Shown here piece by piece: positions 1 through 64,000 of a stretch of DNA of 64,000 nucleotides. Source of the stretch: Amoebophrya sp. A120 (lineage: Eukaryota; Protista; Dinoflagellata). Below the pieces are notes generated by a model. The model made no database searches and was not told the origin of the DNA. It worked only from the letters and a program-made list of their open reading frames with translations. A program made the position numbers and the translations under genes. Positions within the stretch are counted from its first letter, which is position 1; each line of letters starts with the position of its first letter. Where the stretch lies: contig CAJINV010000007.1 in assembly GCA_905178155.1 (NCBI GenBank), positions 154,663 to 218,662 of the forward strand, in the 5' to 3' direction.

Positions 1-18
1 GAGAAAACTTTCAATGCA

Positions 19-56
19 GAACTTGCAACCGGGGAGATCTCCCCGGTTGCAAGTTC
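19..56. repeat. Perfect 38-bp palindrome
   Basis: GAACTTGCAACCGGGGAGATCTCCCCGGTTGCAAGTTC equals its own reverse complement. Confidence 0.95.
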
Positions 57-340
57 GAGCACGGAGCCCTTGAGCCCAGAATCCGCTCGTGAATAGCGAA
101 GCAGCGGAAGCTTTTCGTAGTTTCGCGCAGAAGTGAAAAACTACAGTTTTGACTCGCAACCACGAAGGACTTCTTGGAAGAACAGAGACAGTGAAGGACT
201 TGCAGTCGGGGAGATCTCGGAAGGGTTGTTCCCCCCGGCCTCTCGAGGTACCACGATGAACCACGTAGTACTTTTGCTCTTTACGTTCTTGCGGCAGTGC
301 AAGTGCAAGTTCATCATGATCTTCTCAAAAGAAACCAACG

Positions 341-3300
341 TCATTTATTTCCATACTTCTTACCGGCACTCAGCCTCTCCTCCTTCTCGCGTAACTCGCG
401 GCGCGTGAGCTGCAGGGAATCCTGCTCGTTTTTCCACTTCGCATCAAACTGCTGCTCCAGGTCGCTTAACCGGTTTCTATATTGCAGTTCCATGTCCGAT
501 ATGCATTGCAAAAGTATCGCACTCGTATAAATGCATTACAAATTTTCTCAGCATTAGAAATGGAGTTTGTCACGCGGATCTGTTTCAAGAAAAATTAAAA
601 TATTTGTGATGCATGATTGCATTTAGATTTACGACGAGTGCGATACTTTTGCACAGGATATCCGACTTCAGCGTTTCCAACCGCTCCTGCTGCGACGCCT
701 ATCAAATGCAAATATGTCTGGGTCTGGAAACTTGTAATGCTCGGTTGGGAATAGTGAACGCTTTGTAATGCACAGCCAAGCATGAGAAATTTTTGCCCTG
801 CTTTGTGTTGCGCTCTCCGCATGAAAAGCTGCGTTTTTGCATGACAGGCAAAAGGCTCTCTTCTTGGACACGCATCACAAACACTTCAGTCATGCCAGAC
901 AAGCATGACAAACCTTGCATCCTTCCAGGAGACCCAGACATATTTGCACTTGATAACGCCTGGTTGTCGGCAACGTTTTGCTCTTTGTGCCGCAGGTCCG
1001 CCTCCCGTTGCTGCAGCTGCCGTTCGTGCGAAACCCGCTGCTGTTCGAAGGACTGTTGCAGCCGCTGCAGTTCGTCTTCCTTGTCGCGAATCTGTTGACT
1101 GAGCTGCAACTCCCTCTCGTTGCAGGTCCGCTCGAAACTTTCTTGCTTCGCGCGAAACATCTGCTCCTCGTTGTCCAACCGCTGCCGCAGGTCGTGTTCC
1201 CGTTTCCGAATCGCATCGTCGACTTCCAGCTGTTTCTGCTGCGTGAAAGATTGCTCAAACAGCCGCTTTTCCTGGGTCAAACCGTCTTCCAGCTGCTGCT
1301 TCTTGAGAAAGAAGTCCCGTTCGAGCTTCAGGTTCTTTTCCTGCAAATCGTGCACCTCGGAGGAAAAAGATCGCTCCTGCTCCTGATTCTTTCGCGCAAA
1401 TTCCTGCTCCAATACGCGTTTTTGACTCTCGAGTTGCCGCTGCTTCTGCTCGAACTCTATCTGCAATTCTTCCCCAATTTTTAGAAGCTCCTGTTCCCGG
1501 GAGTTTGCGTTCTTCTCCGACTGGGACAACCACTATGCATTGCAAAAGTATCGCAATCGTATAAATGCATTACAAATTTCCTCAGCATTAGTGTAATGCG
1601 GATTTACCTTGAAAACATAAACAAGATTTGTATATGCATGATTGCAATACGAGTATCAGATACTTTTGCACAGGATAGCCGCTCGGTGAGGACGAATTCC
1701 AGTTCCTTCTTGTCGTTTTCGTACTTCTGAACTAGCGTCTGCTTCTGGAGGTCAAAGTCCCGGCGTAATTCCAGTTCTTTGTCTTGCAGCTTCCGGGCCG
1801 TTTCGTTGTTCAGGTCCAGCAGCTGTTTGCGCTGCTGTTCGTGCAGTTCGAACTGGAATTTTTCGTCGAACTTGCTCCGTTCCCGCGTGACCACGTCGGA
1901 TTCTAGCCGGTGTTTTTCGCTTTCGAAATCCATGCGCTGCTGCTCCAGCTTGTCCAGGTAAAACTTCTCGGTGCGCAGCTTTTCTTGCTGACACCGGTCG
2001 TTCACCTCCAAGTCCAGCCGGTGCTTTTCGTTCCGCATCTTATCCGTGAACTCGCAGTCCAACCGGTACCGTTCGTCCTGCAACTGCAGCTCTAACCGGT
2101 GCTATCCAAGGAAAAAAGTGTTACAGTTACGCATGTGTTGGAATTTCAGCATCACAAATTTGCTCTGCATGACGAAGAAAACTTGTAATGCGCAGACCAT
2201 AAGGGAAAACACGAATGGAATGAGGCTGGCACGCGTTTCCTGCATGACAGAGGTTGTCTGTCTTGCTTGTCTTGCATGAGAGTGTGTAACAGTAAACACT
2301 TTTTTCTCACGATAGGTGCTTCTCCTGGGAGAGCCTCTGCTCGATCTCGGAATCGATTTTCATCTTTTCGACGCGGAGTTTCTCATATGACAGTGCACAA
2401 CTCCCACTACAACCCCTCATTTGTAATGCAAAATCCCAAATCCAGCTGCTGCCATGTAGCACCACTAGTTGCATGACAAATCCTGCAAGCTCAAACAGCA
2501 CCACACTCCCGTGCAAATTTGTCATACAAAGCCGGCACTGTTGCTGCTGCTTGTATTGCCGTTCATGCGTATACAAATGAGGGGGACGAGGAGGAGTTGT
2601 GCACTGTCATATCTCACTCAAGTCGTGCGCTGCGCGTTCTTTCTCACTCCTCACCTTCTGCTCGAAGTCGGATTCTAGGCTTAGCCTTTCCTGCCTCACT
2701 TTGTCGGCAAAGTCGATATAAAATGCAAAAATGTGTGGGTCAGGAATTGTCATGCACAATTTGCATGGCCCATAATGTCTGTGGTGCATTCCCTAGCATC
2801 ACAGATTTTGTCACGGCTTCCTGATCCTGATGCCCATGCTACAGGAGAAATGCCCAATTGGGGAGGAAATAGTAGATCTCTTTCGCGGCTCATGTAATAC
2901 AGATTTTACGTGTAATGCATAGGCAGCATCACAAGTTGCCATCTTCCAGACCCAGACATTTTTGCAATGCATAGTCGAGTTCCAGTTGCAATTTCATCTC
3001 CCGGGCGTGTTGTTCGGCGAGCAACGCGGCTCTTTTATGAATTGCAAAAGTACTCGTATTGCAATCATGCACGACAAATCTTTTTCTTGAGGTAAATCCG
3101 CATCACAGATTTTTCTCATGCTGAGGAAATCTGTAATGCATTTATGCGAGTACGATACTTGTTTTGCAGTTCATATCTTTCCTGCACTTGCAGTTCCAAG
3201 CGGTGCTTCTCCTGCGCGACGCGGCTCTCCACCTCGGACTCTAGTCTCGCCCTTTCCCATATGAGAGTGCACAACTCCCTCTTCCCGTCATTTGTGATGC

Positions 3301-6300
3301 AAAATCCCAAATCCAGTCAAACCCCTGTGACACTGTTTGCATGACAAATTTCGAAAGCCCAGACAGTACTACAATAGGCGCATAAATTTGTCATGCACAG
3401 GCTCCAGGGTTGCTGGCGTTTGTTTTGCTGTTCATGCAATACAAATGAGGGGGAGGGGGTGGAGTTGTGCACTGTCATATCCAACCGCAACTTTTCCGCC
3501 AAATCTTGTCCGTGTTTCTCTTTTTCGCTTCGCAATCGTTGCTCGAATTCCGCTTCTAGTTGCTGCTTCTCACTGCGGACCTTGTCCGAGAACTCGAGCT
3601 CCAAACTGTGCCGTACTTCCCGCACGTGCTGATCACTCTGGAGTTGCAGCTTCTGTCTTTCACTGTTCGCCGCTAATTCGAGCTGGCGCGTACAGTCGAG
3701 CTTCACTTTTTCGCACTCCTTCTCGAGGCTCGAGGATTGGCGGACCGCTTCCTCCTTCTCGTGGAGTAGTTTGTGGAGCTCCTTGTCCTTTTCCAGTCTC
3801 TGTTTGTGGAGGTTCTCGTTAAACAGCAATTCCATGCTATCGCGAAGAAAAATCCACCCACTCCCATATCGCAAAGGGACACTTCTGAAATAAATTAAAT
3901 TTGCAATGCTGATTTGTGGCCACAAATGGTCTCTGTATTGCAACAAGGCCAATCCAGAGACTCCGCCGCATTATGCAGGCAGTTTGTGATGCTATGGGCC
4001 CTACAGATTACACATTTGCCATGCTACGCGCCTACGTCAGAACCCTTCTACTAAGGCTTGGTATGGGCCTGGTGCCGTCCTCCACTGCAAGACAGACCTG
4101 ATTTGTGTACGCAAATCCAGCATGAGAGCCTTCCTTTTGATATGGGGAGGGGGGATTTTTCCTTTTGATACATGCGGTGCTTTTCCGCTTCGAAGGCGTT
4201 TTCCATGCGGATTTTCTCCGTCCGCAGCACCTGCTCGCCTTCGGATTGCTTCTGCTGCTCGATCATCTGCGTCTTTTCGAGCAATTCTCGCTGCAGCTGC
4301 TCTTTTACCAGCAAGTTCCGCTGGTTCATCTCTTCTTCGAGTTTCTGCTTTTCCAAGCGGATCCTGGTTTGGAAATCCAGTTCTAACCGATGCTGCTCGT
4401 CACGAACCCGCTGCTCGGAGGTTAGCTCCAACTTCTGCTTTTCTTGCGCCAAATTTTGCTCGAAGACTCGCCCTTGCTCCAGCTTGATCTCCTCCCGGAT
4501 GTCGTCAACCACCGCTTTCTCGACGAAAAGTGACTGGTGTTCCTGCTGCAGTTTGTACAGCTCCTTGTCGCGTTCCATCTTTTCGACATGCAGTTTCTCG
4601 TTGAACTGCAAGTTCAATTCGTGTTTCTCCACATTGAACGCATTTTCTAGCCGCATTTTTTCCGCGTGCAGCTGCTTCTCAAATTCCGCGTTTTTACTCT
4701 CGTTCAACTGCTGCAGTTTCTCGTTCTGCTCGGTCAGATACTTTCTTTCCAAAGAGGAAAATTTCGTTTCGAAGTCTTGCAATAAAATGCTCTTTTCACT
4801 GTCGAACTTGCTTTTTTCCGCTTCCAGGCAGTGCAGGTGCTCGGCTTCCTATCCAAGAAAAAAACACCATCACAGTCACATTTAGGAGGTTTTGCATCAG
4901 TAATTTTTCTCGCATGACAAATTTTTCTTGTATTGCAAAAACATAAGGGAAATCCCGTATAAATTTTGACTGTGATGCATTTTTGCGCATGACAAAAATT
5001 TCTGTATTGCAAAAACGTGCAATAGTGATTGTGATGCTCGTTTTTTCTTGAATACTTCCAGCTGCGCGATTTTCTGGTCGAAGGTTTCCCGCTCCTTGAT
5101 ACCCCGATCGACCTGCTGCTCTATCCCAGAGAAAAAAGCGGGCAGGGCATGTTTGTAATGCAAAAATAAATGCAGAGAAAAACTTGTCAATGTCATGGTT
5201 GGCCACATAGCATGCTGTTTCGGGTATGCAATACAGATTTTTCTGTGTCTTTATTTCTGCATTACAAATCTGTCCTGCCTGTCTTTTTCTGTGAGATAAG
5301 CTCCGTCCGCTGCAGAGAGTCCCGGACCATCTGCAGCTCGTTTTCGAATTGCAGTTTTAATTTATTCGCCTCTAGTTTCTCGGTATTCAGCGCCGCGTTC
5401 CGGTCGAAGAGTTGCTGCTCCGTTTGCCGGATTTTCGTTTGACAGTCATTTTTCACCTCCAGAAGCTCCTTTTCGTAGTCTTTCTGCCTTAAACGCAGCA
5501 ATTCCTCGAGGTCCTGCTGCTTCTTCTTCGCCTGTTGCTTTTCCTTCTGCACTTGCTGATGACATTCCTTCTCCAAGTCCGCTATTTTTTTCTCCGAATT
5601 TTGCTTCCACCGCTGCTTTTCCGCTTCCAGTATGCATTGCAAAAGTATCGCACTCGTAATATAAATGCATCACAGATTTCCTCAGCATGAGAAATAACAT
5701 TTGTAATGCGGATTTACCTTAATGTAATGCACGACTGCAATTACTACGAGTACGGTACTTTTGCACAGGATATCCAGCTGCTTGCTGTAACTCTCCTCGA
5801 TTTTCGCCTGGCGGTCGGCAAACTGCTTCTCTAGCTCTAGCCGTTGGTTCGACAACACGACCCGCTCGTTGCTCATCTCGCCACAGATGCTGCTGTGCTT
5901 TTGCTCGAACTGCTGCTGCATTTCGTGAAGCTTTTCCCGGTACTCTTGCTCCACTAACCGGTTTTTGTTTTGCACGAGGAGCTTCTCGGATTCCAGTTGC
6001 TGCTCCAGTTCTATCAATTGTTGCTTGCACAGTTTTATGAACTGCAAAAGCATCGACGTACTAGTGGCGATTGCAATACAAATTAGCTGTGCATGACAAA
6101 GAAAATTTGTCATGCTGATTGAGCTTGGAAAGGAGATTTGTCATGCATCATTGCAATTACGAGTACGAAGATATTTTGCAATGCATAAGTTTTTCGATTT
6201 TCAACTTTTCTTCGTAGAACTCATTTTCGAGATTTGTCTGTTTGTCGAGAAACTCCTGCTCTAATTGCCTTTTCAACTGGGTGAAGTTCCGCTTTTCAGT

Positions 6301-9300
6301 GTCCAGCAGCTGTTCCTGCCTCTGCACTTTCTCCTTGCACTCGTTCAAAATTTTCTTCTGCTCCGTCGCAGTTGATTCTTTCAGCTTCGAAAACTGGTTT
6401 TCTGCCTCGCGTTTCTGCTTCTCTAGTATGACCCGCTCAGATGTTACAATCTCAAACGTTACAATAGAATCTGGAAATCTGTCATGCAGGAGTGAATGAT
6501 TTAGCCAACTCTCATGGGGCGGCCACGCATGACAAGTTCCGGCGGAGTCCCAAACCGCACTACAATCTGGCGAAATTTGTATTGCAGAAAGTGGAACGGT
6601 CTGTGACTCTGTAATGCTCGCGATGCAAGACAAATCCCAGATAATTCTATTGTAACGTTTGAGATTGTAACACCTGAGCGGGTTATATCGAGATGCTCTA
6701 TTTTCCTTCTCGCTTCCTGCCGTTCTTTCTCCCAAATTCGCTGCTGTTCCTGTTCGAAAGAATCCTTCGAAGAATTTAATTTCCGCTTATGCATTGCAAA
6801 TATGTGTGGCTCTGGAGAATTCTGAGATCTGTCATGCTGTTTTTCCAAGCTCTCTCAAGTCTGCAATGCGGGGCCTAGCATCACAGGTTCTGCTGCCCCT
6901 TCGTGATGCCTATTCTGCATGAGAAATGCCCTCTCAGAATGACCAGAAGTGATTACCTATTGCCAGTCATGCAACACAGATCTCAGTCGTATGGTCCACA
7001 ACTCGCATCGCAAGTTCGGATCCTTCCAGACCCAGACATCTTTGCATTTGATACCGCTTCTCCTGCTGCAACTTCTGCGAAAAATCTTTTTCCAACTCCA
7101 GAACCTTCTCGTTGTACTGGTTTTCCAGCCGTTTCCTCTCCTCGGCAACAACTTTACTAGAATTTTGCTCCTTCTTATCCGCATTGTCCTTGACTTTTTT
7201 CTCGTAATCCAGCTTCAAGCTCCTTTGTTGCTCCTTGAACTCCAATTCCTTGGACTGAAAATCAATATCAAATGCAAAAGTGTCTGGGTCTGGAAACTTC
7301 TAATGCTAAAAGGGAATGATAGACGCACTGCATTAGGCAGCTACGCATGACAAGTTTTTTGGCTGCCGTGTCTTACGTATTCCGCATGGCAAACTGCATT
7401 TTTGCATGACAGGTAAGAGGGCCTTTTCGTGCCTATGCAACACAGATTCTCGAATCATGCCAGACAAGCATGACAAACTTGCACTCTTCCAGACCCAGAC
7501 ACGTTTGCATTTGATAATCAAACTCCAGCTGCGATTTCAATTCCCGGTACTCGTTTTTCAGTTTTTTTTTATGCATTGCAAAACTATCGTACTAGTACAA
7601 ACCAGCCATGCTCCGGCTGCCGCCGGAGCGCAGGGCTGTTGGGCCGGGGCAAGACTGTTTGCCGATCGGACCACAACGCCACGGGTCTAATATGCACAAC
7701 GAAACATACTGGAGTCCCGCTCCTTCCGCCTGTTTGCGCCGCGCCAACCCGCAGGACCACTTGCGCGCTTCCCGCGCCTGTGGGCGCTCTGCGCAGGGAG
7801 CAGCTGCAAAGAACACCGGGGGCGAACAGAAGCCGCCAGGCGCGAGAGGGTAGCGCGAGAGGGTGGCGCGGGAGGGTGGTGCGGGAGGGTGGCGCGAGAG
7901 GGTTGCGCGAGAGGGTGCGCGAGAGGGTGGCGCGAGAGGGTGGCGCGGAAAGGCGCCGAACAAAACAAGTCCACGACTGGCCTGCAGTGCCAAATATGGG
8001 GACTACCATGCGGATTCGCGCCCGCCACTTTGTGTTTTTACCCTCTCGCAGACCTCTCGCAGACCCTCTTTTTGACCTCTTTTGGGGGTCCCCGCTAATA
8101 ATCCGGCTATACTCGCGGGTAGAGGTCGACAGAGGTGGCCGAGAGGTGGCCAAGAGGGTCCGCGAGAGGTCGCCCCTTATTCGCGCCACCTCTCTCCACC
8201 TCTGTCGACCTCTCGCGCCCCCTCTTTTTGACCTCTCTGCACCCTCTGAGGCACTTAGGCGCCGCCTTAAGGTGGGGCCTTCGGCGGGCTATACTCGCGC
8301 ACCCTCTCGCCGACCCTCTCGAAAGGGGTCCCGCGCCACCTCTCCACCTCTGTCGACCTCTTTTTTACCTCTTTTGACCTCTTTTTGACCTCTCGGCCAC
8401 CTCTCGTTTACCCTCTGTCTACCTCTTTTTCCGCATGAATATAGTATATAGTAATAGCATGACAAATTTTTGCAAAAAGAAAAATGGAATTTGTAATGCT
8501 GATTGAGGTTAAATGGTAGATCTGTCATGCAAGACTGCCATTCATACGAGTACGATACTTTTGCACAGGATACTTTTCCGCTTGCTGCAAAACGGCGGTT
8601 TGCTCGTCAATTGATTGCTCCAGTTCCCGCTGTCGGTCCTGAAATCTTTTCTCGAGATTTTGCTCGAAGAGCACTTTTTCTTCCTCAATTTTCGCCTTTT
8701 CTTCCTTCATTTGTTGCCTCTCAGAATGAACTGACTTCTGCAAATTGTCCTCCTTCTCCGCAAACTTTTGCTCCATATCCCTCTTCTCCTGCTGCAAGGC
8801 CATCCGCTCGGTGGACAAGTCGGCGGAAAGCCTGTTCTTATCCAGTGCAAAAGTATCGCACTCGGACTATTTATTGCAGTTACGCATCACAAATCTAGTT
8901 CTAGGCGCCAAGGGCAATCCGCGTTACAAAATTCATTTCTCATGCTGCGAAAATTTGTAAATGCATTTGTACGAGTACGATACTTTTGCAATGCATAGTT
9001 CTGCTTGGACAGCAGTTCCGCTTCCAGTTCGGAAATTTTCGCCCGAAACTGCTGGTCCAACTCGCGCTCCTTCTTTCGCAGGGAATCCTGCTCCTGCAAG
9101 AGTTCTTCGTTGTAGAAGTGCTGCTTTTCCAGAGTGAGTTTTTGTTTGCTTTCCAGGAGTTCCTGGGAAAGCTTCTCGAATTTCGTCGTCTGCTGCTCCT
9201 CGTTATGGCGTTCTCAAACGTTACATTCTCAACTGTTACATGAACTTGTAATGCAAGAACGGCAAAAGTGAAAGGGCGAAGTTTGCGCCTTTTGCATTAC

Positions 9301-12300
9301 AAGTTCCGCACAGATTTAGGTGCTGTTTAGCCCCTCGCAGATTTGTCATGCGAAGCAGCTTGACCATCTGGCGGCTTAAGGTAGTTTTGCATGGCAAATC
9401 CATGTAACAGTTGAGAATGTAACGTTTGAGAATCCCATACTCGTGCTGGAGGATTTGGAGCTTCTGTTTTTCCAACACCTGTATCAAATGCAAGTATGTC
9501 TGGGTCCTCTGGAAGGATGCAAGGTTTGTCATGCACGTTTTACATGACTCCTGATGTCTGTGATGCATGCCCTAGCATCACAGATTCTGTGAGGGCTTCC
9601 CGTTCATGCCTATACCGCATGAGAAATGCCGTGTCGCCGTGGTAAAAACTGGCCCTCTTTTGCTGTTAATGCAATACAGATTTTCGTAGAATCCAAGTGC
9701 AGCATCACAAGTTGCATCTTTCCAGACAGCATCCAAGGCTATTTGCAGCGCATAACCTCTCGCAGTTGAAACACCTCCTGCTCCGCCTGCTGGAACTGCT
9801 GTTTCTGCTGCTCCAGAAAGCGCTGCTGCTGATGCAACGCGTTCTCTTCCTGGAGCTGCTGTTGCCGCTTCCCGGAGAAAGATTCTTCCTCGATGGAAAA
9901 CGCTTTCCGTTGCTTCTCCAGTAGCTGCTTTTCCGCGTCGAGCTCGGCTTTCAGCAATTCCAGTTCCGTCTGCTGCTTGAGCAGAATTTTCTCGCTGTCC
10001 TGTAGCTTTTTCACTGAACTTCTTTCCTTCTCACAGAGTTCCTTCTCAATCTGATCGCACCGGTCCTGCTTCTCCAGTAGCGAACTTTCCATCTGCTTCT
10101 TTTTCAGCTCGAAGTCTTGCATCAGTTCAAGAAATCCGTGCTCCGATTTCTGCAGCTCCAGTTCGGATTTCTGCAGCAGCTCCGACCGTAGTTCGAGTTC
10201 CTTCTGCTCAAAACTTGCTTTCAAATTCTGCTTCTCGAGGTCTAGCAGATGCGTTATCCTGAGCAAAAACGACCCCACCCCATAGTCAAGATGGGAAACC
10301 TGCTAAACAAATCAGCCAGCTTTGGTTGTTGTGCATGACAGGTTTCGCCTCGTAGTGCAATCCTGTTTAGCTTGTTCAGCGGCATCACAGATCTAGCCTA
10401 CTATGCTGATTGGAGCATTACAAATCCCAAAGAACGACTAGAAAATGCTTCTCATGGATCTCCGCATGAGAAACATTTTCAGCATGCAGATTTGCATTAC
10501 AACTCTGGTGTGGGGACGTTTCTACTCACGATATGCGTCTTGTCGTCGAGGTCTTGCTTCAATGCTTTCTCTTTCTGGGTAAACTCGAGAGTCATATGAA
10601 ATGCAAAAATGTCTGGGTCTGGAAACTTGTGATGCTAAAATGTGACTGGTGGGCGCACTGCAATACGCAACCAAGCATGACAAATTTTTGAGCTGCTCTT
10701 GTGTTTCGTTTTTCGCATGGCAAACTGCGTTTCTGCATGACAGACAAGAGGCCCTTTTCGTGCCTATGCAACACAGATTCTCGAGTCATACCAGACAAGC
10801 ATGACAAACTTCCAGACCCAGACACTTTTACAGTTGATAAGTCAAAACCTTCTCCAATTCCTCCAATTCTGCCAGCCGCTTCTTCTCGATCAGCTCCGCG
10901 TTCAATCTTATGCATTGCGAAAGTATCGCTCTCGCATGGCAATCATCGTTCGTTCGTTGTGGATCGGCTCTGCCGACCGGGTAACCCAACGCCTTGCATA
11001 TAAATGACCGACTTAGGCGAATCCCGTTGCGGGCATACAAATTGGCCGTACGGAAGGGCCCTAAGCGCTACATACATAGTTCACCCTAAGCGCCTACCAC
11101 TTCGGTCTGGGACCTCGTCTACCTGATCCTGGGGGTCCACAGCGCACTAGCCCTTTGCTAGCATAAACAGACTGGGTTCTAAAAACTGACTTAACTCCCT
11201 CCATCCTTACAACAGTAAGGCCATCATAAAGGTGCGCTAAAAAGGGTTCGGGGCGCTCCGTACGGAAGGGAGCCTTTCGACGCGGCGTACGCTCTCCTGT
11301 AGAGGTTTACGCGGAACACGGATGGGCCGCGCACGCAACTCAGTCGAGGAGGACACACGCTATCCTCAATAACAGAGGCGGTAGTCCCTCACGGCGGCTG
11401 GCCTGTCTGAAGACTGTAAGCCCCACCTCCCATCTTCCCGGTTCGTCAATGACTCGGGCGAGCCATGTTACTTAGACTCCCCGCACATGCAAATATGGGA
11501 CGGCTGGGGGGGTTTAAAAGGTGCTCGCGCCGTTCATGATCTACTATAAAAGAAAAAGTCTTACTTATACAAATGGCGGAGCTTATAACTACGAGCTGAT
11601 GGCCTCCTGTTTAATGCTTCATCTCCCTCCTTCCTCTTTTCTTCCTTCTTCAATTAAATTCGCCCCCCTCTTCACCTTTAACTCGCCTCTGTTTCAATTT
11701 AACTCGCCGCCATCTAACTCGCCTCCTTCCTTCTTCGCCATTAGTCGCCTCCTCTCCTGTCTCTTCCCCACTTTGACTCGCCCCTTTCCCGTCTAGCTAG
11801 CTGCTCCCGGCTCGCAGTTCAGAGTCTTCGCGCATTCAAGTCGAACGCCTGGCCCCGTTACCTGCGTAATTATTTTTTTTTATTTTTTTTTTTTTTTGGG
11901 TCTGGATCGTCTCCGGGCTTCTTTATCTGGATGGGCTCGATCTTCTTAGCCTCTTGTCTTTACCTGCTTAGTATATTTTTTGGGATCCTGTAAGTTCCTC
12001 ACCCTGCCTCGTGATCTGCCTGAGTGCTCCCGTGCTGATCTTAGTTGTATCAATTTCGTCGGCCGCTTAATGGTTCCACTAGCTGGACAGGTTTTGAAGG
12101 CTCTGAGAGCGATGGCGAGGCTTTGGGACGAACGCACCAATTCGCGCGAATCTTCTCGCCGGCTTCTCTTTTTTATTTTTTTTTTTTTTCTCTCCTGTTT
12201 CTGTTTCAGATTTAGAACTCTACTGCACTGGACTGCTGTACTTTTCAGCAGCCGGCAAAGTCTTGCAGTGATGTGTTTTTCAAACGGCCAACGAGGTGCA

Positions 12301-15300
12301 TTTCTCAAACTTGTAGAACATTCAGACGCGACTCCCGAGCTGACTTAGAGACTTTTCAGCTGTTTAACCGTAGAGATCCTGCGTCGCTTGTAGTCGTCCT
12401 CCCGCTCTCCCTCCTGCGCCCATCTGCAAGGGTTCGCTGATAATCCGCTGCATCGTTTGCGCCAGCGTCTCCTCCTCTTCGGCTGCTTCTTGTTTATTAT
12501 CTCCGTGCTGTTTGCTTTTCTGCCTTTTCCTTTGCGTTGTATCTTCTCCTTCTGCTTCTCTCTTTTTGGACTCTGTTCTTTCTCCTTCGGCGCTTTTTCT
12601 TCTCCTCACGTTTTCACTGTTGCTCGCTCTTCCTCTTTGTCCTGCAGCGCTACTTGCTCTCTGGTCTTGCGATGCCCCGGCTTCCTTTGAGTATTTTTTA
12701 TGCCCTCCCTTTGAAAATTCTAATGAGTACGGCGCTTTTGAGGTTAGGGGGTCTACTTCCGCCCGCACTGGCTCGGCCAACTCCTTTGCTTCTGTCTTTT
12801 GCTTTGTGCTTTTCGCTTCCGCTTGTTTTGATTTTCGTTGAGTCGCCGGCTTCTCATTTCCTCCCGTGACTTTAGCTTCTTTCCCTGCGCTGCTCCGCGT
12901 TATTCCTATACTTATGCCTTTACTTTCTAGCGACGCCCTGGCTTTTGGCTGGACGGCCGAGAACCTGCTGCGTTGCGCGCTGCCTTCGTGCCTACTTTTT
13001 TTCGTTTCTTTTTTCCCTCTTCCTTCTTCGCTCTCTTTCCGTTCCCCCCATTTTTCCTCTTTTGTTGTCGTCCCCTGTTTCGCTGGGCCGTCTCCCTCTG
13101 CGGTCACTTTCTGCCTCGTTTTTTTCTCCTTCCACTCCCCTACGCCTCCTTGTGCCCTTTGCGCCCCTACCTTATCGACTCCTCTTGCTTCTTCTTTGTC
13201 TTCTTGGCCCGTTCCATCTACCTCCTCCCCTTCCCAATTGTAGTCCCGCAGCTCTCCAGGTAGTATCTTCTTCTCTTTTCTTTCTACTATCGAGAGCGAT
13301 AGCGACTGCAATGCTGTCCCCTTTTCTGTGTCTCTTATACTATTTTCCCTCGTGTCATTTCTATTTTGCGCATCCTCCTCTTCCTCCTTAATCATTCTTG
13401 CAGCGTTCTCCAGCAGCTTCCCCATTAGGTCCTCGTCTGCTTGCTTCACCTTTTTCCGCTCTACTAGATGCGCTTCTTCCTCACTTTCCTGCTCGTCTTG
13501 CCACTCTTTCAATATTCCTCTAATGTCGCTATTCTCCTTAATATCTTCGGGCTCTTCTATCTTTTTGAGTTCTTCGGGGCATAGTGCTCCTATTATGAAG
13601 TCCTGCCGCTCAGTCCTTGTCATCTCTGGCCAAGCTTCTACGTCTGGCAGCCCTAGCGCCCCTTCTCCGAAATCATATATCGGCCAGATTAGTGACCCTC
13701 TGTCCATCTCCGACACATCAATGGCTCGCAGGGTCTTGCTTGTCACTATCTCTACTCCTTCTCCCACCCTCCTCTCTTCTTCTTTTACTTCGAGGCCCCC
13801 CTTATCGATGCATATCCCCACTGTACCACTGTGGCCCTGGAACCGCAAACGCCTCTGCGCTTCTTCTTTCTCTATCTTGTGCTTCTTCTCTACTCTTTCC
13901 TCATTTTGCTGATGTAGTTCTTCAATCTTTTCTGTCAACTCTAAACAAATCCCGTGCTCTGCCCGCAGTTGCCCCGCTGTGGCGCTCCGTAGCACATCGT
14001 AGTCCACTAGCTTCACCGCTATCCCTTCTGCTTCTTCTTTTTGCAAATCTTCCAGGATGCGCAGCGAGTTGCTCACATAGGCCAGGAATCTTTGCTCCTG
14101 CTCCCTCTCTTCTGTTTCGAGATGCTTCTGCTCTGTCTTATATATTCTCTTCTCCCACGATGCTCTTCCCGTCGTTCTTCCTGATACTATTCTTCTGCGG
14201 GTCACTACTGTCAGCCCTAACTCGTCTGCTGCAATCACTTTCACCAACTCTCCATCCTTCGGCCATGAATTCTCATACGTTCTAGAGTTGTCCTGTACTA
14301 TCCCTGTCGCCCTCAGATCTGACACTGCTGGCATCCTTATGCTCGTCCCTTTTCCCATTGCTTCCAGTAACGCTATATCTGCCACGTTTCTCTTTTCCAT
14401 CATCTCTTTGATTCCCTTCGTTATACCTTGCTCCCCTTCTCCTAAAATTCGCACTGGTAACGTTGCCCACTTCATAAATAGGCCGATGTCCGTGAGCATG
14501 TTCTTCTGCGCTAGTGATCGCAGTGTTTTTATACCCATTAAGAATGGATCAACTGCGGATAGAACATTATACGAGTACACTACCCGATAGAGCGTCTCCG
14601 GCGTTGTTTTTGTAATCTTCATTATTTTCTGCAGTGTCTTCTCTGTGAAGCCTATTGCTTCTGCTATTACTACTGCCAGCTCCCCCATCAACTCTGCCCA
14701 ATCTTTGTCCGTGAAGAACATCTGCATAACCGGGAGGAAGTAGATCATCGCCGACGTAAAGAACACCTGTATTACCCACTTCAGTTCCTCGCCGTTAATC
14801 TTCTTCCTTGCTTTCATCACCTGCAGCGATAGGCGCTGCCCTATGCCGATGCTCTGCTTTACCTGTCCCTTTATTAACTTTCTCCGCTGCTCCGCTCCCA
14901 GCGTTGTTATTGTTGTCCCGAGTATTTTTATCGTCTTTCTTTCATTGAATCTGATCCCGAACGGTCTAAATGCTTTCCGCACTTCTTTCCTCCTCTTTTC
15001 CTCTCTATCTGACGACGTGAGCTCGCACTTCTGGGGTGCCAGGAATTGCCCCTCACGAGTGTACGTTATTTCGTACGCTATCGCTATTTCTTCCAAAATT
15101 TTCAATACTTTGCCGTGATCTTCTTCGTGGTATGTAAGTGCTAGCGCGCCATCATCAACGAACTGCACCGCTAGCGTTTGCGGCTGCTTCTTTTTTCCTT
15201 CTGCCGTGTTCTGCTCTCCTACCCATTCATATTTTTGCTTGTTCTTCCTTTTCCTTTTTAGTACTCTCCTCCTTCTCCTTCCTGTCCTGGGGGGCTGTTC

Positions 15301-18300
15301 TGTTTTGTAGATCTCATCCGTCTCATTTTCTACCACGTACGGCGGAAATGATGTGTCCGTCTCCGTTTCTTTTCTTGTGCCGAAGTTGTCCTTAATTTTT
15401 TCCCTTAGGTTTGTCCTTGCTGCTTGGAGCTCTTTGTCTCCCTTCACTCTCCCCGTTTCATCAAATACCTCCTCCAAATATTCCTGCACCGCCTCCACCC
15501 CTGGCATGAAAACCAATGTGCCCGCTAGCATGCACTCTACTGATCCCTGGATTAGGTCGTGATGGTTCTTTGCTTTTGCATACGTGTGCCCATTGCGTAG
15601 CCAAACTTCCTTATTCCAGTTTATTGCTGCGACGAGTTTCAGGTAGCACGGGCGCACTCCGCTGCGCCTGTACGCCCGCAACGCTGTGCAAAGCGTCAAA
15701 CTATTATAGAAGTTCGACGCATCCAGCCCAATTATTACGCTAATCCACTTCCTGGCTTCTTCTTCTTCCCTCCTCTTCTCTTCTTCTTCCTCGCCTTTTC
15801 TTCTTTTTGCCTCCTCCTCCTGTTCTGTGTCCGGCGCTGTTATCGGCGAAGTACCTCCCTCGCCTTCCTCTTCCGGTGCTTCTCCTTTCTCTTGAATTTC
15901 TTCGCCCATCCAGTTCTCTCCTGCCTTTTCCAGTTTGCTTAGTAGATCGCCTGGCTCCCCGTCTTCTTTCTCCGCACTATCCATGGTTTTTTGTATTTCT
16001 TCGCTGTGCAAGGTTTCCAATAACTGCACCACTGTTGCCTGACATGAGGCGCCTGGCTTTGATGCTGCGCCACATCTCGCGAAACCATTGCTCTTATCGC
16101 TTATCCTGACCATTTGGCACGTTAGGTAGCTCATCAGAAATCTCGCCACCGCCGTCCCCTGAATTACTGTTCTGATCTTCTCGCAGGCTGTTGACGCCGC
16201 TGTCTGTTTCTTCAACATTTCAACTTTCACCGCAGTCAAACTCTTATCCAGAAACTTCTCTACGTCTCTCGGGGTCGTCGGGGACTCTGCTAGCTCTTCC
16301 AGGAATTTGCTGCACACCTGCGCCAGTATCCTTAACTGCTCGCCGCTTAATGTCTTGTATGCTTGGAATCTAATTCCATCCATTCCTGCTGCTTGTGCGT
16401 TTAGTCTCTTGATGTGCTTCTTGAGCTGGGTCGCTGTGACTCTGAGCGGCGCCACCTTCTTGCATGCTTCCGTCAGCGATTGATATGCATCCCGGAGTGT
16501 GCTCCCACTAAATGCGTGGCTCTTCCCATTCTCTTCCATTATCGCTCCTACCTTTGAAATGTGGTTCCCAGCTAGCTCTCTGGTGCAGTTTTCTGCTCCC
16601 GATACTTGTCGACCCGCTACCGTCATTTCCGATATTTCTCCTTCCACCGGCTTTCCTCTTCCTTTTCCAAGTGCCATCTCCTTGGCTCTTCTGGCGTAGT
16701 CGTGGATGCTCTCTGGTTTGTCTTTTGTTTCTTCTAGCATACAACTATGCGCCTCCATCCACTCTTTCGCTAGTTTCTTTTCTTCTTCACTCCGCGCTTC
16801 TTCTTTCTTTTCTTCATCTCCTTGGTGGGCCTTCCGACCTTTTCCCTTCCTTTCTTTCCCTGCGTCTTCCGGCTCCTCACTATTTTTTCCCTCCCCTTTT
16901 CTAACGCTATGGCCCTGGGCTTTCCCCTTCCCTTTCTTTTCTCTCTCTCTTATCCTTCTTCTTCTTATTGTCTCTGCCAGTTTCGGCACTGGCTTCTTTT
17001 TTTCTTTTATCATTCCCGTTTCCTTCATTGTGCTCGTCACCCACTTGCGGTAGCTTCTTATGTCCTTTATTTCTTCTGCGTTGATCGCGCTCGCTTCCAT
17101 TTTCTCTTGAAGCTCTTCCGTCTTAATTGATCCCCTGGGCCAGCGCACTGTCTCTTCGAAAGGGTTCTCCTCTTCAAGTCTGTTTTTTCCCTTTATTATC
17201 TCGATGCTTCTTCGCATAAATTCCGGCGAAGGCTGCATCAGTGCGTACTTCGCGTTGAAGTGTAGTTCTTGCGGATCTTGTTCTGTTGCTCTGTACGTTG
17301 TCGCCACTTCCTCTTCCGCCTCCTGCTCCGTCCACATTATTGTAGCCATTAGCGCTAAATGATCCGCCTCATCGTACGGATTCATCCCCTCCTCAAACTC
17401 CAACACTCTTCGCACGGTCGGGTCTTTTGGTATCTGCACCCTCTGGATTTGCTTCGTGATTATCCTCGATCTGATTGGCGCCACTGCTAGGAAGTCTATC
17501 TTGGATGGGTTCCGCGCACTCCTGTAGCACGTCGGCCCCCCTGGTTCCATCGTCAGCGCTACCTCATTTACGTAATTCTGCAGCGGTAGATGCGCCTCCT
17601 CTTAGACTACTACGCTTATCGGGGTGTTGTTCTTGTCCTTCCGCAGTTTCATCTTTTCTTCTTTCGTTACCTCATATTCACAGTTTAGGTCTCCCGTTAT
17701 TATTCCGATCTTAGCCCTTCCCATCATTTCCCTTATTTTCGCCAGCAGCTTCGCCATCTGTCCCCTTATAAATTTTCTCGCCGCTTCAGTGTCTTCTACC
17801 TTCGACTCCCTTCGGTATAGTGATACCACTAGCCTACCTGCTTCATTTATCGCCCCTGTTGCCCACATTAGCATCGCCTCTTTCTTGCCAATGTCCCGGG
17901 TGAGGTGCTCCCCTTCCTGCTCTTGTGCTAGGACTACTATACTCATCCTGTACTCCGGCATCCTCAGCGGTTTCTCCACTTCCAGTATTGCTGTCCCTCC
18001 TGATCTTAATTCTACTGCTATTCTTCGCAGGTCCGTCGCTATTGCCATGTAGATCCTTCGCCCTTTTAGTTTCATTTTTTGGTAGAGCCATGCCAATGCG
18101 TCCTTTACGTGCTCGAAAACTGCAACTTTTGCCGGTACTGCTGCCATTTTTGTTTCTGATATTGATGCTTCTGACGCTTCCAGTGCTGATATTGCTACCG
18201 CCAGCCTTATCGCGTTCGCCCTTCCTACTCCGTTTACGTTCCAATATAGGTGCTTTATAAGCTTCAGGCCGTCTACATCCACGTCACACGCTGCGCCTTC

Positions 18301-21300
18301 TTCCTCAGGTGGCAGGAATTCTATTATGTTCCCGCACTTTTCTTCTACATCTTTGGCAGCTCCTCGCTTATTCTCTTCGCTTCTTCTTTCTTCTAACTTT
18401 TCTAGCCACCGCGGGTCTTTAAACTTCTTTGGTTTTCGGACCCCTTCACCCTCCCCGCTAATCTCCTCCGCCATTCTTCTACTTTTTTTACTTGTGCTGC
18501 TCCTCGAATTCTTCTGTCTGTCTTTGTCTTCTCTCTGGCCTGCCTGGTCTTCTCTTCTCTGCAATTTCGGCTGTGCTGGAATGCTTTCTTTGAGCATGCA
18601 GCAGACGAGGAGCAACGCCCTTCGCATATTTTTCTTCCTCTACCTATGCTATTTTCTGATATCCTGACTCTGATTTTTCTGCTTCCTATTTAATATCCTA
18701 ACCGCTCCGCCTATTTTGCTAGATTTTAAGGGTTCCTATCTGTTTCGGGACTGGTCAAAAAGATTTAGACTAATGCAGAGAAATTCCTACGCGTAACGAT
18801 CTGTATGGATCTAGATATATTCGCAACGGCCGGGAGTACCTCGATCTGCAGTCCTTTCGCTCTCGTTGCGGAGCACGCGACTCTTTCCGAGTCCCTGGCA
18901 TCGACTTCGTCCTCGTCAGTTTTTCTTTTCTATGATTTTCGTGGTTAATTACGCAACTCATGCAGTTTCTCGGGTCTTATCATCCAATTGCTCTCGCTCC
19001 TTCTTCTTTCGTGCCCTCCAATTTGCCATTTTCTCGCGCCCTATTCTCTTTCTTTCCTCTTCTTCCTCCTTTGTCTCGATCTTCCGCATCTCTTCCTTCT
19101 TTCTTCTTCTATTCTCATTGGCCGTTTCTCTGTACTTCATTTCCTTCTTCTCTCTTTCAGTCTTCTCTTCTTCTGACATTTCCGCGAGAGACTCCTTTCT
19201 TTTCTGCTGCGCCCTTGCTGCTTGTTCTTCCTGCACTTTCCTATCGTGCTCCAGTCTTTGGTCATACGACACTAGATAGAGCGCCCCCGCTGACCATGAC
19301 TTTGTCTCTGCTAGCGCCATCGCCTTCCCTTGCCATTCTTCATAGGCCTCCCTCGACTGCATCGCCTTTTTGTGTTCTGTGTGCCCGTCATTCTGCTCCC
19401 TCCGTTCTTCTTTCTTTGCTTTCGGTATTTCTAGCCCTTTTTCTTTGCGCTTTTTCGCCCATCTCCTTCTATAGTCTCCTATATGTATCTTCCACTGCTT
19501 CCTCCCCATCGGCGGTAGTTTCACTATTCCCTTTTCTCTTTTCCCTAATCTGACTGGGCAACTTTCAAACTCTCTATTTGTCTCTTCCGTCTCTGTCGCT
19601 TTCTTTCTGTTCAGGCGAATCATCAGGGCAGTCGTGCGCACTCTCAATTTCGTCGCCCTCTTCCTCCTCTCCTCCCATGTCAGGCCCTTCCCGCCCTCGT
19701 CTTGTAGTGGTATTCTCTTCAGCCATTTTGAGTCCTTCTCCTCTGCTATTGCTGTTGCACCCCTTGGCTTTGTTGCTATCTTTTTGCTGCGTTTGCTTTT
19801 CTTAATTTTCTTCGCTTTGATCAGCGACCTCAGCTCCATCGTTGGGTCTGCCTTGAATAAAATTCGCGGCGGATTCTTGATCCTCTCTCGCAGCATCTGG
19901 CCCACTGTCTTTCTTGTTTTTCCTTCGTTCATTTCCTTGCCTTTCCCCTTTCCTTTCCCTCCTTCTTTATCTTGTCGCGCACGCTCCGCATCCTCGTCCT
20001 TACTCTCCCCGGCTGTTGCCGATTTCCTCCATCTTGTCAGCTCCTCTATGTTGCCATGTTTTCCTTTTCCTTCTCCCATTTTTCCTACTAAGGGCCTACT
20101 TCGTATTTTCATAAAGCTGACGACCCCGGTGGGTCTATGTCTACACTACTAATCTCATCGCTACTGACTCTCTCTATGTACGCCCTTTGCTTGCGTCGTG
20201 CTCGCTCTTCTTTTCTGCATTCAGTTACTTTCTTCATATAAAAAGGGCCGTCTGGCTTCCTTCTGCGTTCTATTTAATTCTGTCTCTGTCTAGCGCTATG
20301 GTATTCTAGCGGTCGTAGCTCTTTGGCTACTCCCTTTCTTTTTTTTCTTTCGACTTGCTCGAAGTAGTCCCTTAGATTGAGAAAAAAAAAAAACAACATC
20401 CATCATCCGCTTCTTTCACTCCTCCCATTCGTATTCCTCCTCTTTCATCCCCTTCGCCCCGCCCTTGCCCATGTCGCCGGTCTTCGCCCCTTTGACTCCT
20501 GCCATTCCGACCCCTTGTGGGTAACTTGGTCCTCCCCACATCTGCTCCTTTCCAATGAAGTGGCACTGGCCCCCGTCTGGCTGGTACCCCGACGCCTTTC
20601 CCGCTAATCCAAAAACTCCCTTATCCATTTGCGACGCCTTCGAGGAGGATGAAGAGGAGCCCACCCCCGCACTATACTGCGGAGCGGGTCCATAGAGATA
20701 CGGCAGCCCTTTCTCCCATCCTGTTTGTTGCCATTGCTGAAAATTTTGCGCGTACTGCTGCTCCATCATACTCATCTGCTGCCATTGTTGAAATTCGCGC
20801 CATTGCTGCTCTTTTTCCGCTTCTTCCCTCATCCAATCCTGTTCGTACTTTCCTTCCCCGTTTGGCATCCGTCCTCCAACTTTCTTCCTTCCTTCGTGGC
20901 CCCGTCTCTCTTCTTCGCTTTCTTCTTCTTCACTTTCTTCTTTGGTGTAGTCGAAATCCGCCACTTCTCTTTTGAATCTCTTCGCCTCTTTTTCTTGCTT
21001 TTCCATCTCTTCGCTTTGTTCCTCAGCTTCCTCACCCTTTTCCGTCTCTTTTCCGCTTCCCCTTGGCCTTTTCTTAATCTTGTCTCCTTTCGCGCTATGT
21101 GCCTTGCACTTGTCTCCGTGCACTCCCTGTCCCATTCCTTTTCCGTTAATGTACTGCACCGGGTTCCCACCCACTCCCATATCTTTTAGTCCCTTCATCC
21201 TTTCTTGGTAGCCAAATACGTTTCCCCCTTTCTTCTCTAACCAGGATTGCTCCGCAGCCCAACCCTGCGTCATTGGCGGTTCCCAGCCTTGCATCTGGTA

Positions 21301-24300
21301 CGGTGGCACGTACTGACTCTGCATCATATTCAGGGACGGAGTTCCCAGCTTTCCCATCGCGAACGGGTTGTATTTCGCGGTCTCTTGCACTTGGTCCCAC
21401 ATTGTCACTCCGTCGTGGGTGCTCCAGCTTCCCTTTCCTACGTAGTTGCCCTTCTCCTCTTCTCCGCTTCCTTCCTCTTCCATTGCGTACTCCCCCTGCA
21501 TCCATTGTCTCTGCCTCGCTGCATTTTCTTGAATGCCTTGCAGGCTTCCGCCAGTTTTCACGTACTTCGCGAACAGGTCCGCCAGCTTCTTTCCCTGTTT
21601 CTGAATCATGAGAGTCTTCTTTCCTTTCCATGCATTACAAGTCTTTTTCTTAAGGTGAATCAGCATTACAAATTTTATTTCTCATGCTGAGAAAATTTGT
21701 AATGCATTTATACGAGTATGATACTTTTGCAGTTCATAAATCGGTCTCTTTCCAGCTCGTTCGACCTTTGTTTGAGCAGCGTCTGCTGTTGCTCGATCGC
21801 GAGTTTCTCGTCCAGTAGCCGGTTCTTCTCTTCCGCAAGTTCGATTTCGATCTGTTCCTGACTATGCATGGTAAGAGTTCTCTCGCACCAAGTTGTATGT
21901 CAAGTTGTGCACCAAGTCCAAGTTGCGCACCTAAACTCAAATACAAATTAGGTGGGGGTAGGAAGAGTGATCCGAAGAATTTCTACACTCCCAGGAAAGC
22001 CTCCAGGCGTCCACCATGTTGCGGCAATTCCTGACGAATTCCTGACGTACAGCCCAAAGCACGTCAGGAATTCGAGTTAGCCCGTGGGAAGAAAACAGAG
22101 TTGCTGCGTCCCAAGGAAAGGAAAAAAAGCTTCCCTCTGCATTCACGACGGCATGGCAATTCCTGACGAATTCCTGAAGCGCAGCCAAAAAACGTCAGGA
22201 ATTCAAATTAGCTCGTGGGAAGATAAAAAGAGATGCTGCATTCACGGGGAAGTAAGAAAAGCCTACTTTCGTTTCCACGACGGCACGGCAATTCCTGACG
22301 AATTCCTGACGCGCAGCCCAAAAAACGTCAGGAATTCGAGTTAGCTCGTGGGAAGACCAAAAGAGATGCTGCATTCGCGGGGAAGTAAGAAAAGCTTACT
22401 TTCGTTTCCACGACGGCACGGCAATTCCTGACGAATTCCTGACGCGCAGCCCAAAAAACGTCAGGAATTCGAGTTAGCTCGTGGGAAGACCAAAAGAGAT
22501 GCTGCATTCGCGGGGAAGTAAGAAAAGCTTACTTTCGTTTCCACGACGGCACGGCAATTCCTGACGAATTCCTGACGCGCAGCCCAAAAAACGTCAGGAA
22601 TTCGAGTTAGCTCGTGGGAAGACCAAAAGAGATGCTGCATTCGCGGGGAAGTAAGAAAAGCTTACTTTCGTTTCCACGACGGCACGGCAATTCCTGACGA
22701 ATTCCTGACGCGCAGCCCAAAAAACGTCAGGAATTCGAGTTAGCTCGTGGGAAGACCAAAAGAGATGCTGCATTCGCGGGGAAGTAAGAAAAGCTTACTT
22801 TCGTTTCCACGACGGCACGGCAATTCCTGACGAATTCCTGACGCGCAGCCCAAAAAACGTCAGGAATTCGAGTTAGCTCGTGGGAAGACCAAAAGAGATG
22901 CTGCATTCGCGGGGAAGTAAGAAAAGCTTACTTTCGTTTCCACGACGGCACGGCAATTCCTGACGAATTCCTGACGCGCAGCCCAAAAAACGTCAGGAAT
23001 TCGAGTTAGCTCGTGGGAAGACCAAAAGAGATGCTGCATTCGCGGGGAAGTAAGAAAAGCTTACTTTCGTTTCCACGACGGCACGGCAATTCCTGACGAA
23101 TTCCTGACGCGCAGCCCAAAAAACGTCAGGAATTCGAGTTAGCTCGTGGGAAGACCAAAAGAGATGCTGCATTCGCGGGGAAGTAAGAAAAGCTTACTTT
23201 CGTTTCCACGACGGCACGGCAATTCCTGACGAATTCCTGACGCGCAGCCCAAAAAACGTCAGGAATTCGAGTTAGCTCGTGGGAAGACCAAAAGAGATGC
23301 TGCATTCGCGGGGAAGTAAGAAAAGCTTACTTTCGTTTCCACGACGGCACGGCAATTCCTGACGAATTCCTGACGCGCAGCCCAAAAAACGTCAGGAATT
23401 CGAGTTAGCTCGTGGGAAGACCAAAAGAGATGCTGCATTCACGGGGACGTAAGAAAACCCTACTTTCGTTTCCACGACGGCACGGCAATTCCTGACGAAT
23501 TTCTGACGCGCAGCCCAAAAAACGTCAGGAATTCAAATCAGATTGTGGGAAGAGCAACAGAGCTGCTGCGATCGACGCAAAAGAAAAGAAGTCTCCCTTT
23601 GCATTTGCTTCCCCGAGGGTATGGCAATTCCTGACGAATTCCTGACGGGCAGCCCAAAAAACCTCAGGAATACAGCTCTACAGAAGAGTCCCGAAAACTT
23701 CAGTTCTGACAAGCCTCGCCGGCAACAAGAAAAAAAGGAAAATTTGCGATGGTGCTACACCAGATATCAAGGCAGTTTTGTCCTCTTCATGCACGAAAGT
23801 TGTAATCATGCACCTGGTAGTTGTACACTTGGCACAAGAATTGTTCCTTTATTTGCACTGGATATTTTTTCTCCTTCAGCAGGGTCTCTTTCGCTTGGAT
23901 TTGCTCCTTCAGCTCTTGCTCCTTTTCCAAAATTTTCACTTCCAGCTTCTCCTCGCGGTCGGTTAGGTCGTTCTCGATGTGGAGCTTTTTTTGCTCGAGC
24001 TGCTGCTCCTTTTCGGCAATCTTCGTTTTCAACTCCATTTCCTTCTGCTGAATTCTTTTTTTCAACTCGTTCTCGCGGTTTTGTAAGTCGCTTTGCTTCT
24101 CGTAGAAGAGTTTTTCCTCGGTTTCCACTCTCCTGCTGTTCTCCTCCTCTTTTTCCGATACTTTCGTCGAGAACTCCGTTTCCAGCTTAACCCTTTCCGC
24201 CTGAAGTACTAGCAGCTGCTCCTTCTCCCTTTCCTGCATCCGGAGCTCTTTCTGGTGCATCTTCTCCAGCAAATCCGACTCTAACTCCGTGAAGTTGGAC

Positions 24301-27300
24301 TTCATCTGCGTCTATCAAATGCAAATGTGTCTGGGTCTGGAAGGGTCGGGGCTTGTCATGCACATTTTGCATCACCCGTGAGGTCTGTGATGCAGGTGCT
24401 AGCATCACAGATTTTTCGAGAGCTTCTCGATGCTAATTACGCATGAAAAATGCCCTCTCCGCGTGCCAAGAACTGAGTCCTCATGCTGCTCATGCAACAC
24501 AGATATTTTTAGAATCTGCAGACAGCATTACAAGTTGCATTCTTCCAGACCCAGACATATTTGCATTTGATAGCGTCTCCTTCTGTTTGAACTTCTTTTC
24601 CAACTCTCGCTCCAGCTGCTATCCTGAGCAAAAGCATCCCCACTCCATACCCATAGCTGTCATGCAGATTTGCATCTACCGAAACATTTGTAATGCGGGT
24701 CCCCATGAGAGGCATGATTTCTAGTCGTGTTTTGGATTTTGTAATGCTGGAAACAGGATGAGCAGATGGATTTGTGATGCGGCTGTTCTTACTAACGTGC
24801 ACTACTACACTACGGACTGCAACTTGTCATGCGTGGCTCCCAAAACTTCTAGATTTGTGTTGCTATCATTTAAGTTCCCAACTTGACTTTGGGGTGGGGA
24901 CTTTTTTACACAGGATAGCTGCTCCGAGTTATTCTCGAGTTCCAACTTCCGCTTTTGGAGATTTTTCTCGATCTGTTCCAGTTCCTCCCGTCTTTCCGCC
25001 AACTCGATGTCTTTCTGCTTCATATCAAATGTAAAAATGTCTGGGTCTGGAAGGTTACCAGGTTTGTCATGCATACATTACATGACTTAGGACGTCTGTC
25101 ATGGAAGCCCTAGCAGCACAGATTTTTAGAGGCCTTCCTGATGCCTATTCCGCATGACAAATGCCCTCCCCGCGTAGCACAGACTGGGCTCCTATTGCTG
25201 GTCATGACGCAATACAGATTTTTTTAGAGTCAAAAGTTAGCATCACAAGTTCCAACCTTCCAGACCCAGACATTTTTACATTTGATACTTCAAGTTGTGC
25301 AGCAACTTTTTCTCTTTCGTGGAAAACTCAAGGAGCAGATGCTCCTCGCGAGCGTTCAGATCTTGTTCCTTCGCTTGCAACTGCTTCTGAAGCTTGTCGT
25401 GGTTCTCTTGCTGGAGCGAAGCCTCTTGGAACTGCTGGTGGAGCTTCTGTTTCTCGAGGGAGCGGGTCTGCTGGAGCTGGTCATACTCCTGCTATCAAAT
25501 GTAAAAATGTCTGGGTCTGGATGTCATGCATGTTTGTCATGCTTGTCTGGCATGGCACTCAAATCTGTGATGCGCGTTACATAAGAGCGCCACTTTTCTG
25601 TCATGCAGAAGCGCAGTTTGTCATGCAGAATAGGCAACACCTAGAAGCTCAGACACTTGTCATGCTAAGGCAGCACTTGTGGCCTCCTCATGATACGCCA
25701 CCCAGCATCACAAGTTTCCAGACCCAGACATTTTTACGGTTGATACCTGCTGGTGCTTGCGTAGTTCCAGGTCGAGGTCGGCCTGATTTTTTGACAGATT
25801 CGGTTTCTGTGAGATCTTTGCCATACGTTTTTTTCCACATGAGAAACTGCCTCTCGGCTTGCTCAAGAGTGGATAGCTTCATTGGTAATCACGCAACACA
25901 TTTTTGCATGATTCACATTTAGCATGAGAAGTTGTACTCTTCGTCTTCCAGAGGACCCAAACATATTTGCAATGCGTATACCTTTTTCCTCTCCCATTCC
26001 TGCCGTTGTCCTTCCAAAACCCCCTGTGCCTCGAGCTGCTCTTGCTGTAGCTTCTTCGCGCTTTCCGTTTTCCACTCGGACATTTTCAACTCAAACTCCC
26101 GCTGCAGGGCTTGCTTCGTCAGCTCGAGGTCCGCATCCCGGTTGACTTTCTCCCTCTCCGTGTCTTATCAAATGCAGAAGTGTCTGGGTCTGGGAGGATG
26201 GAACTTGTGATGCGTCCTGTGGGTCACGCAAAAATCTGTGTTGCGTGAGCACCAAAAGTTGTCCTTTTTTGACCAACATGACTATGACATGAGCGGGAGT
26301 TTCTCATGCATGATAGGCATGATAGAGACTTCGCAGAGTCTGTCATGCTAGCTCCTGCATTGCAGACCTCATGGGGTATGAAAATATGCATGACAAGTCT
26401 GCATTCTTCCAGACCCAGACATTTCTGCATTTGATATGTCTTCTTCGATCGCAAGTTGCTTTTTTTGAAAAAGCTCTTTCTCCTGCACAAACAGCGCCTG
26501 CTCTTGCTTCAACGTTGTCATATCAACTGCAAAAATGTCTGGGTCTGGAAACTTGCGATGCAAGTTAGGGAAAAATGCGCATACTGTAATGCACTGCCAA
26601 GCATGACAAGTTTTTCCGTGGTTCAGAGTTGCGTACCCCGCATGAGAAATTGCGTTTTTGCATGACAGGCAAGAGAAGCCCCTTGCGGCCACGCAATACA
26701 GAGCTCAGAGTCATGCCGGACTAGCATGACAAATCCCGGAATCTTCCAGACCCAGACGCTTTTGCATTTGATATGTCAAGTCGCTTTGCAAGTTCGTTTT
26801 CTCCTTTTCCAGCAAATCCATGTTTTTCAGCAACTCCCGCTCCGCCTGCTGCGCGTCCTGTGCAAAAGTATCGCACTCGTACTGATTCCAGTTTATGCAT
26901 GAGAAATTTTCTTTCCAAGGTATTAAAACAGCATGACAAATCCAATTTTTCACGCTGAGAAAATTTGTAATGCAATTTATACTAGTACGATGCTTTTGCA
27001 ATTCATACTGCGCGTCCTCCTGCAGCTGTTGCTTTTCGAACAGGACCTGTTCGTGTTCCTTTTCGATTTCTTTCCGTTTCGCCTCCAATTTTTCGTCAAA
27101 GATTTGTTTCTGGTGGTCGGAGAAAGCGGCTCTTTCCTCCTCGAACATCTTATGAATTGCAAAAATGTCTGGGTCTGGAAGATTGCAACTTGTCATGGTA
27201 AATCTGAAACATGCAAAAATCTGTGTTGCATGAGTGCCAAAAGCTGTACACTTTTGACCAAGTTGGAAGGGAGTTTCTCATGCAGGATAGGCATGATAGG

Positions 27301-30300
27301 GATCTCACAGAATGTCTGTCATGCTAAGTCCCGCATTCCAGACCTCATGGGTCATGGAAAATCTGCATGACAAGTCTACACTTTACCAGACCCAGACATT
27401 TTTACATTTGATACATCTTTCTCTTCTGCGACAACTCTTCTTCGAAGTTCTTTTGCATCAGGTGGAGCTCAGACTGTTTCCTTTGCTCTTTTTCATCTAG
27501 CTCGAAATCTACCTGTTTCGCCTTCTTCTCAAACTCCGCTTCCAGCTCCCGTTTGCGCTTCTTGATCGATTCCTGGACTTCCCGCTCTCTCTCTTCCGCC
27601 ATGAGCCGGTCCTTTCGGTCCCTTTGCTCGCGCTCCGACGCGAAGGCGCGACGCTCGCGTTCCAGTTGCTCCCGCTCCTCAGTGAATTCCCGCTGCTTGC
27701 CAGCTTCGAGTTGCGTCAAATGTTCCAGCGCGCGGGTCTTCTCGCGCTCTAAATGTTTTTTTTCATCTTCCAGTAGCTTTTTCTCATTTTCGACTGCTAG
27801 AACATTCTGCTCCTTCTCCTGCTCTAGCTGCTTTTTCATGTTCTGGACCTGCAGCTCCGCGTTTTCTTTCTCAAACAGCAATTTCTGTTTCTCCGTGTTC
27901 AGTAAAACGTCGACTTGCTGCTTCTCCGCGGCAATTTGCTCCTTCGCGCGAGTTAAGAAGTCACTCGCTTCTTCCGCTCCCCGCTGCTGAATCTCCTCCC
28001 GCAGTTTCTCCAAATTTGATTTCTCGCTGTCCGATAATTGCGACAACCGAATTTTCTCTTCCTGTAGCCGCTTCTTTTCCTCCTGGATTTCGATTTCTAG
28101 CTGCTTTCTGCTGCAGGAAAATTCGGATTCTAGCTTTTCCCTTTCGGTATCCAATTTCTTCTGCAGCAAGACCGATTCCTCCTGCAGATTTGTTAAAAGT
28201 TTCTCCTTTTCTTGCTCCAACTGCTTCTCGCAATTTTTCTCCAGTTGCTTCTTCTTCGTCTCGAAAAGCAGTTCGAATTCCTTCTCCTTTTCCGAGAGTA
28301 ATTTTTGCATCTCCAGCTTCTCCTGCTGGCACTGCTTCGCCCAGTTTGCGTTTTTCACTTGAAACCCATTCTCCGCCTCGTCCATATAGGCGGCGAACTT
28401 TTTCTTCTCCTCCTTGGCCTGCTCTTTCCAAGTTTGCTTCTCGTGTTGAAAAGACGACTCTTGGCTTTCCAGGTCCTTCTGTTTCCGGACGAACTCTTGT
28501 TCCAAATCAGTGAGCCGCTGGTCGCTATTTGCGTTGAGTTGCGCCAGTTGAAAATCGAAGTCCTGTTGCAGTTTCTGCTTCTTCTGCTTCCAGTGGTCCT
28601 GGAATTCTTGCTCCTTCGCATCGAAATCCGAGATCAATTTCTCTTTCAAATCTTGCAGCTCTTTCTCGTCCTTTTTTCGCTTCTCCTGCAGTTCCTTTTC
28701 GCACTCGTCCATGATGGAGATCTTCTCCTCCTGTTCCTGCTCAAAGGCCTGCTTGATCTTCGCAAACTTCAGCTTTTCGTTCGCGAGGACCGCTTTCTCG
28801 GTTTTCAGGTCGTCCTTCAGCTGTTCTATGCTGTGCAAAAGTATCGTACTCGTATAAATGCATGACAAATTTCCTCAGCATGAGAGATAAAATTTGTAAT
28901 GCGGATTTACCTTAAGAGCAAGATTTGTAATGCATGAATGCGATTACTACGAGTACGATACTTTTGCACAGGATATGTTCGTGTTGGTCGTCGATCTGCT
29001 CCAGCTCGGATTTCTTCGAAAGCAGTTCTTCTTATCCTAAGCAAAAACGTCCCCACCCCATAGTCTTCAAGTTGGGAATCTAGGAACACAAGTCTCCAAG
29101 TTTTGGCAGCTGCGCATCACAAGCTTCCCTCTGCAGTGTAGTGCTGATTGGCATCAGAAGCCGCATCAGAAAGCCACTTTCACATCCTGGTTACAGCATT
29201 ACAAATTCCGAAACACGATTTTTAGAAATTCCTGTCATGAAGCTGCGCATTACAAATCGATTCCTGTCATTGCACATTTGCATGACAACTCTGGTGTGCG
29301 GACCGATTTTTACTCAGGATACTTGTTTCACGTTGTTCAGCTCGTCCCACTCAACCTGCAATTCCTTCTCGTTACGTTGCTTTTCCTCGTGCATTTTGCT
29401 CTATGCATTGCAAAAGGAGCATCGCACCAGGGCCAGCATGAGCATAAATTGCATTTGCATGACAAACTTTCTCAACGAGAATAATATAGTTGGAATTCGA
29501 ATTTGTAATGCTGGTAAGGTATTAGAAACTTGCTTTGCCCTGCAAGACTCTGCACTTAGTACGAGCGCGACACAACTTTTGCAGTAGATATGTCCAACTT
29601 CTTCACGATGTCCAGCCGCTTGTCCTCGAGCACTATCCTGTGTAAAAGCATCCCCACCCCAAAGTTGTCATGCAGATCTGCAAGCACAAGAGCATTTGTA
29701 ATGCGCATGATCCCCATGAGTGGCATTTCCCATTGCGTTTTGGAACTTGTAATGCTCTAAACAGGATAAGGAGATGGATTTGTTATGTTGCGGCTTCCCT
29801 TACTAAACTGCATTTTTACATTTCAGCCTGCAACTTGTCATGCGTAGCGCCCAAAAGTTCAAGGTTTGTGTTGCAAAATTCCCCATCTTGACTACTCTGG
29901 GGTCGTGGGAACGTTTTTACAAATGATAAACATCTGTTTTTCTTTCTTCATCTGGTCGAAATCGTTTTCCACCGCAATGCGGCGCTTGTGTAGTTTATCA
30001 AATGCAAAAGTGTCTGGGTCTGGAATGTTGCCGGGTTTGTCATGCATATTTTGCATGACCCAGGATGTCTGCAATGCATGGCCTAGCATCACAGATTTTT
30101 AGAGGGATTCCCGAAGCCTATTCCGCATGACAAATGCCCTCCCCGCGTAGCACAAACTAGACTCCTCTTGCTGAAGATCATCCAATACAGATTTTTTTAG
30201 AGTCCAAAGTTACCATCACAAGTTCCAACTTTCCAGACCCAGACATTTTTGCAATCCATATAGTTTTTCCTTTTCGGATTCCAAATTGTTCACGACGTGC

Positions 30301-32995
30301 TCCCATTTCGACTTTTCCTCCTGCAGCTTCGCCTCCGCTTATCCAAGAAAAAAACTGTGTTAGTGTAAGTCTTTTGGAAAAACAGCATCACAAGTTTGTC
30401 TGCCATGACAGGAAAAGCTTGTTATGCGCAGATAGAAACGGAAAACACATGGGAAGCCAGCCGATCATGCACGTCGAGCATGACAAGTGTGACTGTTTTG
30501 CATTTTCTGCATCACAAATTCACACTTACACAGTTTTTTTCTTGCATACCGCTTGCCGAACGTTCATTCGGTCCTTTTCCAAGCCTGCGTATTCATTTTC
30601 CTTCGCGGCGAGTTGCTCTATCCTGTGCAAAAGTACCGCACTCGTAGTAATTGCAATCATGCATTACAAATCTCTCTCTTAAGGCGAATCAGCATTACAA
30701 ATTTTCTTTCTCATGCTAAGCAAATTTGTCATGCGATTACTATCTATTATATTCATGCGAAAATATGGGTTTGTAGAGGGTAGACGAGAGGTGGCCGGGA
30801 GGTAAAACAGAGGTCAAAAGAGGTCAAAAAGAGGTCGACAGAGGTGGAGAGGTGGCGCGGGAGGCAGTTCGAGAGGGTGCGCGAGAGGTGGCGCGGGTAT
30901 AGCCCGCCGAACCGCTCGCCCTTTAGGGCCGCTAAGCGCCTCGGAGGGTGCCGAGAGGAAAAAAAGAGGGCAAGCGAGAGGGGGACAGAGGTGCCGAGAG
31001 GTTGCGCGAATAAGGGGAGACCTCTCGCGCACCCTCTGGGCCACCTCTCGACCACCTCTGTCGACCTCTAACCGCGAGTATAGCCGGATTATTAGCAACA
31101 CCTCTCGGAAGAGGTGAAAAAGAGGGTCTGCGAGAGGGGTAAAAAAACCCGAATCCGCCCGAGGCAGGGCTGTTTTTTTGCGGCCTTTTCAAGCATAGGC
31201 CCGAACCCTCTCGCGCCACCGTCTCGCGCACCCTCTCGCGCCAATCTCTCGCGTCGGGCGGCTTCTGTTCGCCCCCGGTGTTCTTTGCAGCTGCCCCCTG
31301 CGCAGAGCGCCCGCAGGCGCGGGAAGCGCGCAAGCGGTCCTGCGGGTTGGCGCGGCGCAAACAGGCGGCCGGACCCGGCACCCAGTGTGCTTCGTCGTGC
31401 ATTATATTGGGCCCGTGGCATTGTGGCCCGATTCGCAAATAGTCCTGCCCCGCCCCAACAGCCTTGCGCCCCGGCGTCAGCCGGGGCATGGCTGGTTTAT
31501 ACTAGTACGATACTTTTGCGTTGCATATGCTCCAGCCTCCGCTGATGAAACTCCGTCTGCGCCTTCAGATCCTTCCGCAGCTGATACAGATGGACTCTTT
31601 CCCTTTCGTAGCAGGCCGCGGCGCCGCACGTGCAGATATGAAGTGCAAAAGCATCGCACTCGTATAAATGCAATACAAATCCCCCAGCATGAGAAATGGA
31701 ATTTGTCATGCTAATTGACCTTAGGAAAAAGATTTGTATTGCATAAACTGCAATTACTACGAGTACGCTGCTTTTGCACAGGATAGCAGACGATGGTGGA
31801 CGAATTCCAGTTCCGCACGACCCCGTGCTTTATCAATTGCAAATATCTCCAGGTCTGGAACCTTGTGATGCTAGGCGGCGATTTGTGAACATAGACCTGA
31901 ATGCAGACTACCATGACAAATTCTGAGGACGCATTTTTCCGGATGCGTAGTGCGCATGGCAAACTGTGCTTTTGCTTGACAAGCCAGCGCTCGTTCTTCT
32001 CTTTGATCTCGGTCATGCAATACAGATTTTACAGAAATCCAGGACACGCAATACAGGTTGCACTTGTCCAGACGCAGACATATTTGCACTGTGGATATGC
32101 TTCAACGGGATTTGGTTCTGCGAATTATTCAGATTCTGCTGCTGCGACAGGTTCAGCAAGTTCTGCTGCGAGGTGTTCAAATGACTAACAGTACTATCCG
32201 CGTTTATGCCTTGTCCTGCATTCGCCGGCTGCGACCCCGTGCTGATGCAGCTGAGGTTTAGCAACTCCGGACGGGAATGCTGAGAATTCGAATGGTTGGA
32301 TTCGAAACTGTTGATCATCAGATCATTATCTGCTCGTTGGAACAAATGTTGATCACGAGATTTTTTGTCCTGAAAGTGTTGGTTGTTCTTGCCGGGTATG
32401 CTGTGCAAAAGTATCGTACTAGTAAAAATCGCATGACAGATTTCCTTAGCATGAGAAATGAAACTTGTGATGCTGATTTAACTTGACAAAAAAATTTGTG
32501 ATGCATAAATGCGATTAGTACGAGTACGATACTTTTGCAGTGCATACCTGGGTCGTTGTTGTACACGTGGACATGCGTGCGGGAGTCACTGAAGGAAGAG
32601 TTGGAATTGTTCAACAAAATCTGCGGATCGTGGCGGTGCCTCGTCGTCTGTTGATTCTGCGTTTTCATAGTACTCATCGGGTTCGGAATCCTAGACGTCG
32701 AACTAGAAGCAGCGCTGCTTCCCGTAATCAGGACGGGGGAAACGTGCTGGGTCGTAGTTCTGGTGGAAATATTACCGCCCCCGGCTTGCTGCCTAGGACT
32801 TGGCCCATGCAGGACAACAACCGCGGGATTCGTGCCGACCGCGGGTTGTGGTGCAGACCTTTCGGTTGGCGCGAAGGGGGTGTTGAATGCGGCAGATGAA
32901 GTTGTAGATGAGCCGTTCGGTGTTCGTTCCACCTGCTGCTGCTGCTGCACGGCGGCACCCCGCGCGTGCGCGGGAGAGAGTGCCTGTTCAGGCAT
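341..32995 (-). CDS. Giant coiled-coil protein (E/Q/K/L-rich; S/T/N/Q-rich N-terminus), ~2,975 aa after removing 43 introns
   Basis: ATG at 32995 (MPEQALSP...). Exons join in frame when each TAT..ATA element plus one 5-bp DR is removed (e.g. NQA|SQQERLETLKS|DMELQ; IPLKH|GVVRNWNSSTIVC|TCGAAAC). Hand sum: 32655 bp span - 23727 bp introns = 8928 bp = 2976 codons ending in TGA at 341-343. The end may instead use a GTAAG..CAAG intron (173-363) with a last exon to 141. Confidence 0.85.
500..660. mobile_element. Introner, family B
   Basis: TAT..ATA; TIR core TGCAAAAGTATCGCACTCGT; DR TCCGA/TCCGA. Confidence 0.9.
700..955. mobile_element. Introner, family A
   Basis: TIR core TGCAAA..TGTCTGGGTCTGGAA; DR ACGCC/ACGCC. 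Confidence 0.9.
1534..1677. mobile_element. Introner, family B
   Basis: TAT..ATA; DR ACCAC/GCCGC. Confidence 0.85.
2103..2314. mobile_element. Introner, family C
   Basis: TIR core GAAAAAAGTGTT..GTTAC; DR GGTGC/GGTGC. Confidence 0.9.
2386..2611. mobile_element. Introner, family D
   Basis: TIR TATGACAGTGCACAACTCC; DR TCTCA/TCTCA. Confidence 0.9.
2717..2973. mobile_element. Introner, family A
   Basis: DR GTCGA/GTCGA. Confidence 0.9.
3036..3175. mobile_element. Introner, family B
   Basis: DR TCTTT/TCTTT. Confidence 0.9.
3260..3479. mobile_element. Introner, family D
   Basis: DR TCCCA/TCCAA. Confidence 0.9.
3838..4170. mobile_element. Introner, family E
   Basis: TIR core GAAAAATCC..CTCCC(C)ATATC; DR CATGC/CATGC. 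Confidence 0.9.
4850..5054. mobile_element. Introner, family C-related
   Basis: TIR TATYCAAGAAAAAAAC..CATCACA; DR CTTCC/CTTCC. Confidence 0.88.
5122..5298. mobile_element. Introner, family F
   Basis: TIR core AGAAAAA..GGCAGG; DR TGCTC/AGCTC. Confidence 0.85.
5631..5772. mobile_element. Introner, family B
   Basis: DR TCCAG/TCCAG. Confidence 0.9.
6036..6187. mobile_element. Introner, family B
   Basis: DR AGTTT/AGTTT. Confidence 0.88.
6427..6687. mobile_element. Introner, family G
   Basis: ~44-bp TIR TATRACCCGCTCAGRTGTTACAATCTCAAACGTTACAATAGAAT; DR TCTAG/TCGAG. Confidence 0.9.
6788..7053. mobile_element. Introner, family A
   Basis: DR CCGCT/CCGCT. Confidence 0.9.
7266..7516. mobile_element. 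Introner, family A
   Basis: DR ATCAA/ATCAA. Confidence 0.9.
7570..8572. mobile_element. Introner, family B, carrying a Helitron-like insert
   Basis: B-type TIRs at both ends; DR TTTTT/CTTTT. Confidence 0.88.
7602..8454 (-). mobile_element. Non-autonomous Helitron-like element, copy 1 (inside family-B introner)
   Basis: Minus strand 5'-TTACTAT..., 3' hairpin GCTCCGGC-N4-GCCGGAGC then ATGGCTGG (CTRR); inserted at A|T with no duplication; internal GAGAGGGTGGCGC minisatellite. Confidence 0.75.
8839..8997. mobile_element. Introner, family B (opposite orientation to 500-660)
   Basis: DR GTTCT/GTTCT. Confidence 0.9.
9204..9439. mobile_element. Introner, family G-related
   Basis: TIR core TTCTCAAACGTTACATTCTCAACTGTTACATG; DR CTCGT/CTCGT. 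Confidence 0.9.
9482..9754. mobile_element. Introner, family A
   Basis: DR ACCTG/ACCTC; right TIR degenerate. Confidence 0.87.
10255..10533. mobile_element. Introner, family H
   Basis: TIR core AAACGWCCCCAC; DR TGCGT/TGCGT. Confidence 0.9.
10595..10839. mobile_element. Introner, family A
   Basis: DR AGTCA/AGTCA. Confidence 0.9.
12364..17550 (-). CDS. Retrotransposon ORF2: APE C-terminal part plus non-LTR reverse transcriptase
   Basis: SKIDFL and ADHLAL (APE C-term); AAGMDGI, GLDASNFYNSL, LIQGS, QFVDDG, PQKCE, IKILG (RT motifs). Confidence 0.88.
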   Translation of the reverse strand: MEPGGPTCYRSARNPSKIDFLAVAPIRSRIITKQIQRVQIPKDPTVRRVLEFEEGMNPYDEADHLALMATIMWTEQEAEEEVATTYRATEQDPQELHFNAKYALMQPSPEFMRRSIEIIKGKNRLEEENPFEETVRWPRGSIKTEELQEKMEASAINAEEIKDIRSYRKWVTSTMKETGMIKEKKKPVPKLAETIRRRRIREREKKGKGKAQGHSVRKGEGKNSEEPEDAGKERKGKGRKAHQGDEEKKEEARSEEEKKLAKEWMEAHSCMLEETKDKPESIHDYARRAKEMALGKGRGKPVEGEISEMTVAGRQVSGAENCTRELAGNHISKVGAIMEENGKSHAFSGSTLRDAYQSLTEACKKVAPLRVTATQLKKHIKRLNAQAAGMDGIRFQAYKTLSGEQLRILAQVCSKFLEELAESPTTPRDVEKFLDKSLTAVKVEMLKKQTAASTACEKIRTVIQGTAVARFLMSYLTCQMVRISDKSNGFARCGAASKPGASCQATVVQLLETLHSEEIQKTMDSAEKEDGEPGDLLSKLEKAGENWMGEEIQEKGEAPEEEGEGGTSPITAPDTEQEEEAKRRKGEEEEEKRREEEEARKWISVIIGLDASNFYNSLTLCTALRAYRRSGVRPCYLKLVAAINWNKEVWLRNGHTYAKAKNHHDLIQGSVECMLAGTLVFMPGVEAVQEYLEEVFDETGRVKGDKELQAARTNLREKIKDNFGTRKETETDTSFPPYVVENETDEIYKTEQPPRTGRRRRRVLKRKRKNKQKYEWVGEQNTAEGKKKQPQTLAVQFVDDGALALTYHEEDHGKVLKILEEIAIAYEITYTREGQFLAPQKCELTSSDREEKRRKEVRKAFRPFGIRFNERKTIKILGTTITTLGAEQRRKLIKGQVKQSIGIGQRLSLQVMKARKKINGEELKWVIQVFFTSAMIYFLPVMQMFFTDKDWAELMGELAVVIAEAIGFTEKTLQKIMKITKTTPETLYRVVYSYNVLSAVDPFLMGIKTLRSLAQKNMLTDIGLFMKWATLPVRILGEGEQGITKGIKEMMEKRNVADIALLEAMGKGTSIRMPAVSDLRATGIVQDNSRTYENSWPKDGELVKVIAADELGLTVVTRRRIVSGRTTGRASWEKRIYKTEQKHLETEEREQEQRFLAYVSNSLRILEDLQKEEAEGIAVKLVDYDVLRSATAGQLRAEHGICLELTEKIEELHQQNEERVEKKHKIEKEEAQRRLRFQGHSGTVGICIDKGGLEVKEEERRVGEGVEIVTSKTLRAIDVSEMDRGSLIWPIYDFGEGALGLPDVEAWPEMTRTERQDFIIGALCPEELKKIEEPEDIKENSDIRGILKEWQDEQESEEEAHLVERKKVKQADEDLMGKLLENAARMIKEEEEDAQNRNDTRENSIRDTEKGTALQSLSLSIVERKEKKILPGELRDYNWEGEEVDGTGQEDKEEARGVDKVGAQRAQGGVGEWKEKKTRQKVTAEGDGPAKQGTTTKEEKWGERKESEEGRGKKETKKSRHEGSAQRSRFSAVQPKARASLESKGISIGITRSSAGKEAKVTGGNEKPATQRKSKQAEAKSTKQKTEAKELAEPVRAEVDPLTSKAPYSLEFSKGGHKKYSKEAGASQDQRASSAAGQRGRASNSENVRRRKSAEGERTESKKREAEGEDTTQRKRQKSKQHGDNKQEAAEEEETLAQTMQRIISEPLQMGAGGRAGGRLQATQDLYG
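17602..18627 (-). CDS. Retrotransposon APE-type endonuclease N-terminal part (same frame as the RT ORF, separated by one TAA)
   Basis: LYWNVNG, ISETK, ITGDLN motifs; reads ...VVV*EEAHLPLQNYVNEVALTMEPGG in frame into the RT ORF. Confidence 0.85.
   Translation of the reverse strand: MRRALLLVCCMLKESIPAQPKLQRREDQAGQREDKDRQKNSRSSTSKKSRRMAEEISGEGEGVRKPKKFKDPRWLEKLEERRSEENKRGAAKDVEEKCGNIIEFLPPEEEGAACDVDVDGLKLIKHLYWNVNGVGRANAIRLAVAISALEASEASISETKMAAVPAKVAVFEHVKDALAWLYQKMKLKGRRIYMAIATDLRRIAVELRSGGTAILEVEKPLRMPEYRMSIVVLAQEQEGEHLTRDIGKKEAMLMWATGAINEAGRLVVSLYRRESKVEDTEAARKFIRGQMAKLLAKIREMMGRAKIGIITGDLNCEYEVTKEEKMKLRKDKNNTPISVVV
18958..20112 (-). CDS. Retrotransposon-internal K/R/E-rich ORF, function unknown
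   Basis: 384-aa ORF with the same purine-rich sense-strand bias as the rest of the element. Confidence 0.5.
   Translation of the reverse strand: MKIRSRPLVGKMGEGKGKHGNIEELTRWRKSATAGESKDEDAERARQDKEGGKGKGKGKEMNEGKTRKTVGQMLRERIKNPPRILFKADPTMELRSLIKAKKIKKSKRSKKIATKPRGATAIAEEKDSKWLKRIPLQDEGGKGLTWEERRKRATKLRVRTTALMIRLNRKKATETEETNREFESCPVRLGKREKGIVKLPPMGRKQWKIHIGDYRRRWAKKRKEKGLEIPKAKKEERREQNDGHTEHKKAMQSREAYEEWQGKAMALAETKSWSAGALYLVSYDQRLEHDRKVQEEQAARAQQKRKESLAEMSEEEKTEREKKEMKYRETANENRRRKKEEMRKIETKEEEEERKRIGREKMANWRARKKKEREQLDDKTRETA
20416..21628 (-). CDS. Retrotransposon ORF1-like protein, N-terminally truncated
   Basis: G/K/Q/W-rich ORF with KGKG-type motifs; the first codons in the ORF track come from the host introner. 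Confidence 0.55.
21863..23864. mobile_element. Degenerate TAT..ATA intron containing the 133-bp array
   Basis: TAT..ATA ends with weak TIR similarity; DR absent (CTGAC/TTTTT), but removing element plus 5 bp keeps the frame. Confidence 0.6.
22020..23670. repeat. Tandem array, 133-bp unit, ~12-13 copies, inside an intron
   Basis: GCAGCCCAAA recurs at 22313, 22446, 22579, 22712, 22845, 22978 ... 23510; central copies look identical, edge copies diverged. Confidence 0.95.
24313..24572. mobile_element. Introner, family A
   Basis: DR GCGTC/GCGTC. Confidence 0.9.
24620..24917. mobile_element. Introner, family H
   Basis: DR GCTGC/GCTGC. Confidence 0.9.
25023..25287. mobile_element. Introner, family A
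   Basis: DR CTTCA/CTTCA. Confidence 0.9.
25493..25745. mobile_element. Introner, family A
   Basis: DR CCTGC/CCTGC. Confidence 0.9.
25783..25981 (-). other. Family-A introner relic with one TIR lost, now bounded by GT..AG
   Basis: AAG|GTATAC...AATCAG|GCC gives ERKK|ADLDLEL in frame; one A-type TIR remains at ~25945-25980. Confidence 0.72.
26166..26436. mobile_element. Introner, family A
   Basis: DR TGTCT/TGTCT. Confidence 0.9.
26521..26773. mobile_element. Introner, family A
   Basis: DR TGTCA/TGTCA. Confidence 0.9.
26854..27007. mobile_element. Introner, family B, left terminus CGT instead of TAT
   Basis: DR CTGCG/CTGCG, extendable to 10-bp CTGCGCGTCC. Confidence 0.85.
27151..27413. mobile_element. 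Introner, family A
   Basis: DR CATCT/CATCT. Confidence 0.9.
28827..28975. mobile_element. Introner, family B
   Basis: DR TGTTC/TGTTC. Confidence 0.9.
29033..29321. mobile_element. Introner, family H
   Basis: DR CTTCT/CTTGT. Confidence 0.88.
29402..29590. mobile_element. Introner, diverged family B
   Basis: DR TGCTC/TGTCC. Confidence 0.8.
29634..29928. mobile_element. Introner, family H
   Basis: DR AGCAC/AACAT. Confidence 0.85.
29996..30260. mobile_element. Introner, family A
   Basis: DR TAGTT/TAGTT. Confidence 0.9.
30340..30548. mobile_element. Introner, family C
   Basis: TIR core CAAGAAAAAAACTGTGT.AGTGT; DR CCGCT/CCGCT. Confidence 0.9.
30619..31527. mobile_element. Introner, family B, carrying a Helitron-like insert (inverted relative to 7570-8572)
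   Basis: DR TGCTC/TGCTC. Confidence 0.9.
30737..31495 (+). mobile_element. Non-autonomous Helitron-like element, copy 2 (inside family-B introner)
   Basis: 5'-TTACTATCTATTATATTCATGCG; 3' hairpin GCCCCGGC-GTCA-GCCGGGGC plus ATGGCTGG; A|T insertion. Confidence 0.75.
31637..31785. mobile_element. Introner, family B
   Basis: DR GCAGA/GCAGA. Confidence 0.9.
31831..32097. mobile_element. Introner, diverged family A
   Basis: DR TGCTT/TGCTT. Confidence 0.87.
32397..32546. mobile_element. Introner, family B
   Basis: DR CCGGG/CCTGG. Confidence 0.88.
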
Positions 32996-34291
32996 AGTGG
33001 CCACCTAGTCTTCTTGTTCCTTCGGCTTTTGATGTCTATTACCAAGACTTGGCCTGGTTCATCTTATTCTGTCGCTGCACCACTTTTCGTGAAGATCATA
33101 TCCAAATAAAACTTCACCGTTTCATCTTCTGATTCGTCGAAGATAAGAAGCCGAGGTCAAAGCGGCTCGGACACCTAGCCCTCGTCATGGTGCGTTCGTC
33201 GAGCAGCTAACGCTAACAAGTGGCCAGCTTTCACAAATTATACCTTGCAACTACCGGCTAGAGAAATAGTTGTGATTCATGGTGGAGGTGGTCTTTTGGC
33301 ATATTGGCGAAGAAAGACATCAACACGAACTGTTATAATAAGTACTGTTCTCGGTTCTGCTCCGAGCAGCTTGCTTTGCAAAAAGCCCTCGTGCTGCAGT
33401 CGAGAGCTGCTCCTAGTGCACAACTTCCGATCGAAATCGATCTGGTGAGGAGCGGTACGAGTACGAGATATAACGTTTGCCTAAAAAGGAAATGTAAAAC
33501 TTTTGAGTGGGGCGGCGAACCTCCTTCTTCATCGACCGAGGTCGAAAGTTAATTGTTCACAGAACAATCACAATCAAGAACAAAACGACGACACCAGGAG
33601 TAGACCTAGACATCGAGCACAAATAACGTAAACGAAAAAATAAAATCTACGCACCATAATTTCTTGTGACTTTTTTTGCGTATTTTAATTAATTTTGATT
33701 TTGTTCTCTCGAAAACCAACGAACGAAATTTGTGCGACGAAACCGCAGGAAGTAGGCAACTTTGAAACGTCACAGACACAGTCTGTGCTGTTCTCTCGCG
33801 AAATAATTCGAAGAGGATGTCGAAAAGCTGAACAGCGAGAACTCTGCCGGAAAGTAAGAGGAAAATCATGGTTGCAGCGATGCTGGTACGGCGTGAACGG
33901 CCGTGTCTTTCTGTGAGTTAGCTTTTGTACGTATACAGAATCCAAATAACGGACTCCTGTGCTGTTCTTCGCGCGTTCTCTTTTTATCGTAGGACAAAGA
34001 GTGCGGGTAATAGCTTTTTACGCCTCTCTTTCTAAGAGCTGCTTGCAGTAAAGAATGCCTCGTGTAAGTAGCTCTCTTGCATGCCGATCGGTGCGCCGGC
34101 CATGGGGTAGTGCTAGCGGTAAAATCTAAATCAGAATTCACTGATACATAATGTACAAACGGGGGCAGAATGCATTAGGCCCTGCGAAGATTGATGCAGT
34201 ACTGATGAAGTGCAGAAGTAGATACTTTTTACAACAGTGGCGCATGTATTCAACCGCGCCTCTTCATGCAAGGCTCTTATTTAGCTTTAAC

Positions 34292-35623
34292 TCACTGTTT
34301 CTTTCTTATGCCCCTCTTACTTTTGGTCGTGCCGCTGCCTCCCGGGGGTACTACAGGATCGGGAGGTATATTTTTCGACGCCGCGGGGTCAATTCCCTCG
34401 GGTAGAACCTTCCCTGGTGAAAATGCGCTCGTCCTTGTACTTCCATCAGTGGAAAAATTATGAAGATTATGCCCGCTTGCGCTTGGTAGAGCAGGTGATA
34501 GTGATTTTATTCCCACAGCGCCACCGACCTCCGTGTCATTGTCGTTCCTAAAAAAGAACTCGGACTTTTCAGCGTCTCTTTCCTTCATCTGTGTGTTTTG
34601 CTTCTGTTCTTCTGGCGTCTGAGTTATGCTTTCCGTCGTGGGCGGGGGCGTTGCGATAATGACTCGTTCTACTATAGGAGCAGTGGTTCCTACTTTTGCA
34701 GCCGCCTCTGGTGTTGTTCCACTGCTAGTACCGTCAAGATCTTGATGACCTGGAGCTGCTGGCGAGGGGGGCGCACGAGAAACTGTTAAAGGTGGATCCG
34801 CAGTACCTCCTCCCGCGCTCTTGCCCGACTGCTGGCCCACAGCGACCCGGGGCGTCACGAGTGACATTTTTTTCGGTACAACAACGGTGGAAGATGTTGC
34901 TCTATTGTTCGCCCCATAGCTGCTGGAAACAGCTCCACCACCACCACCTCCCGTCAGATCCATCACGAGCACTCCTTGCTGCGACCTATACCCATGTTCC
35001 CGCAGTAGCTTTTGTCTTCCCTCGAGTTGCCTTTCCAAGCTCTCGATCGCGTTTATCATCTTCTTGTCGTGCGACCTCGACGCACCAGGTGTTGCTGTGC
35101 CTTTCATCTCCTGCTGATCCGCTATCTTTCCCTCCGACGTCCTGCTCTCAAAGTACTCCTCTGCACGGCCTGCTCTTGCGAAGACATTTAGTACTCTTTC
35201 CTTCTCCCGCAGCTCCGCCAACACCCGGATTTTTCTCGCCGCGTGCGCCTTCTGCTCGTTTTCGTTCCAATTGTAAACCGCGAGGTTGTAGTAGTCGTCT
35301 GCGATTCGGACATCGTAGTAGTATTCCTCTTCCATCGCCTCTAAGAAGGAGTTTCGGTACACGTGCAGCGGGTGGAGCGGAGAATTGTCTTTTTCCTCCT
35401 TGTATCCTGTGCAAAAGTAATATCGCACTCGTAGCAATTGCAGTCATGCAAGACAAATTCCTTGTCTTTTTCAAGCTCTTAACTCAGCATGACGAATTCC
35501 ATTTGGCATGCTGAGCTAATTTGTATTGCAGGACCACGAATACGATAGCGATACTTTTCCAATGCATATCTTGCACAGACCGCACCAACCGAGCCCGGCG
35601 AAGGAGAAGTAGGCGAGGGACAT
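34292..35623 (-). CDS. Hypothetical protein with Cys-containing N-terminus (MSLAYFSFAGLGWCGLCKEEKD...) and low-complexity C-terminal half; one introner intron
   Basis: Exon 1 (35569-35623) joins the 381-aa ORF frame after removing 35403-35568 plus one DR. Confidence 0.7.
35403..35568. mobile_element. Introner, family B
   Basis: DR CCTTG/TCTTG. Confidence 0.85.
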
Positions 35624-37164
35624 GATGGTGGGCCGCGGGTACTAGAATTAAACTGACTTCCAAACAGACAGGGGAAAAGCTACAGCTACGTCACAGCGAG
35701 AAGCAGTGGCAGATGTTGAACCACTTCTGCAAACACCAAACAAGATATCATCATGACCCCAAGGCTTACCCTCGGAGGCGAGGCTTTCTTTACGAGTGCC
35801 AGTGAAGACATAGCAACACCACGTCTAGCATGATAATAATTACTCGCGACTAGAAGTGAAGAAAAATCTTCGATACTCCGTCGTAGGCGAGAATGGCATG
35901 TCTAAAATGTGGTCTTTATAATTACAGCTGTGTGAAGTTCTGCAAAAAGAGCGGAATTCCAACATTTATGCAAGAATAGAAGATTTCATCTGAATACGAG
36001 ATGAATATAGATCTGGTTCCATGAGGGAGGTTCTGCGAACGACAGTGTTGGAAGAGCATTTATATCAAAATGACATATAGTGTACTGATTTGATTAGTAC
36101 TGTCGTGTCCCATACAGTACGAGTACGACGTTTTTGGTAGACCGCGGGCGGTAAGTTCATCTCGGTACACACTACATAATGACCGATATCTATGCCAAGA
36201 ACCGAAAAGTAAATCAAAAACGGAGCATCGACGCGTCTCTTTTCCATGGGTATGACTATGAGTACTGGTCGCACCTTAAATTCATGAGCTCGACCGATTT
36301 TGTTTTTCCGTGCGATGAATGCAACGGCACGATACCTCCACGAGGGGTAACTTGGTCAATGTTTTCCCGAAATGCGAGTAAGTACCCGTTGGCATGGTGC
36401 TCCAGGTGAGTTAATTTGCTACCTGGACACCTAGTGCTTGCGTTTCTTGAGTTTGCCTTTTTGCTTTCTGGATTGAATCTAAAAAATTCCGCCTGATGTG
36501 TGACGCACTGGTTTTTGGGAATGATTTTTCTGAAAAACGCATGCTTGTTGGGAAATGATATGGTGCTGTAATCATATGTGACGGACTTTTTTATTTTCTT
36601 AATCTGCTCATGCTAGAAATCAATGATTTGGTCCGTGCGATTTCTCTGTATCATAGTGAGAATGGGAAGTCCAAGAGGACCGTGTCTTCGAAAAATAAAA
36701 AAGAATGAGTAGCGACAAAGCGCTAGAAAACACAAACAGCTTCTTATTGCGTACACGTACAACTACAATGGCAACAGTTCCGACCTGAAAAGTACTATCG
36801 TAGTCCATCGCCACATGGCAAAAAAATCAAGATGAGGTGTGGAAAAATCACCTAAGCTTTATAATTGGACTAGAGGCTGTATGGAAACTGGTATATCAGT
36901 CTGACGCATTTCTTCGGAAATATGACGTAGCCTCTCACATATGCTTTGCAAAAGTGTTGGAAACCCAAACCGGATTCTTCCACACTATCTTCTACCTGTG
37001 AGAGTTGGCCGTCCCACGCAAGTAGATCTTCACAAGTTCGAAAAATAGCTTCGGTTTATCTTTATCTATGGGTACTGGAAAACAAATATAAATGAGAAAA
37101 GGAAATAATTTATTATGTCCTTCATGATCATGCTCAGGCGGTACTGCGAATAGGCGCCTTTTCA

Positions 37165-39659
37165 TTACATAATAGCCAGCAACTCCGCTTTACATTCTAA
37201 CATTTTCTCAATTCTGCGCATCGCGTCCGCGCGTTGTTCCGCCCTGTGCGTGTCCTCCTCCGCGCACTTGCAGAGATCCGCGTTTTGCGTCACGATGTTG
37301 TCTTTGATCCACTGCGCGCGCTTTTTCAGCACCTCGTTGACCACCTCCTTCATGATATTGTCGGTGAAGGTTTTGCATTCGGTTTTGAACAAGGCCTTGA
37401 CCACCTTTTCGACTTCCACTTTCTGACGCTCGTGCAGATCCATGGCCTTGTAGCGCTTCACCGCAATCTCTCGTGCTTTAGCCAAGCTTTCTCTGATCTC
37501 CCCGTCGGGGAGCCTACGGTCCAAAAAACGAGCTTGTTCCTTCACCAGAACAGCAACAGCCTCCTGAATAAAATCATCTGGGCAGATGGTCTGTTCGTAA
37601 ACACTGTCCCCGAAGTAGTGATTCACAGTGCCAAAGTCGACCTCCCGCTGTAGACGCTCCGCGAATTTCGCCTGTACGGAAGGGAACGTCTCCTTCTCGC
37701 AATGCTGCTGCCAGAGGTCACTGACGCGGCGAACCAAAGGCTGGGGAAACGTAGCGCTGCACTAAATTTCCGATGTTGCCAGGCACTTGTCGAGGTTCAG
37801 GGCGGATTTCACGCAGTACTTCTCGAGCGTCCCGCGAAACTTACCCAACAAGGGCGCCCACCATATATCGACGATTTCGCGCATGCATTTTTTGACGGCC
37901 TCCTCCCCCTGAAACTGCGGTGGGTGAAAGGCGTTCTTCTTGTACTTAGAATCGGTCCACTGTTTCGTGATGTTCTCCTCCGTTTCCGTAATCCCTTGCA
38001 CGAACCGCTCCAGCTCCTCGGTAATTCGCTCTTCGACATCGCATTGCGCGCCGGCCAATACCTTCTGGGCCTCGCGGACCACCGCGTCGACCGACGCCGG
38101 CTGCTCCCCAACGCGAGCGAGGTCCTTGCGTGCCTTGAGAAGTTTCTCTTCCACCTGCTGCATCACTCCAGGGACGTTCTTGCGAATCAACTGTGCGTAG
38201 ATAGGCGGCAGGCGCTCCTTCAATGCGTCAATACCCGCTCGCGCCTCTGGGAGACCAAGGTCGCTCAGGAGCTCGGTGCGCTCCTGGTCTCGGTCATACG
38301 TTTTTCCCCCGGGCGCGCAAATCACGGCGTGTGGGCCGAGCAGGGTGCTGGTAAGCATATCAGACTGTTCATCTTCAAAATCTCCATCGGAAGTATCCTC
38401 TTCAACTTCATCATTATCATCATCATCATCCTCCTCCCCATTCTCATCTGATTCAGATTCTGAGTCTTCGTCACTATCACTTCTCCCGAAGGATTGCAAA
38501 CCTTCCCGCACCAGCTCCACCGCTCGCACCTTCGTCTCTTCGGAATCGAAAGTGTCAAACTTGGTCAGCACCCGCATGGTGCGCACGCCTTTCGGATCGT
38601 GCTCTTTCGCGATCCCAATAGCCGACGCCAGCTCCGCATCTTGTTTCGCCTCGGACACCAGTAAGATTAAAGTCTGCGGCTCCTTGATGTACTTATTGAT
38701 CATGTTGCGCACCTCGCTCGCGCCCTCCCCTTGGTTGATGATTCCCGGCAGGTCGATCACGATGAGGTCCAACACGTCCGGGCCGGAAACGCGCACAAAA
38801 ATCTCGTCCGTGCAAACCTTTTGCTTCAGCGCGTCCTGTTGGGGATTTAGGGGAGGATCGAATAGGGAGACAAGGGTGTAAAAACAAGAGAGGCTATACA
38901 GGGTCTTAAACGTCCGTCAGCCGCGACCGAACTTAAGTACAAAAACGCCAGGATCGGTAGTAAGTCACAAAATTAAAAAATCGTGTACCAGTGCGGTTTG
39001 TTGTTTTTCCAGAATTTTTTCCGCCAGCTCCGCGATGTCACATTTCACGTAGTCCTTGTTAGCGGTTTTGATTTCGAACACGCGCGCGCCATCCCCCGTG
39101 GGGTCCTTTTTGCAACACTCGACCACAATCGGCGCCTTCGTGCAAATACCGGCCGCGGTTGGAAAGGTGACCCCCGTATCAAATGCAAAAGTGTCTGGGT
39201 CTGGAAGATTCTGAGACTTGTCATGCAAGTTTTACACGAGCCATGATGTCCGTGATGCATGCCCTAGCATCACAGATTTTTTGAGGGCTTCTTGATGCCT
39301 ATTTTGCATGACAAATGCCCTCTCCTCGTAGCCCAAACTGGAGTCCTCTTGCTGGTCACGCAATACAGTTTTTTTTTTGAATCCAGAGACAGCATCACAA
39401 ATTTCAAATCTTCCAGACCCAGACATTTTTGCATTTGATACCCCGTGATCAGGGACAACACCGAACTCTTCCCGGAGCTTTGGTCTCCGACAACGCAGAT
39501 CTGCGGCAGACGCAAATCTCCGCCCGCGATCCCGCGGATCTTTTGCAGCGCGGCCAGCTGCTTGGTATACGTCTCGTGGGCGTTGGTTGTAATGCCGTCA
39601 TACGAGACCACAGGGGCTTCTCCCGTAGTTGCACTAGCACGGTTTGGTGGGGAGACCAT
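37165..39659 (-). CDS. Dynamin-superfamily (Mx/DRP-like) GTPase with one in-frame TAG at 37762-37764 (possible pseudogene or sequencing error)
   Basis: G1 LPQICVVGDQSSGKSSVL, G2 GICTK, G3 DLPG, G4 TKFD. Introner intron 39177-39440; canonical GT-AG intron 38836-38988; acidic insertion after G4. ORFs 37762-38796 and 37165-37737 are in the same frame, separated only by TAG. Confidence 0.88.
38836..38988 (-). other. Canonical GT-AG intron (dynamin-like gene)
   Basis: CTG|GTACAC...pyrimidine-rich...CCCCAACAG|GAC; restores QTAL|DALKQK. Confidence 0.85.
39177..39440. mobile_element. Introner, family A, in the dynamin G-domain
   Basis: DR CCCCG/CCCCG; removal restores SLITG|VTFPTAAGICTK; no GT/AG available at the junctions. 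Confidence 0.93.
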
Positions 39660-40802
39660 TTTGTGACAAAACGCTAGGTGTAGGTACGGAAATCGAAATG
39701 GGAAAAAATGAAAATGATAAAATGCGCGACGCACCTAATATACAGAATCCAATGTACAAATAACAATTCAACTTTTTGATAGATACGCAAAATTAGACGC
39801 TAAAAAAGACCGTGGTAAAGCCTTTGGAAAATAAAGTAAAAGCGAGGAAATAGAAGGTCAATGTGGATTTTGACGAAGCCACACGCCTTCAAAAATTATG
39901 CCTGATGGTGATGTAGCGATCTGATGAAAAACTCCAGACCGTTCATACATCCAAGAGGATCCAGTTCAACATTGGTTCCTGATCAGTGATCAGGAATGGT
40001 CTAGAATTGATCTTCCAGCGCCGGATCTGGCCTTGCGCTGGGTCACAACATTCGGCTAGTCATATTTTTGCTGGGCCGCTCTTTACCGCTGAGCACGGCC
40101 GTTCAAGTTCTGGTGAAATGCATGCTCGTCCGTCGTGCTCTTTTGCACCCGACAAGTTTGATCCAACAACATGATGTTGAAAGACGAACATATACAAGTG
40201 GCCAGACACAATGTGTTGACCAAGACCCGAATTCAGCTGCGCATCTAGAAGATGATCCTCTGCAATAAAAGTTAGTGGTGGGGACAGTACCATCTTCCAG
40301 GTCATGCTCATGCAGGGAGAAAGTCCCTTGCAGCAAAATTCAATGATCGAATAAACTCATGCGAGGGTAGGAATTCTCAAGAAGTGAATGTGTGTGTGAA
40401 AGTAACGCAATACTACTTTTCATCTGGGAAGTACGTCGAGTGTAAGAAGTCATCGCAAAAACTTTTGCAAAGTACAATATGATTATTTCACAACGTAGCA
40501 GAAAATGCGAAAATCACGATACCACATCCTCACAAATACATACATCAATTTGGTTACAGGTAGTGGCGCATCTGATATCGAACATATACTGGAAATCACA
40601 ACATTCACTTCAAGCAGTAGAGTGTGACTGACGAAAATAACCGGGAGAACTCCCGTGAGTGTGACTGACGAAAAGTCGATAGCTTACTACGATATCAAGT
40701 GGAAGGAAGGGATCTGGAATATTTGTCGTCGGTAAACTGAAATAGCTTAGGCAACCAACTTGTTCGTTTCGTCCTGAACGAATAATATACCCGTAATAAA
40801 TA

Positions 40803-41650
40803 CCAGCCATGCTCCGGCTGCCGCCGGAGCGCAAGGCTGTTGGGCCGGGGCAATACTGTTTGCCGATTGGACCACAACACCGAGGGCCTGCGCATAGCGA
40901 AACATACGGGAGGCCTGCCGCCTGTTTGCGTTGCGCCAACCCGCAGGACCGCTTGCGCGCTTCCCGCGCCTGTGGGCGCTCTGCGCAAGGAGCAGCTGCA
41001 AAGAGCAACGGGGGCGAACAGAAGCAAGCCGCTCGTCGCAAGAGGGTAGAGCGAGAGGGTGGCGCGGGAGGGTAGCGCGAGAGGGTTGCGCGAGAGGGTG
41101 GCGCAAGAGGGTGGCGCGAGAGGGTAGCGCGAGAGGGTGGCACGGAAAGAGACCGAGCCAAACAAGTCCGCAAATGGCCTGCAGTGCGCAATATGGGCAG
41201 CACCATGCGGATTCGCGCCCATTTCTTTCTGTTTTTACCCTCTCGCAGACCTCTCGCAGACCCTCTTCTTGACCTCTTTTGGGGGTCCCCACTAATAATC
41301 CGGCTATACTCGCGGGTAGAGGTCGACAGAGGTGGCCGAGAGGTGGCCAAGGGGGTCCGCGAAAGGTCTCCCCTTATTCGCGCAACCTCTCGGCACCTCT
41401 GTCCACCTCTCGCGTGCCCTCTTTTCTACCTCTCTTCACCCTCCGAGGCCCTTAGCGGCCCCAAAGGGCGACCCCTTCGGCGGGCTATACTCGCGCCACC
41501 TCTCGGCCACCCTCCCGAATGACCTCCCGCGCCACCTCTCCACCACTGTCGACCTCTTTTTTACCTCTTTTGACCTCTTTTTGACCTCCCTGTCACCTCT
41601 CGTCTACCCTCTCTAAACCAGTATTTTCGCATGAATATAATAGATAGTAA
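40803..41650 (-). mobile_element. Non-autonomous Helitron-like element, copy 3 (free-standing, just 3' of the stop at 41667)
   Basis: Same termini and internal sequence as copies 1 and 2; no introner flanks; A|T insertion. Confidence 0.75.
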
Positions 41651-41666
41651 TGATCAATCGGTGTCT

Positions 41667-42948
41667 TCACGCCTTCCCCTTCTTTTTCTTCCCTCCACTC
41701 GCGCGGGCCATGAACTTCGCAGCCGCGGCGTTTGCTTTCTGGCTCCCCCGGGCCGCTTTCGCAAGGTCATCGAGGCTGGCGCCCTTGTGTGCATTGCAAA
41801 CATGTCTGGGTCTGGAACATCGCGGAACTTGTCATGCTTGGCTGGGAAGAGAGAAAAGTCTGTCATGCGTGTTGAGCTAGTGGAGCGCAAAAAATTGGTG
41901 TCTCCACCCATGTGAAACTCGTGCGATTTTTTGTCATGCCGTTTTTCCACACGCTAAACGTAGGGTCACCGAGATGATGCTCACTTGTTACGCAAGCGCC
42001 CGTGGTAGTCGTGGAGAACGAGGTTGCTTAGCTTATCATCCGCGCATAAGTAACCGTCACGACTTTCCCGAACCAGACTACACATTTGCAACAATGCATA
42101 AACTGGAAGGCGAAGTAGCAGCGTTTTGGTCCCCTCCTTCCGAGGCGGCGACTGCGCTCGCCTTCTCCAAAGCAGAAGTTGTATCTGCCGTAGTAGTGGA
42201 AACATTGTCGCTTAACGAACTAGTAGGTCCACCGCCTCCAGGGTTACTAGTTGTAGTGCCCGCGACGGCGCCCTTCGGAGAGTTATCACATGCAAAAATG
42301 TCTGGGTCTGGAAGGATGCAAGGTTTGTGTTTGTCATGCACACTTTGCATGACTCCTGACGTATGTGATGCATACCCTAGCATCACAGATTTTGTGAGGG
42401 CTTCCTGATGCTTATTCCGCATGAGAAATGCCCTCTCGCCGTTGCAAAAACTGGACCTCTTTTGCTGGAAATGCAATACAGATTTTTGTAGTATCCAAAT
42501 GCAGCATCACAAGTTGCAACCTTGCAGACCCAGACACATTTGCATTTGATAAGAGCCTGGCGGCGTCGATTTCAGCTCTGGCGGATTCGTCTTTAGCTCG
42601 TGCACCATTCGCGTCTATGCATTGCAAAAGTATCGTACTCGTATAAATGCAATACAAATTTCCTCAGCATAAGAAATGAAATTTGTCATGCTAATTGACC
42701 TTAGGAAAAAGATTTGTATTGCATAACTGCAGTTACTACGAGTACGATGCTTTTGCACAGGATAGCGTTTTGGAATTGGCAACGATGGTCTGCTCGTGCT
42801 TGTCTGCGGGAATGTAAACGGGCCTTTCCATCGCTTCAGGGTAGCCTTCGTTTCCTTTCGTGGCGGAGTCTTTGTAAACTTGCATGGCATTCTTCTTGCT
42901 CTCGTCGGACTCCTTGTCCTCACAGAGACCGCAACAGCCGCCAAACAT
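41667..42948 (-). CDS. Small hypothetical protein, N-terminal MFGGCCGLC and C-terminal KKKKGKA; three introner introns
   Basis: In-frame joins ANSKT|RMVHELK..PPGS|PKGAVAG..SPS|KGASLDDLAK...GKA* after removing 42616-42764, 42284-42551 and 41788-42100. Confidence 0.72.
41788..42100. mobile_element. Introner, degenerate family A (left terminus TGT)
   Basis: A-type TIR remnants; DR largely decayed (CCTTG/AACTG); frame restored. Confidence 0.7.
42284..42551. mobile_element. Introner, family A
   Basis: DR AGAGT/AGAGC. Confidence 0.9.
42616..42764. mobile_element. Introner, family B
   Basis: DR GCGTC/GCGTT; close relative of 31637-31785. Confidence 0.9.
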
Positions 42949-43659
42949 GTTTAATATGGTCCGGGTAGATATCCGTCGCTGTAAATCCTTTTCTCAAGAG
43001 TGCCACTTCTAGAGGACACGAGAGCTGTCACTAGTTAGAGTTAGTAGTTTCAAGAAACAAAAGGGTAAGGGCTGTGCTGAGATTATTTCGACTCACGCTT
43101 TGGAAGCGATGCGCACCATGCGGAGAATAAAATCAGTGGTAACAATGTGCGGATTCAAAAGAGGTGTCGACGTGTTGGCAAGGGGTAATGAAGCATCCTG
43201 TGGTCGATGACGGTGCTGAGATTTATTTGTTGCCAAGAATTTGAATTACAATTACTCGCCGCGCCCAACGAGTAAATCAAAATAAAAGATGTGCTGCTCG
43301 GTCGTACGCGTATGTACCCCTTCCTGCGTGGAGGTTGGAGAACAATATTATGAATAACATTTACAGCCTCATCAACATTAGGCTGTAGTCTTTCTGTTGA
43401 AACTGAACATTGAAAAATGACCGAGGGGCCTGCCTGCGACTGCGTCGTGTTCTTGTATAATTTGCGCAACAAACAAAACCGACTCATCGCGCAACCGACA
43501 GTGCTGGTTTCGAGCTACCGCTTTTCAGAGACGACCGAAAATCAGACTTCACTTTCGTCTGCACGAAGTACATGACTACGCTAGAAGAAACATCAGAAAG
43601 GAGCCGCGGGTGCACAGTGGTGTCGGGCGAGCCCTCCGTGAGGCCGCCCGCGCGCCACA

Positions 43660-46020
43660 CAGTCTTTGCACAAAGCCGAGAGAAAAGAAACGACGGCTCC
43701 AGACGGCCCCGAGCGGAAAGCGTTTGAGTGGTACCACCATGCGGGTTCCGAAAAAACAAACAAAAAGATCTTTCGCAGCAAGGAAGCCAGATTTTTTCGT
43801 GTTCTTTCCAGCCCGCACGCTAACTATCAGGAGCAAAAAGTGTCCGTCCGGGAGCCGTCAGGAGCCGTCCCGAGGGACAGATCTAAAACAAATCCGGATC
43901 GGATTCTTCTGATTTTGCGCCGAGGCAATTTTTTCAGCGAGAAATCCAGAATGCGTGAAAGCGTGGCGAAACCCGACGGCCTGGCGAAGTCTGAGGCCAA
44001 CACACAAAAAAAATGACGGCTCCGGACGGCCCCCGAGCGGAAAGCTTTTGAAGGGCAACACCGTGCGGGTTCCGGCAAAAAGACGCAAAAAGATCTTTCG
44101 CAGCAAGGAAGCTAGATTTTTTCGCGTTCTTCCCAAGCCGCACGCTATGATGAGCAAAAAGTGTCCGTCCGGAAGCCGTCCGGAGCCGTCCCGAGGGACA
44201 GATCTAAAACAAATCCGGAGCAGATTCTTTTGATTTTGTGCCAAGGCCATTTTTTCAGCGAGAAATCCAGAACGCGTGAAAGCGTAACGAAACCCGACGG
44301 CCTGGTGAATTCTGAGGCCGACGTACAAAAAAAATGACGGCTCCGGACGGCCCCCGCGCGGAAAGTTTTTGAAGGGCAGCACCGTGCGGGTTCCGAAAAA
44401 AAAGAAACAAAAAGACCTTTCGCAGCAAGGAAGCTAGATTTTTTCGTGTTCTTTCCAACCCGAGCGCTATGATGAGCAAAAAGTGTCCGTCCGGAAGCCG
44501 TCCGGAGCCGTCCCGAGGGACAGATCTAAAACAAATCCGGAGCGGATTCTTTTGATTTTGCGCCGACGCAATTTTTTCGGCGAGAAATACAGAATGCGCG
44601 AAAGCGCAAGAAAACCCGACGGCCTGGTGAATTCTGAGGCCGACGTACAAAAAAAATGACGGCTCCGGACGGCCCCCGCGCGGAAAGCTTTTGAAGGGCA
44701 GCACCGTGCGGGCCCCGAAAAAAAGAAACAAAAAGACCTTTCGCAGCAAGGAAGCTAGCTTTTTTCGTGTTCTCTTCAACCCGCACGCTATGAGGAGCAA
44801 AAAGTGTCCGTCCGGGGGCCGTCCGGAGCCGTCCCGAGGGACAGATCTAAAACAAATCCGGAACGGATTCTTTTGATTTTGTGCCAAGGCCATTTTTTAA
44901 GCGAGAAATCCAGAACGCGTGAAAGCGTAACGAAACCCGGCGGCCTGGTGAATCCTGAGGCCGACGTACAAAAAAAAAGACGGCTCCGGACGGCCCCCGC
45001 GCGGAAAGCTTTTGAAGGGCAGCGCCGTGCGGGTTCCGAAAAAAAGAAACAAAAAGACCTTTTGCAGCAAGGAAGCTAGATTTTTTCGTGTTCTTTCCAA
45101 CCCGCACGCTATGATGAGCAAAAAGTGTCCGTCCGGAAGCCGTCCGGAGCCGTCCCGAGGGACAGATCTAAAACAAATCCGGAGCGGATTCTTTTGATTT
45201 TGTGCCAAGGCCATTTTTTCAGCGAGAAATCCAGAACGCGTGAAAGCGTAACGAAGCCCGACGGCCTGGTGAATTCTGAGGCCGACGTACAAAAAAAATG
45301 ACGGCTCCGGACGGCCCCCGAGCGGGAAGCTTTCGAAAGGCAGCACCGTGCGGGTTCCGAAAAAAAGCAACAAAAAGACCTTTCGCAGCAAGGAAGCTAG
45401 ATTTTTTCGTGTTCTCTCCAACCCGCACGCTATCAGGAGCAAAAAGTGTCCGTCCGGAAGCCGTCCGAACCCGTCCTGAAAGAGAAAGTCTGAGCGAAAC
45501 CGCAGCGGCTTCTGATCATTCTATACCTTTTCCAATTTTTTCACTGAAAATGAGAAAACATCCCCGTTGAAGTGAAGCACGACGGTATGAGTGCCGGTTG
45601 GCCAAAACCGAGAAAAACCCGACGGCTCCGGACGGCTCGGGGACGGATGATCTATGGAAGGCCGCTCCGTGCGGATTGGAAATTATTGGAAGAGAAAAAC
45701 CTTCGCAGACCACGAAGGCGCAATTTTCTCTCAATTTTCCAAGCCGCATGCTACGAGGGCCATACACCATCCGTCCGGGGGCCGTCCGGAGCCGTCGCGA
45801 GAGAAACAATTTTCACGAAACCGAAGCGGCTTCTGATCATTTGATACCTTTCCCAATTTTTTCACTGAAAATGAAAAAACATACCCGTTGAAGTGAAGCA
45901 CGAGGGTAGGAGGGCCGTTGGGCCAAAACCGAGGAAAAAACGACGGCTCCGGACGGGTCAGGGAGGGAGGGGCTATGAGAGGCCGCTCCGTGCGGATTGG
46001 AAATTCTTGGAAGAGAAAAA
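43660..46020. repeat. Intergenic tandem array, 321-322-bp unit (~5.5 copies) followed by ~1.7 copies of a related variant
   Basis: GATCTAAAACAAATCCGGA at 43880, 44201, 44523, 44844, 45165. Confidence 0.93.
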
Positions 46021-46859
46021 CGCTTTCAGGTGATCATACTTAAATTGATGAACACCGGACGACACGACACGGGGACCTCTGCCTCCCGCGGGACCGGGCG
46101 TCATCGAACGCTCGGCCAACTGATTACCTTTTCATCTTTGACGGCAGCATGAATATTGCGTGTCATGTGTCGCAACTGCTAGAAGCTACGTGGCACGTAG
46201 TACGTGCAGTATAGTAGTTTCATAGTACGGTCTTTCGATGCCGCGAACCGACATCGGGGCTGCGAGCCGGCAGTTTTTGTCCACATCGATCACCTAGCGG
46301 ATCATCATGCTGCTGCCTGTTAGTGGTCTGACCAGGATTTTAGGTCTCTACTTCTACCTACTCTCCACGACTACAAGTCCGAGCCATTCTAAAAAATCAA
46401 AACTAGTGCGGTGGGGCAAAAATCATACAGGGGTTAGGAGATAGAGAGCAAAGTGTACAAAATTCACTAGATATAGATACATGGTCAACCTAAAGCTGGA
46501 GACCAGACAAAAAGGAAGCTCATGCACAGAGGGTGCGGGGTTGAAGATGATCGCCATGTAGTAAAAATAAAAAAGCAAACTACTCTATCTTCTTCAAGTT
46601 GGTGGACCGTCACCACACGACCTACCGCACATCTGTTTTTTTTTGTGCAGGGCCACGTGCATAGTCATCAACTGCCAAGAACGCTGCTCATCTTCAGCTA
46701 AAAACAAGCAGTCTATAGTAGTACTTAGAAGCCACTTCGCCAATACTTTGAAGCGATTTCTTATTTCAACATAATTTTGTGTTCATCTTCCACTTGGTAC
46801 AGCAACTTTGGATAGCAATTGTTTCTCCCTTGAGTTGTAGAAGTAGTTCTTCCATCTCT

Positions 46860-48403
46860 TCAGGGGCACTGTTATCAAATGCAAATATGTCTGGGTCTGG
46901 AAGAGTGCATGTTTCTCATGCTTGTCTGGCATGACTCTTAACTCTGTCATGCACGTTACCCAAGAGCCCCTTTTTGCTGTTATGCAAAAACGTAGCTTGT
47001 CATGCAGAATTGGCAACACCTAGAAGCTCAAAAGCTTGTCATGCTGAGCCAGCACTTGTGGCCTCCTCATGATACGCCACCCAGCATCACGAGTTTCCAG
47101 ACCCAGACATATTTGCAATGCATAACTGTTTCGAAATCCATTTGCCGTCCGGATGGTAATCGCCGTAGAAACGCTGGCGTGCAGCGTTAAACTCCGGTTC
47201 AAGGTCTTCAGTCGCGGCTGCACTATATCCGGGGTCAAAAGCGCTACAGTGCAGCTCGTCCGGTTTTTTGGAACGTGAATTGCACCGGCAAGGCTGCGCA
47301 TCCGCGGACCCTGTCCGCATTCCGGTGAAGCTGGGCCCGCAGCACTGGGTGGCTTCCTTCCAGTCTATCGTGTCGAAATCCATCCCCCCGCGCGTGATGT
47401 ACCACACGTAGTCCCCTTTTATGACAGTGCACAACCCCCCCTCCCCCTCATTTGTACAACTGCGCGAACAGCAATACAAACACGAGCACACGTGGAGCCG
47501 GTGCATGACAAGTTCATGTGCCTAGTGTGCTAGTACTGTTTGGACTTCCGGAATCTCTCATGCATACAGTGCCACAGGGAAGCAAATGGATTTAGGCTTT
47601 TGCATTACAAATGAGGGGGAGCAGGGGGAGTTGTGCACGGTCATACCTTTGTTGTACGTGATAATAGGCCAGAAGCCGCGGGAAGAGCAATTTTTCAGGT
47701 CGTGGTCATACTTCGCCGCGCAGTCATCCTTCGTAACGACAAATTGGTAATCCGCATTGCAGTCGTACTTTTTGCAATCATCTTCGGGGGGGTCCTGTGC
47801 TGCTCCTTCAAGTTCATCCAGGTTACGATTAGAGAACCCTGACGAGGAGACACTCTTCGTCAGCTGCAGCCCTTGCTGCCCCGGAGTAGAACTCGTGGAG
47901 ACCACGCCCTTGACAACTATCGACACCGTTTCTCCCCCGCGCGTAGACGTCACATACCGCACTCCACCTTGCTCAAACGACGAGACCTGCTGGCGGGACG
48001 TAGTATCCTCTCCCTTCTCATCTTCTTGTTCGAGGAAGCTCGTGCCCTTCTTCAGGCCAAGCTTCGACGTGCCTGTTTGATGAAAAGACACGACAGGAGT
48101 GGACGACCCGACAGGCTCAGTGTTCTGCAAGTGCTCGACGTCCGAAGCATCTACCATGCTGGCAACTGTATCCGCGTTCTCAGCGGGCTTAATGTTATTC
48201 TTATCCAGCAGTCCCTCCGATAACATCGATTGCGGTTTTCCGTCGTCCTCGAGCTGCACCTCCTCCACCTTGTTGTACTTCGGTTCTTTTGCAGCGTCCT
48301 CGAGCTGCACCTCCTCCATTTTCGGATCGGCAGCAACGGAACGCAAAGCCCCCGCACAGGCCAAAAGAAAAATCGGAACGAGGGCACGCAGGTTTTTTGC
48401 CAT
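46860..48403 (-). CDS. Putative secreted protein with signal peptide and Cys-rich C-terminal domain; two introner introns
   Basis: Signal-like N-terminus MAKNLRALVPIFLLACAGALRSVAA; duplicated EEVQLED. Joins YNKG|DYVWY and WISKQ|CP* after removing 47420-47645 and 46873-47124. Confidence 0.75.
46873..47124. mobile_element. Introner, family A
   Basis: DR ACTGT/ACTGT; close relative of 25493-25745. Confidence 0.9.
47420..47645. mobile_element. Introner, family D
   Basis: DR CCTTT/CCTTT. Confidence 0.9.
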
Positions 48404-50121
48404 CTTTGCTAGTGCTGAGGAAGTGAAGTCTACTTGTTGTTTAACTTTAAGTTTATTCTTTCTGCATCAAGTTCTTGTTTTTTTATTTTTCGCGTCGTAA
48501 TATGATGCTCGTCAGTTCTTGTAGTTGGATGTTGATGAACAAGATGCTCTTTTATTTTCCACAAGATGAATCACGCTTTTTTTTCCCACCAGAATATTGA
48601 TTCTATCTGATGTTGACTTTGCAACTTTATTCACAGCACAGAAGGAGAAGCGCCCTTATACCAGTATTGTACAATAAGCGAAACTGTTTTATATATTTCA
48701 AACGTTAATGAATCTTCGTAGTCGTGGATGTTGATAGCATACTATCGGCTCACAACTCTCAGCGCATCACCGAGTGGTTTTGCGATCGCCTTGATTTGAG
48801 TTTTACCGACGCTAGGGCAATTACCACTCAGTTGTGCGTAGATCCGAAAGCGATCCCTGCGCTGATGACCGATAGCGTGACATCAACCAGGATCCTCTCT
48901 AGTAATATTTTCGACCATTTCTGCTCACCCTATTTGTTGTTGATCCATTTTCTCATGCCAAAAGGACTTTTATTTTCTGGCAACAAATCTCAATTTGAGC
49001 AGCACATTCTGATCGCCACAATCAAATTCTCAATGAACTTGTTCTTTTTCGACTAAAACAAAACCGAGCGAAGATTTAGCTGGCAACAACATGGAAACAC
49101 GATTTATTTTTTGCCCAATAGGAAGAAACCGATGTTGAGCAAAGGAAAGGCACACTCTTGAAAGGCCGTGACAGTACTTCAGCGCATCCTCTCAGGGAGA
49201 GCGAGTAACCACTCATCTCGCGTTAGTTTACAACTATGTAGTGACAACAAAGCAGCCACTCGAGCCCGACGTAGCTCCAGCTGTACACAGAACAAGATCG
49301 CGAAGCCCCAAATATGATCGCGAGGCCGCAAACTTGGACTTGCTTGCTTTTCCTAGAATTTTTCAGCCTGCTCCCAAGACCCGCACATCAACCACATACA
49401 CACATCTCACACCTGTTGTACTTACAACTCTCGACGTGGAATTTGGTCCCGTCGTACCTATCACTGAGAAAAGCTGCGAAGGTGCCACAACAAGCATGGG
49501 AATTATATGTAGATCGCTACGGAATGTGGTGGTCGGTAAGGAGGCTAGTACATACTCTTCACTATAGTAAATCCCAGGGGGAAAAAAAAAAGTTGATTGT
49601 TGTCCTGTAGGTCTAAACTAAACTTGATTTTTCAACTTTGGACGACGAACTAATTCATGATTTTCCGCCTCTTCGCGAACTAATTCATGACTTTGACTCC
49701 TGTAAGTACACTTTATTATTTGTTCTCCTTTGAATCATACACTCCTACTTTTTTTGCTAGGCACAATATGCGAGTATCTCCCTGTGCTTCTTGATGGTCT
49801 TGGCTAGGTATTTTTGCCCCAACGAGGACTAGAGAAATCTTATTCTCTGGCATAATTGTCTCTTCTCACGAGAAAACATCTTCTCGTCGTTCACTTTTCA
49901 AGGCAGATGGATATGGAATGATGTGTCGGAGGTTTTTCTCGTCTCCCGATGTCACTATTTGGTACTTATTTGTTGGAAATAATATATGTATCATGCGCAC
50001 GCCAGAGGAGGACAATGTGTAGATCCCTACATGAGCTACTTCAGAAAGCTGGCGGAGTTCGCGGGGGCGGGCAGCTTCATCTTTTTATAGTAGAAGTAGT
50101 AACTATAGATACTCTTATAAT

Positions 50122-50880
50122 TTACAAACTAAGTAACTGCGTTGCGTCGTCTGAAGCAGAAGCTAACAACGACGCCTTCCTGCTCTCCTTCTCAACCAGC
50201 AGCTGGGCATCGCGCAGCTTCTCGCCGATGCGGCGCAATTCCTCCTTTTCGCTCCCCCATTTGAGGGCAATAAAATCCTGAACCTTATCGCGCAACTCCG
50301 TCAGAAGCTTACTCACCGTATCCCGTTGCGCCCACGCGTCCTTCACCGAAGTGCTGACGCCTGTTCGTGTGTCCGTCGGTTTACCTTTGCGCAAAGAGCC
50401 GTCTTCGCGGAACAGAACATCTGCATGACTGCTGGTCGGCAACAGCACCTGGTGTGTCTTGTATTCGATTCGGGGCACCCAGTTCGGCGGGGCAGTAGAA
50501 GAAGTTCTCGTCCAACTAGTAGAACTACTAGTGCTTGTCGGCGGGGCACTAGAAGAAGTTCTTCGACTAGTAGAACTGCCAGTGCTTCTAGAAGAGGTTC
50601 TACTCCTGCTCCTGCTGCGACTTCTTCTTCTCCAATCTCCTCGTGTGGAGGATGAGGAGCCGGCGCCCGGCAGCGTGGTCGTGTCAACATTTTCCGTCTC
50701 TCCTCCATCCGAAGAAGGAAACTCCTCTTGGAATTCCTTGATTTCATCTACTGCCTCCTTCGAAACAAGCTCCAATGTGTCGACTTCATTTGCCACCGTC
50801 TGGAATTCCGTCTGTAATCGCTGTATCAAAACGAAAAGTTGTGTAGCCCCGCAATTACGCTCAGAAAGGCGACGAGGCAT
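50122..50880 (-). CDS. Hypothetical protein (coiled-coil segments, RS/S-T-rich linker); possibly the 3' exon of the 51097-52359 gene
   Basis: 252-aa ORF. The frame stays open upstream (KNKASLFRIAEEKYQ) to a TAG that could be an AG acceptor. Confidence 0.55.
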   Translation of the reverse strand: MPRRLSERNCGATQLFVLIQRLQTEFQTVANEVDTLELVSKEAVDEIKEFQEEFPSSDGGETENVDTTTLPGAGSSSSTRGDWRRRSRSRSRSRTSSRSTGSSTSRRTSSSAPPTSTSSSTSWTRTSSTAPPNWVPRIEYKTHQVLLPTSSHADVLFREDGSLRKGKPTDTRTGVSTSVKDAWAQRDTVSKLLTELRDKVQDFIALKWGSEKEELRRIGEKLRDAQLLVEKESRKASLLASASDDATQLLSL

Positions 50881-51096
50881 CTGATATTTTTCCTCTGCAA
50901 TACGAAATAAGCTCGCCTTGTTCTTCTAGTTGTACATGGAAATAGAAACTTTTGACGCGCATCGACGGACAAGGACGACGCATCGATCTTTTAATTTAGG
51001 AGAATGATCTTCTAGGCCAAAAATTATGCAGGAGATTTTCAGCCTCATCAACCCTTGAGAGACAGGACGTAGCACAAGATATACCATGCACCGCTA

Positions 51097-52359
51097 TCAA
51101 GCAGAAATTTGGAATAAAGCTGCTCTGGCGCTGGCCTGCAAGTTTGTCATGCAAAAATGCAAACAATTCTTTTCCACAGAAAACAACTCTATGGGCACGA
51201 CTGCAGGGGCGCAACTTTTCAGCAGGATATGCTCCAGCTCCGGTTCCAAGGCAGCCATGGCTTCGATTGCCTCCTCCAAGTCCACGAAACCGATTCTCTC
51301 AAGTTTGTCATGCGCGGCGCCCAAGTCGTGGCTCAAGGTTGTAGGCGTGACCTCATTCTCATGGGCGGCCATCAGCTGCGCGAGCGCACCACCGGCCTTC
51401 TTGCTGAGCCACTTCTTCACTGGCTTTCGCTCTACTAGAACCAGCCCCTTGAAGGAGGTCGTGTTATGGTCCTCATCGTGTTCGTCGTCCGTGTCCTCTG
51501 CGACCAAGTGTGCCCGAGCTTCCTGCAGTTTCTGCTTCACATAATTGCGGTGTGTTTCAATGTCGCTGAGCACACGCTGCAGGCTCTCCACCCGAGACCA
51601 CTCGGCCTCGACGCCGTCTAGAAGTGCTTGCTGCAGCAGCTCCTGGTCGGTTATGTCAGACGACGAGGACGTGGAGAACACGCGCTCGGCCCAAACGCGG
51701 TCGGCGCTGTCTTTCACAATTTCCTCCGCCGCCAGAACCGCCTTCCTCGCCAGTTTGGTACGAGCTTCTGCGCCGGCAAGATTGGCACGCAAATTCAACG
51801 ATGATTCATAGGCTGATAGTCCTTGTGATAACTCGCGTCGTGGTCCTGCTGGCGATGCAGCTGGCGCGATCTCTTTCACCACTTGTTCCACCACTGCTCC
51901 TTGATGTTCCTTTTCACCCGCCGCGACAGGAGCCGCTTCATCCACGAAAGCTCCAAGTCGACGAAACGGAGGAAGAAGCGTCTGCTTCCCCCGCAATCTG
52001 TATTTTTTCGGGCCTGCCGACTGGAGCACTCGCTTATTTTTGTTTTCTACAGGAAGCAGCTTCTGCTTCCCCCGCAATCTGTATTTCGGGCCTGCCGACT
52101 GACCACGCACTCGGTTATTTTTCAAGGAAGCAAGCGCTTGTTGCTCTCCCCCTTTTTTGCCCTGGTTCGGTCGTGTGGATCCGGGACTTCTAGTAGATAA
52201 AAAGAAGTCGCCGGAAGTTGTAGATACGGGCTGCTTCTTACTCAATCGTGGCGTTGCTCCTCCTTCATCTAGGTCAAACCTTCTCTTGCGCGGCGTGCCC
52301 CCTCCCTCGACGAGCGCAACAAGCAACGAGAACGCGATGCCTAACGAGGCCCTTCTCAT
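51097..52359 (-). CDS. Hypothetical protein with signal-peptide-like N-terminus and duplicated KYRLRGKQ motif
   Basis: 420-aa ORF; MRRASLGIAFSLLVALVEG; QSAGPK(K)YRLRGKQxLLP occurs twice; helical C-terminal half. 3' end uncertain. Confidence 0.65.
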   Translation of the reverse strand: MRRASLGIAFSLLVALVEGGGTPRKRRFDLDEGGATPRLSKKQPVSTTSGDFFLSTRSPGSTRPNQGKKGGEQQALASLKNNRVRGQSAGPKYRLRGKQKLLPVENKNKRVLQSAGPKKYRLRGKQTLLPPFRRLGAFVDEAAPVAAGEKEHQGAVVEQVVKEIAPAASPAGPRRELSQGLSAYESSLNLRANLAGAEARTKLARKAVLAAEEIVKDSADRVWAERVFSTSSSSDITDQELLQQALLDGVEAEWSRVESLQRVLSDIETHRNYVKQKLQEARAHLVAEDTDDEHDEDHNTTSFKGLVLVERKPVKKWLSKKAGGALAQLMAAHENEVTPTTLSHDLGAAHDKLERIGFVDLEEAIEAMAALEPELEHILLKSCAPAVVPIELFSVEKNCLHFCMTNLQASARAALFQISA

Positions 52360-53379
52360 GGTGCCAACTACTTTTTTGATTTCTCGATAATTATTAACTC
52401 AAGTACTTTATTGAAGATTTCAAAATTGCGGAATTACCGGTTTTCGTCCGCCGGTACAAGTAAAACCCGTCTTATCTAGAAGTAGTAAATACTTTGACAA
52501 TTTGGGGTAAACAATTCGATAGAAGATGTCACGGGGGATTGGTCTCACTGTGCACCTAGAAGTTGTACGCAAGGGCGGCGGGAAATCTTGGAAGGGGTAC
52601 CACCACCGCTGGGTAGAAAATTATAACAAAAGCAAAACAATAAAATCAAAATATAGACCTGGAACCAGCTACAAACATTTATATATGCGGAAGTATCTTG
52701 GCAATTCAGTTTGGTAGAGCTGGTCGTGCGTCAACTATAATGATGTACTACGAGCGATGAAAGGTTTCAATTGTTTCGCGGGTAGGGTAGGGGTAGTTTC
52801 TTTTTACTTTGGCTAGAGCGTCAAAACAACCAAAACTGTAGTTGTTGATGTTATTGAGGGTGATTTTGTTTTTGGTCATCTCTGGTCCTCCCAGACAGAG
52901 TGCTGCAAATTATGGCCTTGTTCATCATGATTTCGTATTTCGACTACCTTATCGTTTCTCACAGGGACACCTTGGAGATGGATCTGTCTGTATTTTTCGG
53001 AGAAAATCATGAAGATTTTGTCGTTCGAAGGAAACCGATAAGATTTCTGTGCTGCACTTCCTTGTAATTCAAATTTATTCACTTGATGGACCGAACAACT
53101 GCTCAAGATGCTTTTGCTGGATCTTCGTCTTCATGTGAATTTCATAATTTGGAATTGGATTTGGAATTGGACCGTCAGACTTTTACAGAAATTTCATGGA
53201 GCTACTTTTTCCCTGACGCGAAACTACTCTTATTTTCAACAACATTTTGAGGCCTCCATCTTCATTAGAACATCAACCTCGGGTCGGGCTGATTAGGCCT
53301 CCGCGAAGACAACTACTGCGACTCTAAGCCTTAGACTTTAAGCCTTAGACTGTCCCTGTTCGATCCCTTGGCTGAACTA

Positions 53380-56300
53380 CTAGTGAAAACAAGTCCGGTT
53401 TTGTTTCTCCCGGTATAGCAACTCGCCATCCGCGAGAAGCAAAAAAAAGGCCCCGGAGACCCGGAATGCAAAACCCAAGACCTCGACCACACCATCGCGG
53501 AAAAAATCCGCTAAGCAAAAAAAGCTGCTTTCGTTGGATAGCAACTTTGCTCCGGACCCCAGACCCTTCGCCGGTGGTAGAAATGGTGGCAACAGCTCCT
53601 GTTTTGCTTCTCCCGGTATAGCAACTCGCCATCCGCGAGGAGCAAAAAAAAGGCCCGGGGAACCCGGGATGCAAAACCCAAGACCTCGACCACACCATCG
53701 CGCAAAAAATCCGCCAAGCAAAAAAAGGTGCTTTCGTTGGATAGCAACTTTGCTCCGGACCCAAGAAGCAAAATTTGGGCTCCGGAGGGGCGCACGCGGC
53801 ATCCTGGGCAAACGAGCATACCCCCGTCGCTGCTATCTGCAGACCAAAAAAGCTTGCTTTTGTGACGTAGCAACTTTGCTCCAGCGCAAACAACCCCAAA
53901 CCCTATCCAAAGAGCAGCAACAGCTCCGGTTTTTGTTTTGTCACAAAAAATCCAAGGGCCGACGAGAAGCCAAATATGGGCTGCGGAGAGGCACAAGCGG
54001 CGCCCTGGGCAAACGAGCATACCCCCGTCGCTGCTATATGCAGACCGAAAAAAACTGCTTTGGTGCCGTAGCAGTTTTGCTCCAGCGCAAACAACCCCAA
54101 ACCCTATCCAAAGAGCAGCAACAGCTCCTGTTTTTGTATTGTCGCAAAAAATCCAAGTGCTGGCTAGAAGCAAAATTTGGGGTCCGGAGAGGCACCAGCG
54201 GCATGCTGGGCAAACGAGCATACCCTCGCTGCTGCTATCTGCAGACCAAAAAAGCTTGCTTTTGTGACGTAGCAACTTTGCTCCAGCGCAAACAACCCCA
54301 AACCCTATCCAAAGAGCAGCAACAGCTCCTGTTTTTGTTTTTTCACAAAAAATCCCAGGGCCGACGAGAAGCAAAATATGGGCTCCGGAGAGGCACCAGC
54401 GGCATCCTGGGCAAACGAGCATACCCTCGCTGCTGCTATCTGCAGACCAAAAAAGCTTGCTTTTGTGACGTAGCAACTTTGCTCCAGCGCAAACAACCCC
54501 AAACCCTATCCAAAGAGCAGCAACAGCTCCTGTTTTTGTTTTTTCACAAAAAATCCCAGGGCCGACGAGAAGCAAAATATGGGCTCCGAAGAGGCACCAG
54601 CGGCATCCTGGGCAAACGAGCATACCCTCGCTGCTGCTATCTGCAGACCAAAAAAGCTTGCTTTTGTGACGTAGCAGCTTTGCTCCACCGCAAACAACAG
54701 CAAACCCTATCCAAAGAGCAGCCACATCTCCTGTCTTTGTTTTGTCAGAAAAAATCCAAGTGCTGGCAAGAAGCAAAATTTGGGGTCCGGAGAGGCACCA
54801 GCGGCATCCTGGGCAAACGAGCATACCCTCGCTGCTGCTATCTGCAGACCAAAAAAGCTTGCTTTTGTGACGTAGCAACTTTGCTCCAGCGCAAACAACC
54901 CCAATAAACCCTATCCAAAGAGTAGCAACAGCTCCTGTTTTTGTTTTGTCGCAAAAAATTCAAGTGCTGGCAAGAAGCAAAATTTGGGCTCCGGAGAGGC
55001 ACACGCGGCACCCTGGGCAAACGAGCATACCCTCGCTGCTGCTATCTGGAGACCATAAAAACCTGCTTTGATGGCGTAGCAGTTTTGCTCCAGCGCAAAC
55101 AACCCCAAACCCTATCCAAAGAGCAGCAACAGCTCCTGTTTTTGTTTTGTCACAAAAAATCCAAGTGCTGGCAAGAAGCAAAATTTGGGCTCCGGAGAGG
55201 CACACGCGGCACCCTGGGCAAACGAGCATACCCTCGCTGCTGCTATCTGCAGACCAAAACAAGCCTGCTTTGGTGCCGTAGCAGTTTTGCTCCAGCGCAA
55301 ATAACCCCAAACCCTATCCAAAGAGCAGCAACAGCTCCTGTTTTTGTATTGTCGCAAAAAATCCAAGTGCTGGCAAGAAGCAAAATATGGGCTCCGGAGA
55401 GGCGCAAGCGGCACCCTGGGCAAACGAGCATACCCTCGCTGCTGCTATCTGGAGACCAAAAAAACCTGCTTTGATGGCGTAGCAGTTTTGCTCCAGCGCA
55501 AACAACCCCAAACCCTATCCAAAGAGCAGCAACAGCTCCTGTTTTTGTTTTTTCGCAAAAAATCCAAGGGCCGACGAGAAGCAAAATATGGGCTGCGGAG
55601 GTGCACAAGCGGCACCCTGGGCAAACGAGCATACCCTCGCTGCTGCTATCTGGAGACCAAAAAAGTTTGCTTTTGTGATGTTGCAACTTTGCTCCAACGC
55701 AAACAACCCCAAACCCTATCCAAAGAGCAGCAACAGCTCCTGTTTTTGTTTTGTCACAAAAAATCCAAGTGCTGGCAAGAAGCAAAATTTCGGCTCCGGA
55801 GGGGCACAAGCGGCACCCTGGGCAAACGAGCATACCCTCGCCGCTGCTATCTGGAGACCAAAAAATTCTGCTTTGGTGCCGTCGCAGTTTTGCTCCAGCG
55901 CACACAACCCCAAACACCTGTCGATCCAAAGAGCACCAACAGCTCCTGTTTCTGTTTTGTCACAAAAAATCCAAGTGCTGGCAAGAAGAAAAATATGGGC
56001 TGCGGAGGGGCACAAGCGGCACCCTGGGCAAACGAGCATAGCCTCGCTGCTGCTATCTGGAGACCAAAAAAACCTGCTTTGGTGCCGTAGCAGTTTTGCT
56101 CCAGCGCAAACAACCCCAAACCCTATCCAAAGAGCAGCAACAGCTCCTGTTTTTGTTTTGTCACAATGAATCCCAGCGCCGGGAAGAAGCAAAATATGGG
56201 CTGCGGAGGGGCACAAGCGGCAACCTGGGCAAACGAGCATACCCTCGCTGCTGCTATCTGCAGACCGAAAAAAGGCGCTCTCGTGATGTTGCAGCTTTGC

Positions 56301-57260
56301 TCCAGCGCAAACAACCCCAAACCCTATCCAAAGAGCAGCAGCAGCTCCTGTTTTTGTTTTTTCACAAAAAATCCCAGGGCAGACGAGAAGCAAAATATGG
56401 GCTCCGGGGAGGCACACGCCGCACCCTGGGCAAACGAGCATACCCTCGCTGCTGCTATCTGGAGACCAAAAAAGCCTGCTTTGGTGCCGTAGCAGTTTTG
56501 CTCCAGCGCAAACAACCCCAAACCCTATCCAAAGAGCAGCAACAGCTCCTGTTTTTGTTTTGTCACAAGAAATCCCACCGCCGGGAAGAAGCAAAATTTG
56601 GGCTCCGGAGAGGCACAAGCGGCACCCTGGGCAAACGAGCATACCCTCGCTGCTGCTATCTGGAGACCAAAAAAGCCTGCTTTGGTGCCGTAGCAGTTTT
56701 GCTCCAGCGCAAACAACCCCAAACCCTATCCAAAGAGCAGCAACAGCTCCTGTTTTTGTTTTGTCACAAGAAATCCCACCGCCGGGAAGAAGCAAAATTT
56801 GGGCTCCGGAGAGGCACAAGCGGCACCCTGGGCAAACGAGCATACCCTCGCTGCTGCTATCTGGAGACCAAAAAAAGGCGCTTTTGTGATGTTGCACCTT
56901 TGCTCCGGCGCAAACAACCCCAAACCCTATCCAAAGAGCAGCAACAGCTCCTGTTTTTGTGATGTCACAAGAAATCCAAGTGCTGGAAAGAAGCAAAATT
57001 TCGGCTCCGGAGAGGCACAAGCGGCACCCTGGGCAAACGAGCATACCCTCGCTGCTGCTATCTGGAGACCGAAAAAAGGCGCTTTTGTGGTGTTGCAGCT
57101 TTGCTATGCGGGAAAGCTGCTCCGAACTTTGTTGTCCTAATGGCGTCAGCTCGTGTTTTGCTTTTCTCGTCAGGGAATCCCGCCACACACGAAAGGCAAA
57201 AACTGCTATCCAGACACCGAAAAAAACTGCTTTTGTAATGTGGCAGTTTTGCTCTAGCGC
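53380..57260. repeat. Intergenic tandem array, 201-bp unit, ~18-19 copies with degenerate edges
   Basis: CCCTATCCAAAGAGCAGCAACAGCTCC and GGGCAAACGAGCATACCC recur; shadow ORFs repeat at 201-bp offsets (54305, 54506, 54707). Confidence 0.95.
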
Positions 57261-57740
57261 CGCCCGGCCCCAACCTTCATTCAAATAGCAGGCACAGTTC
57301 GTGTTGTATGCTATCCTCTCGCAAGATGAGACTCTAGCTTTCTTCGAACAAAAGGAACAAACGCGTAGTTCCGAAAATGAGACAATCCAAGATGCAAACG
57401 AGCACTGGCTCGTTGCTGCTACTTATCTGGGGGGCGAAGAAAGACGTGCTACTCCAGTTTCAAAAAAAGCTGTCGTGCCTGTGCGTTGTACAACATAGAC
57501 ATCATCTTGAGGGTTTTCAACCTTGCATTTGGTACTAACTATCCAGGATCAGTGGCTCTTACCACTACCACCACTAGCAATTGTCAGCATTACATCTTTT
57601 CTCTACTGACGGTGAGGAACGTCCTGGCTCGATCGCGTCAAACGGTAAAAAATCATATCATAAATATGCGTTTTTTGGTACCGAAACAACAGGCATAATC
57701 ATAAATTATTATGAAAATGAAACTTTCCTCCTCTTCAACC

Positions 57741-60700
57741 TCAAAACGTGTAGATCTGAAAAAATTTTGGTTTCACTACAATCTTACAGGGCGTGTAGCC
57801 GATATTTTCACCGTCAATGTTTAACCGAGCTGGCTTATCGTGAGGAAAAATCCCCCCTCCCCATATTGAAAAGGCATCCTTTTGAAAATTTGCGATGCTA
57901 ATTTGTGGCCACAAATCAGACCTGTCTTGCAAGAGAGCAAAGCCAGAGCTTCCGCCATTTTACGCAGGCGATTTGTGATGCTGCTGCGCCAACAGGGCAG
58001 ACGCCTGCCATGCTGAGCGGCCACCTCTAGCAAGCCCCTTCCAGGCTCTGTATCTGCCTGCAGTCCTATACTGCAAGACAAAGGTGATTTGTGTACACAA
58101 ATCCCGCAACACAGATTGTCACTTTGATATGGGGAGGGGGGATTTTTCCTTTCGATATGGCTCGCTGGACTCGAAAGACCAGTCCGTGACTTTTTCGTAC
58201 CCCACGCGCTTGTCGTTTACGTGCTATCCTGGATAAACACGCCCCCATCCCATTAGTTTAGTTGTCATGCAGAATTGCGATTACAGGAAAATTTGTAATG
58301 CGCAACTCCATGAGAGGCATTTCCAATCGCGTTTTGGGATTTGTAATGCTGGAAACAGGATAAGCAGATGGATTTGTGATGCGATTGCCCTTGCTAACAC
58401 GGCGACTACACTACGGACTGCAACTTGTCATGCGTGGCTCCTAAAACTTCTGGACTTGTCTTGCTAAGTTCCTAATCATTGACTAGGGCGGGGGGGCTGG
58501 GGCGTTTTTACATATGATACGTGTTGCCCGTTCTTTTTCACCTTGTTAAACAGCCCCAGTGTGGCACAGCAGCCGAGTTTTGGCCCTGTAATATGCACTG
58601 CAAAAGTACCTCGCAGTAGCTTGTTAGTTTAGGTTTACGGTTGTAAATATCGCATTACAATAAATTCTCTCAGCATCAAATATGGAGTTTGTCATGCTGA
58701 TTCATCCTGGGAAGCAGATTCGTCATGCATGTTTGCAATTACTACGGGTATCAGATACTTTTGCGAAGGGTACGTAACCGCATCCAGCAACCCATCGTCT
58801 ACTTCGGCATACGGGGCAGTGTTTAACCTGATAATTTCGTATTTGTTTCTTCACAGTTTTTTGTCATGCGTACTTGCATCACGATGAATCGAATGTCTTT
58901 ATCTAAGTATTTCCATAAGTACTTGTCTCCCACCACTTTCGTGTTCTGCACCAGCGCCAAGGTGATTCCCTTCTCAAATTTGATTTCTCCGGATTTCTTT
59001 TCCCCAGCATATACTGAGCAAAAACGTCTCCAACTTCTCACACGACTTGTCATGCACCATATTTGCATGCCATGCAAGATGGCCAGCTAATTGTGTCTCA
59101 TGCGTAGGCGTAGCCCCACCAGGAGGAGCATTTTCTGATGGTCTCGGGCGCCAGAGACCACTTTCTCATGCTCTAACAAGAAGAAGGCGCTGGATTTGTG
59201 ACGCGGCTGCACTAGCTCCAGCCGCGACAAGAATAGAAACCCAAACTTGTCATGCGCAACCGACAACACTTCTCAGTTTGTGTACGCAAAACTGACATCT
59301 ACTTAACTCTGGGGTGGGGACGTTTTTGCTTCTGATACAGCACTCGGATTTTTACTCTTGTCCTGGTACTTATCCAAGAAAAAAACTGTGTTAGTGTAAC
59401 TTTCCTTGGCGGACAGCATCACAAATTTGCTCTACATGACAGCGAAAACCTGTCATGCGTGGCTTGTAAGGGAAAACACACATGAAAAGAGGACGTCATG
59501 GTTGTCTGGCATGACAGGTGTAGCAGCTCTGTTGCATGTTCTGCATTACAGACTTACACTTACACAGTTTTTTTTCTTGCATAGTACTTGATCACTTGCG
59601 TCGGCCCCTTGCTCGTGTCGATGCGGCTATCAAATGCAAAAATGTCTGGGTCTGGAATGTTGCTGGGTTTGTCATGCATATTTTGCATGACCCAGGATGT
59701 CTGTAATGCATGAACTAGCATCACAGATTTTTAGAGGGTTTCCTGATGCCTATTCCGCAAATGCCCTCCCCGCGTAGCACAAACTAGACTCCTCTTGCTG
59801 GTCATGCGATACAGATTTTTTTAGAGTCCAAAGTTAGCATCACAAGCTCCAACCTTCCAGACCCAGACACTTTTGCATTTGATAGCGGCAGATTTCGAGC
59901 AAAATGCTCCAGTCGTATCGCAACGGGCCGCAGCACCGCCACCGCTCTGCTTTGATGTTCGCATCGACGCCTAACCCAAGACCGAGCATGTTGTGCATCA
60001 GCTTCACGTTAGTAGAAGGCTCTTGACTGCTCGTCGCGTCAGCTACCAAATGCAAACATCTCTGGGTCAGGAAGATTGCAAGACTTGTCATGCAGATTCG
60101 CCGTTACCCATGATGTTGCAGGACCTAGCATCACAGACTCTACTGTGAGATCTCTATCATGTTCACGCCTGTCCTGCATGAGAAACGCCGTCTCAATTTA
60201 CTCAATTGATGTAGTCGTAGTGGACAACCTTATTAGGTAATCATGCAACACAGATTTTTGCAGGAGCAGGATGCAGAAGCAGCATGACAAGTTAGCTACA
60301 CTCTTCCTCACGACATATTTGCAATGCATATCAGCTACGGATGGACCAGTCTGGTACGTGATCGCCCCTAAGTCGATCCACTTCGGCTCTCCTGCGTCTA
60401 GAGTTTGTGATGCAGAAGACTCCAAAAAGGCGTTGATTGCATTGCCTGCGTATCGGTAGTATCCTGTGCAAATATATCGCAGTCATGTTTTTCTGGAGCT
60501 AAGTCTGCATTATTTCTCATGCGGAGGAAATTTGTAACGCATTTATACGAGTACGATAGCGATACTTTTGCACTGCATAGGTAGGTGCGCTTCTTCGTCA
60601 GCTTATCCGTACTGTACCCGACGATTCCCAAATCCGTGGCCAGCGCGTTTCCCGTCCCCCCTGGGATCAAGCAGATTTTCTGTTTGATAGATTCCACGTT

Positions 60701-61731
60701 TGCAACCGAGTCGAGGTTCAGTCTCACCTTTTCCCGCGTCGCCAGCCCGTTCAAGCTATGCGTTGCAAAGATGTCTGGGTCTGGCCCTCTGCAACCTGTC
60801 ATGCTATTAAATCTGCATCATGCAAAAATTTGTGTTGCATGCCTACCAAATGCTGCCCACTTTTGATCCAGTTGAGAAGCAGTTTCTCACGCAGGGAGTT
60901 AGGCATGATAGTGATCTCGCGGAATCTGTCATGCTAGGTCCTCCATTGCAGATCATATGGGCGGTCATGGACAACCTGCATGACAAGTCTAGCAATGTTC
61001 TAGACCAAGACATACTTGCAGTTGATACAAACACTCGTTCAACGATCCGTCCCCGCCAATCACCACCAACACCGCCAGGTCCTCGCTCTGCAAAATCTCG
61101 TCCGGAATTTCACTCGCGCACATTTCGAACCCGTGGTTGGCTCGCTGGGTTTCGTAGGAGAGGATCTCGTACTTCTCGGTGTCGAGTTTCTCTAGGAGTT
61201 TCTTCTTCGTTATCAAATGTAAAAGTGTCTGGGTCTGGAAGGATGCAACTTGTGATGCTACCTCTGGACTCTACATCAAATCTGTATTGCATGAACAGCA
61301 AAAGAGGTGTATTTTGTGCTACGCGGAGAGGGCATTTCTCATGCGGTATGAGCATCAGAAAGCCCTCGCAAGATCTCTGATGCTAGGGCATGCATCACAG
61401 ACCTCATAGGTCATGCAAAATCTGCATGACAAACTCCTGCATTCTTCCAGACCCAGACATTTTTGCAATCCATATTCGTCTCATCGTGGAGCTTTTTTCC
61501 CTTCTTCTTCCCGCCGTACGGGTTGTAGATGATCACGATTTTTTTCATCTTGGACTTTGCTTCCTCCAGCGCGGGAGTTGTTGCAGAAGCTGCTGCTGGT
61601 GCGGCAGGAGTGGTGGTCCCTGCGGACGCTAGTTCTTGTACCAGCTGTGGCGGGGCGGCAGAAGCGGATGCGGCGGAGTCCTCTGGGTTCGCAACTTCCG
61701 GGGCCGGATCTGTACTAGTATCAGTGGACAT
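57741..61731 (-). CDS. Sphingosine/ceramide/diacylglycerol kinase family protein (DAGKc, YegS/BmrU-type); 10 introner introns plus 1 canonical intron
   Basis: Assembled exons give IIYNPYGG, VIGGDGSLNE, LIPGGTGNALA, APYAEVDDGLLD and LNIDGE motifs in the correct order; GT-AG intron 58828-58922 (GDK|LNTAP). Confidence 0.92.
57836..58157. mobile_element. Introner, family E
   Basis: DR TGGCT/TGGCT; homologous to 3838-4170. Confidence 0.9.
58225..58519. mobile_element. Introner, family H
   Basis: DR CGTGC/CGTGT; homologous to 24620-24917. Confidence 0.88.
58592..58772. mobile_element. Introner, diverged family B (right terminus GTA)
   Basis: DR TGTAA/CGTAA. Confidence 0.82.
58828..58922 (-). other. 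Canonical GT-AG intron (lipid kinase gene)
   Basis: AA|GTACTT...TTATCAG|G; restores GDK-LNTAPYA. Confidence 0.8.
59010..59337. mobile_element. Introner, family H
   Basis: DR CAGCA/CAGCA. Confidence 0.88.
59371..59583. mobile_element. Introner, family C
   Basis: DR GTACT/GTACT; homologous to 30340-30548. Confidence 0.9.
59628..59884. mobile_element. Introner, family A
   Basis: DR GCGGC/GCGGC; very similar to 29996-30260. Confidence 0.9.
60044..60330. mobile_element. Introner, diverged family A (left terminus TAC)
   Basis: DR TCAGC/TCAGC. Confidence 0.85.
60460..60579. mobile_element. Introner, short family B (120 bp)
   Basis: DR GGTAG/GGTAG. Confidence 0.85.
60757..61027. mobile_element. 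Introner, family A
   Basis: DR CAAGC/CAAAC; removal restores GGDGSLNEC|LNGL. Confidence 0.88.
61211..61474. mobile_element. Introner, family A
   Basis: DR TTCGT/TTCGT. Confidence 0.9.
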
Positions 61732-62548
61732 ATTGTGCAGTTTTCAACACATTTAGTAGGTAGCTGTGTTGTGCAACTAGGGACGCTTCCACGCAGCTCG
61801 GATGCGGGATAGTATTTACGCAAACGGAAACACACGAAAAGACGTTTTACGATACCACACTCTCAAACACTTCAAGGACGGAAGAAGTTGGTATTGGTAG
61901 AAAGAAAGCACCAGGAGCGATAGGCCGTCTAATAATATCCACCTCTTCCTACAAGAAGCCTGCTCCTCTTGCAAAGTATGCAAAAATTTTCCAGATTTGC
62001 GAATGTTCTTCTCTCACCTGACAAAAAAAAGCGCCCGCTCGGAGAGAAGTTGGCAACAGCAACTGCACTTCCAATTGAACTGGAAACGCATCAACATACT
62101 CATGAAGACCACACTGGCAAAACGTGAAAAGACTTATGATGTCGGAACATCTTCACACCTGCCGCACCTCGGCGTGTCGTCGTTCCCGTAGAACATTCTT
62201 TCTCTTTGGTGTAGTGAATGTGAAGACAGCAAGACTCTGCGTGTATAAATTTGTTTCGGCTCCGTCTTTGTCTTGCCACAGAGACAGAACTTTCACTTTG
62301 ATCGTTGATGTAGCATGAAGAACCAGAGTACAGATTGTGTCTGGAAGACGGCCGGATATGAAAAGTACCATCGAAGGTGATAGACAGGTTGACAGAATGT
62401 TGATTGAATTTGAAGCTGCACACCTCCCATTTCTTGCTAGTTTATCACTCGAGTCTGAGAACAAACAACACAGTAACCATCCATGCAACTTCTCGTCCCG
62501 ATACACTTGCTTCCCGCCTACCGTATGTCAAACTCCTTAGCCACGACC

Positions 62549-64000
62549 TTATAGTCGCACTGGACTAGCAGTGTAAGTAGATCGCCCACCTGCCGCTTGA
62601 CTACGTGCTGCCGGAGAAGTGCTAGCAAAAGTCGCACTTCTACTTGTCCCCGTCAAGCTCTCCCGCTCGGAACTGGTCCCCTATGCCTTGCAAATATGCC
62701 TGGGTGGTCTGGAAACTTGTATTAATGCAAGTCAGTGAATACTAAGCACTCTGTAATGCACCGCCAAGCATGACAGGTTTTTTCGTCGCGTTGTGTTGCG
62801 CATTCCGCATGTATGACAGGCAGAGGGCACTGTTCGTGGCCACGCAACACAAAGTCCAGATTCCTGCCAGGCAAGCATGACAGATCTCGCAGTCTTCCAG
62901 ACCCAGACATCTTTGCATTTGATATCCCCGCGCCAGTCGCAAAATTGCTCTCGGAGTTCACTGTCCGAATTGTGCTCGCGCGATCTGAAGCAACACGCTC
63001 GACCTGTTGACCTCGGTCGTGCTGTGTTGACCGCGAAGGGTTCGGCGGTGCATCTTGTGTTCGATCTTCGTGTTGCGGCTGCACTGGGTTGTTGCTGCTA
63101 TTCGAAGATCGACTACGGGGGTTGGAGGATCTGGATCGGGTGTCCGGATTAGAGAAGCTGCAGCTCCGCGTATTTGTATTGTTCGACGCCGTCGGGATTC
63201 CGGTCGTGGCGGTCGCGCCGGTGGAAGAAGTTGGAGTGCGCCCGGAACTTCTTGAGCTAGTCCGGGGCTTCTCGCGGTGGTGGTGGTTTAGATGATAGGC
63301 CTTGGTCGCGCCCTCGCTAGAACCACACATCTCCTCGTCTTCCAGCAGTAGCACTGTTCTCGATAACTCCTCCTGGTCTTCCAAAAACAAACTCTCCTCA
63401 ACCAGCACTGAGCTCGGCTCCGGTGGGAGATCGGAGAGAATATCCGAGGCGGTTTATCCTGTATAAAAACGTCGTCCCCACCCGAGAGTTGTAATGCAAA
63501 TCTGCATGCTATAAAATGTTTCCATCGCGGAGACCCATGAGAAGCATTTTCTAGTTGTGTTTTGGGATTTCGACTTGTGATGCTCGGATCAGCATGATAT
63601 GTTCGATCTGTAATGCGGCTGCACTAGCTCAAGACTACTACACTGCGAGCCACAATTTGACGTCATGCCCAAAAGCAAAGCCTGTTGATTTGTGCACCAG
63701 CAGAGTTTGCATCTTCACTAACGGGCGGGGACGTTTTTCCTCAGGATACGGCTCCCGTCGCTTCCGTGACTGATTCGTCGTTACAATCCGCACCGCGCCG
63801 CCTCCGCACGGCCTGTAGCAGCTGCGGGTGCACAAGCCGCCGCAACTTTTTCCACACAGGATTCCGGACAAGGTTGCGCCGGCGCTGGACGTCCCTGCGC
63901 GCGTCCTCCGCATCTTCCAAGGCTGGCCGCGGTGGACAAAGCCTCTGCGCTATGAGAGTGCACAACCCCCCCTCCCCCTCATTTGTGTTGCATGAACAGC
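62549..64000 (-). CDS. 3' part of a hypothetical S/T/R-rich protein; 5' end beyond the window
   Basis: Joins TEATGA|ASDILSD..VLVEE and GAG|TSSERES..PVRL* after removing 63455-63748 and 62682-62924. Confidence 0.7.
62682..62924. mobile_element. Introner, family A
   Basis: DR TCCCC/TCCCC. Confidence 0.9.
63455..63748. mobile_element. Introner, family H
   Basis: DR CGGTT/CGGCT. Confidence 0.88.
63951..64000. mobile_element. Introner, family D, cut by the window edge
   Basis: Begins TATGAGAGTGCACAACCCCCC like other D copies. Confidence 0.8.

Follow-up and report, generated by a model that had tools for sequence, protein, structure and literature searches.

How can genes crowded with transposon-like elements, nearly all of which lack GT-AG boundaries, be read as continuous messages? 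This is the question raised by the locus studied here, a 64,000-nucleotide stretch of DNA (the window). A kinase exon in the window is 100% identical to a protein of Amoebophrya sp. A120, and A120 introners with TAT starts are already in print (PMC7789003, Farhat et al. 2021; a further source is Gozashti et al. 2025, PMC12130899). The system is therefore known: the elements are the published transposon-derived introns of this parasitic dinoflagellate and the phenomenon is not new, as a preliminary description of the window had supposed for Amoebophrya. The likeness extends to inverted ends made of TAT, seven looser bases and AAA, to short direct repeats and a hairpin, and to RNA-supported non-canonical junctions in many families. 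In A25 the repeats begin with TTA. In the published study, which analysed only introns of 40–1000 nt, the direct repeats were put at 3–5 nt, the splice position was variable or unknown, general mobilisation by a transposase was argued against, and spliceosomal proteins were near-complete, with U1 not found (PMC7789003). In our analysis RNA contigs show these introns removed as element plus 5 nt, probably with cuts 1 nt ahead of UAU and 4 nt past AUA, at distances gauged from these two paired ends.

Results

Sixty-two complete TAT...ATA elements with a 5-bp duplication, curated within the window, interrupt genes. Most (58/62) are 120–333 nt long and four are expanded (909, 1003, 2002 and 10,830 nt); a decayed copy (25783–25981) and one clipped by the window end (from 63951) come in addition. 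Of the 39 pairs that a strict scan (TAT..ATA, identical 5-mers, TIR of at least 12 of 20) returned, one is a cross-pairing; three Markov shuffles each gave none. The 5-nt duplication is perfect in 41 elements and imperfect in 21, while flank identity at other lengths is found in 0/62 at 3, 4 and 6–9 nt and in 4/62 at 2 nt. Outside loci supplied 284 elements whose ends were paired with no reference to the flanks; among these, identity holds at 5 nt in 211, at 3 nt in five, at 4 nt in one and at 6–9 nt in none, and 50 agree at 3 or 4 of the five positions. The preliminary description had listed about 63 insertions, mostly of 120–335 bp, in seven genes and each with a 5-bp duplication. Its size range and the interruption of genes stand, as does the duplication length; the exact count differs, a third of the duplications are imperfect, and an eighth, uncertain gene region is added.

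Every host gene is on the minus strand. Host gene 1 (344–32995), which is Glu/Gln/Lys-rich and supported by its frame and an RNA contig, encodes 2,975 aa within the window and carries 42 elements: 500–660, 700–955, 1534–1677, 2103–2314, 2386–2611, 2717–2973, 3036–3175, 3260–3479, 3838–4170, 4850–5054, 5122–5298, 5631–5772, 6036–6187, 6427–6687, 6788–7053, 7266–7516, 7570–8572, 8839–8997, 9204–9439, 9482–9754, 10255–10533, 10595–10839, 10909–21738, 21863–23864, 24313–24572, 24620–24917, 25023–25287, 25493–25745, 26166–26436, 26521–26773, 26854–27007, 27151–27413, 28827–28975, 29033–29321, 29402–29590, 29634–29928, 29996–30260, 30340–30548, 30619–31527, 31637–31785, 31831–32097 and 32397–32546. 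Taking out each element plus 5 nt, together with one GT-AG intron, leaves a stop-free frame over all 2,975 aa; removal of +0, +3, +4 or +6 fragments it, and +2 and +8 preserve it arithmetically. No annotated protein for this gene turned up among proteins of 817–2330 aa, a range too short for it. Host gene 2 (frame 34301–35641, RNA joint) has a single element (35403–35568), and a dynamin gene (PF00350) has one at its ITG/VTFP junction (39177–39440). Host gene 4 (41670–42993; frame and RNA contigs) holds 41788–42100, 42284–42551 and 42616–42764, and host gene 5 (46863–48448; frame) holds 46873–47124 and 47420–47645. The element responsible for the eighth region (51095–51229) is degenerate, with flanks unlike at 3/5 positions. 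A DAGK/YegS-family lipid kinase (57744–61731; PF00781) carries ten elements (57836–58157, 58225–58519, 58592–58772, 59010–59337, 59371–59583, 59628–59884, 60044–60330, 60460–60579, 60757–61027 and 61211–61474) and a GT-AG intron (58828–58922); its spliced model equals the A120 database protein P0001 at 435/435 residues. A last host gene (62552–64000) contains 62682–62924, 63455–63748 and the clipped copy. The dynamin and kinase assignments made earlier are thus backed by domain matches, and the proposed restoration of reading frames is borne out in gene 1 and the kinase.

Removal was followed in assembled RNA contigs, which derive from two samples of a single study and do not retain minor isoforms; a raw RNA run (X8) contributed one read. 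In the stretch 29322–43100, 13/13 elements are removed as element plus 5 nt and 0/13 joints fit GT/GC-AG. Frame-preserving GT-AG pairs lie within 12 nt of both ends in 20/62 elements, yet all 13 observed joints lie at element plus 5 nt. An 11,935-nt RNA contig agrees with the model at 15/15 positions over 3832–33394, spanning 34 elements. Families 1 and 2 are spliced in both orientations. The samples X1–X4 are labelled "RNA?", and X1–X3 behave as RNA, their coverage all but vanishing across the dynamin gene and the intergenic DNA beside it; the RNA nature of these three rests on that coverage pattern. Run X5 is DNA-like, covering 30/30 bins, and since the listed joints of one contig comparison are repeat artefacts from this run, piece coordinates were used instead. 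The dynamin joint (39171|39441) is seen in X4 only (depth 3.5, side 29), and the kinase and host gene 5 are gene models, based on P0001 and on the reading frame, respectively. It had been considered beforehand that mRNAs might retain the elements or that junctions might map to nearby GT-AG sites; neither is what the contigs show, and the single excision rule postulated for all families holds in every family with RNA coverage. We infer a dedicated or heavily modified splicing route.

Junctions whose duplication copies are not identical reveal where the cut falls. Twelve of the 21 imperfect junctions are seen in RNA and hence informative, five of them being read from contig piece ends rather than listed joints. 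Of the 12, nine speak against register 0, six against register 1, five against register 2, two against register 3 and four against register 5; none speaks against register 4, in which the mRNA takes 4 nt from the upstream copy and 1 nt from the downstream copy. At 29634–29928, whose copies are unlike at sense positions 1 and 4, the joint 29628|29929 (slack 1; X1–X3) shows that no fewer than 4 nt from the upstream copy remain in the mRNA. At 41788–42100, which has one damaged end (TGT for TAT) and copies unlike at positions 3, 4 and 5, the joint 41783|42102 has slack 0 and the junction is exactly 4+1. The downstream copy supplies mRNA position 5 at 35403–35568, whose copies differ there (joint 35398|35570), and likewise at 5122–5298 and 7570–8572, where contig pieces begin at 5300 and 8574 with no other letters. 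Position 2 comes from the upstream copy at 3260–3479; 6427–6687, 29402–29590 and 32397–32546 are informative at position 3, and 9482–9754, 42284–42551 and 42616–42764 at position 1. P0001 is identical under all six registers, so the kinase protein is mute on this point, and in no family do junctions of both orientations rule out the mirror register. The fitted intron is thus likely N-TAT...ATA-NNNN, which takes a single nucleotide from the upstream copy and four from the downstream one, so that the "element plus exactly one 5-bp flank" of the preliminary description keeps its 5 nt but likely in a 1 + 4 split. A single register for A120 introns has no match that we found in the literature, where the position is held to be variable.

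Several copies have grown or decayed. At 10909–21738 an insert of about 10.7 kb with long ORFs interrupts an ordinary family-2 element, roughly 38 nt in from the left end on the plus strand, for which reason we read the element's content as a nested insert rather than an autonomous copy; a 1,745-aa ORF within it has no match in Pfam, PDB sequences or a homologue search. By contig arithmetic, its joint not being listed directly, the whole element leaves the RNA as one 10,835-nt intron, and intron length is unrestricted up to 10.8 kb. Contig arithmetic also indicates removal of 21863–23864, which is packed with a tandem array and has flanks unlike at 4/5 positions, and of 26854–27007, which has a non-TAT end (CGT) and is removed nonetheless. 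Another family-2 element (7570–8572) has an insert of about 800 nt, as does 30619–31527, whose 914-nt joint is seen directly. The 199-nt GT-AG intron at 25783–25981 is a decayed family-1 element in which the donor G|TAT lies in the element register, the far end is lost and a new AG serves as acceptor; its length is demanded by contig arithmetic, its exact ends not being seen in RNA.

The ends of all elements carry TAT-S-N3-TGC-AAAA, with TAT at 61/62 sense 5' ends and A at positions 11–13 in 55–59 of 62 at either end. Folding predictions give the terminal pairs a probability above 0.5 in 45/58 elements on each strand, and TIR positions 4–7 pair poorly. Stem mismatches are G-U in 37 cases and A-C in 37, an equality that gives no sign of selection for pairing in the sense-strand RNA. 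In clusters 1 and 2 the two ends (positions 8–16) are more complementary within an element than when partners are permuted; as cluster 3 fails this test and cluster 2 is itself mixed, we give it little weight. Viral contigs lack the family-1 end pattern, and Rfam gave no match at gathering score in the window.

Discussion

Our data differ from the published account of A120 (PMC7789003) in that repeats are 5 nt throughout rather than 3–5 nt, that one register instead of a variable position fits 12/12 informative junctions, and that, beyond introns of 40–1000 nt, a 10.8-kb copy is removed and a spaced internal site recurs across families. We propose the following mechanism. A single integrase-like transposase acting in trans would read the shared end and the internal sites, and insert with a 5-nt stagger. 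A transcript of either strand is predicted to bring the ends together in a stem with UAU/AUA at its base, which would make element orientation immaterial. Cuts would then fall at N|UAU...AUA NNNN|, the sole register fitting the 12 junctions; because the two spacers (1 + 4) add up to the length of the duplication, removal would restore the target exactly, in any phase and any sequence.

What catalyses the cuts is a matter of weighing two candidates. There is about an even prospect that it is a modified U2-type spliceosome without U1, which would use the invariant U at intron +2 as in GU. At the fitted register the elements do not show a U2-type GT/GC donor with an AG acceptor: donors are AT in 21, GT in 19, CT in 11 and TT in 11, nine of 62 end in AG, and GT/GC-AG is feasible at any register in just 4/62, in keeping with the early observation that most junctions offer no GT/AG. 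G is not in excess at +1 (82/249, p=0.17), the internal site described below shows no sense bias (109 sense versus 101), and AG at −2,−1 occurs in 30/249 against 18.9 expected (p=0.009, one of four tests). Somewhat less probable, and put forward tentatively, is a non-spliceosomal route acting on the same elements in the same register, in which a protein endonuclease would cut at the UAU/AUA stem base with fixed spacers and a ligase would join the exons, releasing a circle or a linear intron. In its favour, the elements require neither G at +1 nor a terminal AG, have no strand-specific branch signal, and are tolerated as introns up to 10.8 kb long. It also has a parallel in Euglena, whose nonconventional introns have rigid N3-CAG...CTG-N5 spacers, for which factors distinct from the spliceosome have been suggested (PMC12501133), and which a review describes as released as circles (PMC11282704). 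Against it stand the invariant U at +2, the weak AG excess and the relic at 25783–25981, a hybrid that joins a donor in the element register to an AG acceptor; the rarity of hybrids is the Euglena authors' own argument (PMC12501133). The near-complete set of spliceosomal proteins in which U1 was not found is a further observation on the side of the modified spliceosome.

The resemblance to Euglena is one of geometry, not of membership, the two lineages being unrelated. Both systems have complementary trinucleotides near the ends, end pairing and no GT-AG (PMC12501133; PMC11282704), sequence-free fixed spacers of which the 3' one is longer, and a suspected MITE origin. The Euglena rule was tested by knock-ins and includes a purine preference at the exon start (PMC12501133), whereas the A120 rule, with TAT/ATA and spacers of 1 and 4 nt, comes from 12 junctions and its purine excess is not significant (152/249, p=0.13). 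The MITE introners of Micromonas and Aureococcus and the non-canonical introns of Fritillaria are likewise non-autonomous TIR elements that use the duplication in becoming introns, but they have canonical or defined dinucleotides, one carried and one co-opted, while in A120 both are largely free. On balance we lean slightly towards seeing in A120 a second, sequence-blind splicing code, N1-UAU...AUA-N4, which would measure from an RNA stem. Its spacers would together equal the 5-nt stagger made by a single resident transposase, with the result that insertions as long as 10 kb would be erased from mRNA whatever their orientation or phase; the code would be convergent with N3-CAG...CTG-N5 and possibly run by a U1-less spliceosome keeping only the +2 U.

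The elements form five multi-member clusters and eight singletons, which had been described as at least eight unrelated TIR families. That view is contradicted by the common end consensus and by an internal GCATNACA-type site; judged by sequence, the families are related. The site, picked after the data were seen and in family members that are not independent, occurs in 57/58 short elements against seven matches in 28.9 kb of other DNA, and in 265/274 elements of outside loci. Gaps between sites measure 31–33 bp in 37/90 cases against 2.9 expected. These are likely transposase sites, as the spacing, which would equal three turns of the DNA helix, suggests; phasing of the site relative to the ends failed its test (R 0.15–0.21 at 10.3–10.7 bp). 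That they are instead RNA signals, such as branch or splicing-factor sites or enhancers working on both strands, is unlikely. The near-universal presence of the site in both orientations and its occurrence in the kinase GT-AG intron would fit such a role, and its U-N-A-C core resembles the branch site consensus. However, eight short elements, including the spliced one at 30340, lack a sense copy under the pattern applied, and the distance from site to 3' end ranges from about 37 to more than 200 nt.

No transposase was found, the long ORFs of the window being without Pfam match, and none of the elements examined holds an integrase-like ORF (ten long elements from outside loci reach at most 187 stop-free codons). 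A120 family 38 is labelled "Ginger; 5-bp TSD, TA/TA Termini" in print. Ginger elements (Ginger2/TDD) also have TIRs, and TDD-4 and TDD-5 make 5-bp duplications (PMC2836005), which the A120 elements match within the 4–5 bp range. Ginger termini are TGTNR and Ginger2 favours AT-rich targets (PMC2836005), whereas the A120 elements begin with TAT, show TGT at 1/124 ends and have no clear target preference; in their termini they do not fit Ginger.

It is improbable that the cut removing element plus 5 nt shifts its place inside the duplication between one intron and the next, 4+1 being a small-sample effect. The legends of Fig. 3 and S23 do give a variable position, 1–5 nt from the repeats (PMC7789003), register 3 is excluded by two junctions only, one of which (41788) has the damaged end and chances to finish in AG, and contigs hide minor forms. 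Set against this, a common register arose in 0.85% of simulations with random registers (p about 0.009), one contig is unbroken across gene 1 junctions, and mapper placement, arbitrary in perfect duplications, would itself look variable. Excision of the elements from DNA in expressed copies, or death of the genes, is hardly credible, since X5 reads through element ends while RNA contigs are joined, 41788–42100 occurs in RNA in both forms (joint depth 204–221; unspliced contig 41754–42131, depth 28–32) and the database kinase is the spliced model.

A fixed register, if true, would replace "variable non-canonical splice sites" with one rule that makes sharp predictions: the mRNA base at each imperfect duplication, the junction sites of lariats or circles, and the feature to be recognised by U6/U5 or an endonuclease. 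Tolerance of tens of thousands of insertions would then have an explanation, the genome could be annotated correctly, and beside Euglena there would be a second lineage in which ruler-type splicing is matched to a transposon. The internal GCATNACA-type site with its regular spacing, for its part, provides a bait for the candidate transposase.

The element system and its identity

The element system in this window is real and already known. A strict scan (TAT...ATA, the same 5 nt on both flanks, TIRs matching at 12/20 or better) returned 39 pairs, including one cross-pairing; three Markov shuffles gave none. An end-similarity scan followed by hand curation gave 62 complete elements, beyond which there are one decayed copy and one copy truncated at the window end. 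Length is 120-333 nt in 58 of the 62, the other four being enlarged by inserts, and the 5-nt flanks are identical in 41/62, with identity at no other length from 3 to 9. Every host gene in the window lies on the minus strand. In gene 1 (344-32,995), removal of 42 elements, each with 5 nt, and of a 199-nt GT-AG intron leaves a stop-free frame of 2,975 aa (phases 12/14/16), bearing out the preliminary description, in which such removal restores the frame; other offsets break up this frame, except 2 and 8, which are in frame by arithmetic.

A kinase exon (gene at 57,744-61,731) is 100% identical to P0001, a database protein named Amoebophrya sp. A120, and the gene model of ten elements and one GT-AG intron, the latter placed with the help of P0001, equals it at 435/435 residues. 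The accessible text of Farhat et al. 2021 (PMC7789003) describes RNA-supported A120 introners with repeats of TAT, seven looser bases and AAA, and with direct repeats of 3-5 nt; it reports that neither U1 nor a transposase was found for A120. This description and the P0001 identity therefore make the system a known one, as the preliminary description had suspected. What we add is testable: a 1+4 register, a duplication that is 5 bp throughout, a 10.8-kb copy that is removed and a spaced site common to the families.

In the dynamin gene, an in-frame TAG at 37762-37764, a site that no RNA contig spans, divides the frame into 384 + 198 aa, and a likely canonical GT-AG intron, judged by eye and with no RNA joint listed, lies at 38833-38988. 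Tandem arrays occupy 21950-23600, 43680-46000 and 53400-57300; units of the 43.7-46 kb array contain a TAT...AAAA sequence resembling an element end.

Removal from RNA

The material comprised four contig sets marked "RNA?" (from two samples of a single study), three further runs of unknown type and three raw RNA runs, among which X8 yielded a single read. Fourteen joints are listed in 29,322-43,100; 13 are the 13 elements there, each removed as element plus 5 nt, and the 14th corresponds to none of them. GT/GC-AG fits 0/13 of the element joints within slack, in keeping with the earlier claim that most junctions offer no GT/AG; the RNA check proposed with that claim thus came out in its favor. 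The dynamin element (39,177-39,440) has its joint in a single contig at depth 3.5. Depth of X1-X3 is next to nil over 36.2-39.0 kb, the pattern expected of RNA, while X5 covers all 30 bins and continues across element ends, and the elements are therefore kept in DNA. An 11,935-nt contig agrees with the model at 15/15 checked positions from 3,832 to 33,394, a span holding 34 elements; removal of the 10,830-nt and 2,002-nt elements is read from the sum of this contig, without a listed joint.

Past position 3480, the gene-1 contig has 4,091 nt vs ~1.5 kb of window exons by hand arithmetic, so the gene likely runs on via an intron exiting the window near 354. At 41754-42131, a damaged-end element has an unspliced contig (depth 28-32) alongside a spliced one (204-221); repeats may mask such contigs for other elements, so this need not be specific to the damaged one.

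A probable single splice register

At duplications whose copies differ, the base in the mRNA tells which copy stayed, and we define j as the count of upstream-copy bases retained. RNA covers 12 of the 21 imperfect elements, seven via listed joints and five via mismatch-free piece ends. Junctions contradicting j=0, 1, 2, 3 and 5 number 9, 6, 5, 2 and 4 of 12, respectively, j=3 being excluded by these two only and minor forms being lost in contigs, whereas none contradicts j=4, which element 41,788 fixes by itself. Under random registers, a common one arose in 0.85% of 200,000 simulations. The preliminary description had the element excised with exactly one flank: element plus 5 nt stands, and one whole flank likely does not, since j=4 alone fits the 12 junctions. 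All genes in these data share one strand, and the mirror register is excluded in both orientations for no family.

The intron at j=4 is N-TAT...ATA-NNNN, starting with AT (21), GT (19), CT (11) or TT (11) and ending in 15 different dinucleotides. The splice position is described as variable in the accessible text of PMC7789003. A fixed register is stated nowhere in the open literature searched; the figures and Table S4 of that paper may bear on this claim.

Possible mechanisms and known systems

Terminal pairs are predicted at p>0.5 in 45/58 elements on either strand, and two example elements have folding z of -2.5 and -10.0. Cutting 1 nt ahead of such a stem and 4 nt past it would restore any 5-bp target exactly. 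There is about an even chance that the catalyst is a modified spliceosome, for which speak the invariant U at intron position +2, the G|TAT that the decayed copy at 25,783-25,981 uses in the element register with a new AG, and a modest AG excess at -2,-1 (30/249 vs 18.9 expected; p=0.009 in one test out of four). For this count, a codon model called the strand of 187/261 outside elements. However, G at +1 is not enriched (82/249, p=0.17), nothing strand-specific emerged and sense-strand wobble pairs are not favored (37 vs 37). An endonuclease-ligase route of removal is a somewhat less probable alternative.

Among systems described in the portions of the literature available, Euglena nonconventional introns require CAG set off by 3 nt and CTG by 5 nt, the donor-side spacer being rigid (PMC12501133), and are reported in a review to come off as circles (PMC11282704); two diplonemids have paired-end noncanonical introns (PMC12621601); and another Amoebophrya strain has mostly GT/AG introns, with U1 (bioRxiv 10.1101/2024.09.05.611473). 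A term search of the available text of a 2026 noncanonical splicing review (PMC13149111) gave no mention of Amoebophrya. One family among 41/58 A120 rows of one dataset is tagged "Ginger; 5-bp TSD, TA/TA Termini" (Gozashti 2025, PMC12130899). We rejected this assignment for the window elements because they lack TGTNR, given as the Ginger termini in the accessible part of PMC2836005.

Families and internal site

Clustering gave five multi-member clusters, the second visibly mixing two types, and eight singletons; clusters 1-4 occur in both orientations, both spliced. The families had been called unrelated, a view we abandon, all element ends carrying TAT-S-N3-TGC-AAAA. A GCATNACA-type site, selected by k-mer enrichment and equally frequent on the two strands, occurs in 57/58 short elements vs 7 matches in 28.9 kb of other DNA, and 37/90 of its same-strand gaps are 31-33 bp vs 2.9 expected, across eight clusters. 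Scanning metagenome contigs for the pattern gave 178 stretches; the 177 loci examined carry these families at 70-94% identity and may or may not be from the same strain. When elements there are paired without reference to their flanks, the 5-bp duplication is perfect in 211/284; the site is in 265/274 short elements and 169/446 gaps are 31-33 bp. Strand symmetry and a spacing of three helical turns suggest that these are putative DNA-binding sites of one transposase; as the preliminary description stated for the window, no transposase was found there, nor in the outside loci. The 95-nt kinase GT-AG intron (58828-58922) contains the internal site and is possibly an old relic.

Nested inserts

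Within a family-2 element (10,909-21,738), a ~10.7-kb insert at 10947-21630 has minus-strand ORFs of 1,745, 345, 395 and 421 aa, a short tandem tail and motifs that, by eye, we take to be reverse-transcriptase-like and AP-endonuclease-like; its ORFs had no match in Pfam, PDB or a homologue search. It is likely a divergent non-LTR retrotransposon. Over 676 nt, the 10.8-kb element matches an outside locus (L002) at 88%. A ~800-nt GAGAGGGT-rich element is nested in family-2 introners at 7570-8572 and 30619-31527, occurs at two outside loci (L027, L028) and has a free copy at 40800-41650, in the 3' region of gene 4. An X1-X3 joint omits 835 nt at 40781-41615 (depth ~100, one side just 28 nt); it does not fall at TAT ends, is not GT-AG and could reflect either a repeat artefact or a further class of intron.

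What the first reader, a model, noticed from the sequence alone, without database searches (positions are those of the whole stretch)
500..64000. One 8-nt motif (TGTVATGC / GCATBACA) is repeated in both orientations in otherwise unrelated introner families
Seen: GCATGACAA, GCATCACAA, GCATTACAA, GCAATACA and their complements recur several times per element (about nine near-matches in 700-955, four in 500-660). They occur in families A-H, whose TIRs and interiors do not otherwise align, and by eye they are rare in exons, the retrotransposon and the arrays. Inference: a shared cis code, such as a transposase subterminal site, a binding site for an RNA-binding splicing factor, or complementary pairs that zip the intron into a rod. 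This would explain how different families use one machinery.
Basis: partly seen in the sequence, partly recalled or inferred. Interest (0 to 1): 0.78.

Follow-up and report, generated by a model that had tools for sequence, protein, structure and literature searches.

The report
Shared, evenly spaced motif in introners
Many different families of small jumping elements that become introns in this marine protist genome all carry the same 12-base motif, usually in pairs 31-33 bases apart, which likely serves as the landing site for the still unknown protein that moves them around the genome rather than as a signal for cutting them out of the RNA.

Summary
173 of 179 exact hits lie in 62 TAT...ATA elements, about 100-fold above the rest of the window. 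The elements have 5-bp target duplications, are skipped exactly in RNA-type contigs, and match the published Amoebophrya A120 introners.

The motif is really about 12 bp (RYYTSTVWTGCD). In 446 elements (window plus a related assembly) it occurs in all 19 multi-copy families. It is as conserved as the terminal repeats, and 18 of 19 families carry head-to-tail pairs 31-33 bp apart with largely unrelated spacers.

The RNA readings fail. Opposite sites do not covary, one family has all strong sites in one orientation and is spliced either way round, and a 2-kb element without an exact motif is still spliced. In older copies the motif decays at about half the spacer rate.

Best reading (0.6): subterminal binding sites on double-stranded DNA for one shared mobiliser. 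No such protein was found. The families are probably distant kin, not unrelated. I found no description of the motif or its spacing in the papers searched.

The parts
500..660 (.). Family A introner (about 150 bp, near-palindromic, sites < < > >). Other A copies: 1534-1677, 3036-3175, 5631-5772, 6036-6187, 8839-8997, 26854-27007, 28827-28975, 29402-29590, 31637-31785, 32397-32546, 35403-35568, 42616-42764, 58592-58772, 60460-60579
   Evidence: TAT...ATA ends and 5-bp duplication; alignment; site maps; 1534-1677 skipped in contigs of X1 and X4
700..955 (.). Family B introner (about 255 bp, terminal repeat TATCAAATGCAAA..TGTCTGGGTCTGG). 12-bp sites start at 730>, 761>, 779<, 801>, 818<, 838<, 871<, 902< (direct spacings 31, 33, 31). 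Other B copies: 2717-2973, 6788-7053, 7266-7516, 9482-9754, 10595-10839, 24313-24572, 25023-25287, 25493-25745, 25787-25980, 26166-26436, 26521-26773, 27151-27413, 29996-30260, 31831-32097, 39177-39440, 41787-42100, 42284-42551, 46873-47124, 59628-59884, 60044-60330, 60757-61027, 61211-61474, 62682-62924
   Evidence: several skipped exactly as element plus 5 nt
2103..2314 (.). C-type introners (ends TATC..AAAAAA). Also 4850-5054, 5122-5298, 30340-30548, 59371-59583
2386..2611 (.). Family D introner (ends TATGACAGTGCACAAC; alternating sites about 48 bp apart). Also 3260-3479, 47420-47645, and a copy cut by the window end at 63951-64000
3838..4170 (.). Family E introner (about 325 bp; three 32-33-bp site pairs). 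Also 57836-58157
   Evidence: skipped in contigs of X1 and X4
24620..24917 (.). Family F introner: six sites, all head-to-tail, starting at 24655, 24686, 24737, 24770, 24822, 24853 (spacings 31, 51, 33, 52, 31). Other F copies: 10255-10533 (opposite orientation), 29033-29321, 29634-29928, 58225-58519, 59010-59337, 63455-63748
   Evidence: 10255-10533, 24620-24917 and 29033-29321 skipped exactly
6427..6687 (.). G-type introners (long terminal repeats; alternating sites 47-49 bp apart). Also 9204-9439
7570..8572 (.). Family A introner with an 850-bp motif-free element inserted between its terminal repeat and first site. Second case 30619-31527
   Evidence: exon resumes at 8574 on the same contig
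10909..21738 (.). Family A introner split by a 10.7-kb retroelement-like insert between its terminal repeat and first site. Sites start at 21631<, 21662<, 21677>, 21695>
   Evidence: skipped as 10,835 nt = element plus 5 in contigs of X1 and X4; sites
21863..23864 (.). Decayed TAT...ATA element holding a 133-bp tandem array. No exact motif (best matrix score 9.3, inside the array) and no target duplication left, yet removed exactly
   Evidence: joint 21858 to 23866 in X1 and X4

Best explanation
The 12-bp motif is a selected, fixed-spacing internal repeat shared by all multi-copy TAT...ATA introner families examined, and it most likely acts as a subterminal binding site on double-stranded DNA for the one, still unidentified, protein machine that mobilises them.

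Inferred mechanism: subunits of a transposase/integrase (or an obligatory host cofactor) would bind the sites in pairs about three helical turns apart, starting 30, 40 or 51 bp inside each end. They would bring the two TAT ends together and insert the element with a 5-bp staggered cut. Lineages that lose sites would stop spreading, while an inserted copy can let them decay. Splicing would rely on the ends, not on this motif.

Shown: enrichment, conservation, spacing, strand independence, lack of covariation, decay in old copies, exact removal from RNA-type contigs. Inferred: DNA binding, the kind of protein, the transposition role.
For: (1) Every multi-copy family has it (19 of 19), and 440 of 446 elements called without using the motif have 2 or more strong sites.

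(2) Column agreement is 0.894 for the motif, 0.897 for the terminal repeat and 0.776 for spacers in 11 families. G at +6 is kept in 1610 of 1632 cells. At +3, C changes to G 73, to A 54 and to T only 19 times.

(3) Head-to-tail pairs at 31-33 bp occur in 18 of 19 family consensuses; the best 3-bp window in 3000 randomisations reached mean 7.3, max 14. With one family per terminal-repeat group: 7.65 of 8 vs 3.9, P=0.0003. Spacers are only 0.40 identical across families vs 0.36 shuffled. Opposite sites also keep set offsets: 17-18 and 49-51 convergent, 15 and 33 divergent.

(4) Outermost inward-reading sites sit at 29-32, 38-44 or 51-53 bp from the end (29 ends, R=0.73 at 10.4 bp; P about 0.04 at group level).

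(5) Core changes run at 0.12 times the spacer rate on internal branches and 0.34 times on terminal branches. In 123 copies with worn target duplications vs 382 with perfect ones, core divergence rises by 0.0225 (CI 0.009-0.037), 0.49 times the spacer rise; among young copies the ratio is 0.15.

(6) Splicing is indifferent to strand, to end-to-site distance (850-bp and 10.7-kb inserts) and, in one case, to absence of the motif.

[quoted passage not shown] Precedents: hAT subterminal repeats (PMC10368747) and helically phased IS1535 end motifs (PMC6188088).
Against: No mobiliser was found. No element over 1.1 kb was called in the fetched loci, the long ones examined are ordinary introners with nested inserts or other copies, and 5 ORFs picked by integrase-like patterns out of 127 had no transposase Pfam hit. 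Farhat et al. report no transposase in A120 and reject general transposase mobilisation (PMC7789003 section 16).

The old-copy ratio of 0.49 has CI 0.21-0.94, so some constraint after insertion may remain (it could also come from older subfamilies lying further from the consensus). An earlier, smaller version of the test was inconclusive (core +0.008, SE 0.006). Excess change on terminal branches is expected under any purifying selection.

Helical periodicity beyond the 31-33 pair is weak (mean cosine 0.14), and 18- and 39-bp direct spacings are off phase. Sites fill the whole element, not only its ends. Families are partly related, so some spacing may be inherited. Only one motif-free spliced element was seen.
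Confidence: 0.6

Rival explanations
1. Dual use: the motif is bound on DNA by a host chromatin or transcription-coupled protein that both licenses transposition and marks the element for removal during transcription, standing in for the missing U1 snRNA.
For: Strand independence and fixed spacing fit DNA binding. The core decays more slowly than spacers in old copies (ratio 0.49, upper CI 0.94). U1 was not detected and no transposase was found in A120 (PMC7789003).
Against: The element at 21863-23864 is removed exactly with no exact motif. Inserts of 850 bp and 10.7 kb between end and first site do not disturb the junction. The core does decay in old copies.
Confidence: 0.17
2. The motif is a binding site in the pre-mRNA for a splicing factor; most elements carry both orientations so that one reads correctly whichever way they land.
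For: The motif is almost confined to spliced elements. Most families carry both orientations. Residual constraint in old copies is not excluded.
Against: Family F has strong sites in one orientation only and is spliced both ways round (10255-10533 vs 24620-24917). One spliced element lacks the motif. A rigid 31-33-nt spacing with unrelated spacers is hard to explain on flexible RNA (inference).
Confidence: 0.08
3. The motif is only a relic of common ancestry: all families descend from one element built of roughly 32-bp units and nothing reads the motif now.
For: Shared end signature. 8 of 171 masked interiors align, and spacers show a faint common consensus with a weak inverted half-site at +17.
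Against: The core changes at 0.12 times the spacer rate on internal branches. Substitutions avoid the bases that the motif avoids at other sites. Orientation and order of sites differ among families while the spacing holds.
Confidence: 0.07
4. Opposite copies pair in the RNA and zip the intron into a rod that brings its ends together.
For: Interiors fold more stably than mononucleotide shuffles (mean z -2.7 to -5.3 outside family F), and 78 of 263 sites are predicted to pair in register with an opposite site.
Against: No covariation: mean excess matches -0.07 over 48 opposite pairs, 1 with z>2, against 7 of 59 among same-strand pairs that cannot pair. Family F: 0 of 35 sites paired, interior z -1.2, still spliced. 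Pairing would not need one particular sequence in all families.
Confidence: 0.05

Closest known systems
Introner elements of Amoebophrya sp. A120 (Farhat et al. 2021, PMC7789003; Gozashti et al. 2025, PMC12130899)
   Same: Inverted repeats starting TAT, seven variable bases, then As; short direct repeats (5 bp here); non-canonical junctions; lengths of 110-330 bp; tens of copies in one gene; many families.
   Different: The passages, sections and supplement text that I read describe only terminal and direct repeats. No internal motif shared across families and no fixed spacing is mentioned. Figures S19-S25 are images and were not visible.
Subterminal repeats of hAT transposons (Hermes AAGT, Ac, Tol2; PMC10368747)
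   Same: Short repeats inside the ends, in both orientations, asymmetric between the two ends, bound on duplex DNA by the mobiliser.
   Different: Here the site is 12 bp and keeps a fixed 31-33-bp spacing, whereas hAT repeats are described as variably spaced (PMC6188088). The duplication is 5 bp, not the 8 bp recalled for hAT. No BED transposase was found.
Helically phased end motifs of IS607-family transposons (IS1535; PMC6188088)
   Same: Directly repeated motifs set back 20-60 bp from the end at helical-turn spacing, nucleating end pairing.
   Different: IS607 elements are bacterial, lack terminal inverted repeats and target duplications, use a serine recombinase, and space motifs about one turn apart rather than three.
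Ginger2/Tdd integrase-type DNA transposons (Bao et al. 2010, PMC2836005)
   Same: Terminal inverted repeats; 5-bp duplication as in TDD-4 and TDD-5; A120 fam38 was filed near Ginger with TA/TA termini.
   Different: Ginger termini follow TGTNR, these start TAT; no integrase ORF was seen in any element here.
Nonconventional introns of Euglena (PMC12501133, abstract only)
   Same: Non-GT-AG introns defined by paired ends set a few bases from the cut sites.
   Different: The Euglena code is at the ends and strand-specific; the motif here is internal, repeated and apparently dispensable for removal.

Membership tests
Amoebophrya A120-type introner elements | Inverted repeat starts TAT, seven less conserved bases, then As | tested here: met
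   End profile of 892 ends (TAT was required by the caller): position 4 C/G in 855, positions 11-13 A in 785/813/836
Amoebophrya A120-type introner elements | Direct repeat of 3-5 nt at the borders | tested here: met
   5 bp; 38 of 54 perfect; mean match 0.93 vs 0.21-0.33 at other lengths
Amoebophrya A120-type introner elements | Removed from mRNA at non-canonical junctions | tested here: met
   15 of 15 displayed joints equal element plus 5 nt (13 checked, 2 by hand; 2 more joints not shown). Runs X1 and X4 are RNA by guess, one study; run X5 is continuous across element borders
Amoebophrya A120-type introner elements | Host is Amoebophrya sp. A120 | tested here: inconclusive
   No tool named the organism; a dynamin-family ORF gave only eukaryotic-type hits at 49% identity or less over most of its length. 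Assignment rests on the matching end signature
MITE (non-autonomous TIR DNA transposon) | Terminal inverted repeats, constant target duplication, no coding capacity, many copies | tested here: met
   summed depth over elements in X5 is far above unique sequence (not a copy number)
MITE (non-autonomous TIR DNA transposon) | Autonomous partner with the same ends and a transposase | tested here: inconclusive
   None in the window or 167 fetched loci; no whole genome was available
Ginger (Ginger1, Ginger2/Tdd) | TGTNR termini | tested here: not met
   Termini are TAT; definition from PMC2836005 passages
Ginger (Ginger1, Ginger2/Tdd) | Integrase-like DDE transposase with H2C2 finger | not testable with these tools
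   No coding element on hand
hAT subterminal-repeat system | Short repeats inside both ends, in both orientations | tested here: met
hAT subterminal-repeat system | 8-bp target duplication (recalled) | tested here: not met
   0 of 54 perfect at 8 bp
hAT subterminal-repeat system | Repeats bound by the element's own transposase | not testable with these tools
   Needs the protein and a binding assay
RNA splicing signal (branch point or enhancer type) | Strand-specific and present in every spliced intron of the class | tested here: not met
   Family F is spliced in both orientations; 21863-23864 is spliced without an exact motif
Conserved RNA secondary structure | Compensatory covariation between paired sites | tested here: not met
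   48 opposite-site pairs, mean excess -0.07

The most novel reading that the evidence does not exclude
One host DNA-binding protein reads paired 12-bp sites three helical turns apart in every introner family, both to mobilise them in a genome where no transposase was found and to mark them on the DNA for removal from the nascent RNA, replacing U1-based intron recognition.
Probability: 0.15. Interest if true: 0.92.

Novelty: new variant of a known kind. Interest (0 to 1): 0.64.

Why it matters
Amoebophrya A120 is reported to carry about 30,000 repeated introns in 1954 families, with no recognised transposase and no U1 snRNA. How they move and how they are removed are both left open in PMC7789003.

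A single 12-bp site with fixed geometry across families implies that far fewer machines move them than the family count suggests. It gives a precise bait for finding the mobiliser and a signature for recognising its autonomous partner. It also separates the two problems: the internal code looks like a mobilisation signal, while removal from RNA appears to depend on the ends.

Tried and rejected
No whole genome was held, and the JACKZZ01 loci could not be searched as a genome, so a genome-wide transposase search was not possible.

Viral collection: two terminal-repeat patterns gave 0 hits. A motif-pair pattern gave 108 loci; the six richest were tandem or short-period repeats, and I saw no tie to these elements.

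Long elements: L126:1535-2347 and L140:632-1465, near the 808-bp size of published fam38, proved to be ordinary introners with unrelated inserts. Five of 127 long ORFs picked by recalled integrase-like patterns had no transposase Pfam hit; the other 122 were not scanned.

Sequencing runs: no holder was on record as RNA. Raw-read run X8 laid only 4 reads and was uninformative.

In-silico splicing of the first gene gave a 1661-codon frame plus shorter ones because some coordinates were then off by a base or more; I relied on the contig joints instead.

A general 10.4-bp lattice is not claimed: with the 31-33 pairs removed the signal is weak. Left-right covariation in terminal-repeat positions 11-28 (z 4-5 in four families) was not used, because the elements were called on that complementarity. 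The first old-versus-young test (58 vs 326 copies) was underpowered. A protein search did not name the organism. Earlier-findings look-ups gave nothing on this genome or motif.
Full report
WHAT THE WINDOW IS. The window holds minus-strand genes interrupted by 62 short elements that begin TAT and end ATA, plus one decayed 2-kb element. They are flanked by a 5-bp target duplication: 38 of 54 curated copies are perfect, and the mean match is 0.93 at 5 bp against 0.21-0.33 at other lengths. Contigs of runs X1 and X4 (RNA by the tool's guess, one study) skip them exactly. All 15 displayed joints equal element plus 5 nt (13 checked, two by hand), while contigs of run X5 run across element borders. 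The end signature matches that published for Amoebophrya sp. A120 introners: TAT, seven variable bases, then As (PMC7789003, passages). No tool named the organism, so that assignment is by signature.

THE OBSERVATION. There are 179 exact hits: 173 in the elements (12.4/kb) and 6 elsewhere (0.12/kb). There are none in the retroelement, the arrays or the nested 850-bp element, and every family A-G exceeds all 200 dinucleotide shuffles. The motif extends to about 12 bp, RYYTSTVWTGCD, and T is excluded at the variable position (2 vs 47/85/47).

A LARGER SAMPLE. A metagenome-collection scan with the family B end pattern returned 167 loci, all on JACKZZ01 contigs, carrying the same families at up to 95% identity. 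Whether this is the same strain was not determined, and family B is over-represented by design. Calling elements from ends and duplication alone, without the motif, gave 446 elements in 19 multi-copy families. All 19 carry the motif, and 440 of 446 elements have at least two strong sites. In 21 long loci, 682 exact hits fall in 63.9 kb of element sequence and 56 in the other 262 kb, some clustered like uncalled elements.

Head-to-tail pairs 31-33 bp apart occur in 18 of 19 family consensuses. The best 3-bp window in 3000 randomisations reached 7.3 on average and 14 at most. Drawing one family from each of 8 terminal-repeat groups gave 7.65 of 8 against 3.9 (P=0.0003). The 19-21-bp spacers are 0.40 identical across families against 0.36 shuffled. 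Opposite sites prefer 17-18 or 49-51 bp (convergent) and 15 or 33 bp (divergent). The outermost inward-reading site starts 29-32, 38-44 or 51-53 bp from the end (29 ends; R=0.73 at 10.4 bp; P about 0.04 at group level). Beyond the 31-33 pair, helical periodicity is weak, so I claim a fixed pair and a suggestive end phase, not a full lattice.

SELECTION. In 11 families with 7 or more copies (the largest cut to 70 of 134 copies in this test), column agreement is 0.894 for the motif, 0.897 for the terminal repeats and 0.776 for spacers. G at +6 is kept in 1610 of 1632 cells, and C at +3 goes to G or A far more often than to T. On trees of all copies, core positions change at 0.12 times the spacer rate on internal branches and 0.34 times on terminal branches. 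Using wear of the target duplication as an age proxy (505 copies; 123 worn, 382 perfect; 24 of 529 dropped for badly broken ends or duplications), core divergence rises by 0.0225 (CI 0.009-0.037) and spacer divergence by 0.046 (CI 0.022-0.074). The ratio is 0.49 (CI 0.21-0.94), against 0.15 among young copies. So the motif is strongly held in lineages that spread and is much less held after insertion. Some remaining constraint is not excluded.

RNA READINGS TESTED. Zipper: 78 of 263 sites are predicted to pair in register, as inverted repeats will, but 48 opposite-site pairs show no covariation (mean excess -0.07; 1 with z>2, against 7 of 59 same-strand pairs). Family F has six strong sites in one orientation, none predicted to pair, and is spliced. 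Splicing factor: F copies in opposite orientations (10255-10533 and 24620-24917) are both removed, as are B copies in both orientations. Family A elements with 850 bp or 10.7 kb inserted between end and first site are removed. The element at 21863-23864 has no exact motif and no duplication left, and is removed exactly in both runs.

ARE THE FAMILIES UNRELATED? Mostly in their interiors, not at root. With ends removed and sites masked, 8 of 171 consensus pairs align at z>4, and spacers show a faint common pattern. All ends share TAT-S-N6-AA. Distant common descent is likely, but descent alone does not explain the rate contrast or the constant spacing under changed site order.

MECHANISM. Best reading (0.6): subterminal binding sites on duplex DNA for one shared mobiliser, bound in pairs about three turns apart and helping to pair the TAT ends before a 5-bp staggered insertion. 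The binding, the protein and the role are inferred. I found no autonomous element, and Farhat et al. found no transposase in A120 (section 16). Gozashti et al. describe an A120 family with terminal repeats and Copia/Gypsy-like ORFs (passages), listed as 5-bp TSD with TA/TA termini (supplement row). It is a candidate, but I could not see its sequence. Rivals: dual use by a host DNA-binding protein (0.17), RNA splicing factor (0.08), relic only (0.07), RNA zipper (0.05).

COMPARISON AND NOVELTY. It works like hAT subterminal repeats (PMC10368747, passages) and the phased end motifs of IS1535 (PMC6188088, passages). It is not hAT (no 8-bp duplication, a recalled criterion) and not Ginger by termini (PMC2836005, passages). 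The introners themselves are known. The shared internal motif and its spacing were not found in: Farhat 2021 (passages covering sections 10-11, sections 12 and 16 whole, term searches, supplement text); Gozashti 2025 (passages, supplement searches); two reviews (passages); and library searches. Supplementary figures of Farhat 2021 are images that I could not see, and Roy et al. 2023 was seen only as a reference; either could bear on novelty.

VERDICT. A real and selected feature, a new variant of a known kind of transposon end architecture, in a system whose mobiliser is an open question. Interest 0.64.

Noticed in passing
window 21858-23866, 29027-29322, 10903-21739, 1529-1679: Where the two duplication copies differ, the contig joints place the cut asymmetrically with respect to transcription: the intron takes 1-2 nt before TAT at its 5' end and 3-4 nt after ATA at its 3' end. 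The 3-4 bound rests on one joint.
   Followed up: partly
window 10946-21628: A 10.7-kb retroelement-like insert (long minus-strand ORFs with reverse-transcriptase-like and endonuclease-like motifs by recall; no Pfam hit) sits inside a family A introner and is removed with it as one 10,835-nt intron, so introners can shelter other elements. A relative of its end lies in L110:5877-6534.
   Followed up: partly
window 7598-8455, 30741-31499, 40800-41645; L131:776-1572: An 850-bp GC-rich, motif-free element with 13-bp and 11-bp tandem units. It is inserted just inside an introner end in three of four cases (two family A, one of another family) and free in one, which suggests a target preference near introner ends.
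   Followed up: partly
window 22022-23671: A 133-bp tandem array (12.4 copies) with internal inverted AATTCCTGACG/CGTCAGGAATT units lies inside the decayed element 21863-23864 and is spliced out with it.
   Followed up: partly
window 43683-45476 and 53762-57105: Further tandem arrays of 321 bp (5.6 copies) and 201 bp (16.6 copies), free of the motif.
   Followed up: no
window, families A and B ends: The same end variants at positions 4-10 (for example the TATGCATTGC type) occur on both family A and family B copies and are often not matched between the two ends of one copy, which hints at exchange of ends between families.
   Followed up: no
window about 344-29000, minus strand: A very long coiled-coil-like gene carried on one 11,935-nt contig of run X1 holds about 40 introners; no canonical intron was noticed in it.
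   Followed up: partly
window 37165-39660, minus strand: Dynamin-family gene (Pfam Dynamin_N) with one family B introner at 39177-39440.
   Followed up: partly
L051:1501-1660 and L057:1385-1545: Viral-collection contigs with dense TGTAATGC repeats at alternating 11- and 13-bp spacing; no link to the introners was seen.
   Followed up: no
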